Assembly (NCBI GenBank): GCA_907165135.1
Contig: CAJRAX010000010.1
Coordinates: 1-64,000, forward strand
Direction of reading: 5' to 3'
DNA length: 64,000 nt
Source: Oikopleura dioica
Lineage: Eukaryota > Animalia > Chordata
Notes under the pieces: model-generated
The model's database searches: none
What the model saw: the letters and a program-made list of their open reading frames with translations, nothing else
Told to the model about the DNA's origin: nothing
Shown: piece after piece, positions 1-64,000 of the stretch
How the letters are laid out: every line of letters starts with the position of its first letter
Position numbering within the stretch: the first letter of the stretch is position 1
Position numbers and translations under genes: made by a program

Positions 1-3000
1 GAGATCATTTTTCTTGTACTTTTGTCACAATCTTGGGGTATTTTTCAACATCATTATTCGTCTCATCAGTTAAATTCCGCTGAGAATAACTTTTATATGC
101 TCTGCATGTCGCCGAAATTCGTCCTTATCATTTTTAACAGTGTACCACAGGCCACTCGGGGATTTAAACGTAACTTCATAAGGACCAATAAATGGAGGAA
201 TTTTTCGCGGAAATTTTTGATAAGAACTTTATCGCCTAAATTATATTCTTTGAACCGGGGATTATCAAATTTGTTCATTCTTTTTGTTTTTCTTGTTCAA
301 TTTTTGCACGAATTTTCTCAAAATCAACGTCGATTTTATCTCCGTATGTTCGCCAATAAGGGTCTTGAAAATGATGACTGCTTTTATACCAGTTTCTACA
401 CAAAATGGGGTTGTTCCGAGTACTGTATGTAGACTACTGTTTATTTCGTGAACAATTTCAAACAGAAAAATATCCCAATTCACCCAATTTGAACGAGCCC
501 TAAGCCTGGCTTTTATGGTTCTATTGACGTTTTCAACTTGCCCATTAGATTGGGGATGGCGCGGGGAATATAATGCACACAAATTTTGTTTTCTTTCAAA
601 AATTTTTCAATCAAAACGTGTTCCTTCGCGTTATCTAAAACCATATATTTTGGAAATTTTGGATTTCTAAATAATACGCTTCGAAAATTTTGCAGTAAAT
701 AATCCGATTTTTGCAAGATAAGGGCTCCGCATAAACTTTTGCTGAAACCGTCAATAACCACCATTACATATTTATGACCAAAATCAGTTTCTTGAAGTGG
801 GCCGATTAAATCGAAGTACAAAATTTCAAAAGGGCCGCTTGGTGTTTCAGATTTACCTAAGGGAGGTTTGTTAGGCTGTAAATTTGGTTTTGAAATTTGA
901 CATTTGTGACATGATTTAATAAAGCTCGCGACTGTGTTTTTAATCCCGGCCAAAAATACTTTCTACAAATTTTTCGGCTGTTATATCGATTCCAAAATGA
1001 GAATGATCATGATATTCGCTGCAAATTGTCTCTGTCAAAGCCTCGGGGACGCAAAATCTTTTTGATATGCTGGAGAGTTTATTGCTAGTTCCCCGGACTC
1101 AAGAATTTCAAGGTCAGGTCTACGTAAAAATATGGGTAAAGCTCACTAGCTGGGTTATTTGGCCATCTATCAATTTTAACGAAACGTCTTACTTGTGATA
1201 ATACTCGGTCAGATTTTTGAAACTCAACAAATGATTCAGGGGTAAACTCTATTTGATTGATTGAACAATTTAATGTATTACGACTAAGGCAATCACTTAT
1301 TTTCATTTGATGAGTTTTCTTTGTTCAATTCGAAATGAAAATCCCTGAAGCTCCGTAAACCATCTTTGAATTTTTAAATTACTTGTCTTGAAGGATTGAG
1401 CGTATTTTACGCAAGAATTATCAGTAATCAAAGAAAATCGACATAAGCAAGATAAGCTCTCCATCGTTCCATACATGTTTTCCCACTATATAGCTCTTTT
1501 TCCAATGTCCCGTATTTTTGTTGTGCCGGCGTAAAATTTAGCGAGTGGTAAGCTATCGGTTGCAAGCAATTATGCGAATGATGGTGATCTTTATTTCGCT
1601 CCGCGCAAAGATAAAGAACTCCACCAAGACTATGGTTGGATGCGTCAGTCTCAAGTACAAAAACACCGTTATTTAGTGGGGGGATTTTGAGCTCCAGAGT
1701 ATTATGGCAGATGATACTTTTGAGCTTTTCGAGTGAAATCGTCGCCTCTTTTGTCCAACAGAATGAACCTCTGTACGTTTTGGAAATTTCCACTCCCAGG
1801 GGTGCAAAATTTTTAATAAATTTTCTGTGCTGCGAAAGAAGTCCGAAAAGTGATTGTGCCTCCTCTCGGTTTCTTGGAATAGAAAGATTTTTAACCGCTT
1901 CGATCTTGTCCTGTGATGGCCGTATTCTCCCGTTAAAAATTTCAAATCCCAAAATGCATGCTTTTCGCTCAAAAAAACTCGCTTTGTCAATATTTATCCG
2001 TAAATTATTTTGATCTAAAATTTGAAAAAATTTAGATAAATTGGCTAGGTGTTCCTCCTCTGTTCTTGAATGGACCACTAGATCGTCAAGATATGCGCAA
2101 ATTTGAGTTTTTGGCGTGTCTCGTAAAATAACATCCATGCATTTTGCGAAATGAATAGGGGCATTTTTAAGACCCATCGGAAGCCTTTTCCAAGTAAATT
2201 GTCCGTCTTCAGTCGAGAAAGCTAGTTTTTCTCGCGATTTCTCATCCACGAGACACTGATGAAATCCTTTGCGCAAATCAACGCAAGAAAAAATAAGGCT
2301 ATTTTCTAAAACCCTAAAACGTCCTCAATTTGTTGCAGCGGATGATGCTGCTGAAGCGTAAATGAATTTAATTTCCTGTAATCAATACACAGTCTGAATG
2401 TACCGTTACGTTTTCTTACGAGTAACGCGGGGCTATTATAGGGTGAATTTATTCGCATTATTATGTCTTGACCAAGGTAGGACGTAAGAGTACCGGTCAT
2501 TACTCCCCGCAAAGCATATGGCGTTCTGTACATATTGCTACAAATCGGGCGATCAGTCTCAAGTTCAATCGAAAATTTTTCAAGGTTCGAGACAGGCAAA
2601 TCATCGTCCTCGTCTTGAAATAAATGGGTATACACACCAAGAAGATCAAAAAATTTTGGCTGATTGTTTTTCGATACATCGCCTATTTTTAACCGCGAAA
2701 GAAGAAAATTAAGATCTTTTTTTGAGGGCTTTATGCACGCGATCTCAGCTATTTCTGCCAGTTTCGCAAAAGCCGTGCCAGCAGGAATTTTCACTGTAGA
2801 ATTCAGGGGATTTATAATAAGAATACGAAAAATGGAGATTCGGGATCAACTCTCTGAAATGATTCTATTAATTCGAGCTTCGAATTTTTGAGCTGGCTTT
2901 TTCTAAAAAAGGTTCATTGATCTGTTCAAATGAGGAATTTTCAAGTCGATTATTTGCTCACTTTTGCCTCGAAATGTGAAATTTTGTTCAGAAACGGCAT

Positions 3001-3387
3001 AAAAACTGTCTTGCTCAATGTTATTTACTGTTGGGCTTTGTGATGAATTATTACATAAATTTGCCATACGCTCGATAGGACCAGATTTAAATAGACGATT
3101 ACGATGAAGATTGATCATTATTTCATTAGATTTCAGTGCTTCCGAACCGAGAATTGCCTCACAATTGTCATTTACAATATAAAATCGCGATTTACCCCAC
3201 TTTTCCGTTTTAACATGAAAATCACATTCAACAAAACCAAGAATTTCAATACTTCCTCCACCATAATTTTTAGCAAAAATATCAGGGCTTGAATTTTAAC
3301 GTTATCGGGAATAAATGATTTAGGCAAAAGATTAAGTTGGGAACCTGAATCGACAAGCATTTTTATTTTCTTTGAAAAAATTATCAT
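1..3387 (-). pseudogene. pol: pol (PR-RT-RH-IN) of A1, broken by many 1-bp frameshifts that are probably homopolymer sequencing errors
   Basis: ORF fragments 2306-2794, 1428-2276, 513-953, 265-582 and 93-278 match consecutive parts of the intact 1457-aa A2 Pol; the breaks I inspected are shortened homopolymer runs. Confidence 0.9.
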
Positions 3388-3467
3388 TTCTACAAAATAT
3401 TGTAATCCAATGCGAAAAATTGAACAAGTTCTTGGAACTGGTGCCTGACCAGGGCTTTCAGTTCCAT

Positions 3468-4565
3468 TTACTCGTTTTGAAGTTTCCTCTCCCTCGATCC
3501 GAGCAGCTCTGTAAATTCTATCGGGATTATCGGGACAAGCCGTTTTCATGTGGCCTTTTTCTGACAAAAGTGGCAGGTAATAAAGGGCAATGTGATCTAA
3601 AATGAGTGTCTGTGTTACAAAATCCACAAAATCGTCGAGGCCTTGGCCGATCCGAATTCGGCGCGCCCAAATTTCGACTTTGAAAATTCCGTTGCTGGTT
3701 ATTTTGGCGCGTCAAACTCTGATCGTTGCGGCGATCAACTTCTAATTTTGCAATTGTTGCCGTTAGTTTTTCAATTTGATCATGAAGCGCACACGCCCGT
3801 TTTTCCGCCGCCTCTTCTGATTTTTCTGTTCAATTTTCAATTGAGAAATTTGGTCCTCGAAGGACATTGTCGATTTCGAAATTAAGTCAGAAGTCGACTG
3901 AAAAAACGAGCCAAGTTTCGCGTCAATTTCGATTTGGGCAATTTTGGGGATAGTTTCATTTCGTTTTCTTTTGTCAAGAAATTTGGATATTTCCTCGGGG
4001 TTTTTTCAAGCATACACTGATCGCGAAGAAAATTCTGCAGTTCAGGCGTGAGCGATTTTCTAAATTGCGCGTCGATAATGTATTCTCTCGCGTCCGGTTT
4101 TTGCGTTATTTTCTCCGCGACTGTTTTAACACGTGACAAAAAATCTCGAATTTTTCATTGTTCTCGCTCTTTCGGGCGAGATTTTCCATTTTTCTTTGTT
4201 TCGAAGGATTTTTCCTCGGGCGATTCGTCGCCAAAAACAGACGTCAAAAAGACAATTTTTCCTCAGCTGATTCAAATCCATAAAGATCTTCCCCGTATTC
4301 CCTAAGAAATTCGGGCTCGCATGAATTGTAAACAAAAGAACTTGAAAGGCGCGAAAATTGAGCCTCGAGGTCCTCTTTGTTTTCGGGTTTATTTTCCGCG
4401 AGAGATTTTCAAAAATCCATTTTGCTCGCTGTAATTTGTCTTTTATTGTGGAATTAATCAAATTAAATTCAAAATTTCTCATTCCTAATCTTATCATTTG
4501 ATTCGGGAAACAGAAAAAAGCGCATGACTCTTGTACAGTACCTCTTCAGGAGTTGGGGTCACCAT
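3468..4565 (-). pseudogene. gag: gag of A1, frameshifted (probably artefactually)
   Basis: Collinear with intact A2 gag 34552-35661; ORF fragments 4126-4497, 3882-4139 and 3527-3715; zinc-knuckle coding sequence present. Confidence 0.9.
4555..4564 (-). promoter_or_regulatory. Primer binding site TGGTGACCCC (tRNA-Trp type)
   Basis: Directly abuts the LTR end; complementary to the 3' end (GGGGUCACCA) of eukaryotic tRNA-Trp. Confidence 0.85.
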
Positions 4566-5863
4566 GATACGGAAGCGGCTGTCCTGCAAGAATTTTGCTC
4601 GATCTCTAACTCTAGAATGCCAAGCCAAAACAACGAGAATTAAATTTAAAATTTGCGTGGTTTTATTTATGATTTGAATGACGGAAAAAGGCGCGACGCG
4701 GGGTTAAATAGCAGCGAGATTCGATCAGTGTTTTTGAACAAGCGGTTGTTTTTGAAAAACAATTTTTCTTTCGAAAACAAGGAAGAGAGCCCGTGGCTTC
4801 TTTTAGCGGTTTTTCTTGCGGGAAATCCTTTCGGATCGATTTCTTTTCGGAAGAGGAGCTGGTCGAACTTGCCAAGCAAGTTATTTTCAAAGGTTTTGGG
4901 AGCCGGCGCCGCGCGTGACGAGATAAAACGCAAATTAATTATTTTTTTCATAATAAAAAGCAGAAAATAATAACAGCCACTTAAACTTCTCACTATGTGA
5001 CCGTAGAAGTGACTGTTAATTATGATTGAAATAAAAAAAGGATGAGAAAAGTTAAAGAATATATACAAAATTTTTACAAATAAATTGAATAAAATTTGGT
5101 CAGGATTTTATAAAATAAATTTATCAAAATTGAAATCATAGAAGAAGCAAATTCCAAGGAACATACCCGGGGGAAGTTACTGTCGCGGTTCGCACCGTAT
5201 CTTCTCTTACGGATGAGCTAATTTGCGACAAGCGGACGCACTGACAGAGAGTTTGTCCGACCCCACGGCACCGAGATGATACGACGGTTTATCGGCTCGT
5301 TGGAGTAGTTGTTTTTGAAGAAGATGTTGACGGCTATCTTGTTGTAGAAGTTGAATCGTATGAACTGTCAATAATCGAACTTTAAAAATCGCAAAGCAAT
5401 GACAAGAAATATCAAGAAATAAAATAAACATGCGGTTTTGCGAATTGCATATTTTTGGATGAATTGACGTCAGATCGCACTAGAATAGTCAGAAACGAAT
5501 TAAGATTTTTTCCAAAGTATGCGTACATACACCTTAATCCTAGACTGAATGAACCCTTAATTAGTTTCCGACCCGTTGATTATGATGAGAGCATATGAGC
5601 ATTCCAATGGTAAAACGTATAGATCGTAAGGAGATGACATGATGATACGACAATTTTGGGTCAATCTGGCTCGTAAAAACTGACCATCTTTTCATTTTGA
5701 GTAGAATATCGTGAAATGATTTTTTGCAAATATGTCGGATCAATTTGGTGATACCAAGCTGACAAGACAAATTTAAACCAACGTAGAACCGAATTGGCGT
5801 AAATATTTGGCCGTGAAATAAAATTTTTTATTTGGCTTGAGGCGTTGTTCCCTAAGGATATCA
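4565..5863 (-). repeat. 5' LTR of A1 (1299 bp)
   Basis: Element-strand termini TGATATCC...CCGTATCA; near-identical to both A2 LTRs; satellite resumes with AACGC at 5864. Confidence 0.97.
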
Positions 5864-8800
5864 AACGCATCAGAATTTTTTTTATTTTTTTTCGATTTTT
5901 TTGAACTGTAAATTATCTGAAAACGCCAAAAAACGCATCAGAATTTTTTTTATTTTTTTTATTTTTATGAACTGTAAATCATCTGAAAACGCCAAAAAAC
6001 GCATCAGAATTTTTCTTAATTTTTTTTATATTTTTATGAATTGTAAATCATCTGAAAACGCCAAAAAACGCATCAGAATTTTTATTAATTTTTTTTCATT
6101 TTTATGAACTGTAAATCATCTGAAAACGCCAAAAAACGCATCAGAATTTCTTTTATTTTTTTTATTTTTATGAACTGTAAATCATCTGAAAACGCCAAAA
6201 AACGCATCAGAATTTTTTTTTTATTTTTTTTTTTTATTTTTATGAATTGTAAATCATCTGAAAACGCAAAAAAACGCATCAGAATTTTTCTTTATTTTTT
6301 CGTTTATTTTTATGAACTGTAAATTATCTGAAAACGCCAAAAAACGCATCAGAATTTTTCTTAATTTTTTTTTTTTATGAACTGTAAATCATCTGAAAAC
6401 GCCAAAAAACGCATCAGAATTTTTATTAATTTTTTTTTATTTTTTTATAAACTGTAAATTATCTGAAAACGCCAAAAAATGCATCAGAATTTTTTTTTAT
6501 TTTTTTTTGTTATTTTAATGAACTGTAAATCATCTGAAAACGCCAAAAAACGCATCAGATTTTTTATTAATTTTTTTTATATTTTTTTGTACTGTAAATT
6601 ATCTGAAAACGCCAAAAAACGCATCAGAATTTTTATTAATTTTTTTTTTTATTTTCATGAACTGTAAATCATCTGAAAACGCCAAAAAACGCATCAGAAT
6701 TTTTCTTAATCTTTTTTTTTATTTTTATGAATTGTAAATCATCTGAAAACGCCAAAAAACGCATCAGAATTTCCTTAATTTTTTTCGATTTTTTTGAACT
6801 GTAAATTATCTGAAAACGCAAAAAAACGCATCAGAATTTTTATTAATTTTTTTTTTTATTTTTATGAACTGTAAATCATCTGAAAACGCCAAAAAATCCA
6901 TCAGAATTTTTATTTATTTTTTTTTATTATTTTTATGAACTGTAAATCATCTGAAAACGCCAAAAAACGCATCAGAATTTTTTTTATTTTTTTTTTATTT
7001 TTATGAAATGTAAATCATCTGAAAACGCCAAAAAACGCATCAGAATTTTTCTTCTTTTTTTATTTTTATGAAGTGTAAATCATCTGGAAACACCAAAAAC
7101 GCATCAGAATTTTTTTTTTTTTTTCATTTTTATGAACTGTAAATCATCTGAAAACGCCAAAGAACGCATCAGAATTTTTTATTTTTTCGATTTTTTGAAC
7201 TGTAAATTATCTGAAAACGCCAAAAAACGCATCAAATTTTTTTAATTTTTTTATTTTTATGAACTGTAAATCATCTGAAAACGCCAAAAAACGCATCAGA
7301 ATTTCCTTAATTTTTTTCGATTTTTTTGAACTGTAAATTATCTGAAAACGCAAAAAAACGCATCAGAATTTTTTTTATTTTTTTTCGATTTTTATGAACT
7401 GTAAATCATCTGAAAACGCCAAAAAATCCATCAGAATTTTAATTAATTTTTTTTTTATTTTTATGAACTGTAAATCATCTGAAAACGCCAAAAAACGCAT
7501 CAGAATTTTTTTTTTTTTTTTATTTTTATGAAATGTAAATCATCTGAAAACGCCAAAAAACGCATCAGAATTTTTCTTCTTTTTTTTTTATTTTTATGAA
7601 GTGTAAATCATCTGGAAACACCAAAAAACGCATCAGAATTTTTTTTTTTTTTTCATTTTTATGAACTGTAAATCATCTGAAAACGCCAAAATACGCATCG
7701 GAATTTATATTCATTTTTTTTTTATTTTTATGAACTGTAAATCATCTGAAAACGCCAAAAAACGCATCAAAATTTTTTATTTTTTTCGATTTTTTGAACT
7801 GTAAATTATCTGAAAACGCAAAAAAACGCATCAGAATTTTTTTATTTTTTTTTGATTTCTATGAACTGTAAATCATCTGAAAACGCCAAAAAACGCATCA
7901 GAATTTTTCTTAATTTTTTATATTTTTATGAACTGAAAATCATCTGAAAACGCCAAAATACGCATCAGAATTTTTATTAATTTTTTATTTTTATGAACTG
8001 TTAATCATCTGAAAACGCCAAAAAACGCATCAGAATTTTTTATTTTTTCGATTTTTTGAACTGTAAATTATCTGAAAACGCCAAAAAACGCATCAGAATT
8101 TTTTATTTTTTATTTTTATGAACTGTAAATCATCTGAAAACGCCAAAAAACGCATCAGAATTTTTCTTAATTTTTTATATTTTTATGAACTGTAAATCAT
8201 CTGAAAACGCCAAAAACGCATCAGAATTTTTATTATTTTTTTTTCATTTTTATGAACTGTAAATCATCTGAAAACGCCAAAAAACGCATCAGAATTTCTT
8301 TTTTTTTTATTTTTATGAACTGTAAATCATCTGAAAACGCCAAAAAACGCATCAGAATTTCTTTTTTTTTTTTATTTTTTTGAACTGTAAATAATCTGAA
8401 AACGCAAAAAAACGCATCAGAATTTCTATTAATTTTTTTATTTTAATGAACTGTAAATCATCTGAAAACGCCAAAAACGCATCAGAATTTTTCTTAATTT
8501 TTTCGATTTTTATGAACTGTAAATCATCTGAAAACGCCAAAAAACGCATCAGAATTTTTCTTAATTTTTCGTTTATTTTTATGAACTGTAAATTATCTGA
8601 AAACGCCAAAAAACGCATCAGAATTTTTTTTTTTTTTATTTTTTGAACTGTAAATTATCTGAAAACGCAAAAAAACGCATCAGAATTTTTCTTAATTTTT
8701 TTTTATATTTTTATGAACTGTAAATCATCTGAAAACGCCAAAAAACGCATCAGAATTTTTCTTAATTTTTTTCGATTTTTCTGAACTGTAAATTATCTGA

Positions 8801-11800
8801 AAACGCCAAAAAACGCATCAGAATTTTTCTTAATTTTTTATATTTTTATGAACTGTAAATCATCTGAAAACGCCAAAAAACGCATCAGAATTTTTTTTTA
8901 TTTTTTTTTTATTTTTTTGAACTGTAAATTATCTGAAAACGCAAAAAAACGCATCAGAATTTCTATTAATTTTTTTTTATTATTTTTATGAACTGTAAAT
9001 CATCTGAAAACGCCAAAAAACGCATCAGAATTTTTTTTGTTTTTTTTCGATTTTTTTGAACTGTAAATTATCTGAAAACGCCAAAAAACGCATCAGAATT
9101 TTTTTTAATTTTTTTTTATTTTTATGAACTGTAAATCATCTGAAAACGCCAAAAAACGCATCAGAATTTCCTTAATTTTTTTCGATTTTTTTGAACTGTA
9201 AATTATCTGAAAACGCCAAAAACGCATCAGAATTTTTTTATTTTTTTATTTTTATGAACTGTAAATCATCTGAAAACGCCAAAAACGCATCAGAATTTTT
9301 CTTTTTTTTTATTTTTATGAACTGTAAATCATCTGAAAACGCCAAAAACGCATCAGAATTTATATTCATTTTTTTATTTTTATGAACTGTAAATCATCTG
9401 AAAACGCCAAAAAACGCATCAGAATTTTTTTATTTTTTTCGATTTTTTTGAACTGTAAATTATCTGAAAACGCCAAAAACGCATCAGAATTTTTTTATTT
9501 TTTTATTTTTATGAACTGTAAATCATCTGAAAACGCCAAAAACGCATCAGAATTTTAATTAATTTTTTTTATTTTTATGAACTGTAAATCATCTGAAAAC
9601 GCCAAAAACGCATCAGAATTTTTTTAATTTTTTATATTTTTTGAACTGTAAATTATCTGAAAACGCAAAAACGCATCAGAATTTTTATTAATTTTTTATT
9701 TTTATGAACTGTAAATCATCTGAAAACGCCAAAAATCCATCAGAATTTTTATTTATTTTTTATTATTTTTATGAACTGTAAATCATCTGAAAACGCCAAA
9801 AACGCATCAGAATTTTTTTATTTTTATTTTTATGAACTGTAAATCATCTGAAAACGCCAAAAACGCATCAGAATTTTTTTATTTTTTTTTATTTTTATGA
9901 ACTGTAAATCATCTGAAAACGCCAAAAACGCATCAGAGTTTTTTTATTTTTATGAACTGTAAATCATCTGAAAACGCCAAAAAACGCATCAGAATTTTTT
10001 TTATTTTTTTATTTTTATGAACTGTAAATCATCTGAAAACGCCAAAAAACGCATCAGAATTTTTTTTATTTTTTTTATTTTTATGAACTGTAAATCATCT
10101 GAAAACGCCAAAAAACGCATCAGAATTTTTTTTATTTTTTTTTTTTTATGAACTGTAAATCATCTGAAAACGCCAAAAACGCATCAGAATTTTTTTTTTT
10201 TTTCGATTTTTTTGAACTGTAAATTATCTGAAAACGCCAAAAAACGCATCAGAATTTTTTTAATTTTTTTATTTTTATGAACTGTAAATCATCTGAAAAC
10301 GCCAAAAACGCATCAGAATTTTTTTTAATTTTTTTTATATTTTTTTGCACTGTAAATTATCTGAAAACGCACAAAAACGCATTTGAATTTTTATTAATTT
10401 TTTTTTTTATTTTTATGAACTGTAAATCATCTGAAAACGCCAAAAAACGCATCAGAATTTTTATTTATTTTTTTTATTATTTTTATGAACTGTAAATCAT
10501 CTGAAAACGCCAAAAAACGCATCAGAATTTTTTTTAATTTTTTTTTTATTTTTATGAACTGTAAATCATCTGAAAACGCCAAAAAACGCATCAGAATTTT
10601 TTTTATTTTTTTTCGATTTTTTTGAACTGTAAATTATCTGAAAACGCCAAAAAACGCATCAGAATTTTTTTTTTTTTTTTTTTTTGAACTGTAAATCATC
10701 TGAAAACGCCAAAAAACGCATCAGAATTTTTTTTAATTTTTTTTATATTTTTTGTACTGTAAATTATCTGAAAACGCCAAAAAACGCATCAGAATTTTTA
10801 TTAATCTTTTTTTTTATTTTTATGAACTGTAAATCATCTGAAAACGCCAAAAAACGCATCAGAATTTTTCTTAATCTTTTTTTTTATTTTTATGAACTGT
10901 AAATCATCTGAAAACGCCAAAAAACGCATCAGAATTTCCTTAATTTTTTTCGATTTTTTTGAACTGTAAATTATCTGAAAACGCCAAAAAACGCATCAGA
11001 ATTTTTATTAATTTTTTTTATTTTTATGAACTGTAAATCATCTGAAAACGCCAAAAACGCATCAGAATTTTTATTTATTTTTTTATTATTTTTATGAACT
11101 GTAAATCATCTGAAAACGCCAAAAACGCATCAGAATTTTTTTTATTTTTATTTTTATGAACTGTAAATCATCTGAAAACGCCAAAAACGCATCAGAATTT
11201 TTTTATTTTTTCGATTTTTTTGAACTGTAAATTATCTGAAAACGCCAAAAACGCATCAGAATTTTTTTAATTTTTTTTATTTTTATGAACTGTAAATCAT
11301 CTGAAAACGCCAAAAACGCATCAGAATTTCCTTAATTTTTTCGATTTTTTGAACTGTAAATTATCTGAAAACGCAAAAAAACGCATCAGAATTTTTATTA
11401 ATTTTTTTTTTTATTTTTATGAACTGTAAATCATCTGAAAACGCCAAAAAACGCATCAGAATTTTTTTTATTTTTTTTCATTTTTATGAACTGTAAATCA
11501 TCTGAAAACGCCAAAAAACGCATCAGAATTTTTATTATTTTTTTTATTTTTATGAACTGTAAATCATCTGAAAACGCCAAAAAACGCATCAGAATTTTTT
11601 TTATTTTTTTTCGATTTTTTTGAACTGTAAATTTTGAATTGTAAATCATCTGAAAACGCCAAAAAACGCATCAGAATTTATCTTAATTTTTTCGTTTATT
11701 TTTATGAACTGTAAATTATCTGAAAACGCCAAAAAACGCATCAGAAATTTTTTTAATTTTCTTTTTTATTTTTTTGAACTGTAAATTATCTGAAAACGCG

Positions 11801-14800
11801 AAAAACGCATCAGAATTTCTATTAATTTTTTTTTTATTTTTATGAACTGTAAATCATCTGAAAACGCCAAAAAACGCATCAGAATTTTTCTTTATTTTTT
11901 CGATTTTTCTGAACTGTAAATTATCTGAAAACGCCAAAAACGCATCAGAATTTTTCTTAATTTTTTATATTTTTATGAACTGTAAATCATCTGAAAACGC
12001 CAAAAACGCATCAGAATTTTTATTAATTTTTTATTTTTATGAACTGTAAATCATCTGAAAACGCCAAAAACGCATCAGAATTTTTTAATTTTTTTATTTT
12101 TATGAACTGTAAATCATCTGAAAACGCCAAAAACGCATCAGAATTTTTTTTAATTTTTTATTATTATGAACTGTAAATCATCTGAAACGCCAAAAACGCA
12201 TCAGAATTTTTCTTAATTTTTCGTTTATTTTTATGAACTGTAAATCATCTGAAAACGCCAAAAACGCATCAGAATTTTTCTTAATTTTTTATATTTTTAT
12301 GAACTGTAAATCATCTGAAAACGCCAAAAAACGCATCAGAATTTATATTTATTTTTTTTATTTTTATGAACTGTAAATCATCTGAAAACGCAAAAACGCA
12401 TCAGAATTTTTAATTAATTTTTTTATTTTTATGAACTGTAAATCATCTGAAAACGCAAAAACGCATCAGAATTTATATTTATTTTTTTATTTTTATGAAC
12501 TGTTAATCATTTGAAAACGCCAAAAAACGCATCAGAATTTTTCTTAATTTTTTTCGATTTTTTTGAACTGTAAATTATCTGAAAACGCCAAAAAACGCAT
12601 CAGAATTTTTTTAATTTTTTATTTTTTGAACTGTAAATTATCTGAAAACGCCAAAAACGCATCAGAATTTCTATTAATTTTTTTATTTTTATGAACTGTA
12701 AATCATCTGAAAACGCCAAAAACGCATCAGAATTTTTTTTTATTTTTTCATTTTTATGAACTGTAAATTATCTGAAAACGCCAAAAACGCATCAGAATTT
12801 TTTAATTTTTTTATTTTTATGAACTGTAAATCATCTGAAAACGCCAAAAAACGCATCAGAATTTCCTTAATTTTTTTCGATTTTTTTGAACTGTAAATTA
12901 TCTGAAAACGCAAAAAAACGCATCAGAATTTTTTTTTTTTTGAACTGTAAATCATCTGAAAACGCCAAAAAACGCATCAGAATTTTTTTATTTTTTCGAT
13001 TTTTTGAACTGTAAATTATCTGACAACGCCAAAAAACGCATCAGAATTCTTTTTAATTTTTTTTTTTTTTGAACTGTAAATCATCTGAAAACGCCAAAAA
13101 ACGCATCAGAATTTTTTTAATTTTTTATATTTTTTGAACTGTAAATCATCTGAAAACGCCAAAAAACGCATCAGAATTTTTAATTTTTTTTTTATTTTTA
13201 TGTACTGTAAATTATCTGAAAACGCCAAAAAACGCATCAGAATTTTTCTTAATCTTTTTTTTTATTTTTATGAATTGTAAATCATCTGAAAACGCCAAAA
13301 AACGCATCAGAATTTCCTTAATTTTTCTCGATTTTTTTGAACTGTTAATTATCTGAAAACGCAAAAAAACGCATCAGAATTTTTATTAATTTTTTTTTTT
13401 ATTTTTATGAACTGTAAATCATCTGAAAACGCCAAAAAATCCATCAGAATTTTTATTTATTTTTTTTTATTATTTTTATGAACTGTAAATCATCTGAAAA
13501 CGCCAAAAAACGCATCAGAGTTTTTTTTTATTTTTTTTATTTTTATGAACTGTAAATCATCTGAAAACGCCAAAAAAGGCATCAGAATTTTTTTTTTTTT
13601 CGATTTTTTGAACTGTAAATTATCTGAAAACGCCAAAAACGCATCAGAATTTTTTTAATTTTTTATTTTTATGAACTGTAAATCATCTGAAAACGCCAAA
13701 AAACGCATCAGAATTTCCTTAATTTTTTCGATTTTTTGAACTGTAAATTATCTGAAAACGCCAAAAAACGCATCAGAATTTTTTTTAATTTTTTTATTTT
13801 TATAAACTGTAAATCATCTGAAAACGCCAAAAACGCATCAGAATTTTTTTTATTTTTTCATTTTTATGAACTGTAAATCATCTGAAAACGCCAAAAACGC
13901 ATCAGAATTTTTATTCATTTTTTTATTTTTATGAACTGTAAATCATCTGAAAACGCCAAAAACGCATCAGAATTTTTTATTTTTTCGATTTTTTGAACTG
14001 TAAATTTTGAATTGTTAATCATCTGAAAACGCCAAAAACGCATCAGAATTTTTCTTAATTTTTCGTTTATTTTTATGAACTGTAAATTATCTGAAAACGC
14101 CAAAAACGCATCAGAAATTTTTTAATTTTTTTTTTTTTGAACTGTAAATTATCTGAAAACGCGAAAAACGCATCAGAATTTCTATTAATTTTTTATTTTT
14201 ATGAACTGTAAATCATCTGAAAACGCCAAAAACGCATCAGAATTTTTCTTTATTTTTTCGATTTTTCTGAACTGTAAATTATCTGAAAACGCCAAAAAAC
14301 GCATCAGAATTTTTCTTAATTTTTTTATATTTTTATGAACTGTAAATCATCTGAAAACGCCAAAAAACGCATCAGAATTTTTATTATTTTTTTTTATTTT
14401 AATGAACTGTAAATCATCTGAAAACGCCAAAAAACGCATCAGAATTTTTTTATTTTTTTTCATTTTTATGAACTGTAAATCATCTGAAAACGCCAAAAAA
14501 CGCATCAGAATTTTTTTTTAATTTTTTTTTTTATGATGAACTGTAAATCATCTTGAAACGCCAAAAAACGCATCAGAATTTTTCTTAATTTTTTCGTTTA
14601 TTTTTATGAACTGTAAATCATCTTGAAACGTCAAAAAACGCATCAGAATTTTTCTTAATTTTTTATATTTTTAAGAACTGTAAATCATCTGAAAACGCCA
14701 AAAACGCATCAGAATTTTTATTAATTTTTTTTTATTTTTATGAACTGTAAATCATCTGAAAACGCAAAAAAAACGCATCAGAATTTTTAATTAATTTTTT

Positions 14801-17800
14801 TTTATTTTTATGAACTGTAAATCATCTGAAAACGCAAAAACGCATCAGAATTTATATTTATTTTTTTATTTTTATGAACTGTTAATCATCTGAAAACGCC
14901 AAAAAACGCATCAGAATTTTTCTTAATTTTTTCGATTTTTTTGAACTGTAAATTATCTGAAAACGCCAAAAACGCATCAGAATTTTTTTAATTTTTTTAT
15001 TTTTTTGAACTGTTAATTATCTGAAAACGCCAAAAACGCATCAGAATTTCTATTAAATTTTTTATTTTTATGAACTGTAAATCATCTGAAAACGCCAAAA
15101 ACGCATCAGAATTTTTTTTTATTTTTTTCATTTTTATGAACTGTAAATTATCTGAAAACGCCAAAAACGCATCAGAATTTTTTAATTTTTTTTATTTTTA
15201 TGAACTGTAAATCATCTGAAAACGCCAAAAACGCATCAGAATTTCCTTAATTTTTTCGATTTTTTGAACTGTAAATTATCTGAAAACGCAAAAAACGCAT
15301 CAGAATTTTTTTTATTTTTTCGATTTTTATGAACTGTAAATCATCTGAAAACGCCAAAAAATCGCATCAGAATTTTAATTAATTTTTTTTTTATTTTTAT
15401 GAACTGTAAATCATCTGAAAACGCCAAAAAACGCATCAGAATTTTTTTTATTTTTTTATTTTTATGAAATGTAAATCATCTGAAAACGCCAAAAAACGCA
15501 TCAGAATTTTTTTTCTTTTTTTTTTTTTTATGAACTGTAAATCATCTGAAAACGCCAAAAACGCATCAGAATTTTTTCTAATTTTTTTTCATTTTTATGA
15601 ACTGTAAATCATCTGAAAACGCCAAAATACGCATCAGAAATTATATTCATTTTTTTATTTTTATGAACTGTAAATCATCTGAAAACGCCAAAAACGCATC
15701 AGAATTTTTTTTATTTTTTCGATTTTTTGAACTGTAAATTATCTGAAAACGCAAAAAAACGCATCAGAATTTTTTTATTTTTATGAACTGTAAATCATCT
15801 GAAAACGCCAAAAAACGCATCAGAATTTTTCTTTATTTTTTATATTTTTATGAACTGTAAATCATCTGAAAACGCCAAAATACGCATCAGAATTTTTATT
15901 AATTTTTTTTTTATTTTTATGAACTGTTAATCATCTGAAAACGCCAAAAAACGCATCAGAATTTTTTTTATTTTTTTTCGATTTTTTTGAACTGTAAATT
16001 ATCTGAAAACGCCAAAAAACGCATCAGAATTTTTTTTTTTTTTATTTTTATGAACTGTAAATCATCTGAAAACGCCAAAAACGCATCAGAATTTTTTAAT
16101 TTTTTATATTTTTATGAACTGTAAATCATCTGAAAACGCCAAAAAACGCATCAGAATTTTTATTAATTTTTTTCATTTTTATGAACTGTAAATCATCTGA
16201 AAACGCCAAAAAACGCATCAGAATTTCTTTAATTTTTTTTTATTTTTATGAACTGTAAATCATCTGAAAACGCCAAAAACGCATCAGAATTTTTTTAATT
16301 TTTTATTTTTATGAACTGTAAATCATCTGAAAACGCCAAAAACGCATCAGAATTTTTCTTAATTTTTTCGTTTATTTTTATGAACTGTAAATTATCTGAA
16401 AACGCCAAAAACGCATCAGAATTTTTTTATTTTTTTTTTATTTTTTGAACTGTAAATTATCTGAAAACGCAAAAAAACGCATCAGAATTTTATTAATTTT
16501 TTTTTTTTATTTAAATGAACTGTTAATCATCTGAAATTGCCAAAAAACGCATCAGAATTTTTCTTAATTTTTTTCGATTTTTCTGAACTGTAAATTATCT
16601 GAAAACGCCAAAAAACGCATCAGAATTTTTCTTAATTTTCTTTTTTATTTTTTTGAACTGTAAATTTTGAATTGTTAATCATCTGAAAACGCCAAAAAAC
16701 GCATCAGAATTTTTCTTAATTTTTTCGTTTATTTTTATGAACTGTAAATTATCTGAAAACGCCAAAAAACGCATCAGAAATTTTTTTAATTTTCTTTTTT
16801 ATTTTTTTGAACTGTAAATTATCTGAAAACGCGAAAAACGCATCAGAATTTCTATTAATTTTTTTTTTATTTTTATGAACTGTAAATCATCTGAAATTGC
16901 CAAAAAACGCATCAGAATTTTTCTTTATTTTTTTCGATTTTTCTGAACTGTAAATTATCTGAAAACGCCAAAAAACGCATCAGAATTTTTCTTAATTTTT
17001 TATATTTTTATGAACTGTAAATCATCTGAAAACGCCAAAAAACGCATCAGAATTTTTATTAATTTTTTTTTTTATTTTAATGAACTGTAAATAATCTGAA
17101 AACGCCAAAAAACGCATCAGAATTTTTTTAATTTTTTTTTTATTTTTATGAACTGTAAATCATCTGAAAACGCCAAAAAACGCATCAGAATTTTTTTTTT
17201 AATTTTTTTTTTATTATGATGAATTGTAAATCATCTTGAAACGCCAAAAAACGCATCAGAATTTTTCTTAATTTTTTCGTTTATTTTTATGAACTGTAAA
17301 TCATCTGAAAACGTCAAAAAACTTATCAGAATTTTTCTTAATTTTTTTTATATTTTTAAGAACTGTAAACCATCTGAAAACGCCAAAAAACGCATCAGAA
17401 TTTATATTTATTTTTTTCTATTTTTATGAACTGTAAATCATCTGAAAACGCAAAAAAAACGCATCAGAATTTTTAATTAATTTTTTTTTTTATTTTTATG
17501 AACTGTAAATCATCTAAAAACGCAAAAAACGCATCAGAATTTATATTTATTTTTTTTTATTTTTATGAACTGTTAATCATTTAAAAACGCCAAAAAACGC
17601 ATCAGAATTTTTCTTAATTTTTTTCGATTTTTTTGAACTGTAAATTATCTGAAAACGCCAAAAAACGCATCAGAATTTTTTTTTAATTTTTTTTTTATTT
17701 TTTTGAACTGTTAATTATCTGAAAACGCCAAAAAACGCATCAGACTTTCTATTAAATTTTTTTTTTATTTTTATGAACTGTAAATCATCTGAAAACGCCA

Positions 17801-20800
17801 AAAAACGCATCAGAATTTTTTTTTTTTTTTTTCATTTTTATGAACTGTAAATTATCTGAAAACGCCAAAAAACGCATCAGAATTTTTTTTTTTTTTTTTT
17901 TATTTTTATGAACTGTAAATCATCTGAAAACGCCAAAAAACGCATCAGAATTTCCTTAATTTTTTTCGATTTTTTTGAACTGTAAATTATCTGAAAACGC
18001 AAAAAAACGCATCAGAATTTTTTTTATTTTTTTTCGATTTTTATGAACTGTAAATCATCTGAAAACGCCAAAAAATCCATCAGAATTTTAATTAATTTTT
18101 TTTGTATTTTTATGAACTGTAAATCATCTGAAAACGCCAAAAAACGCATCAGAATTTTTTTTATTTTTTTTTTATTTTTATGAAATGTAAATCATCTGAA
18201 AACGCCAAAAACGCATCAGAATTTTTTTTTTTTTTTTTTTTTTATGAAGTGTAAATCATCTGGAAACGCCAAAAACGCATCAGAATTTTTTCTATTTTTT
18301 CATTTTTATGAACTGTAAATCATCTGAAAACGCCAAAATACGCATCGGAAATTATATTCATTTTTTTTTTATTTTTATGAACTGTAAATCATCTGAAAAC
18401 GCCAAAAAACGCATCAAAATTTTTTTAATTTTTTTTCGATTTTTTTGAACTGTAAATTATCTGAAAACGCAAAAAAACGCATCAGAATTTTTTTTATTTT
18501 TTTTTTATTTCTATGAACTGTAAATCATCTGAAAACGCCAAAAAACGCATCAGAATTTTTCTTTATTTTTTTTTATATTTTTATGAACTGAAAATCATCT
18601 GAAAACGCCAAAATACGCATCAGAATTTTTATTAATTTTTTATTTTTATGAACTGTTAATCATCTGAAAACGCCAAAAACGCATCAGAATTTTTTATTTT
18701 TTCGATTTTTTGAACTGTAAATTATCTGAAAACGCCAAAAAACGCATCAGAATTTTTTTTTATTTTTTTTATTTTTATGAACTGTAAATCATCTGAAAAC
18801 GCCAAAAAACGCATCAGAATTTTTTTTAATTTTTTTTATATTTTTATGAACTGTAAATCATCTGAAAACGCCAAAAAACGCATCAGAATTTTTATTAATT
18901 TTTTTTCATTTTTATGAACTGTAAATCATCTGAAAACGCCAAAAAACGCATCAGAATTTCTTTAATTTTTTTTATTTTTATGAACTGTAAATCATCTGAA
19001 AACGCCAAAAAACGCATCAGAATTTTTTTAATTTTTTATTTTTATGAACTGTAAATCATCTGAAAACGCCAAAAAACGCATCAGAATTTTTCTTAATTTT
19101 TTCGTTTATTTTTATGAACTGTAAATTATCTGAAAACGCCAAAAAACGCATCAGAATTTTTTTTTTTTTTTTTTATTTTTTTGAACTGTAAATTATCTGA
19201 AAACGCAAAAAAAACGCATCAGAATTTCTATTAATTTTTTTTTTTTATTTAAATGAACTGTTAATCATCTGAAATTGCCAAAAAACGCATCAGAATTTTT
19301 CTTAATTTTTTCGATTTTTCTGAACTGTAAATTATCTGAAAACGCCAAAAAACGCATCAGAATTTTTCTTATTTTTTTATATTTTTATGAACTGTAAATC
19401 ATCTGAAAACGCCAAAAACGCATCAGAATTTTTATTAATTTTTTTATATTTTTATGAACTGTAAATTATCTGAAAACGCCAAAAACGCATCAGAATTTTT
19501 TTATTTTTTTGTTATTTTAATGAACTGTAAATCATCTGAAAACGCCAAAAACGCATCAGATTTTTTATTAATTTTTTATTTTTATGAACTGTAAATCATC
19601 TGAAAACGCCAAAAACGCATCAGAATTTTTATTAATTTTTTCGATTTTTTTGAACTGTTAATTATCTGAAAACGCCAAAAACGCATCAGAATTTTTATTA
19701 ATTTTTTATTTTTATGAACTGTAAATCATCTGAAAACGCCAAAAACGCATCAGAATTTTTTTAAATTTTTTATATTTTTTGAACTGTAAATTATCTGAAA
19801 ACGCCAAAAACGCATCAGAATTTTTATTAATTTTTTATTTTCATGAACTGTAAATCATCTGAAAACGCCAAAAAACGCATCAGAATTTTTCTTAATTTTT
19901 TTATTTTTATGAACTGTAAATCATCTGAAAACGCCAAAAAACGCATCAGAATTTCCTTAATTTTTTCGATTTTTTGAACTGTAAATTATCTGAAAACGCA
20001 AAAAAACGCATCAGAATTTTTATTAATTTTTTATTTTTATGAACTGTAAATCATCTGAAAACGCCAAAACGCATCAGAATTTTTATTTATTTTTTATTAT
20101 TTTTATGAACTGTAAATCATCTGAAAACGCCAAAAACGCATCAGAATTTTTTTTATTTTTTTTTTATTTTTATGAAATGTAAATCATCTGAAAACGCCAA
20201 AAAACGCATCAGAATTTTTCTTCTTTTTTTTATTTTTATGAACTGTAAATCATCTGGAAACGCCAAAAACGCATCAGAATTTTTTTTTTTTTTCATTTTG
20301 ATGAACTGTAAATCATCTGAAAACGCCAAAGAACGCATCAGAATTTTTTTATTTTTTCGATTTTTTTGAACTGTAAATTATCTGAAAACGCCAAAAACGC
20401 ATCAGAGAATTTTTTTAATTTTTTTTATTTTTATGAACTGTAAATCATCTGAAAACGCCAAAAACGCATCAGAATTTCCTTAATTTTTTCGATTTTTTGA
20501 ACTGTAAATTATCTGAAAACGCAAAAACGCATCAGAATTTTTTTTTATTTTTTCGATTTTTATGAACTGTAAATCATCTGAAAACGCCAAAAATCCATCA
20601 GAATTTTAATTAATTTTTTTTTTATTTTTATGAACTGTAAATCATCTGAAAACGCCAAAAACGCATCAGAATTTTTTTATTTTTTTTATTTTTATGAACT
20701 GTAAATCATCTGAAAACGCCAAAAACGCATCAGAATTTTTCTTAATTTTTTTTATTTTTATGAACTGTAAATCATCTGAAAACGCCAAAAACGCATCAGA

Positions 20801-23800
20801 ATTTTTTTATTTTTTTTTCATTTTTATGAACTGTAAATCATCTGAAAACGCCAAAAACGCATCAGAATTTATATTCATTTTTTTTATTTTTATGAACTGT
20901 AAATCATCTGAAAACGCCAAAAACGCATCAGAATTTTTTTAATTTTTTATATTTTTATGAACTGTAAATCATCTGAAAACGCCAAAAACGCATCAGAATT
21001 TTTCTTAATTTTTTTTTATTTTTATGAACTGTAAATCATCTGAAAACGCCAAAAACGCATCAGAATTTTTCTTCTTTTTTTATTTTATGAACTGTAAATC
21101 ATCTGAAAACGCCAAAAAACGCATCAGAATTTTTTTTTTTTTCATTTTTTTGAACTGTAAATCATCTGTAACCGCCAAAAACGCATCAGAATTTTTTTAT
21201 TTTTTCGATTTTTTTGAACTGTAAATTATCTGAAAACGCCAAAAACGCATCAGAATTTTTATTAATTTTTTATTTTTATGAACTGTAAATCATCTGAAAA
21301 CGCCAAAAACGCATCAGAATTTTTTTTAATTTTTTATATTTTTTGAACTGTAAATTATCTGAAAACGCCAAAAACGCATCAGAATTTTTCTTAATTTTTT
21401 TTATTTTTATGAACTGTAAATCATCTGAAAACGCCAAAAACGCATCAGAATTTCCTTAATTTTTTCGATTTTTTGTACTGTAAATTATCTGAAAACGCAA
21501 AAAAACGCATCAGAATTTTTATTAATTTTTTTTTTTATTTTTATGAACTGTAAATCATCTGAAAACGCCAAAAAATCCATCAGAATTTTTATTTATTTTT
21601 TTTTATTATTTTTATGAACTGTAAATCATCTGAAAACGCCAAAAAACGCATCAGAGTTTTTTTTTATTTTTTTTTATTTTTATGAACTGTAAATCATCTG
21701 AAAACGCCAAAAAACGCATCAGAATTTTTTTTATTTTTTTTCGATTTTTTTGAACTGTAAATTATCTGAAAACGCCAAAAACGCATCAGAATTTTTTTAA
21801 TTTTTTTTTATTTTTATGAACTGTAAATCATCTGAAAACGCCAAAAACGCATCAGAATTTCCTTAATTTTTTCGATTTTTTTGAACTGTAAATTATCTGA
21901 AAACGCAAAAAAACGCATCAGAATTTTTATTAATTTTTTTTTTTATTTTTATGAACTGTAAATCATCTGAAAACGCCAAAAACGCATCAGAATTTTAATT
22001 AATTTTTTTTATTTTTATGAACTGTAAATCATCTGAAAACGCCAAAAACGCATCAGAATTTTTTTATTTTTTTTTATTTTTATGAACTGTAAATTATCTG
22101 AAAACGCCAAAAACGCATCAGAATTTTTTTAATTTTTTTTTATTTTTATGAACTGTAAATCATCTGAAAACGCCAAAAACGCATCAGAATTTCCTTAATT
22201 TTTTCGATTTTTTTGAACTGTAAATTATCTGAAAACGCAAAAACGCATCAGAATTTTTTTATTTTTTTTCGATTTTTATGAACTGTAAATCATCTGAAAA
22301 CGCCAAAAACGCATCAGAATTTTAATTAATTTTTTATTTTTATGAACTGTAAATCATCTGAAAACGCCAAAAACGCATCAGAATTTTTTTTATTTTTTTT
22401 ATTTTTATGAACTGTAAATCATCTGAAAACGCCAAAAACGCATCAGAATTTTTCTTCTTTTTTTTATTTTTATGAACTGTAAATCATCTGAAAACGCCAA
22501 AAACGCATCAGAATTTTTTTATTTTTTTTCATTTTTATGAACTGTAAATCATCTGAAAACGCCAAAAAACGCATCAGAATTTATATTCATTTTTTTATTT
22601 TTATGAACTGTAAATCATCTGAAAACGCCAAAAACGCATCAGAATTTTTTAATTTTTTTTTATTTTTATGAACTGTAAATCATCTGAAAACGCCAAAAAC
22701 GCATCAGAATTTTTCTTAATTTTTTTTTATTTTTATGAACTGTAAATCATCTGAAAACGCCAAAAACGCATCAGAATTTTTCTTCTTTTTTTTTTATATT
22801 ATGAAGTGTAAATCATCTGGAAACACCAAAAAACGCATCAGAATTTTTTCATTTTTTGAACTGTAAATCATCTGAAAACGCCAAAAACGCATCAGAATTT
22901 TTTTAATTTTTTTTATTTTTATGAACTATAAATCATCTGAAAACGCCAAAAAACGCATCAGAATTTTTTTTAATTTTTTTTATATTTTTTTGTACTGTAA
23001 ATTATCTGAAAACGCAAAAAAACGCATCAGAATTTTTATTAATTTTTTTTTTTATTTTTATGAACTGTAAATCATCTGAAAACGCCAAAAAATCCATCAG
23101 AATTTTTATTTATTTTTTTTATTTTTATGAACTGTAAATCATCTGAAAACGCCAAAAAACGCATCAGAATTTTTTTTTATTTTTTTTATTTTTATGAACT
23201 GTAAATCATCTGAAAACGCCAAAAACGCATCAGATTTTTTTTATTTTTTTCGATTTTTTTGAACTGTAAATCATCTGAAAACGCCAAAAAACGCATCAGA
23301 ATTTTTATTAATTTTTTATTTTTATGAACTGTAAATCATCTGAAAACGCCAAAAACGCATCAGAATTTTTTTTATTTTTTTATATTTTTTGAACTGTTAA
23401 TTATCTGAAAACGCCAAAAAACGCATCAGAATTTTTTTTAATTTTTTTTTTCATTTTTATGAACTGTAAATCATCTGAAAACGCCAAAAAACGCATCAGA
23501 ATTTCCTTAATTTTTTTCGATTTTTTTGAACTGTAAATTATCTGAAAACGCAAAAAAACGCATCAGAATTTTTATTAATTTTTTTTTTTATTTTTATGAA
23601 CTGTAAATCATCTGAAAACGCCAAAAAACGCATCAGAATTTTTTTTTATTTTTTTTATTTTTATGAACTGTAAATCATCTGAAAACGCCAAAATACGCAT
23701 CAGAATTTTTTTTTTTTTTTTTATTTTTATGAACTTTAAATCATCTGAAAACGCCAAAAAACGCATCAGAATTTTTTTATTTTTTTTCGATTTTTTGAAC

Positions 23801-26800
23801 TGTAAATTATCTGAAAACGCCAAAAACGCATCAGAATTTTTTTAATTTTTTTTTATTTTTATGAACTGTAAATCATCTGAAAACGCCAAAAACGCATCAG
23901 AATTTCCTTAATTTTTTCGATTTTTTTGAACTGTAAATTATCTGAAAACGCCAAAAACGCATCAGAATTTTTATTAATTTTTTTTTATTTTTATGAACTG
24001 TAAATCATCTGAAAACGCCAAAAACGCATCAGAATTTTAATTAATTTTTTTTTATTTTTATGAACTGTAAATCATCTGAAAACGCCAAAAAACGCATCAG
24101 AATTTTTTTTAATTTTTTTTTATTTTTTTATGAACTGTAAATCATCTGAAAACGCAAAAAAACGCATCAGAATTTTTTTTTTTTTATTTTTATGAACTGT
24201 AAATCATCTGAAAACGCCAAAAAACGCATCAGAATTTTTTTTATTTTTTTTTCATTTTTATGAACTGTAAATCATCTGAAAACGCCAAAATACGCATCAG
24301 AATTTTTATTCATTTTTTTTTTATTTTTATGAACTGTAAATCATCTGAAAACGCCAAAAAACGCATCAGAATTTTTTTAATTTTTTTTCGATTTTTTTGA
24401 ACTGTAAATTTTGAATTGTAAATCATCTGAAAACGCCAAAAAACGCATCAGAATTTTTCTTAATTTTTTCGTTTATTTTTATGAACTGTAAATTATCTGA
24501 AAACGCCAAAAACGCATCAGAAATTTTTTAATTTTCTTTTATTTTTTTGAACTGTAAATTATCTGAAAACGCGAAAAACGCATCAGAATTTCTATTAATT
24601 TTTTTATTTTTATGAACTGTAAATCATCTGAAATTGCCAAAAAACGCATCAGAATTTTTCTTTATTTTTTTCGATTTTTCTGAACTGTAAATTATCTGAA
24701 AACGCCAAAAAACGCATCAGAATTTTTCTTAATTTTTTATATTTTTATGAACTGTAAATCATCTGAAAACGCCAAAAAACGCATCAGAATTTTTATTAAT
24801 TTTTTTTTTTATTTTAATGAACTGTAAATAATCTGAAAACGCCAAAAAACGCATCAGAATTTTTTAATTTTTTTTTATTTTTATGAACTGTAAATCATCT
24901 GAAAACGCCAAAAAACGCATCAGAATTTTTTATTTTTTTTTTATTTTTATGAACTGTAAATCATCTGAAAACGCCAAAAAACGCATCAGAATTTTTCTTA
25001 ATTTTTTCGTTTATTTTTATGAACTGTAAATCATCTGAAAACGTCAAAAAACTTATCAGAATTTTTCTTAATTTTTTTTATATTTTTAAGAACTGTAAAC
25101 CATCTGAAAACGCCAAAAAACGCATCAGAATTTATATTTATTTTTTTTCTATTTTTATGAACTGTAAATCATCTGAAAACGCAAAAAAAACGCATCAGAA
25201 TTTTTAATTAATTTTTTTTTTTATTTTTATGAACTGTAAATCATCTGAAAACGCCAAAAAACGCATCAGAATTTTTATTAATTTTTTTTTATATTTTTAT
25301 GAACTGTAAATCATCTGAAAACGCCAAAAAACGCATCAGAATTTTTCTTAATTTTTTCGATTTTTTGAACTGTAAATTATCTGAAAACGCCAAAAACGCA
25401 TCAGAATTTTTTAATTTTTTTTTATTTTTTTGAACTGTTAATTATCTGAAAACGCAAAAACGCATCAGAATTTCTATTAATTTTTTATTTTTATGAACTG
25501 TAAATCATCTGAAAACGCCAAAAACGCATCAGAATTTTTTTTTTTTTTTTCATTTTTATGAACTGTAAATTATCTGAAAACGCCAAAAACGCATCAGAAT
25601 TTTTTTATTTTTTTTATTTTTATGAACTGTAAATCATCTGAAAACGCCAAAAACGCATCAGAATTTCCTTAATTTTTTCGATTTTTTGAACTGTAAATTA
25701 TCTGAAAACGCAAAAAACGCATCAGAATTTTTTTTATTTTTTTCGATTTTTATGAACTGTAAATCATCTGAAAACGCCAAAAACGCATCAGAATTTTTTT
25801 ATTTTTTTATTTTTATGAACTGTAAATCATCTGAAAACGCCAAAAACGCATCAGAATTTTTCTTCTTTTTTTATTTTTATGAAGTGTAAATCATCTGAAA
25901 ACGCCAAAAACGCATCAGAATTTTTTTTTTTTTTTTCATTTTTATGAACTGTAAATCATCTGAAAACGCCAAAATACGCATCAGAATTTATATTCATTTT
26001 TTTTTTATTTTTATGAACTGTAAATCATCTGAAAACGCCAAAAAACGCATCAAAATTTTTTTATTTTTTCGATTTTTTTGAACTGTAAATTATCTGAAAA
26101 CGCAAAAAAACGCATCAGAATTTTTTTTTTTTTTATTTTTATGAACTGTAAATCATCTGAAAACGCCAAAAAACGCATCAGAATTTTTTTTATTTTTTTT
26201 TTATTTTTTTGAACTGTAAATTATCTGAAAACGCCAAAATACGCATCAGAATTTTTATTAATTTTTTATTTTTATGAACTGTAAATCATCTGAAAACGCC
26301 AAAAACGCATCAGAATTTTTTTTATTTTTTCGATTTTTTGAACTGTAAATTATCTGAAAACGCCAAAAACGCATCAGAATTTTTTTTATTTTTTTATTTT
26401 TATGAACTGTAAATCATCTGAAAACGCCAAAAACGCATCAGAATTTTTCTTAATTTTTTTATATTTTTATGAACTGTAAATCATCTGAAAACGCCAAAAA
26501 CGCATCAGAATTTTTGTTAATTTTTTCATTTTTATGAACTGTAAATCATCTGAAAACGCCAAAAAACGCATCAGAATTTCTTTAATTTTTTTTATTTTTA
26601 TGAACTGTAAATCATCTGAAAACGCCAAAAAACGCATCAGAATTTTTTTTAATTTTTTATTTTTATGAATTGTAAATCATCTGAAAACGCCAAAAAACGC
26701 ATCAGAATTTTTCTTAATTTTTTCGTTTATTTTTATGAAATGTAAATCATTTGAAAACGCCAAAAAACGCATCAGAATTTTTTATTTTTTTTTAATTTTT

Positions 26801-28752
26801 TGAACTGTAAATTATCTGAAAACGCAAAAAACGCATCAGAATTTCTATTAATTTTTTATTTAAATGAACTGTAAATCATCTGAAAACGCCAAAAACGCAT
26901 CAGAATTTTTCTTAATTTTTTCGATTTTTCTGAACTGTAAATTATCTGAAAACGCCAAAAACGCATCAGAATTTTTCTTAATTTTTTTATATTTTTATGA
27001 ACTGTAAATCATCTGAAAACGCCAAAAACGCATCAGAATTTTTATTAATTTTTTTATATTTTTATAAACTGTAAATTATCTGAAAACGCCAAAAAACGCA
27101 TCAGAATTTTTTTTTTATTTATTTTTGTTATTTAAATGAACTGTAAATCATCTGAAAACGCCAAAAAACGCATCAGAATTTTTATTAATTTTTTTTATTT
27201 TTATGAACTGTAAATCATCTGAAAACGCCAAAAAACGCATCAGAATTTTTATTAATTTTTTTCGATTTTTTTGAACTGTTAATTATCTGAAAACGCCAAA
27301 AAACGCATCAGAATTTTTATTAATTTTTTTATTTTTATGAACTGTAAATCATCTGAAAACGCCAAAAAACGCATCAGAATTTTTTTAATTTTTTTATATT
27401 TTTTTGAACTGTAAATTATCTGAAAACGCCAAAAAACGCATCAGAATTTTTCTTAATTTTTTTTTATTTTCATGAACTGTAAATCATCTGAAAACGCCAA
27501 AAACGCATCAGAATTTTTCTTAATTTTTTCTTTATTTTTATGAACTGTAAATCATCTGAAAACGCCAAAAACGCATCAGAATTTCCTTAATTTTTTCGAT
27601 TTTTTTGAACTGTAAATTATCTGAAAACGCCAAAAACGCATCAGAATTTTTTTTATTTTTTTTATTTTTATGAACTGAAAATCATCTGAAAACGCCAAAA
27701 AACGCATCAGAATTTTTTTATTTTTTTTATTTTTATGAACTGTAAATCATCTGAAAACGCAAAAAACGCATCAGAATTTTTCTTCTTTTTTTATTTTTAT
27801 GAACTGTAAATCATCTGAAAACGCCAAAAACGCATCAGAATTTTTTTTTTTCATTTTTATGAACTGTAAATCATCTGAAAACGCCAAAAAACGCATCAGA
27901 ATTTTCTTTATTTTTTTCGATTTTTTTGAACTGTAAATTATCTGAAAACGCCAAAAACGCATCAGAATTTTTTTTTAATTTTTTCATTTTTATGAACTGT
28001 AAATCATCTGAAAACGCCAAAAACGCATCAGAATTTTTTTTATTTTTTTATTTTTATGAACTGTAAATCATCTGAAACGCCAAAAACGCATCAGAATTTT
28101 TCTTAATTTTTTCGTTTATTTTTATGAACTGTAAATCATCTGAAAACGTCAAAAACGCATCAGAATTTTTTTTAATTTTTTTTTATATTTTTATGAACTG
28201 TAAATCATCTGAAAACGCCAAAAAACGCATCAGAATTTATATTTATTTTTTTCTATTTTTATGAACTGTAAATCATCTGAAAACGCAAAAAAAACGCATC
28301 AGAATTTTTAATTAATTTTTTTTATTTTTATGAACTGTAAATCATCTAAAAACGCAAAAAAACGCATCAGAATTTTTTTTTAATTTTTTTTTTTATTTTT
28401 TTGAACTGTTAATCATCTGAAAACGCCAAAAACGCATCAGAATTTTTCTTAATTTTTTCGATTTTTTTGAACTGTAAATTATCTGAAAACGCCAAAAACG
28501 CATCAGAATTTTTTTAATTTTTTATTTTTTGAACTGTAAATTATCTGAAAACGCAAAAACGCATCAGAATTTTTCTATTAATTTTTTATTTTTATGAACT
28601 GTAAATCATCTGAAAACGCCAAAAACGCATCAGAATTTTTTTATTTTTTTTTCATTTTTATGAACTGTAAATCATCTGAAAACGCCAAAAACGCATCAGA
28701 ATTTTTTTTTATTTTTTTTTTTTATTTTTATGAACTGTAAATCATCTGAAAA
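5864..28752 (+). repeat. Tandem satellite array (~62-72 bp monomer, ~23 kb uninterrupted)
   Basis: Hundreds of head-to-tail copies of ATGAACTGTAAAT(C/T)ATCTGAAAACGC(C/A)AAAAAACGCATCAGAA plus a T-rich spacer. Confidence 0.99.
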
Positions 28753-30048
28753 TGATACGGAAGCGGCTGTCCTGCAAGAATTTTGCTCGATCTCTAACTC
28801 TAGAATGCCAAGCCAAAACAACGAGAATTAAATTTAAAATTTGCGTGGTTTTATTTGTGATTTGAATGACGGAAAAAGGCGCGACGCGGGGTTAAATAGC
28901 AGCGAGATTCGATCAGTGTTTTTGAACAAGCGGTTGTTTTTGAAAAACAATTTTTCTTTCGAAAACAAGGAAGAGAGCCCGTGGCTTCTTTTAGCGGTTT
29001 TTCTTGCGGGAAATCCTTTCGGATCGATTTCTTTTCGGAAGAGGAGCTGGTCGAACTTGCCAAGCAAGTTATTTTCAAAGGTTTTGGGAGCCGGCGCCGC
29101 GCGTGACGAGATAAAACGCAAATTAATTATTTTTTCATAATAAAAAGCAGAAAATAATAACAGCCACTTAAACTTCTCACTATGTGACCGTAGAAGTGAC
29201 TGTTAATTATGATTGAAATAAAAAAGGATGAGAAAAGTTAAAGAATATATACAAAATTTTTACAAATAAATTGAATAAAATTTGGTCAGGATTTTATAAA
29301 ATAAATTTATCAAAATTGAAATCATAGAAGAAGCAAATTCCAAGGAACATACCCGGGGGAAGTTACTGTCGCGGTTCGCACCGTATCTTCTCTTACGGAT
29401 GAGCTAATTTGCGACAAGCGGACGCACTGACAGAGAGTTTGTCCGACCCCACGGCACCGAGATGATACGACGGTTTATCGGCTCGTTGGAGTAGTTGTTT
29501 TTGAAGAAGATGTTGACGGCTATCTTGTTGTAGAAGTTGAATCGTATGAACTGTCAATAATCGAACTTTAAAAATCGCAAAGCAATGACAAGAAATATCA
29601 AGAAATAAAATAAACATGCGGTTTTGCGAATTGCATATTTTTGGATGAATTGACGTCAGATCGCACTAGAATAGTCAGAAACGAATTAAGATTTTTTCCA
29701 AAGTATGCGTACATACACCTTAATCCTAGACTGAATGAACCCTTAATTAGTTTCCGACCCGTTGATTATGATGAGAGCATATGAGCATTCCAATGGTAAA
29801 ACGTATAGATCGTAAGGAGATGACATGATGATACGACAATTTTGGGTCAATCTGGCTCGTAAAAACTGACCATCTTTTCATTTTGAGTAGAATATCGTGA
29901 AATGATTTTTTGCAAATATGTCGGATCAATTTGGTGATACCAAGCTGACAAGACAAATTTAAACCAACGTAGAACCGAATTGGCGTAAATATTTGGCCGT
30001 GAAATAAAATTTTTATTTGGCTTGAGGCGTTGTTCCCTAAGGATATCA
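28753..30048 (-). repeat. 3' LTR of A2 (1296 bp)
   Basis: Direct repeat of 35661-36958 with TG...CA termini. Confidence 0.98.
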
Positions 30049-30097
30049 CTGTGACCTTCCATGGGTCCCAAACGAGCATCTTTATCGCCTATCTTTT

Positions 30098-33000
30098 TCA
30101 TATTTCAGTTTCAAAGTCTGGAAGAAAAACAAGAACATTTTTACGCATCGGATGATTTGGAAATTTCTTAAGCAATTCCGTTTCGATAGATGCCTGTAAA
30201 ATTGTTTTTGAGCAGTTTTGAAATTTACATGGTAAGTCATAAAATGCGCATACAGTTTTTAGCTCGGGGACAGTAAGTTCGTACAACGTTCGCTCTTTTT
30301 GCACTCTAAAGACCGCAAAAAAAAGAAGTTGTCCGTTTCTCGATTTACGCCAATTCGGATATTCTCTACGAATAGTTTCCTTCACTTTTATCTGAAGTTT
30401 TGCCCTTGATTCCTCAAGATCAAAGTCCTGATTCATTTTAAAAAGAATGAATAAAAGAGAGTCTCTTGTTAATTCGTTCAGTTTGATAAATATGCCATTT
30501 TCAACATAGGTCTCCTCTATGTCGTCTGTATTTTTCCATTTATCATTTAGATGTTCGAAAAAGTCAAGATCATGATTTTCCATTTTAATTAAAATTGACA
30601 TGTTTTCCAAATTATTTTCAACTGTAAATTTAGCAATTTTTCGCTCGACAACGGAATCATCAGATCTTTCCCTTCTACGTTTTAGAGCAACTAGCGGATC
30701 AATTTCGGGCAATTTATCGTACGATGTCAAATTAACAGAGAGCTCAGAATCAGAACTTGATTTCTCGGAATCAAGCACAATGTCTGATCCATTTCCTACT
30801 TGATTCAAATCAGGTTGTTGATTTCGATAAATTTTTGGTAATGGCATTTCTATCAAAAGAGTCGATGAGGATGAAAAATTATCTGGTTCTGAAGAAGAAC
30901 TAGACCGCTCCCGATAAGGTTCCGATTGTAAAGACTGATCTGACATTTCGGAGGATAAAGATTCATGCGCTATTTCCGATTCTTTTTCTGTAGAGAAATT
31001 TTTCGCAAACCGACCAAGGGAATCCCTCGAAAAAAGACAATCGTCGGAAAAAAATTCGAAAAGCTCGAGATCATTTTCTTGTACTTTTGTCACAATCTTG
31101 GGGTACTTTTCAACATCATTATTCGTCTCATAAGTTAAATTCCGCTGAGAATAACTTTTTATATGCTCTGCATGTCGCCGAAATTCGTCCTTATCATTTT
31201 TAACAGTGTACCACAGGCCACTCGGGGATTTAAACGTAACTTCATAAGGACCAATAAATGGAGGGAATTTTTCGCGGAAATTTTTGATAAGAATTTTATC
31301 GCCTAAATTATATTCTTTGAACCGGGGATTATCAAATTTGTTCATTCTTTTTTGTTTTTCTTGTTCAATTTTTGCACGAATTTTCTCAAAATCAACGTCG
31401 ATTTTATCTCCGTATGTTCGCCAATAAGGGTCTTGAAAATGATGACTGCTTTTTATACCAGTTTCTACACAAAATGGGGTTGTTCCGAGTACTGTATGTA
31501 GACTACTGTTTATTTCGTGAACAATTTCAAACAGAAAAATATCCCAATTCACCCAATTTGAACGAGCCCTAAGCCTGGCTTTTATGGTTCTATTGACGTT
31601 TTCAACTTGCCCATTAGATTGGGGATGGCGCGGGGGAATATAATGCACACCAATTTTGTTTTCTTTCAAAAATTTTTCAATCAAAACGTGTTCCTTCGCG
31701 TTATCTAAAACCATATATTTTGGAAATTTTGGATTTCTAAATAATACGCTTCGAAATTTTTGCAGTAAATAATCCGATTTTTTGCAAGATAAGGGCTCCG
31801 CATAAACTTTTTTGCTGAAACCGTCAATAACCACCATTACATATTTATGACCAAAATCAGTTTCTTGAAGTGGGCCGATTAAATCGAAGTACAAAATTTC
31901 AAAAGGGCCGCTTGGTGTTTCAGATTTACCTAAGGGAGGTTTGTTAGGCTGTAAATTTGGTTTTGAAATTTGACATTTGTGACATGATTTAATAAAGCTC
32001 GCGACTGTGTTTTTTAATCCCGGCCAAAAATACTTTCTACAAATTTTTTCGGCTGTTATATCGATTCCAAAATGAGAATGATCATGATATTCGCTGCAAA
32101 TTGTCTCTGTCAAAGCCTCGGGGACGCAAAATCTTTTTTGATATGCTGGAGAGTTTATTGCTAGTTCCCCGGACTCAAGAATTTCAAGGTCAGGTCTACG
32201 TAAAAAATATGGGTAAAGCTCACTAGCTGGGTTATTTGGCCATCTATCAATTTTAACGAAACGTCTTACTTGTGATAATACTCGGTCAGATTTTTGAAAC
32301 TCAACAAATGATTCAGGGGTAAACTCTATTTGATTGATTGAACAATTTAATGTATTACGACTAAGGCAATCACTTATTTTCATTTGATGAGTTTTTCTTT
32401 GTTCAATTCGAAATGAAAATCCCTGAAGCTCCGTAAACCATCTTTGAATTTTTAAATTACTTGTCTTGAAGGATTGAGCGTATTTTACGCAAGAATTATC
32501 AGTAATCCAAAGAAAATCGACATAAGCAAGATAAGCTCTCCATCGTTCCATACATGTTTTCCCACTATATAGCTCTTTTTCCAATGTCCCGTATTTTTGT
32601 TGTGCCGGCGTAAAATTTAGCGAGTGGTAAGCTATCGGTTGCAAGCAATTATGCGAATGATGGTGATCTTTATTTCGCTCCGCGCAAAGATAAAGAACTC
32701 CACCAAGACTATGGTTGGATGCGTCAGTCTCAAGTACAAAAACACCGTTATTTAGTGGGGGGATTTTGAGCTCCAGAGTATTATGGCAGATGATACTTTT
32801 GAGCTTTTCGAGTGAAATCGTCGCCTCTTTTGTCCAACAAAATGAACCTCTGTACGTTTTTGAAATTTCCACTCCCAGGGGTGCAAAATTTTTAATAAAT
32901 TTTCTGTGCTGCGAAAGAAGTCCGAAAAGTGATTGTGCCTCCTCTCGGTTTCTTGGAATAGAAAGATTTTTAACCGCTTCGATCTTGTCCTGTGATGGCC

Positions 33001-34471
33001 GTATTCTCCCGTTAAAAATTTCAAATCCCAAAATGCATGCTTTTCGCTCAAAAAAACTCGCTTTGTCAATATTTATCCGTAAATTATTTTGATCTAAAAT
33101 TTGAAAAAATTTAGATAAATTGGCTAGGTGTTCCTCCTCTGTTCTTGAATGGACCACTAGATCGTCAAGATATGCGCAAATTTGAGTTTTTGGCGTGTCT
33201 CGTAAAATAACATCCATGCATTTTGCGAAATGAATAGGGGCATTTTTAAGACCCATCGGAAGCCTTTTCCAAGTAAATTGTCCGTCTTCAGTCGAGAAAG
33301 CTAGTTTTTCTCGCGATTTCTCATCCACGAGACACTGATGAAATCCTTTGCGCAAATCAACGCAAGAAAAAATAAGGCTATTTTCTAAAAACCCTAAAAC
33401 GTCCTCAATTTGTTGCAGCGGATGATGCTGCTGAAGCGTAAATGAATTTAATTTCCTGTAATCAATACACAGTCTGAATGTACCGTTACGTTTTCTTACG
33501 AGTAACGCGGGGCTATTATAGGGTGAATTTATTCGCATTATTATGTCTTGACCAAGGTAGGACGTAAGAGTACCGGTCATTACTCCCCGCAAAGCATATG
33601 GCGTTCTGTACATATTGCTACAAATCGGGCGATCAGTCTCAAGTTCAATCGAAAATTTTTCAAGGTTCGAGACAGGCAAATCATCGTCCTCGTCTTGAAA
33701 TAAATGGGTATACACACCAAGAAGATCAAAAAATTTTGGCTGATTGTTTTTCGATACATCGCCTATTTTTAACCGCGAAAGAAGAAAATTAAGATCTTTT
33801 TTTGAGGGCTTTATGCACGCGATCTCAGCTATTTCTGCCAGTTTCGCAAAAGCCGTGCCAGCAGGAATTTTCACTGTAGAATTCAGGGGATTTATAATAA
33901 GAATACGAAAAAATGGAGATTCGGGATCAACTCTCTGAAATGATTCTATTAATTCGAGCTTCGAATTTTTGAGCTGGCTTTTTTCTAAAAAAAGGTTCAT
34001 TGATCTGTTCAAATGAGGAATTTTCAAGTCGATTATTTGCTCACTTTTGCCTCGAAATGTGAAATTTTGTTCAGAAACGGCATAAAAACTGTCTTGCTCA
34101 ATGTTATTTACTGTTGGGCTTTGTGATGAATTATTACATAAATTTGCCATACGCTCGATAGGACCAGATTTAAATAGACGATTACGATGAAGATTGATCA
34201 TTATTTCATTAGATTTCAGTGCTTCCGAACCGAGAATTGCCTCACAATTGTCATTTACAATATAAAATCGCGATTTACCCCACTTTTCCGTTTTAACATG
34301 AAAATCACATTCAACAAAACCAAGAATTTCAATACTTCCTCCACCATAATTTTTAGCAAAAATATCAGGGGCTTGAATTTTAACGTTATCGGGAATAAAT
34401 GATTTAGGCAAAAGATTAAGTTGGGAACCTGAATCGACAAGCATTTTTATTTTCTTTGAAAAAATTATCAT
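30098..34471 (-). CDS. pol: Pol polyprotein: aspartic protease (LVDSGS), dUTPase-like insert, RT (YLDD), RNase H (LETDAS), integrase (HHCC, DDE, GPY), acidic linker, C-terminal tandem SAP/HeH-like module; frame stays open upstream to ~34603 and is probably entered by -1 frameshift
   Basis: 1457-aa ORF with all catalytic motifs recognisable in Ty3/gypsy order. Confidence 0.97.
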   Translation of the reverse strand: MIIFSKKIKMLVDSGSQLNLLPKSFIPDNVKIQAPDIFAKNYGGGSIEILGFVECDFHVKTEKWGKSRFYIVNDNCEAILGSEALKSNEIMINLHRNRLFKSGPIERMANLCNNSSQSPTVNNIEQDSFYAVSEQNFTFRGKSEQIIDLKIPHLNRSMNLFLEKSQLKNSKLELIESFQRVDPESPFFRILIINPLNSTVKIPAGTAFAKLAEIAEIACIKPSKKDLNFLLSRLKIGDVSKNNQPKFFDLLGVYTHLFQDEDDDLPVSNLEKFSIELETDRPICSNMYRTPYALRGVMTGTLTSYLGQDIIMRINSPYNSPALLVRKRNGTFRLCIDYRKLNSFTLQQHHPLQQIEDVLGFLENSLIFSCVDLRKGFHQCLVDEKSREKLAFSTEDGQFTWKRLPMGLKNAPIHFAKCMDVILRDTPKTQICAYLDDLVVHSRTEEEHLANLSKFFQILDQNNLRINIDKASFFERKACILGFEIFNGRIRPSQDKIEAVKNLSIPRNREEAQSLFGLLSQHRKFIKNFAPLGVEISKTYRGSFCWTKEATISLEKLKSIICHNTLELKIPPLNNGVFVLETDASNHSLGGVLYLCAERNKDHHHSHNCLQPIAYHSLNFTPAQQKYGTLEKELYSGKTCMERWRAYLAYVDFLWITDNSCVKYAQSFKTSNLKIQRWFTELQGFSFRIEQRKTHQMKISDCLSRNTLNCSINQIEFTPESFVEFQKSDRVLSQVRRFVKIDRWPNNPASELYPYFLRRPDLEILESGELAINSPAYQKRFCVPEALTETICSEYHDHSHFGIDITAEKICRKYFWPGLKNTVASFIKSCHKCQISKPNLQPNKPPLGKSETPSGPFEILYFDLIGPLQETDFGHKYVMVVIDGFSKKVYAEPLSCKKSDYLLQKFRSVLFRNPKFPKYMVLDNAKEHVLIEKFLKENKIGVHYIPPRHPQSNGQVENVNRTIKARLRARSNWVNWDIFLFEIVHEINSSLHTVLGTTPFCVETGIKSSHHFQDPYWRTYGDKIDVDFEKIRAKIEQEKQKRMNKFDNPRFKEYNLGDKILIKNFREKFPPFIGPYEVTFKSPSGLWYTVKNDKDEFRRHAEHIKSYSQRNLTYETNNDVEKYPKIVTKVQENDLELFEFFSDDCLFSRDSLGRFAKNFSTEKESEIAHESLSSEMSDQSLQSEPYRERSSSSSEPDNFSSSSTLLIEMPLPKIYRNQQPDLNQVGNGSDIVLDSEKSSSDSELSVNLTSYDKLPEIDPLVALKRRRERSDDSVVERKIAKFTVENNLENMSILIKMENHDLDFFEHLNDKWKNTDDIEETYVENGIFIKLNELTRDSLLFILFKMNQDFDLEESRAKLQIKVKETIRREYPNWRKSRNGQLLFFAVFRVQKERTLYELTVPELKTVCAFYDLPCKFQNCSKTILQASIETELLKKFPNHPMRKNVLVFLPDFETEI

Positions 34472-34517
34472 TTCTACAAAATATTGTAATCCAATGCGAA
34501 AAATTGAACAAGTTCTT

Positions 34518-34564
34518 GGAACTGGTGCCTGACCAGGGCTTTCAGTTCCATTTACTCGTTTTTT
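34518..34564 (-). promoter_or_regulatory. -1 ribosomal frameshift signal (A AAA AAC, 8-nt spacer, stem-loop)
   Basis: Heptamer in gag phase two codons before the gag stop; pol lies in the -1 frame and is open here; stem GGAACTG/CAGTTCC. Confidence 0.8.
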
Positions 34565-35661
34565 GAAGTTTCCTCTCCCTCGATCCGAGCAGCTCTGTAA
34601 ATTCTATCGGGATTATCGGGACAAGCCGTTTTCATGTGGCCTTTTTTCTGACAAAAGTGGCAGGTAATAAAGGGGCAATGTGATCTAAAATGAGTGTCTG
34701 TGTTACAAAATCCACAAAATCGTCGAGGCCTTGGCCGATCCGAATTCGGCGCGCCCAAATTTCGACTTTGAAAATTCCGTTGCTGGTTATTTTGGCGCGT
34801 CAAACTCTGATCGTTGCGGCGATCAACTTCTAATTTTGCAATTGTTGCCGTTAGTTTTTCAATTTGATCATGAAGCGCACACGCCCGTTTTTCCGCCGCC
34901 TCTTCTGATTTTTTCTGTTCAATTTTCAATTGAGAAATTTGGTCCTCGAAGGACATTGTCGATTTCGAAATTAAGTCAGAAGTCGACTGAAAAAACGAGC
35001 CAAGTTTCGCGTCAATTTCGATTTGGGCAATTTTGGGGATAGTTTCATTTCGTTTTCTTTTGTCAAGAAATTTGGATATTTCCTCGGGGGTTTTTTCAAG
35101 CATACACTGATCGCGAAGAAAATTCTGCAGTTCAGGCGTGAGCGATTTTCTAAATTGCGCGTCGATAATGTATTCTCTCGCGTCCGGTTTTTGCGTTATT
35201 TTCTCCGCGACTGTTTTAACACGTGACAAAAAAATCTCGAATTTTTCATTGTTCTCGCTCTTTCGGGCGAGATTTTCCATTTTTTCTTTGTTTCGAAGGA
35301 TTTTTTCCTCGGGCGATTCGTCGCCAAAAACAGACGTCAAAAAAGACAATTTTTCCTCAGCTGATTCAAATCCATAAAGATCTTCCCCGTATTCCCTAAG
35401 AAATTCGGGCTCGCATGAATTGTAAACAAAAGAACTTGAAAGGCGCGAAAATTGAGCCTCGAGGTCCTCTTTGTTTTCGGGTTTATTTTCCGCGAGAGAT
35501 TTTTCAAAAATCCATTTTGCTCGCTGTAATTTGTCTTTTATTGTGGAATTAATCAAATTAAATTCAAAATTTCTCATTCCTAATCTTATCATTTGATTCG
35601 GGGAAACAGAAAAAAGCGCATGACTCTTGTACAGTACCTCTTCAGGAGTTGGGGTCACCAT
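34552..35661 (-). CDS. gag: Gag with two CCHC zinc knuckles
   Basis: ORF 34552-35724, first ATG at 35661; CGFCNTDTHFRSHC and CHFCQKKGHMKTAC both fit C-x2-C-x4-H-x4-C. Confidence 0.95.
   Translation of the reverse strand: MVTPTPEEVLYKSHALFSVSPNQMIRLGMRNFEFNLINSTIKDKLQRAKWIFEKSLAENKPENKEDLEAQFSRLSSSFVYNSCEPEFLREYGEDLYGFESAEEKLSFLTSVFGDESPEEKILRNKEKMENLARKSENNEKFEIFLSRVKTVAEKITQKPDAREYIIDAQFRKSLTPELQNFLRDQCMLEKTPEEISKFLDKRKRNETIPKIAQIEIDAKLGSFFQSTSDLISKSTMSFEDQISQLKIEQKKSEEAAEKRACALHDQIEKLTATIAKLEVDRRNDQSLTRQNNQQRNFQSRNLGAPNSDRPRPRRFCGFCNTDTHFRSHCPFITCHFCQKKGHMKTACPDNPDRIYRAARIEGEETSKNE
35651..35660 (-). promoter_or_regulatory. Primer binding site TGGTGACCCC (tRNA-Trp type)
   Basis: Adjacent to the 5' LTR end with no gap; 10-nt complement to the tRNA-Trp 3' end. 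Confidence 0.85.
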
Positions 35662-36958
35662 GATACGGAAGCGGCTGTCCTGCAAGAATTTTGCTCGATC
35701 TCTAACTCTAGAATGCCAAGCCAAAACAACGAGAATTAAATTTAAAATTTGCGTGGTTTTATTTGTGATTTGAATGACGGAAAAAGGCGCGACGCGGGGT
35801 TAAATAGCAGCGAGATTCGATCAGTGTTTTTGAACAAGCGGTTGTTTTTGAAAAACAATTTTTCTTTCGAAAACAAGGAAGAGAGCCCGTGGCTTCTTTT
35901 AGCGGTTTTTCTTGCGGGAAATCCTTTCGGATCGATTTCTTTTCGGAAGAGGAGCTGGTCGAACTTGCCAAGCAAGTTATTTTCAAAGGTTTTGGGAGCC
36001 GGCGCCGCGCGTGACGAGATAAAACGCAAATTAATTATTTTTTTCATAATAAAAAGCAGAAAATAATAACAGCCACTTAAACTTCTCACTATGTGACCGT
36101 AGAAGTGACTGTTAATTATGATTGAAATAAATAAAGGATGAGAAAAGTAAAAGAATATATACAAAATTTTAACAAATAAATTGAATAAAATTTGGTCAGG
36201 ATTTTATAAAATAAATTTATCAAAATTGAAATCATAGAAGAAGCAAATTCCAAGGAACATACCCGGGGGAAGTTACTGTCGCGGTTCGCACCGTATCTTC
36301 TCTTACGGATGAGCTAATTTGCGACAAGCGGACGCACTGACAGAGAGTTTGTCCGACCCCACGGCACCGAGATGATACGACGGTTTATCGGCTCGTTGGA
36401 GTAGTTGTTTTTGAAGAAGATGTTGACGGCTATCTTGTTGTAGAAGTTGAATCGTATGAACTGTCAATAATCGAACTTTAAAAATCGCAAAGCAATGACA
36501 AGAAATATCAAGAAATAAAATAAACATGCGGTTTTGCGAATTGCATATTTTTGGATGAATTGACGTCAGATCGCACTAGAATAGTCAGAAACGAATTAAG
36601 ATTTTTCCAAAGTATGCGTACATACACCTTAATCCTAGACTGAATGAACCCTTAATTAGTTTCCGACCCGTTGATTATGATGAGAGCATATGAGCATTCC
36701 AATGGTAAAACGTATAGATCGTAAGGAGATGACATGATGATACGACAATTTTGGGTCAATCTGGCTCGTAAAAACTGACCATCTTTTCATTTTGAGTAGA
36801 ATATCGTGAAATGATTTTTTGCAAATATGTCGGATCAATTTGGTGATACCAAGCTGACAAGACAAATTTAAACCAACGTAGAACCGAATTGGCGTAAATA
36901 TTTGGCCGTGAAATAAAATTTTTTATTTGGCTTGAGGCGTTGTTCCCTAAGGATATCA
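35661..36958 (-). repeat. 5' LTR of A2 (1298 bp)
   Basis: Direct repeat of 28753-30048, differing at only a few positions in A/T runs. Confidence 0.98.
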
Positions 36959-39900
36959 GAAAACGCCAAAAAACGCATCAGAATTTCCTTAATTTTTTTC
37001 GATTTTTTTGAACTGTAAATTATCTGAAAACGCAAAAAACGCATCAGAATTTTTTTTATTTTTTTTCGATTTTTATGAACTGTAAATCATCTGAAAACGC
37101 CAAAAAACGCATCAGAATTTTTTTTATTTTTTTTTTATTTTTATGAAATGTAAATCATCTGAAAACGCCAAAAACGCATCAGAATTTTTCTTCTTTTTTT
37201 ATTTTTATGAAGTGTAAATCATCTGGAAACACCAAAAACGCATCAGAATTTTTTTCTATTTTTTTCATTTTTATGAACTGTAAATCATCTGAAAACGCCA
37301 AAATACGCATCGGAATTTATATTCATTTTTTTTTTATTTTTATGAACTGTAAATCATCTGAAAACGCCAAAAAACGCATCAAAATTTTTTTTTATTTTTT
37401 TTCGATTTTTTTGAACTGTAAATTATCTGAAAACGCAAAAAAACGCATCAGAATTTTTTTTTATTTTTTTTTTATTTCTATGAACTGTAAATCATCTGAA
37501 AACGCCAAAAAACGCATCAGAATTTTTCTTAATTTTTTTTTATATTTTTATGAACTGAAAATCATCTGAAAACGCCAAAATACGCATCAGAATTTTTATT
37601 AATTTTTTTTTTTATTTTTATGAACTGTTAATCATCTGAAAACGCCAAAAAACGCATCAGAATTTTTTTATTTTTTTTCGATTTTTTGAACTGTAAATTA
37701 TCTGAAAACGCCAAAAAACGCATCAGAATTTTTTTTTATTTTTTTTATTTTTATGAACTGTAAATCATCTGAAAACGCCAAAACACGCATCAGAATTTTT
37801 CTTAATTTTTTTTATATTTTTATGAACTGTAAATCATCTGAAAACGCCAAAAAACGCATCAGAATTTTTGTTAATTTTTTTTCATTTTTATGAACTGTAA
37901 ATCATCTGAAAACGCCAAAAAACGCATCAGAATTTCTTAAATTTTTTTATTTTTATGAACTGTAAATCATCTGAAAACGCCAAAAAACGCATCAGAATTT
38001 TTTTTTAATTTTTTTTTTTTTATTTTTATGAATTGTAAATCATCTGAAAACGCCAAAAAACGCATCAGAATTTTTCTTAATTTTTTCGTTTATTTTTATG
38101 AACTGTAAATTATCTGAAAACGCCAAAAAACGCATCAGAATTTTTTTTTATTTTCTTTTTTATTTTTTTGAACTGTAAATTATCTGAAAACGCAAAAAAA
38201 CGCATCAGAATTTCTATTAATTTTTTTTTTTATTTAAATGAACTGTAAATCATCTGAAATTGCCAAAAAACGCATCAGAATTTTTCTTAATTTTTTTCGA
38301 TTTTTCTGAACTGTAAATTATCTGAAAACGCCAAAAAACGCATCAGAATTTTTCTTAATTTTTTTTTATATTTTTATGAACTGTAAATCATCTGAAAACG
38401 CCAAAAAACGCATCAGAATTTTTATTAATTTTTTTTTATATTTTTATAAACTGTAAATTATCTGAAAACGCCAAAAAATGCATCAGAATTTTTTTTTTAT
38501 TTTTTTTTGTTATTTAAATGAACTGTAAATCATCTAAAAACGCCAAAAAACGCATCAGATTTTTTATTAATTTTTTTTTTTATTTTTATGAACTGTAAAT
38601 CATCTAAAAACGCCAAAAAACGCATCAGAATTTTTATTAATTTTTTTTTCGATTTTTTTGAACTGTTAATTATCTGAAAAGGCCAAAAAACGCATCAGAA
38701 TTTTTATTAATTTTTTTTTTATTTTTATGAACTGTAAATCATCTGAAAACGCCAAAAAACGCATCAGAATTTTTTTTAATTTTTTTTATATTTTTTTGTA
38801 CTGTAAATTATCTGGAAACGCCAAAAAACGCATCAGAATTTTTATTAATTTTTTTTTTTTATTTTCATGAACTGTAAATCATCTGAAAACGCCAAAAAAC
38901 GCATCAGAATTTTTCTTAATCTTTTTTTATTTTTATGAATTGTAAATCATCTGAAAACGCCAAAAAACGCATCTGAATTTCCTTAATTTTTTTCGATTTT
39001 TTTGAACTGTAAATTATCTGAAAACGCCAAAAAACGCATCAGAATTTTTTTTATTTTTTTTTTATTTTTATGAAATGAAAATCATCTGAAAACGCCAAAA
39101 AACGCATCAGAATTTTTTTTATTTTTTTTTTATTTTTATGAAATGAAAATCATCTGAAAACGCAAAAAAACGCATCAGAATTTTTCTTCTTTTTTTTTTT
39201 TTATGAAGTGTAAATCATCTGGAAACACCAAAAAACGCATCAGAATTTTTTTTTCATTTTGATGAACTGTAAATCATCTGAAAACGCCAAAGAACGCATC
39301 AGAATTTTTTTTATTTTTTTTCGATTTTTTTGAACTGTAAATTATCTGAAAACGCCAAAAAACGCATCAGAATTTTTTTAATTTTTTTTTCATTTTTATG
39401 AACTGTAAATCATCTGAAAACGCCAAAAAACGCATCAGAATTTCCTTAATTTTTTTCGATTTTTTTGAACTGTAAATTATCTGAAAACGCAAAAAAGCAT
39501 CAGAATTTTTTTATTTTTTCGATTTTTATGAACTGTAAATCATCTGAAAACGCCAAAAATCCATCAGAATTTTAATTAATTTTTTATTTTTATGAACTGT
39601 AAATCATCTGAAAACGCCAAAAAACGCATCAGAATTTTTTTATTTTTTTTATTTTTATGAAATGTAAATCATCTGAAAACGCCAAAAAACGCATCAGAAT
39701 TTTTCTTTTTTTTATTTTTATGAAGTGTAAATCATCTGGAAACACCAAAAAACGCATCAGAATTTTTTTTTATTTTTTTTTTTTCATTTTTATGAACTGT
39801 AAATCATCTGAAAACGCCAAAAAACGCATACGAATTTATATTCATTTTTTTTTTATTTTTATGAACTGTAAATCATCTGAAAACGCCAAAAAACGCATCA

Positions 39901-40278
39901 GAATTTTTTTTTATTTTTTTTTTATTTTTATGAACTGTTAATCATCTGAAAACGCCAAAAAACGCATCAGAATTTTTTTTAATTTTTTTACGATTTTTTT
40001 GAACTGTAAATTATCTGAAAACGCCAAAAAACGCATCAGAATTTTTTTTTATTTTTTTTATTTTTATGAACTGTAAATCATTTAAAAACGCCAAAAAACG
40101 CATCAGAATTTTTCTTAATTTTTTTTATATTTTTATGAACTGTAAATCATCTGAAAACGCCAAAAAACGCATCAGAATTTCCTTAATTTTTTTCGATTTT
40201 TTTGAACTGTAAATTATCTGAAAACGCAAAAAAAACGCATCAGAATTTTTTTTATTTTTTTTCGATTTTTATGAACTG
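36959..40278 (+). repeat. Tandem satellite array
   Basis: Same monomer and orientation as 5864-28752. Confidence 0.99.
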
Positions 40279-41398
40279 TGATACCTAATGTGAAAAAAAA
40301 ATAATATACTGAATCGCCCAATCACGGCCAAAATAAAAAACAATGCATGATTTCACAAGCTTACATTAAGTGCTAAAAAATATGGCAAACCAAAAAAAAA
40401 AGAAAAAATAAAGGTTTGATGATTAGACTGAGGGTAATTTCTAGCATGAGAACGCTAGAAAAATTGTTAACAGTATTTGCACGTACGCGTGTGTTCACAT
40501 ATTTCTAGGCACATTAGCCAGCCCTTTTGATATCTTACGATTCAAAAGGTTTTATTATTAATCCCTTTTAGGTTTAAAATAATTTACGCATGAATTTATC
40601 TCACGATCTTCAAAATCAACCATCCTTACAATATTCTTGTTCTTTTCTTTATTCATTTCCTTTCAAAATAAGTTGACTGTACTTGGACGACAAATCTTTT
40701 TGGACGCCGTTGGAAGACTCCTTCTTACTGTTGAGCTTCCCGTAAGGGCTGAACGCTAAGTAGCCGCGGGCAGAATATCCCAAACCGGCAAAAAGCGTTT
40801 ATAAGCGCTCACAGGTAATCGAACTCGCCGAGGACCGGTTACTGCTTTTCTAGGAAACTGACCATTTTCGACATTGCAGTTACACGTGCGCGTGACGCCG
40901 ACCCGACAAGAACGACAACGACGACATCTACTACTACGACAACGACGACGGAAACCCTGCCTGGACCGACAATGGAATTCTGACAACAACAACGACTAAT
41001 GCCCTGGAATTTGTCGAGACTTGTAATAAAACAGTGGGTCACATAGTGAGAAAGCTGTTTTATTACAAGTTTTTGGCAAAAAGCGCCACCTATGGCGAAT
41101 TGATAAAAATAGGAATTTTTCAAAAATATCGTAACATATTATATAATTATCTGAAATTGATGTTACGAACACAGATGATGAAAGTTTGCCGATAACGCCT
41201 TACGTAAGAAGCCACAATGGCCGAAATGGCCCCATTTACGAAAACAATAGAAAAATCCGGAACCAACCGGTTTCCGAAATGGAACTTTTCAAAATTTGAA
41301 ATTTCAAAAATCATTCTCGATTATCAATAAAACCACCACCAGCTTATTTTATTTTTCGTGTTCTTTGCAAGGATTTTAGCAAGCCGCAATTTGTATCA
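40279..41398 (+). repeat. 5' LTR of B (1120 bp)
   Basis: TGATAC...GTATCA termini; repeat of 47404-48556. Confidence 0.97.
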
Positions 41399-41401
41399 GT
41401 G

Positions 41402-42667
41402 ATGACCACAGAGACCGAATCCACAGAGGCGAAGCCGATTATAATGGCAAAAAGTAAGTCAGCTCCATTTCCCGAGGAAATTTTGATGGCCAGTCTGTCC
41501 CCTTTATCTGGATCTCAGTTGATTTCACCGTCCAGTCAGTTGTATCAGTTCCAATTGAATATGAGTATTTTAGAGGATAGGTTGTGTCAATTTAGCGCTC
41601 TTTTTGAAAGAAGTCTGAAGGACTTTTCTCGAACGGAGGACTCAGATTTAAAGGCTCAATTTGAGCGAAAGCTTTTAAATTGTATTCGTAGTTCTTGCTC
41701 TGAAGAATTTCTAGTGCAATATGGCCGGGACTTAGCCAATGAAACTTGTTACAAAAAGGCTCTTGAGCTTTTGAGGGAGATTTTTCGGGAGGAAAGCGAA
41801 TCTGACAGAAAAGCGCGAGCGACGGATGAATTCGAAAATTTGGTCCGAAGGACCGATTTGAATGAAAAATTCGTTTCATTCTTGAGAAGAATTAAATCGC
41901 TTGCGCGACAGATTGATAACCGTAAAGACGCGGTTGATTTTTTGGTCGAAAATAAGTTTAAAAAATTTCTTGAGCCCGCAAATTTGAGTTTTTTACGCGA
42001 TCATAAAATGCAAAACTCGAGCGCAGAAAAAATCGCTGAATTTTTAGACGAACGGGAAAGACATTGTCTTGCCCAAGTTTCAGCGGTTAACACTGATCGA
42101 ATGAATTCATTTATCGATCAAACTTCGGAAATGTTGTCTAAGCAATTGGAAGCATTTAATGAGAGTAATAAAAAGAGTCAAGAGGCTCATGAAAAGAAAA
42201 ATGAGGAACTTTCGAAGGCCCTCAAAGATTTGACAGCGACTGTGAACGAATTGAAGTTAGAAAAACAGAAAAATTCTGATAACAATTTTGTCACGAAGCA
42301 ACCTTTTTCGCGAGAGCAAAATTATCGTCAGGGCGATTTTAATACTTTCCGAAATCCTCAGAATTTTCGTCAAGCAGGGTTTAGTCCTTCTCCAGGTTAC
42401 CCTCAAAATTTTCAAAATTTTCAAAATCTAGGAGCGCCCCGCAACTTTCAGATGCAACAGAGTCGCCCTGTTTTATTTTGTTCTGAATGTGGTAAATTCG
42501 GGCACATGAAACGTAATTGCCGATTTATTGAGTGCCATGGCTGTGGACAAAAAGGACACATTCAACGCTTTTGTCAGAGAAACAATAATTATGGTCAAAA
42601 TAATAATCGAGATAATAGGAATTTCCCTCCCTTTTCGCGTGGTTCGGGAAACGTGTACTCGGGTTGA
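41402..42667 (+). CDS. gag: Gag with two CCHC zinc knuckles and a Q/N/F-rich low-complexity segment
   Basis: ORF 41399-42667 (ATG at 41402); CSECGKFGHMKRNC and CHGCGQKGHIQRFC; aligns by eye to A Gag. Confidence 0.95.
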   Translation: MTTETESTEAKPIIMAKSKSAPFPEEILMASLSPLSGSQLISPSSQLYQFQLNMSILEDRLCQFSALFERSLKDFSRTEDSDLKAQFERKLLNCIRSSCSEEFLVQYGRDLANETCYKKALELLREIFREESESDRKARATDEFENLVRRTDLNEKFVSFLRRIKSLARQIDNRKDAVDFLVENKFKKFLEPANLSFLRDHKMQNSSAEKIAEFLDERERHCLAQVSAVNTDRMNSFIDQTSEMLSKQLEAFNESNKKSQEAHEKKNEELSKALKDLTATVNELKLEKQKNSDNNFVTKQPFSREQNYRQGDFNTFRNPQNFRQAGFSPSPGYPQNFQNFQNLGAPRNFQMQQSRPVLFCSECGKFGHMKRNCRFIECHGCGQKGHIQRFCQRNNNYGQNNNRDNRNFPPFSRGSGNVYSG

Positions 42668-42690
42668 GCTCTGGTCAAGCTTTCAATCCG
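42646..42690 (+). promoter_or_regulatory. -1 ribosomal frameshift signal (G GGA AAC, 7-nt spacer, stem-loop)
   Basis: Heptamer in gag phase; the protease ORF is in the -1 frame and open from the heptamer; stem CGGGTTGA/TCAATCCG. Confidence 0.8.
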
Positions 42691-43248
42691 AAAACTTTTG
42701 TTAGTTCTGTAAAAAGTTTAGGTCGCCAACATTTTATTGATGCTCACATTTTTAACAAAAACGTAAAATTGATGATTGATACAGGCTCACAGATAAATCT
42801 TATTGGACGTGAGTATGTGCCTGATTCAGAAAAAATATACAAAAATGATTTAAAAATTTTCGCGTATAATAATACTATTGTTCCTGTTGTTGGATATATA
42901 TTGACAAATTTAATTATTGATGGACAAAACTGGGGTCGCGCGCGATTCTATGTTGTTAATGATCGATTGAACTGTATTTTGGGAACTTCTTCAATCGAGG
43001 AGCTTGAACTTATTATTAATCTTCATCGCAAGAGATTGATTAAAGGCGGTGCGATTGAACGATTTGCAAATATTTCTGAAATAACAGTAGAGCCAGACAA
43101 GGGTGAAAATGAACAGTTAGAGGGTATTCTTATGGATACTATTACTTTAAAACCAAGAACAGAACAATTAGTAGATTTACACGTTCGAAACATAAAAAAC
43201 TGTCGTCATTATTTTTTGAAAACTCGTGTCTTAAAAACTGTAAATTAG
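42664..43248 (+). CDS. pol: Pol N-terminal part: aspartic protease (MIDTGS)
   Basis: Aligns to A Pol N-terminus; separated from the RT ORF by one missing T in the run at 43212-43217. Confidence 0.9.
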   Translation: MSSGQAFNPKTFVSSVKSLGRQHFIDAHIFNKNVKLMIDTGSQINLIGREYVPDSEKIYKNDLKIFAYNNTIVPVVGYILTNLIIDGQNWGRARFYVVNDRLNCILGTSSIEELELIINLHRKRLIKGGAIERFANISEITVEPDKGENEQLEGILMDTITLKPRTEQLVDLHVRNIKNCRHYFLKTRVLKTVN

Positions 43249-43262
43249 AATTTCTCCCCTCC

Positions 43263-46200
43263 TTGCAAGAAGTCTCGCCTGATTCACCAATTTTTCGCAT
43301 ATTGATTCTTAACATGACGGATTCTTCAATAAAACTTGATAAAGGGACAAAACTAGTAGAGCTTTTTGAAGTATGTAAAGTCGGTCAGATTAAAGAGGAA
43401 GCAGTTGAAGAAATTCTTCAAAATATAAAAGTTGGCCCGATTTCGAGTGAAAATAAGCCAAAATTTTTTGATCTTATGAAAGAGTTTTGCTATCTTTTAT
43501 TAAAAGAAGCAGATTATATACCGGAATGTTCAATTGCCGAATTCAATATAGATACCATTGATTCTGTCCCTTCTGTATCTCAGCCATATAGAACAGCCTT
43601 TGCGTTACGGCAAACTATGTGGGATATTCTGAATAATTATTTGGAGAATAAAGTTATCGAGCCCTGTATATCAGTATGGAATTCTCCATGTTTGTTAGTA
43701 AGAAAAAAAGGTGGATCTTGGCGCCTCGTAGTTGACTACAGAAAATTGAATCAGAATACTCATCAGTTTCATTATCCGCTACCATCGCTTGAAGATTCTA
43801 TTTCTTATATGCAAAATAGCAAAATATTTAGTGCATGCGATCTGTATAAGGGATTCCATCAGGTTCGAATTAGCCCGGAGTCTGCTAATAAAACGGCATT
43901 TTCAACTGAACACGGCCAATTTAGATTTTTAAGAATGCCGATGGGTCTAAAAAATTCCCCTTGTTTTTTTATGCTTGTTATGGATAAGGCTCTTGAAAAT
44001 ATCCCAAAGTCAGCTGTCCTAGCTTACATGGATGATGTTTGTATTCATAGCGTTTCAGAGGCTGAGCATTTAGTTAATTTAAGAAAATTTTTCATGGCCT
44101 TAGCGGCGAATAATTTACGATTAAATGCAAAAAAATGCAGTTTTTTCGAAAATTCAGTCGATTTTTGTGGATATAACATTGGTAATGGAAAAGTAAAACC
44201 ATCGAAAGCAAGAATTGAATCGATTAAAAATTTGAGAGAGCCAAAAAACAAAAATGAGGCAATGTCAATTTTCGGTATGCTAAATTATCATAGAAGATTC
44301 ATTAAAAATTTTGCTGATAAAGCGAAGGCAATAACTAATTCTTATAAAGGTCAATTTTTTTGGGATTCTGAAGCTCAACAAGCATTTGAAAATTTAAAAA
44401 AGGAAATAACAGAGAATGCCCTTGAATTATCTATAGCGCCTATTGAAGGTGGGAGACTTGTTTTGGAAACGGATGCAAGCCATAGCGGTTATGGGGGTGT
44501 TCTTTATCTTTGCGAGGAAAAGAATAACACTGATGGCCATTTACATGGGGAACGGTGCCTGCGGCCCGTCGCTTACAATTCGGGTAATTTTACGGAAGCT
44601 CAACTTAAATACATAGTTTTGGAAAAGGAAATGTTAAGTGCAAAATTATCCATGGAGAAATGGTCTGTTTATCTAAAATTCCGGAAATTTGATTTGATTA
44701 CTGACAACTCCAATCTTAAATATATTCAGTCCTTTCGTACAAATAATAGTAGATTACAGCGTTGGATTGCGGATATAATGGCATTTGATTTTAGAATCAT
44801 ACTAAAACCGTCGTCTCAAATGAAAATTTCGGATTGTTTGTCGCGTTTTACCAAAGTATCGCAGCTAAAAGCTGCGGAATCGAATTTTCTTGATCTTCAG
44901 AAACTTGACCCGGATCTCAAACAAATCATTAATTTTACAAAGATCGACAGATGGCCAAACGTTCCACCGCCAAAATTACTTCCGTATTTGATTCACCGTC
45001 ACGATTTTTATTTTCTCGAATCGGGAGAGCTAGCGATTCGATCAACAGACAAAACCTTTAGGATTTGCGTTCCAGAAATTAAACAAAATGAAATAATTGA
45101 GACATATCATAATGATTGCCATGATGGCATTGATATAACATATTCCAAAATTATTCGAAAATATTACTGGAAAAATATGAAGGAGACAATTACAGGCTTC
45201 ATCAAAACGTGTTTTTACTGTCAAACGAGAAAGCCAAATAATCACCCTAATCGGGCCCCGACGAAAACTTTTGTGACCCCTGAAGGGCCTTATCAAGCGA
45301 TGGGATTTGACCTTATTGGGCCTCTTAGACCAACTGATTTAGGGATGATCTACATTTTTACCGCCGTTGATTTTTTTTCCAAAAAAGTTTATGCTGAGCC
45401 CTTAAATTCCAAAAAATCGGATTATTTATTAGGAAAATTCAAAAATATGATTTTTCGCAATCCAGTCTTTCCGCAATTTTGTTTATTCGATAACGCGCCT
45501 GAATTTATTAAAATTAAATCATTTTGTGAGACTCACAGTATCAAGTTTAATCAATCGCCGCCTCGACATCCATCAACAAATGGAGCCGTCGAAAACATAA
45601 ACAGAACTCTTAAATCCAGACTTCGAGCCAAATGCGATATGATTAATTGGGACCAATGTATAAATGAAGTCCTTCATTCGATAAATAGTTCAATTCACTC
45701 AGTTACAAAATTTTCGCCCTTTACGATTGAAACGGGGATTAAAAACCCTCAATTTATTAATGATTTGAATTGGCGAAAAAATGAAAATAAAATGGAAATC
45801 GATTTTAATGAAATTAAGGCAAGAATTGACCGTGAGAAACAAGCAAGATGTGAGAAATCGAATAATTTAAATTTTAAGGAATATCAATTGAATGATAAGG
45901 TGCTTATCAAAAATTTTCGCTCAAAATTTCCCCCATTTATCGGTCCTATGACAATTATCGAGAAGCATTTGACAGTATATACCTGTAGAGATGATAAAAC
46001 TGCAAAAATTTTCAAACGCCATGCTGATGATCTAAAGATTTTTTATATACGTAGAGAAACAACTGAAAGCTTAGATACTGGTTTAGTTGATCAATCGGAG
46101 CCGGCTTCAGCATGTGAAAAAGATTCAGGATTTTGTGAATTTCTGTTTTCACAAGGATCAATTTTCGAGGATTTTTCTCAATTTGAATGTTTAAAGCCGC

Positions 46201-46682
46201 ATGAGAATGTCGAAGATTCGACGGGCGAATCGATAATAAATGCAGAATTTTCTTATGGCGAAAACAATGATTTAGAAATAATTTCTCGGGCGGAAGAATT
46301 ATCAAGTGAAAGTGAAAGGCCTGTAGAAAATAAAACTGACGAAACTTCTGATCAAGTGATTTTAGAGCCTCACTCTTCGGAGAAAATTGAAAGTTCGTTA
46401 GAATCGGATTTGGATACTGACACTAATGAGGATGAAAATCAAGTGATACAAGGGAATAATCTAAGCCATATTGCTAATGAATCAGATTTAACGGGAGAAA
46501 TTGATATTGTTGCGGGCAATATTAGGCAAGAAAGCTTTTCGGACGAAACATCAATGCGGGTTGAGTTAACGGCTTATTCTGATCTTCAGATTACAGAAAA
46601 TTATCAACCTATCCCTCAAAAGTCAAATAAACGCAGATACAATTTTTCAAGCGACTCTGATTCAGATATTCGGGAGGACTAA
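43263..46682 (+). CDS. pol: Pol: RT (YMDD), RNase H, integrase (HHCC, DDE, GPM variant of GPY/F), acidic Ser/Glu linker
   Basis: 1139-aa ORF collinear with A Pol. Confidence 0.96.
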   Translation: MQEVSPDSPIFRILILNMTDSSIKLDKGTKLVELFEVCKVGQIKEEAVEEILQNIKVGPISSENKPKFFDLMKEFCYLLLKEADYIPECSIAEFNIDTIDSVPSVSQPYRTAFALRQTMWDILNNYLENKVIEPCISVWNSPCLLVRKKGGSWRLVVDYRKLNQNTHQFHYPLPSLEDSISYMQNSKIFSACDLYKGFHQVRISPESANKTAFSTEHGQFRFLRMPMGLKNSPCFFMLVMDKALENIPKSAVLAYMDDVCIHSVSEAEHLVNLRKFFMALAANNLRLNAKKCSFFENSVDFCGYNIGNGKVKPSKARIESIKNLREPKNKNEAMSIFGMLNYHRRFIKNFADKAKAITNSYKGQFFWDSEAQQAFENLKKEITENALELSIAPIEGGRLVLETDASHSGYGGVLYLCEEKNNTDGHLHGERCLRPVAYNSGNFTEAQLKYIVLEKEMLSAKLSMEKWSVYLKFRKFDLITDNSNLKYIQSFRTNNSRLQRWIADIMAFDFRIILKPSSQMKISDCLSRFTKVSQLKAAESNFLDLQKLDPDLKQIINFTKIDRWPNVPPPKLLPYLIHRHDFYFLESGELAIRSTDKTFRICVPEIKQNEIIETYHNDCHDGIDITYSKIIRKYYWKNMKETITGFIKTCFYCQTRKPNNHPNRAPTKTFVTPEGPYQAMGFDLIGPLRPTDLGMIYIFTAVDFFSKKVYAEPLNSKKSDYLLGKFKNMIFRNPVFPQFCLFDNAPEFIKIKSFCETHSIKFNQSPPRHPSTNGAVENINRTLKSRLRAKCDMINWDQCINEVLHSINSSIHSVTKFSPFTIETGIKNPQFINDLNWRKNENKMEIDFNEIKARIDREKQARCEKSNNLNFKEYQLNDKVLIKNFRSKFPPFIGPMTIIEKHLTVYTCRDDKTAKIFKRHADDLKIFYIRRETTESLDTGLVDQSEPASACEKDSGFCEFLFSQGSIFEDFSQFECLKPHENVEDSTGESIINAEFSYGENNDLEIISRAEELSSESERPVENKTDETSDQVILEPHSSEKIESSLESDLDTDTNEDENQVIQGNNLSHIANESDLTGEIDIVAGNIRQESFSDETSMRVELTAYSDLQITENYQPIPQKSNKRRYNFSSDSDSDIRED

Positions 46683-47342
46683 ATTTTAGTTCAAGACCCA
46701 ATTGTTTTGGCCAAAAAACCAATTTCGGGAAAAAAATTGGAGCAAGAAACAATCAAAAAGAAATCGGCTTCGTCTTCTCTTCCGGATTTGAATTTTTCAA
46801 ATTTTTTTCCAAATTTTGACCAAAATAAGGGTGATCATGAAATGATTGATTTTGAAGACTTAAAATTAATTGTGATCTTTGAAAACGAACACGAAAATCT
46901 TTTTTCTGAAATTGATAAATCATCCATTAATTACGATAAAAATACAGTAATCGAAACAGCTTGCGTACTAAAACAGTCAGAATTACCAAAAGATGTAATT
47001 CTATTTATTTGTAGACAATTTAAAATAGATCATACGCCGGCTGAAAAAATGGCTGAATTAAATATTCGAATAAGAGATTGGTTAATCGAGAATCAGCCAA
47101 ATTGGCACAAGGGAAGTTCGGGGGAGTATTTATTTCTTTGCAATCTTTTTTTGAGAAGAAATTTCACTCTTTCGGAATTCCGGGCCCCAGAACTTAAATG
47201 TCTGGCATCCTTTTATTTATTACCAAAATTAAATTTTATTTCAAGATCAGTTTTCTCTGAATACATCAAAAGTTATTTTTCTGAACACTTTCCGAATCAA
47301 CCATGTAAAAATCGTGATCTTCTTTTTGGCCCAGACATTTAA
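46683..47342 (+). CDS. In-frame continuation of pol after a single TAA; tandem SAP/HeH-like module homologous to the A Pol C-terminus
   Basis: Same reading frame as 43263-46682 (GAC TAA ATT TTA GTT); aligns by eye to the last ~130 aa of A Pol. Confidence 0.85.
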   Translation: MLVQDPIVLAKKPISGKKLEQETIKKKSASSSLPDLNFSNFFPNFDQNKGDHEMIDFEDLKLIVIFENEHENLFSEIDKSSINYDKNTVIETACVLKQSELPKDVILFICRQFKIDHTPAEKMAELNIRIRDWLIENQPNWHKGSSGEYLFLCNLFLRRNFTLSEFRAPELKCLASFYLLPKLNFISRSVFSEYIKSYFSEHFPNQPCKNRDLLFGPDI

Positions 47343-47403
47343 GTATAGGATTTCCATTTTCAGTATAAAAGAAAAAAAAATATATCCCCTGGCGCGGGCA
47401 TAG

Positions 47404-48556
47404 TGATACCTAATGTGAAAAAAAAATAATATACTGAATCGCCAAATCACGGCCAAAATAAAAAACAATGCATGATTTCACAAGCTTACATTAAGTGCTA
47501 ATCAAGTTGATTAGGCCTCGTCAAAAATCAAGAAAAAATATGGCAAACCAAAAAAAATAGAAAAAATAAAGGTTTGATGATTAGACTGAGGGTTATTTCT
47601 AGCATGAGAACGCTAGAAAAATTGTTAACAGTATTTGCACGTACGCGTGTGTTCACATATTTCTAGGCACATTAGCCAGCCCTTTTGATATCTTACGATT
47701 CAAAAGGTTTTATTATTAATCCCTTTTAGGTTTAAACTAATTTACGCATGAATTTATCTCACGATCTTCATAATCAACCATCCTTACAATATTCTTGTTC
47801 TTTTCTTTATTTATTTCCTTTCAAAATAAGTTGACTGTACTTGGACGACAAATCTTTTTGGACGCCGTTGGAAGACTCCTTCTTACTGTTGAGCTTCCCG
47901 TAAGGGCTGAACGCTAAGTAGCCGCGGGCAGAATATCCCAAACCGGCAAAAAGCGTTTATAAGCGCTCACAGGTAATCGAACTCGCCGAGGACCGGTTAC
48001 TGCTTTTCTAGGAAACTGACCATTTTCGACATTGCAGTTACACGTGCGCGTGACGCCGACCCGACAAGAACGACAACGACGACATCTACTACTACGACAA
48101 CGACGACGGAAACCTTGCCTGGACCGACAATGGAATTCTGACAACAACAACGACTAATGCCCTGGAATTTGTCGAGACTTGTAATAAAACAGTGGGTCAC
48201 ATAGTGAGAAAGCTGTTTTATTACAAGTTTTTGGCAAAAAGCGCCACCTATGGCGAATTGATAAAAATAGAAATTTTTCAACAAAATCGTAACATATTAT
48301 ATAATTATCTGAAATTGATGTTACGTAAACAGATGATGAAAGTTAGCCGATTACGCCTTACGTAAGAAGCCACAATGGCCGAAATGGCCCCATTTACAAA
48401 AACAATAGAAAAATCCGGAACCAACCGGTTTCCGAAATGGAACTTTTCAAAATTTGAAATTTCAAAAATCATTCTCGATTATCAATAAAACCACCACCAG
48501 CTTATTTTATTTTTCGTGTTCTTTGCAAGGATTTTAGCAAGCCGCAATTTGTATCA
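47404..48556 (+). repeat. 3' LTR of B (1153 bp)
   Basis: Repeat of 40279-41398 with a ~33-bp insertion and scattered substitutions. Confidence 0.97.
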
Positions 48557-48774
48557 AACTGTCAATCATCTGAAAACGCCAAAAAATCCATCAGAATTTT
48601 AATTAATTTTTTTTTTATTTTTATGAACTGTAAATCATCTGAAAACGCCAAAAAACGCATCAGAATTTTTCTTAATTTTTTCGTTTATTTTTATGAACTG
48701 TAAATTATCTGAAAACGCCAAAAAACGCATCAGAATTTTTTTTTATTTTCTTTTTTATTTTTTTGAACTGTAAA
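48557..48774 (+). repeat. Short satellite segment (~3 monomers) between element B and solo LTR C
   Basis: Satellite core motifs. Confidence 0.97.
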
Positions 48775-49782
48775 TGATACGAATAGAGGAAAGAACACAA
48801 GAAAAAAATGAAAAATTGAATATCCCAGTCACATAACTATTTTCGCCAATTAGGTTGATTAGGCATGAATTTCACAGTTTTATGTTCCGACGATTTTTGG
48901 AGCCAAATCTCGGATGCTTGCATGAATTCATAAATCTCTATTTTTACTTCATAACGTACGCGTTATTTCACAATTCAAAGGCACCTTAGCCATCCGTTTC
49001 GGCGGTTCTTTATTTAACTCTTTCTAGTGCTCACTACTTCTTTGTTTAATTTATGAATCGAGCTGACTCTTCAATGTCTTCAAACGATGAGGGCAATTCT
49101 TCTTGATTATAAAAAATCAACTGGCTTTTTCTACTACTACAACGGAGCTGTTGCATGTATTTCATCCTCTAGCTGAGTTCCGCTTTAAGCGGCTTGACAG
49201 TGTGACCCCGTGATCCTCGGGATGGCGCTGTCTGTAAGTGCTCCTAGGTAGGCAAAATTGATTGAACACCTTTCTGGCTCGCTTTAGGAAAGCTGACCAC
49301 TCTCCTCAAAACCGACAGAATTGCAGCTTCAACAATGGCGGCGACTTCTCTGACAACAACGACGACTACGCAATGGACTGACAACGATTACTGGAACTGG
49401 CTTTGGAAAAGTATTGATACAAATTCATTAAATTTTATCAGAAAGGGATATGGCCACATAGTGGGAAATTGAACTTTCTGATATGATTTATTTCTTGCGA
49501 CTAATTTCGAAGCAAACGTGGCTGTTTTGGCGAAATTCGAGCGACAGAAAAACAAGTGCGCGAAAAGCGCTCACCATATTTGGAAAGAAAAACATGGCGC
49601 GAAATGCGCCAAATGCCTTATTTGGAAACAATAGCACCTGCGCGAAATGCGAATTGAAAATTTGAAATTTTGAAAAATCACTCTCTCCGTACCCAAAATA
49701 ATACAGCCACGTTTTGAAATTTTGGCGTCATTCTTTGCAAGTATTCTAGCTTAGAGAGCATTTGAGCAGCAAATCGGTATCA
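48775..49782 (+). mobile_element. Solo LTR, family C (1008 bp), TSD GTAAA
   Basis: TGATAC...GTATCA termini; GTAAA at 48770-48774 and 49783-49787; motifs shared with LTR B in the same order; no internal region. Confidence 0.92.
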
Positions 49783-52694
49783 GTAAATTATCTGAAAACG
49801 CAAAAAAACGCATCAGAATTTCTATTAATTTTTTTTTTTATTTTAATGAACTGTAAATCATCTGAAATTGCCAAAAAACGCATCAGAATTTTTCTTAATT
49901 TTTTTCGATTTTTCTGAACTGTAAATACTCTGAAAACGCCAAAAAACGCATCAGAATTTTTCTTAATTTTTTTTTATATTTTTATGAACTGTAAATCATC
50001 TGAAAACGCCAAAAAACGCATCAGAATTTTTATTAATTTTTTTTTATATTTTTATAAACTGTAAATTATCTGAAAACGCCAAAAAATGCATCAGAATTTT
50101 TTTTTTTTTGTTATTTTAATGAACTGTTAATCATCTGAAAACGCCAAAAACGCATCAGATTTTTTATTAATTTTTTTTTTTATTTTTATGAACTGTAAAT
50201 CATCTAAAAACGCCAAAAAACGCATCAGAATTTTTATTAATTTTTTTTTTCGATTTTTTTGAACTGTAAATTATCTGAAAACGCAAAAAAACGCATCAGA
50301 ATTTTTATTAATTTTTTTTTTTATTTTTATGAACTGTAAATCATCTGAAAACGCCAAAAAATCCATCAGAATTTTTATTTATTTTTTTTTATTATTTTTA
50401 TGAACTGTAAATCATCTGAAAACGCCAAAAAACGCATCAGAGTTTTTTTTTATTTTTATGAACTGTAAATCATCTGAAAACGCCAAAAAACGCATCAGAA
50501 TTTTTTTTTATTTTTTTTCGATTTTTTTGAACTGTAAATTATCTGAAAACGCCAAAAAACGAATCAGAATTCTTTTTAATTTTTTTTTTATTTTTATGAA
50601 CTATAAATCATCTGAAAACGCCAAAAAACGCATTTGAATTTTTTTTAATTTTTTTTATATTTTTTTGTACTGTAAATTATCTGAAAACGCCAAAAAACGC
50701 ATCAGAATTTTTTTTATTTTTTTTCGATTTTTTTGAACTGTAAATTATCTGAAAACGCCAAAAAACGCATCAGAATTCTTTTTAATTTTTTTTATATTTT
50801 TTTGTACTGTAAATTATCTGAAAACGCAAAAAAACGCATCAGAATTTTTATTAATTTTTTTTTATATTTTTATGAACTGTAAATCATCTGAAAACGCCAA
50901 AAAATCCATCAGAATTTTTATTTATTTTTTTTTATTATTTTTATGAACTGTAAATCATCTGAAAACGCAAAAAAACGCATCAGAGTTTTTTTTTATTTTT
51001 TTTTATTTTTATGAACTGTAAATCATCTGAAAACGCCAAAAAACGCATCAAAGTTTTTTTTTATTTTTTTTTATTTTTATGAACTGTAAATCATCTGAAA
51101 ACGCCAAAAAACGCATCAGAGTTTTTTTTTATTTTTTTATTTTTATGAACTGTAAATCATCTGAAAACGCCAAAAAACGCATCAGAGTTTTTTTTTATTT
51201 TTTTTTATTTTTATGAACTGTAAATCATCTGAAAACGCCAAAAAACGCATCAGAGTTTTTTTTTATTTTTTTATTTTTATGAACTGTAAATCATCTGAAA
51301 ACGCCAAAAAACGCATCAGAGTTTTTTTTTTTTTTTTTATTTTTATGAACTGTAAATCATCTGAAAACGCCAAAAACGCATCAGAGTTTTTTTATTTTTT
51401 TATTTTTATGAACTGTAAATCATCTGAAAACGCCAAAAAACGCATCAGAATTTTTTTATTTTTTTCGATTTTTTGAACTGTAAATTATCTGAAAACGCCA
51501 AAAAACGCATCAGAATTCTTTTTAATTTTTTTTTTATTTTTATGAACTATAAATCATCTGAAAACGCCAAAAAACGCATCAGAATTTTTTTTAATTTTTT
51601 TTATATTTTTTTGTACTGTAAATTATCTGAAAACGCAAAAAAACCCATCAGAATTTTTATTAATTTTTTTTTTTATTTTTATGAACTGTCAATCATCTGA
51701 AAACGCCAAAAAATCCATCAGAATTTTTCTTAATCTTTTTTTTTATTTTTATGAATTGTTAATCATCTGAAAACGCCAAAAAACGCATCAGAATTTCCTT
51801 AATTTTTTTCGATTTTTTTGAACTATAAATTATCTGAAAACGCAAAAAAACGCATCAGAATTTTTATTAATTTTTTTTTTTATTTTTATGAACTGTAAAT
51901 CATCTGAAAACGCCAAAAAATCCATCAGAATTTTTATCTATTTTTTTTTATTATTTTTATGAACTGTAAATCATCTGAAAACGCCAAAAAACGCATCAGA
52001 GTTTTTTTTTATTATTTTTCGATTTTTTTGAACTGTAAATTATCTGAAAACGCCAAAAACGCATCAGAATTCTTTTTTATTTTTTTATTTTTATGAACTA
52101 TAAATCATCTGAAAACGCCAAAAACGCATCAGAATTTCCTTAATTTTTTCGATTTTTTGAACTGTAAATTATCTGAAAACGCAAAAACGCATCAGAATTT
52201 TTATTAATTTTTTATTTTTATAAACTGTAAATCATCTGAAAACGCCAAAAATCCATCAGAATTTTAATTAATTTTTTATTTTTATGAACTGTAAATCATC
52301 TGAAAACGCCAAAAACGCATCAGAATTTTTTTATTTTTTTTATTTTTATGAAATGTAAATCATCTGAAAACGCAAAAAAACGCATCAGAATTTTTTTTTT
52401 TTTTATTTTTATGAACTGTTAATCATCTGGAAACGCCAAAAAACGCATCAGAATTTTTTTTTATTTTTTTTTTCATTTTTATGAACTGTAAATCATCTGA
52501 AAACGCCAAAATACGCATCAGAATTTTTATTCATTTTTTTATTTTTATGAACTGTAAATCATCTGAAAACGCCAAAAAACGCATCAGAATTTTTTTTATT
52601 TTTTTTTCATTTTTATGAACTGTAAATCATCTGAAAACGCCAAAATACGCATCAGAATTTTTATTCATTTTTTTTTATTTTTATGAACTGTAAA
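49783..52694 (+). repeat. Tandem satellite array
   Basis: Same monomer. Confidence 0.99.
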
Positions 52695-54016
52695 TGATAC
52701 AATAGTCAAGAAATAAAGAGAAAAAAAAAATCAAATTTTATGTCACGGGCGAAATAAGCTCAGTCTAAGTCTAAAGATACTGCCCAATATTCACAAATAC
52801 TTCAAAAAGATGGCGTTGAAAATCCGCCCAAATCTTCTCCTCACGGTCAAACAAAAATCATTCACTAGTAAAAGATCTGTTTGCGCTCATATGTTGATCA
52901 GTGCTAGAACCACTATCAACCTCTATGATTAGCGAGCGATCGCTTTGGTTCTCTGGAAAATGCTCTCATCATAATCAACCGGTTCGGGGTAAAAACTAAG
53001 CGGCAAAGTCTAGGTTATTATTGCACGTACGCGTGTGGATTGTCACAACTGTACTACTTATTATTTCTTCAGCTTTCGCTTATCTGGCCGCTTGAGCCCC
53101 ACGCATGAAACTCATTTATCAATCATTAATTTATTCTCAAAGAAAAAAATCAAAATTCTTTAAATTTATTGCATGCGGAATTACGTGAAATTCGACTTAA
53201 ATTCTTATTGTTAAATTGAACTTTATCATCTAGTTCTTGTTCTAAACTGATTCTGAAATCAACGAGGATAATTCAATTGCTGCGGACAATTACGGGTTCT
53301 ACCGCCCCGTCTTCTCTTCTACCATTTTCGCCGACTTCAGATGGCACTCCTTGGGCGACTGTGCAGATACGGGAGACCTGAGCGGTTCCTTATCTCCGAT
53401 GAGGCTTGACGCCAAGTATCGAGTTAAGAGAAACGCGTCAGTAACTGCCGCTAGGTGAGCCGAAGTTATATAATATTTTCTGTAATTTAACATTTTATTT
53501 AACTGTAATTTTACTTGTTTTTTTTAACGCTTAATTATATTAATTATAACTGGCCGATAATTATTATAATTTATTTAAATTACTTCTATCTGTATTTTTT
53601 TATGTGTTTCTTACTCTTTTCTATATCCTGGAATCTACAATCTGCGCAAAACGCAACTTCAACCCTTCACATGTTCGCCAAAATGATGAATAAAAATGCT
53701 GCGAGAACCCGGCTCCGGCGCAAGAAAAATGTTCTGAAAAGAACGCCAAAAACATTCAACCGGATGAACTTTTGCGAACCAGTCTATTTTTATTGTTTTT
53801 ATTATAACGCTTTGTTTTGCGCGCCTTTGTCAAAATTTGTTTACGAATTGCACCTGCGCATTTTGGATGCATTTCGCTCACCGCCAAAAAATAGTCAGAC
53901 TTCCAATAAACCAAAAACAGCGAAAAGCTTTTATTTTTTTCGCGAATTTCTTGCAGGAAAATTTAATTAGGTTTAGAATTTTTTAATTGCAATCAACGAA
54001 GAAAACGCTGGTATCA
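52695..54016 (+). mobile_element. Solo LTR, family D (1322 bp), TSD GTAAA
   Basis: TGATAC...GTATCA termini; GTAAA at 52690-52694 and 54017-54021; shares a 17-nt box with LTR B. Confidence 0.92.
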
Positions 54017-57000
54017 GTAAATCATCTGAAAACGCCAAAAAACGCATCAGAATTTTTTTTTTAATTTTTTTTTTATTTCGATGAATTGTAAATCATCTTG
54101 AAACGCCAAAAAACGCATCAGAATTTTTCTTAATTTTTTCGTTTATTTTTATGAACTGTAAATCAAATGAAAACGTCAAAAAACTTATCAGAATTTTTCT
54201 TAATTTTTTTTATATTTTTAAGAACTGTAAACCATCTGAAAACGCCAAAAAACGCATCAGAATTTATATTTATTTTTTTTCTATTTTTATGAACTGTAAA
54301 TCATCTGAAAACGCAAAAAACGCAACAGAATTTATATTTATTTTTTTTTATTTTTATGAACTGTAAATCATTTAAAAACGCCAAAAAACGCATCAGAATT
54401 TTTCTTAATTTTTTTCGATTTTTTGAACTGTAAATTATCTGAAAACGCCAAAAACGCATCAGAATTTTTTAATTTTTTATTTTTTGAACTGTAAATTATC
54501 TGAAAACGCCAAAAACGCATCAGACTTTCTATTTATTTTTTTATTTTTATGAACTGTAAATCATCTGAAAACGCCAAAAACGCATCAGAATTTTTTTATT
54601 TTTTTCATTTTTATGAACTGTAAATTATCTGAAAACGCCAAAAACGCATCAGAATTTTTTTAATTTTTTATTTTTATGAACTGTTAATCATCTGAAAACG
54701 CAAAACGACGCATCAGAATTTTTTATTTTTATTTCATTTTTATGAAATGTAAATCATCTGAAAACGCCAAAAACGCATCAGAATTTTTTTATTTTTTTCA
54801 TTTTTATGAACTGTAAATCATCTGAAAACGCCAAAAACGCATCAGAATTTTTCTTAATTTTTTTCGATTTTTTTGAACTGGAAATTATCTGAAAACGCCA
54901 AAAAATGCATCAGAATTTTTATTATTTTTTTTTGATTTTTATGAACTGTAAATCATCTAAAAACGCAAAAAACGCAACAGAATTTATATTTATTTTTTTT
55001 TATTTTTATGAACTGTAAATCATTTAAAAACGCCAAAAAACGCATCAGAATTTTTCTTAATTTTTTCGATTTTTTGAACTGTAAATTATCTGAAAACGCC
55101 AAAAACGCATCAGAATTTTTTTAATTTTTTATTTTTTGAACTGTAAATTATCTGAAAACGCCAAAAAACGCATCAGACTTTCTATTTTTTTTTTTATTTT
55201 TATGAACTGTAAATCATCTGAAAACGCCAAAAAACGCATCAGAATTTTTTTTATTTTTTTTTTCATTTTTATGAACTGTAAATTATCTGAAAACGCCAAA
55301 AAACGCATCAGAATTTTTTTTAATTTTTTTTTTATTTTTATGAACTGTTAATCATCTGAAAACGCAAAACGACGCATCAGAATTTTTTTATTTTTATTTC
55401 ATTTTTATGAAATGTAAATCATCTGAAAACGCCAAAAAACGCATCAGAATTTTTTTTTATTTTTTTTTTTCATTTTTATGAACTGTAAATCATCTGAAAA
55501 CGCCAAAAAACGCATCAGAATTTTTCTTAATTTTTTTCGATTTTTTTGAACTGGAAATTATCTGAAAACGCCAAAAAATGCATCAGAATTTTTATTATTT
55601 TTTTGATTTTTATGAACTGTTAATTATCTGAAAACGCCAAAAACGCATCAGAATTTTTTAATTTTTTTTTAATGAACTGTTAATCATCTGAAAACGCCAA
55701 AAACGCATCAGAATTTTTCTTAATTTTTTCGATTTTTTGAACTGTAAATTATCTGAAAACGCCAAAAACGCATCAGAATTTTTTTAATTTTTTATTTTTA
55801 TGAACTGTAAATTATCTGAAAACGCCAAAAAACGAATCAGAATTTTTCTCAATTTTTTTTTTTATTTTTATGAATTGTAAATTATCTGAAAACGCCAAAA
55901 AACGCATCAGAATTTTTATTAATTTTTTTTTTATTTTTATGAACTGTAAACCATCTGAAAACGCCAAAAACGCATCAGAATTTTTCTTAATTTTTTATAT
56001 TTTTATGAACTGTAAATCATCTGAAAACGCCAAAAAACGCATCAGAATTTTTATTTATTTATTTTTTATTTTTATGAACTGTAAATCATCTTAAAACGCA
56101 AAAAACGCATCAGAATTTATCTTTATTTTTTTTTTATTTTTATGAACTGTTAATCATCTAAAAACGCCAAAAAACGCATAAGAATTTTTCTTAATTTTTT
56201 ACGATTTTTTGAACTGTAAATTATCTGAAAACGCCAAAAAACACATAAGAATTTTTTTTAATTTTTTTTTATTTTTTTGAACTGTAAATTATCTAAAAAC
56301 GCCAAAAAACGCATCAGAATTTCTATTAATTTTTTTTTTTATTTTTATGAACTGTAAATCATCTGAAAACGCCAAAAAACGCATCAGAATTTCCTTAATT
56401 TTTTTCGATTTTTTTGAACTGTAAATTATCTGAAAACGCAAAAAAACGCATCAGAATTTTTATTAATTTTTTTTTTTTATTTTTATGAACTGTAAATCAT
56501 CTGAAAACGCCAAAAAATCCATCAGAATTTTTACCTTTTTTTTTATTATTTTTATGAACTGTAAATCATCTGAAAACGCCAAAAAACGCATCAGAGTTTT
56601 TTTTTATTATTTTTCGATTTTTTTGAACTGTAAATTATCTGAAAACGCCAAAAAACGCATCAGAATTCTTTTTTATTTTTTTTTATTTTTATGAACTATA
56701 AATCATCTGAAAACGCCAAAAACGCATCAGAATTTCCTTAATTTTTTCGATTTTTTGAACTGTAAATTATCTGAAAACGCAAAAACGCATCAGAATTTTT
56801 ATTAATTTTTTTTTATTTTTATAAACTGTAAATCATCTAAAACGCCAAAAATCCATCAGAATTTTAATTAATTTTTTATTTTTATGAACTGTAAATCATC
56901 TGAAAACGCCAAAAACGCATCAGAATTTTTTTATTTTTTTATTTTTATGAAATGTAAATCATCTGAAAACGCAAAAACGCATCAGAATTTTTCTTTTTTT

Positions 57001-60000
57001 TATTTTTATGAACTGTTAATCATCTGGAAACGCCAAAAAACGCATCAGAATTTTTTTTTATTATTTTTTTCATTTTTATGAACTGTAAATCATCTGAAAA
57101 CGCCAAAATACGCATCAGAATTTTTATTCATTTTTTTATTTTTATGAACTGTAAATCATGTGAAAACGCCAAAAACGCATCAGAATTTTTTTATTTTTTT
57201 ATTTTTATGAACTGTAAATCATCTGAAAACGCCAAAATACGCATCAGAATTTTTATTCATTTTTTTATTTTTATGAACTGTAAATCATCTGAAAACGCCA
57301 AAAACGCATCAGAATTTTTTTAATTTTTTTTTTATTTCGATGAATTGTAAATCATCTTGAAACGCCAAAAACGCATCAGAATTTTTCTTAATTTTTCGTT
57401 TATTTTTATGAACTGTAAATCAAATGAAAACGTCAAAAACTTATCAGAATTTTTCTTAATTTTTTTTATATTTTTAAGAACTGTAAACCATCTGAAAACG
57501 CCAAAAACGCATCAGAATTTATATTTATTTTTTTTCTATTTTTATGAACTGTAAATCATCTGAAAACGCAAAAAACGCATCAGAATTTTTAATTATTTTT
57601 TTTTTTATTTTTATGAACTGTAAATCATCTGAAAACGCAAAAAACGCATCAGAATTTATATTTATTTTTTTATTTTTATGAACTGTTAATCATTTAAAAA
57701 CGCCAAAAACGCATCAGAATTTTTCTTAATTTTTTCGATTTTTTTGAACTGTAAATTATCTGAAAACGCCAAAAACGCATCAGAATTTTTTTAATTTTTT
57801 TTATTTTTTGAACTGTAAATTATCTGAAAACGCCAAAAACGCATCAGACTTTCTATTAATTTTTTTATTTTTATGAACTGTAAATCATCTGAAAACGCCA
57901 AAAACGCATCAGAATTTTTTTATTTTTTTCATTTTTATGAACTGTAAATTATCTGAAAACGCCAAAAAACGCATCAGAATTTTTTTTAATTTTTTTTTTA
58001 TTTTTATGAACTGTTAATCATCTGAAAACGCAAAACGACGCATCAGAATTTCTTTATTTTTATTTCATTTTTATGAACTGTAAATCATCTGAAAACGCCA
58101 AAAAACGCATCAGAATTTTTCTTAATTTTTTTCGATTTTTTTGAACTGGAAATTATCTGAAAACGCCAAAAAATGCATCAGAATTTTTATTATTTTTTTT
58201 TTGATTTTTATGAACTGTTAATTATCTGAAAACGCCAAAAACGCATCAGAATTTTTTTAATTTTTTTTTATGAACTGTTAATCATCTGAAAACGCCAAAA
58301 ACGCATCAGAATTTTTCTTAATTTTTTCGATTTTTTGAACTGTAAATTATCTGAAAACGCCAAAAACGCATCAGAATTTTTTTAATTTTTTTATTTTTAT
58401 GAACTGTAAATTATCTGAAAACGCCAAAAACGAATCAGAATTTTTCTCAATTTTTTTTATTTTTATGAATTGTAAATTATCTGAAAACGCCAAAAACGCA
58501 TCAGAATTTTTATTAATTTTTTTATTTTTATGAACTGTAAACCATCTGAAAACGCCAAAAACGCATCAGAATTTTTCTTAATTTTTTTATTTTTTATGAA
58601 CTGTAAATCATCTGAAAACGCCAAAAAACGCATCAGAATTTTTATTTATTTATTTTTTATTTTTATGAACTGTAAATCATCTTAAAACGCAAAAAACGCA
58701 TCAGAATTTATCTTTATTTTTTTTTTATTTTTATGAACTGTTAATCATCTAAAAACGCCAAAAACGCATAAGAATTTTTCTTAATTTTTACGATTTTTTG
58801 AACTGTAAATTATCTGAAAACGCCAAAAACACATCAGAATTTTTTTAATTTTTTTTATTTTTTGAACTGTAAATTATCTAAAAACGCCAAAAACGCATCA
58901 GAATTTCTATTAATTTTTTTATTTTTATGAACTGTAAATCATCTGAAAACGCCAAAAAACGCATCAGAATTTTTTTTTCATTTTTATGAACTGTAAATCG
59001 TCTAAAAACGCGAAAAAACGCATCAGAATAATTTTGCAATTTTCATGAACTAAACATCGTCTAAAAACGCGAAAAAACGCATCAGATTATCTTCTTGATT
59101 TTTATGAACTAAACATCGTCTAAAAACGCGAAAAAACGAATCAGAATATTTTCGCGATTTTTATGAACTAAACATCTTCTAAAAACGCGCATCAGAATGT
59201 TTTCTCGATTTTTATGAACTAAACATCGTCTCAAAACGCGAAAAAAACGCATCAGAATATTTTCGCAATTTTAATTAACTAAACATCGTCTAAAAACGCG
59301 AAAAAACGCATCAGAATATTTTCGCGATTTTGATGAACTAAACATCGTCTAAAAACGCAAAAAACGCATAAGAAAGTTTTCTTGATTTTTATGAACTTAA
59401 CATCGTCTAAAAACGCGAAAAAACCTATCAGAATATCTTCGCGATTTCTATGAATTAAACATCGTCTAAAAACGCAAAAAAAACGCATCAGAATATTTTT
59501 TTGATTTTTATGAAATAAATATCGTCTAAAAACGCGTAATAACGCATCAGACTTTCTATTAATTTTTTTTTTTATTTTTATGAACTGTAAATCATCTGAA
59601 AACGCCAAAAAACGCATCAGAATTTTTTTTATTTTTTTTTTCATTTTTATGAACTGTAAATTATCTGAAAACGCCAAAAAACGCATCAGAATTTTTTAAT
59701 TTTTTTTTTATTTTTATGAACTGTTAATCATCTGAAAACGCAAAACGACGCATCAGAATTTCTTTATTTTTATTTCATTTTTATGAACTGTAAATCATCT
59801 GAAAACGCCAAAAAACGCATCAGAATTTTTCTTAATTTTTTCGATTTTTGAACTGGAAATTATCTGAAAACGCCAAAAATGCATCAGAATTTTTATTATT
59901 TTTTTGATTTTTATGAACTGTTAATTATCTGAAAACGCCAAAAACGCATCAGAATTTTTTTAATTTTTTTATGAACTGTTAATCATCTGAAAACGCCAAA

Positions 60001-61521
60001 AAACGCATCAGAATTTTTCTTAATTTTTTCGATTTTGAACTGTAAATTATCTGAAAACGCCAAAAACGCATCAGAATTTTTTAATTTTTTATTTTTATGA
60101 ACTGTAAATTATCTGAAAACGCCAAAAAACGAATCAGAATTTTTCTCAATTTTTTTTTTTTATTTTTATGAATTGTAAATTATCTGAAAACGCCAAAAAA
60201 CGCATCAGAATTTTTATTAATTTTTTATTTTTATGAACTGTAAACCATCTGAAAACGCCAAAAAACGCATCAGAATTTTTCTTAATTTTTTATTTTTATG
60301 AACTGTAAATCATCTGAAAACGCCAAAAAACGCATCAGAATTTTTATTTATTTATTTTTATTTTTATGAACTGTAAATCATCTTAAAACGCCAAAAAACG
60401 CATCAGAATTTTTTTTTATTTTTTTTTTATTTTTATGAACTGTTAATCATCTAAAAACGCCAAAAAACGCATAAGAATTTTTCTTAATTTTTTACGATTT
60501 TTTGAACTGTAAATTATCTGAAAACGCCAAAAAACACATCAGAATTTTTTTCAATTTTTTTTTTTATTTTTTTGAACTGTAAATTATCTAAAAACGCCAA
60601 AAAACGCATCAGAATTTCTATTAATTTTTTTTTTATTTTTATGAACTGTAAATCATCTGAAAACGCCAAAAAACGCATCAGAATTTTTTTTTTTTTTTTC
60701 ATTTTTATGAACTGTTAATCATCTGAAAACGCAAAACGACGCATCAGAATTTCTTTATTTTTATTTCATTTTTATGAACTGTAAATCATCTGAAAACGCC
60801 AAAAACGCATCAGAATTTTTCTTATATTTTTTTCGATTTTTTTGAACTGGAAATTATCTGAAAACGCCAAAAAATGCATCAGAATTTTTATTATTTTTTT
60901 TTTGATTTTTATGAACTGTTAATTATCTGAAAACGCCAAAAACGCATCAGAATTTTTTAATTTTTTTATGAACTGTTAATCATCTGAAAACGCCAAAAAC
61001 GCATCAGAATTTTCTTAATTTTTTCGATTTTTTGAACTGTAAATTATCTGAAAACGCCAAAAACGCATCAGAATTTTTTAATTTTTTTATTTTTATGAAC
61101 TGTAAATTATCTGAAAACGCCAAAAAACGAATCAGAATTTTTCTCAATTTTTTTTATTTTTATGAATTGTAAATTATCTGAAAACGCCAAAAAACGCATC
61201 AGAATTTTTATTAATTTTTTTTTTATTTTTATGAACTGTAAACCATCTGAAAACGCCAAAAAACGCATCAGAATTTTTCTTAATTTTTTTTTATATTTTT
61301 ATGAACTGTAAATCATCTGAAAACGCCAAAAAACGCATCAGAATTTTTATTTATTTATTTTTTATTTTTATGAACTGTAAATCATCTTAAAACGCAAAAA
61401 ACGCATCAGAATTTATCTTTATTTTTTTTTTATTTTTATGAACTGTTAATCATCTAAAAACGCCAAAAAACGCATAAGAATTTTTCTTAATTTTTTACGA
61501 TTTTTTGAACTGTAAATTATC
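54017..61521 (+). repeat. Tandem satellite array, forward orientation, with higher-order repetition
   Basis: Same monomer; diagnostic variants recur in the same order. Confidence 0.98.
58986..59545 (+). repeat. Divergent ~59-bp satellite subfamily block (~10 monomers)
   Basis: ATGAACTAAACATCGTCTAAAAACGCGAAAAAACGCATCAGAATATTTTCGCGATTTTT; monomer starts at 58986, 59045, 59104 and 59163. Confidence 0.9.
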
Positions 61522-61524
61522 AGC

Positions 61525-62222
61525 GTTCATAAAAATAAAAAATAAATAAATAAAAATTCTGATGCGTTTTTTGGCGTTTTCAGATGATTTACAGTTCATA
61601 AAAATAAAAAATTAAGAAAAATTCTGATGCTTTTTTTGGCGTTTTCAGATGGTTTACAGTTCATAAAAATAAAAAATTAATAAAAATTTGATGCGTTTTT
61701 TGGCGTTTTCAGATAATTTACAATTCATAAAAATAAAAAAAAAAAATTGAGAAAAATTCTGATTCGTTTTTTGGCGTTTTCAGATAATTTACAGTTCATA
61801 AAAATAAAAAAAAAATTAAAAAAAATTCTGATGCGTTTTTTGGCGTTTTCAGATAATTTACAGTTCAAAAAAATCGAAAAAAATTAAGAAAAATTCTGAT
61901 GCGTTTTTTGGCGTTTTCAGATGATTAACAGTTCATAAAAAAAAAAAATTAAAAAAAATTCTGATGCGTTTTTTGGCGTTTTCAGATAATTAACAGTTCA
62001 TAAAAATCAAAAAAAAAATAATAAAAATTCTGATGCATTTTTTGGCGTTTTCAGATAATTTCCAGTTCAAAAAAATCGAAAAAAATTAAGAAAAATTCTG
62101 ATGCGTTTTTTGGCGTTTTCAGATGATTTACAGTTCATAAAAATGAAATAAAAATAAAGAAATTCTGATGCGTCGTTTTGCGTTTTCAGATGATTAACAG
62201 TTCATAAAAATAAAAAAAAAAT
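61525..62222 (-). repeat. Satellite block in inverted orientation
   Basis: Reverse-complement monomers (TTCTGATGCGTTTTTTGGCGTTTTCAGATGATTTACAGTTCAT). Confidence 0.97.
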
Positions 62223-62224
62223 TA

Positions 62225-62787
62225 ATTTTTTTTTATTATTTTTCGATTTTTTTGAACTGTAAATTATCTGAAAACGCCAAAAAACGCATCAGAATTCTTT
62301 TTTATTTTTTTTTTTATTTTTATGAACTATAAATCATCTGAAAACGCCAAAAAACGCATCAGAATTTCCTTAATTTTTTTCGATTTTTTTGAACTGTAAA
62401 TTATCTGAAAACGCAAAAAAACGCATCAGAATTTTTATTAATTTTTTTTTATTTTTATAAACTGTAAATCATCTGAAAACGCCAAAAAATCCATCAGAAT
62501 TTTAATTAATTTTTTTTTTATTTTTATGAACTGTAAATCATCTGAAAACGCCAAAAACGCATCAGAATTTTTTTATTTTTTTATTTTTATGAAATGTAAA
62601 TCATCTGAAAACGCAAAAAAACGCATCAGAATTTTCTTTTTTTATTTTTATGAACTGTTAATCATCTGGAAACGTTAAAAACGCATCAGAATTTTTTTAT
62701 TTTTTTCATTTTTATGAACTGTAAATCATCTGAAAACGCCAAAATACGCATCAGAATTTTTATTCATTTTTTTTTTATTTTTATGAA
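62225..62787 (+). repeat. Satellite block in forward orientation between two inverted blocks
   Basis: Forward monomers. Confidence 0.95.
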
Positions 62788-62790
62788 TTA

Positions 62791-64000: not shown

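What the first reader, a model, noticed from the sequence alone, without database searches (positions are those of the whole stretch)
5864..54021. A guild of four related LTR families inserted into one satellite, each with a clean 5-bp TSD of satellite core
Seen: five insertions (A1, A2, B, solo C, solo D) with LTRs of four different sequences, all bounded by TGATA(C)...(G)TATCA. TSDs map to core positions 4-8 (AACTG, B), 8-12 (GTAAA, C and D), 19-23 (GAAAA, A2) and 32-36 (AACGC, A1, one side only). No other transposon class is present and none is nested in another. Inference: a satellite-specialist clade analogous to plant centromeric retrotransposons. Caveat: the core is about two-thirds of the monomer, so five of five hits in the core is not significant on its own.
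Basis: partly seen in the sequence, partly recalled or inferred. Interest (0 to 1): 0.85.

Follow-up and report, generated by a model that had tools for sequence, protein, structure and literature searches.

The report
Gypsy retrotransposon lineage invading AT-rich satellite
One previously undescribed lineage of Ty3/gypsy retrotransposons has inserted at least five separate times into a 68-bp AT-rich satellite array, and its integrase ends in a pair of SAP-like DNA-binding motifs that could steer it there, though one window cannot prove targeting.

Summary
The window is a ~68-bp, 77% A+T satellite. It is interrupted only by two copies of element A (one cut by the window edge), one full element B and two solo LTRs, C and D. 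All have TGATA..TATCA ends. Four have a perfect 5-bp target-site duplication, and removing it restores a normal monomer.

A and B are Ty3/gypsy elements (PR-RT-RNaseH-IN). Their pol proteins are 48% identical and fall in one well-supported clade. The only other members come from marine metagenomes. C and D share LTR motifs with that clade.

New here: every pol in the clade ends, after the integrase, in a ~165-aa domain that is rare (53 clusters among 1.84 billion). It folds confidently and is an internal duplication of two SAP-like helix-extended-helix units. The match to SAP is convergent but below threshold.

A DNA-binding tether at that position makes targeting of A/T-tract satellite DNA plausible. 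Four of the five sites lie 3-7 bp from the T-tract spacer, but that pattern was found post hoc.

The "satellite specialist" claim remains untested. There is no genome-wide data, the metagenomic relatives carry no flanks, and the planned position statistics are not significant. Passive retention in satellite DNA is a live rival. I do not take the contig for human; the organism is unknown.

The parts
5864..28752 (+). Main block of the ~68-bp satellite: a 43-bp core plus a ~25-bp T-tract spacer, 23% G+C
   Evidence: TRF 343.9 copies, 87% matches; composition; core scan
1..5863 (-). Element A1, cut by the window start. 5' LTR 4565-5863, right flank AACGC at 5864-5868. Reading frames are broken by many homopolymer length differences.
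   Evidence: 99.25% identical to A2. 13 substitutions and 30 one- or two-base homopolymer deletions. ORF list.
28753..36958 (-). Element A2, full length (8206 bp), with open gag and pol frames. TSD GAAAA.
28753..30048 (-). A2 3' LTR (1296 bp). The polypurine-like tract lies just inside, at 30049-30069.
30098..34471 (-). A2 pol ORF, 1457 aa: PR, RT, RNase H, integrase (HHCC, DDE core, GPY/F-like), acidic/serine-rich linker, C-terminal domain
   Evidence: Pfam RVT_1 7.5e-31, RT_RNaseH, Integrase_H2C2, rve; alignment with B
30101..30604 (-). A2 C-terminal domain (pol aa ~1290-1457): two SAP-like strand plus helix-extended-helix units
34552..35724 (-). A2 gag ORF with two CCHC-like knuckles. The pol frame opens about 55 nt before the gag stop, in another frame.
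35645..35660 (-). A2 primer-binding site, starting TGGTGA directly after the 5' LTR. The same start is seen in the metagenomic relatives.
35661..36958 (-). A2 5' LTR (1298 bp)
36959..40278 (+). Satellite between A2 and B
40279..48556 (+). Element B, full length (8278 bp). 5' LTR 40279-41398, 3' LTR 47404-48556, TSD AACTG. Older than A2: 15 LTR substitutions and a 33-bp indel.
41399..42667 (+). B gag ORF, 31% identical to A gag
42664..43248 (+). B protease ORF, in a different frame from the RT ORF that follows
   Evidence: weak RVP hit; frames
43263..46682 (+). B RT-RNaseH-integrase ORF. It ends at an in-frame stop at 46680-46682.
46707..47342 (+). B C-terminal domain ORF, in the same frame as pol. 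Homologous to the A C-terminal domain (30% identity, E 4e-24).
48775..49782 (+). Solo LTR C (1008 bp), TSD GTAAA
52695..54016 (+). Solo LTR D (1322 bp), TSD GTAAA, at the same monomer position as C
54017..61520 (+). Satellite, including a diverged ~58-bp variant block at 59029-59579
61525..64000 (.). Same satellite with orientation flips: minus from 61525 to ~62230, plus from ~62231 to ~62770, minus from ~62790 to 64000

Best explanation
Shown:
- A long array of a 68-bp, 77% A+T satellite has been invaded at least five separate times by one deep clade of Ty3/gypsy LTR retrotransposons.
- The invaders are family A (two very young copies), family B (older) and two families that survive only as solo LTRs.
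- Each insertion is an ordinary integrase event with a 5-bp staggered cut.
- In this clade the pol protein continues past the integrase. A serine/acid-rich linker leads to a conserved ~165-aa domain made of two SAP-like helix-extended-helix units.

Inferred mechanism:
- The tandem SAP-like module binds A/T-tract-rich DNA, as SAP domains of SAF-A, Ku70 and PIAS do for AT-rich scaffold-attachment DNA (my background knowledge).
- It tethers the intasome to the T-tract spacer of the satellite.
- Strand transfer then happens in the adjacent, more bendable core, a few bases from the tract.
- Later LTR-LTR recombination turns some copies into solo LTRs.

On this reading the clade is biased towards this kind of satellite by a DNA-directed tether. 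It is analogous in logic to the chromodomain of chromoviruses or the CR motif of plant centromeric elements, but it is not a relative of them.
For: Element identity and independence:
- Junctions, TSDs and restored empty sites.
- Pfam domain order.
- A/B homology.
- One clade with SH-aLRT 99 on a long stem (quick tree).
- LTR ages: 2/1296 substitutions against 15/1120.
- C and D are colinear with LTRs of C-terminal-domain-bearing metagenomic elements.

Only this clade interrupts about 40 kb of satellite.

C-terminal domain:
- Present at the extreme pol C-terminus in A, in B and in all close relatives.
- Only 53 cluster representatives among 1.84 billion, nearly all at the C-terminal ends of long pol-like proteins or fragments.
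- AlphaFold2 mean pLDDT 84.7, pTM 0.82.
- The two halves are homologous: hhalign 97.6%, E 3.7e-12.

SAP-like signal from several methods:
- Best Foldseek PDB hit is the SAP-like C-terminal domain of MANF (probability 0.80).
- Best PDB profile hit is the Ku70 SAP domain 1JJR, followed by emerin LEM domains.
- Pfam SAP matches 6 of 37 members, best 22.5 bits against a cut-off of 23.9 over the whole model. Rho_N and SAP_new25 match four members each.
- SAP and Rho_N proteins recur among the top viral fold hits.

Site geometry: four of five TSDs lie 3-7 bp from the spacer. Simulation gives P = 0.0125, or 0.00085 if the 5'-LTR side is required. The cut-off was chosen after seeing the data.
Against: - No genome-wide distribution is available. 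The window contains only satellite and these elements, so 'five of five in satellite' carries no information.
- Every single SAP signal is below its formal threshold. Foldseek E is 1.1. The per-stretch E for Ku70 is 0.058, and the whole-chain E of 1.6e-6 is inflated because the deposited chain holds the same segment twice. Pfam falls below the gathering score.
- DNA binding is untested.
- The TSD sequences differ (AACTG, GTAAA, GAAAA, AACGC), and A2 sits in the middle of the core, 18-20 bp from either spacer.
- The position statistics planned in advance are not significant.
- If this clade is the host's dominant active transposon, exclusivity would follow without targeting.
Confidence: 0.45

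Rival explanations
1. Passive accumulation. The clade integrates more or less anywhere. Copies persist and pile up in the satellite because insertions there are harmless and recombination is low. The C-terminal domain serves some other purpose, such as nuclear retention or general chromatin binding.
For: - Planned position tests are not significant: 0.063, 0.14 and 0.11.
- TSD sequences and orientations vary.
- Two solo LTRs and an older, broken B show long residence.
- There are no flanks from any relative.
Against: - Four different families of one clade, and no other transposon class, occupy about 40 kb of satellite.
- Family A is very young: its LTRs differ at 2 of 1296 sites, and two copies differing by 0.2% lie 31 kb apart at different monomer positions. 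So the association is current and not only a residue of old insertions.
- Extra domains after the integrase are, in the known cases, targeting devices (my background knowledge).
Confidence: 0.35
2. Chromatin-directed targeting. The C-terminal domain recognises a protein or chromatin state that marks the array, such as centromeric nucleosomes or heterochromatin factors, and not the DNA itself. This is the mechanism proposed for plant centromeric retrotransposons and Ty5.
For: - The domain is joined to the integrase by a long, probably disordered linker, like known tethers.
- About 110 residues of the domain outside the helix-extended-helix motifs match nothing known.
- Orientation flips and transposon insertions are typical of centromere-like arrays.
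Against: - The only recognisable motif is of a DNA-binding type.
- No chromodomain, Tudor or similar reader was found.
- Nothing shows that the array is centromeric.
Confidence: 0.15
3. Assembly artefact. The insertions or their repetition are products of mis-assembly of a difficult repeat.
For: A1 carries 30 homopolymer deletions relative to A2, a long-read error signature. The array also has abrupt orientation flips near its end.
Against: - Each complete insertion has a perfect 5-bp TSD and an exactly restorable monomer.
- A1 and A2 have different flanking positions.
- The four LTR families are distinct in sequence.
Confidence: 0.03

Closest known systems
Ty3/gypsy (Metaviridae) LTR retrotransposons in general
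   Same: LTRs with TG..CA ends, a PBS directly after the 5' LTR, gag with CCHC knuckles, pol order PR-RT-RNaseH-IN, a GPY/F-like integrase tail and a 5-bp TSD.
   Different: - A separate clade on a long stem. It is at most 29% identical to named arthropod, mollusc or plant proteins and 42-64% identical only to unnamed marine-metagenome proteins.
- Conserved TGATAC..GTATCA ends and 1.0-1.3-kb LTRs.
- A unique C-terminal domain.
Chromoviruses and plant centromeric retrotransposons (CRM clade)
   Same: An extra module after the integrase GPY/F region, and repeated insertion of several related families into a satellite array.
   Different: - No chromodomain or CR-motif match.
- The extra module is a tandem SAP-like domain.
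- The elements do not group with the two plant sequences in the tree.
- Centromere location is unknown.
SAP / HeH DNA-binding domains (Ku70 C-terminus, SAF-A, PIAS, MANF C-terminal domain, LEM, Rho N-terminal)
   Same: A ~35-residue helix, extended loop, helix with the hydrophobic/Leu pattern. It gives the best PDB profile hit, the best Foldseek hit and recurrent Pfam hits.
   Different: - Scores are below the family thresholds.
- The motif occurs twice, each copy preceded by a strand and embedded in a larger fold with no match.
- It is fused to a retrotransposon integrase, which two literature searches did not find described.
Repeat-specific retrotransposons (R1/R2 in rDNA, TRAS/SART in telomeric repeats)
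   Same: Insertions within a tandem repeat unit.
   Different: - Those are non-LTR elements that cut one fixed nucleotide position.
- Here four different positions are used, and only C and D coincide.

Membership tests
Ty3/gypsy LTR retrotransposon | Pol domain order PR-RT-RNaseH-IN | tested here: met
   Pfam RVT_1, RT_RNaseH, Integrase_H2C2 and rve in that order in A and B, with a weak RVP hit upstream in B
Ty3/gypsy LTR retrotransposon | Direct LTRs with TG..CA ends, a PBS next to the 5' LTR, a purine-rich tract next to the 3' LTR, and a short TSD | tested here: met
   LTR pairs of 1296/1298 bp and 1120/1153 bp. PBS starting TGGTGA in A; in B a diverged version one base after the LTR. 5-bp TSDs.
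Ty3/gypsy LTR retrotransposon | Gag with zinc knuckle(s) | tested here: inconclusive
   CCHC patterns are visible in the A/B gag alignment. Pfam zf-CCHC gives only E 0.029.
Chromovirus / CRM centromeric retrotransposon | Chromodomain or CR motif at the integrase C-terminus | tested here: not met
   No chromo-type Pfam hit in the whole pol or in the C-terminal pieces, even at E up to 10
Chromovirus / CRM centromeric retrotransposon | Phylogenetic placement within chromoviruses | tested here: not met
   The clade is separated by a stem of 1.25 from the group holding the Dendrobium and Rhynchospora polyproteins (quick tree, no curated reference set)
Chromovirus / CRM centromeric retrotransposon | Enrichment in CENH3/CENP-A chromatin | not testable with these tools
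   No chromatin data, and the source genome is not available
SAP (HeH) domain | Sequence match to the family model above its curated threshold | tested here: inconclusive
   Best 22.5 bits against a cut-off of 23.9 (P0164, model positions 2-36 of 37). 6 of 37 members match at E up to 10. The window's own A copy gives E 0.087.
SAP (HeH) domain | Helix, extended loop, helix fold | tested here: inconclusive
   The AF2 model has two helix pairs, H57-66/H77-91 and H122-131/H143-157, at pLDDT above 90. Top Foldseek hit is the MANF C-terminal domain: rmsd 1.9 over 44 columns, probability 0.80, but E 1.1.
SAP (HeH) domain | Binds DNA, with a preference for AT-rich DNA | not testable with these tools
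   Needs a binding assay
Site-specific repeat-targeting retrotransposon | The same nucleotide position of the repeat unit used by all copies | tested here: not met
   Positions 4, 8, 8, 19 and 32 of the core

The most novel reading that the evidence does not exclude
The tandem SAP-like domain is a reader of A/T-tract satellite DNA fused to an integrase. It places the intasome a few base pairs from the T-tract spacer. This would make the clade the first LTR retrotransposon lineage with a DNA-directed (not chromatin- or protein-directed) satellite-targeting module. The clade is widespread in marine eukaryotes but absent from annotated protein databases.
Probability: 0.3. Interest if true: 0.8.

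Novelty: new variant of a known kind. Interest (0 to 1): 0.55.

Why it matters
How retrotransposons come to dominate satellite and centromeric arrays is a long-standing question. It is usually argued from plant CRM elements and their chromodomain-derived motif.

A second, unrelated lineage would give an independent, testable case of integration-site selection. It has a different bolt-on module of DNA-binding type after the integrase, and it is caught with very young insertions in an A/T-tract satellite. The module is small, folds confidently and could be assayed on its own.

If the association turns out to be passive, the result is still a clean description of a new Ty3/gypsy clade and a new domain.

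Tried and rejected
- Identifying the organism. The closest proteins are unnamed metagenome, ENA or Logan entries. No exact copy of the window's pol is in the collection. Literature searches on a 68-bp satellite and on Oikopleura gave nothing relevant. Relatives come from seawater samples including Tara, so a marine planktonic eukaryote is my guess only.
- Finding the satellite elsewhere. There were no exact matches in metagenome or viral contigs.
- Getting flanks of relatives to test satellite association. All contigs are LTR-collapsed circles or tandem gag-pol-LTR-gag-pol contigs, or are cut short. The first locus search failed for lack of conserved columns.
- Satellite derived from the LTRs: rejected. 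The core has no match of 25 nt or more inside any element.
- A1 and A2 as one segmental duplication: rejected. Their flanking monomer positions differ.
- RIP-like or other biased mutation between A1 and A2: rejected. There are 13 mixed substitutions; the differences are mostly homopolymer deletions.
- C and D as small non-autonomous elements with their own LTRs: rejected. They have no internal direct repeats.
- The careful maximum-likelihood search did not finish, so only the quick tree is cited.
- A fuzzy-regex scan timed out and was replaced by blastn-short.
- B's pol was searched in separate pieces and never read through its stop.
Full report
**What is in the window**

The 64-kb window is almost entirely a tandem repeat of about 65-70 bp (TRF: 343.9 copies at 5863-28752, further blocks to the end). 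It has 23% G+C, against 32-39% in the interruptions.

Each monomer has a 43-bp conserved core and a ~25-bp spacer made of T-runs. A blastn-short scan with the core found 580 units. Gaps longer than 50 bp occur only at five places that are transposon sequence, and at 59029-59579, which on reading is a diverged ~58-bp variant of the same repeat. The array changes orientation three times after 61.5 kb.

I do not take this contig for human. It holds apparently intact Ty3/gypsy elements whose nearest relatives come from seawater metagenomes.

**Check of the observation**

I read all the junctions and fixed the LTR boundaries with blastn, motif searches and pairwise alignments.

| Element | Coordinates | Strand | TSD or flank |
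|---|---|---|---|
| A1 | 1-5863 (cut by window start) | minus | right flank AACGC |
| A2 | 28753-36958 | minus | GAAAA |
| B | 40279-48556 | plus | AACTG |
| C | 48775-49782 | plus | GTAAA |
| D | 52695-54016 | plus | GTAAA |

- The ends are TGATAT..GTATCA for A and TGATAC..GTATCA for B, C and D.
- Taking out the element and one TSD copy restores a normal monomer in every complete case. The match is 43 of 43 core positions for A2 and 42 of 42 for D. The duplications are therefore real.

**What the elements are**

A2 and B have Pfam matches in the order RT, RNase H, integrase zinc finger, integrase core. B also has a weak protease match upstream. That is the Ty3/gypsy arrangement.

- A and B pol are 48% identical over 943 residues and their gag proteins 31% identical.
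- A2 has open gag and pol frames. The pol frame opens about 55 nt before the gag stop, in another frame.
- A2's LTRs differ at 2 of 1296 sites, so it is very young.
- B's LTRs differ at 15 of 1120 sites plus a 33-bp indel.
- B's coding region is broken by a frame change between protease and RT, and by one in-frame stop at 46680-46682.
- A1 differs from A2 by only 13 substitutions but by 30 one- or two-base deletions, all in homopolymer runs. I read that as long-read consensus error and not decay. It also means that T-run lengths in the satellite are not reliable.
- A1 and A2 sit at different monomer positions, so they are separate insertions.

C and D have no internal repeats and no coding sequence.

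- They share with A, B and a metagenomic LTR an A-rich stretch and a TCACGG-type box near the 5' end, and a TTCTTGCA(A/G)G / TTCTAG box near the 3' end.
- Local alignment scores in forward orientation exceed every shuffle: B-C 56 against a maximum of 29, and D-L001 58 against 30. Reverse orientation does not do this consistently and is always well below forward.
- C aligns colinearly with the LTRs of metagenomic elements L018 and L019, and D with L007.
- They are therefore solo LTRs of the same clade, in plus orientation.

**The clade**

The best database matches to A pol are 42-64% identical proteins on contigs of about 4-7 kb from JGI, ENA and Logan. The best named proteins, from arachnids and a bivalve, are 27-29% identical.

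- Samples include a JGI seawater metagenome and a Tara Oceans assembly.
- None of the ten cluster representatives I looked up has an NCBI or UniRef member.
- A quick maximum-likelihood tree of the RT-to-integrase region puts A, B and thirteen metagenomic proteins in one clade (SH-aLRT 99). A and B fall in different subclades. A stem of 1.25 changes per site separates the clade from the named sequences. The careful search did not finish.
- The relatives have the same TGATAC..GTATCA LTR ends, the same tract before the 3' LTR and a PBS starting TGGTGA.
- All these contigs are assemblies in which the two LTRs collapsed. They carry no host flanks.

**A new C-terminal domain**

After the integrase GPY/F-like region, A pol continues for about 340 residues. 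The last ~165 residues are homologous to the separate 211-aa ORF of B (30% identity, E 4e-24). That ORF lies in the same frame as B pol, behind the single stop. The same domain ends every close relative.

- A profile search of 1.84 billion cluster representatives found only 53 proteins. Nearly all matches lie at the C-terminus of long pol-like proteins or of fragments.
- AlphaFold2 on a 13-sequence alignment gives mean pLDDT 84.7 and pTM 0.82. The model shows two repeats of strand-helix-helix.
- hhalign of the two halves gives 97.6% probability and E 3.7e-12. The domain is therefore an internal duplication.

Several independent but individually weak signals say that each unit is a SAP-type helix-extended-helix motif:

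- The top Foldseek PDB hit is the SAP-like C-terminal domain of MANF (probability 0.80, rmsd 1.9 over 44 columns, E 1.1).
- With a 37-sequence profile, the top PDB sequence hit is the Ku70 SAP domain 1JJR, on unit 2. The per-stretch E is 0.058. The whole-chain E of 1.6e-6 is inflated because that chain holds the segment twice. Emerin LEM domains follow.
- Pfam SAP matches 6 of 37 members. The best is 22.5 bits against a cut-off of 23.9, over model positions 2-36 of 37, on unit 1. Rho_N and SAP_new25, related families, each match four members.
- SAP and Rho_N proteins recur among the top, non-significant viral fold matches.
- No chromodomain was found.
- Two literature searches found no description of a SAP domain in an LTR-retrotransposon integrase.

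**Does the clade target the satellite?**

The window cannot say, because every non-transposon base in it is satellite.

All five TSDs in the core gives P 0.063, two at the same position 0.14, and three within 5 bp 0.11.
- Looking at the sites afterwards, I noticed that four of the five TSDs lie 3-7 bp from the T-tract spacer, in each case on the side of the element's 5' LTR. A2 is the exception, in the middle of the core. Simulation gives P 0.0125 for the nearest spacer and 0.00085 with the side condition. The cut-off was chosen after seeing the data, so these are leads and not results.
- In favour of targeting: four families of one clade, and nothing else, occupy about 40 kb of satellite. The insertions span ages from 0.15% to 1.3% LTR divergence, plus the solo LTRs. 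A probable DNA-binding module sits where other Ty3/gypsy lineages carry their targeting domain. SAP domains are known from the literature to prefer AT-rich scaffold-attachment DNA (my background knowledge, not tested here).
- Against targeting: the points above, the differing TSD sequences, and the possibility that this clade is simply the host's main active transposon and is retained in a safe haven.

**Verdict**

"One related guild" is right. "Satellite specialist" is plausible and now has a candidate mechanism, but it is unproven.
- The elements are not members of the chromovirus/CRM family.
- I rate this a new variant of a known kind: Ty3/gypsy with an integrase-fused targeting-type module, here tandem SAP-like.
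- My confidence is about 0.45 in DNA-directed tethering, 0.35 in passive accumulation and 0.15 in chromatin-directed targeting.

**Handling notes**

- B's broken pol was searched piece by piece.
- One functional assay is referred.

Noticed in passing
window 1-5863 versus 28753-36958: A1 differs from A2 by 13 substitutions but by 30 one- or two-base deletions, all in A, T or C homopolymer runs. This is the signature of long-read consensus error. It explains A1's shattered ORFs and makes T-run lengths in the satellite unreliable.
   Followed up: yes
window 61480-61560, 62205-62253, 62756-62791: The satellite switches strand three times. The first breakpoint lies inside a core, with four odd bases (AGCG) between the arms. 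These could be inversions or assembly joins.
   Followed up: partly
window 59029-59579: A block of about nine monomers of a diverged, shorter (~58 bp) variant of the same satellite, with CG-containing spacers instead of T-runs.
   Followed up: partly
window 5864-28752 (odd units at 11553-11717, 16584-16750, 24330-24494): Identical 40-mers recur at spacings of about 7.73, 5.03 and 8.1 kb, and three 82-84-bp odd monomers recur at matching spacings. These are segmental duplications within the array, without a regular higher-order repeat.
   Followed up: partly
L017:7868-10384: A distant element from an ENA metagenome that carries the C-terminal domain has an extra 838-aa ORF after pol, possibly envelope-like. 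Its LTR contains a 196-bp tandem repeat.
   Followed up: no
L018 and L019: These metagenomic contigs read gag-pol-LTR-gag-pol. They are either tandem elements sharing one LTR or an assembly walk around collapsed LTRs.
   Followed up: no
window 41399-41420 versus 35645-35660 (minus strand): B's primer-binding region looks like A's TGGTGACCCC with two mismatches and sits one base after the LTR. The primer tRNA was not identified.
   Followed up: partly
window 47499-47531 (B 3' LTR): The 3' LTR of B has 33 bp that are absent from the 5' LTR.
   Followed up: partly
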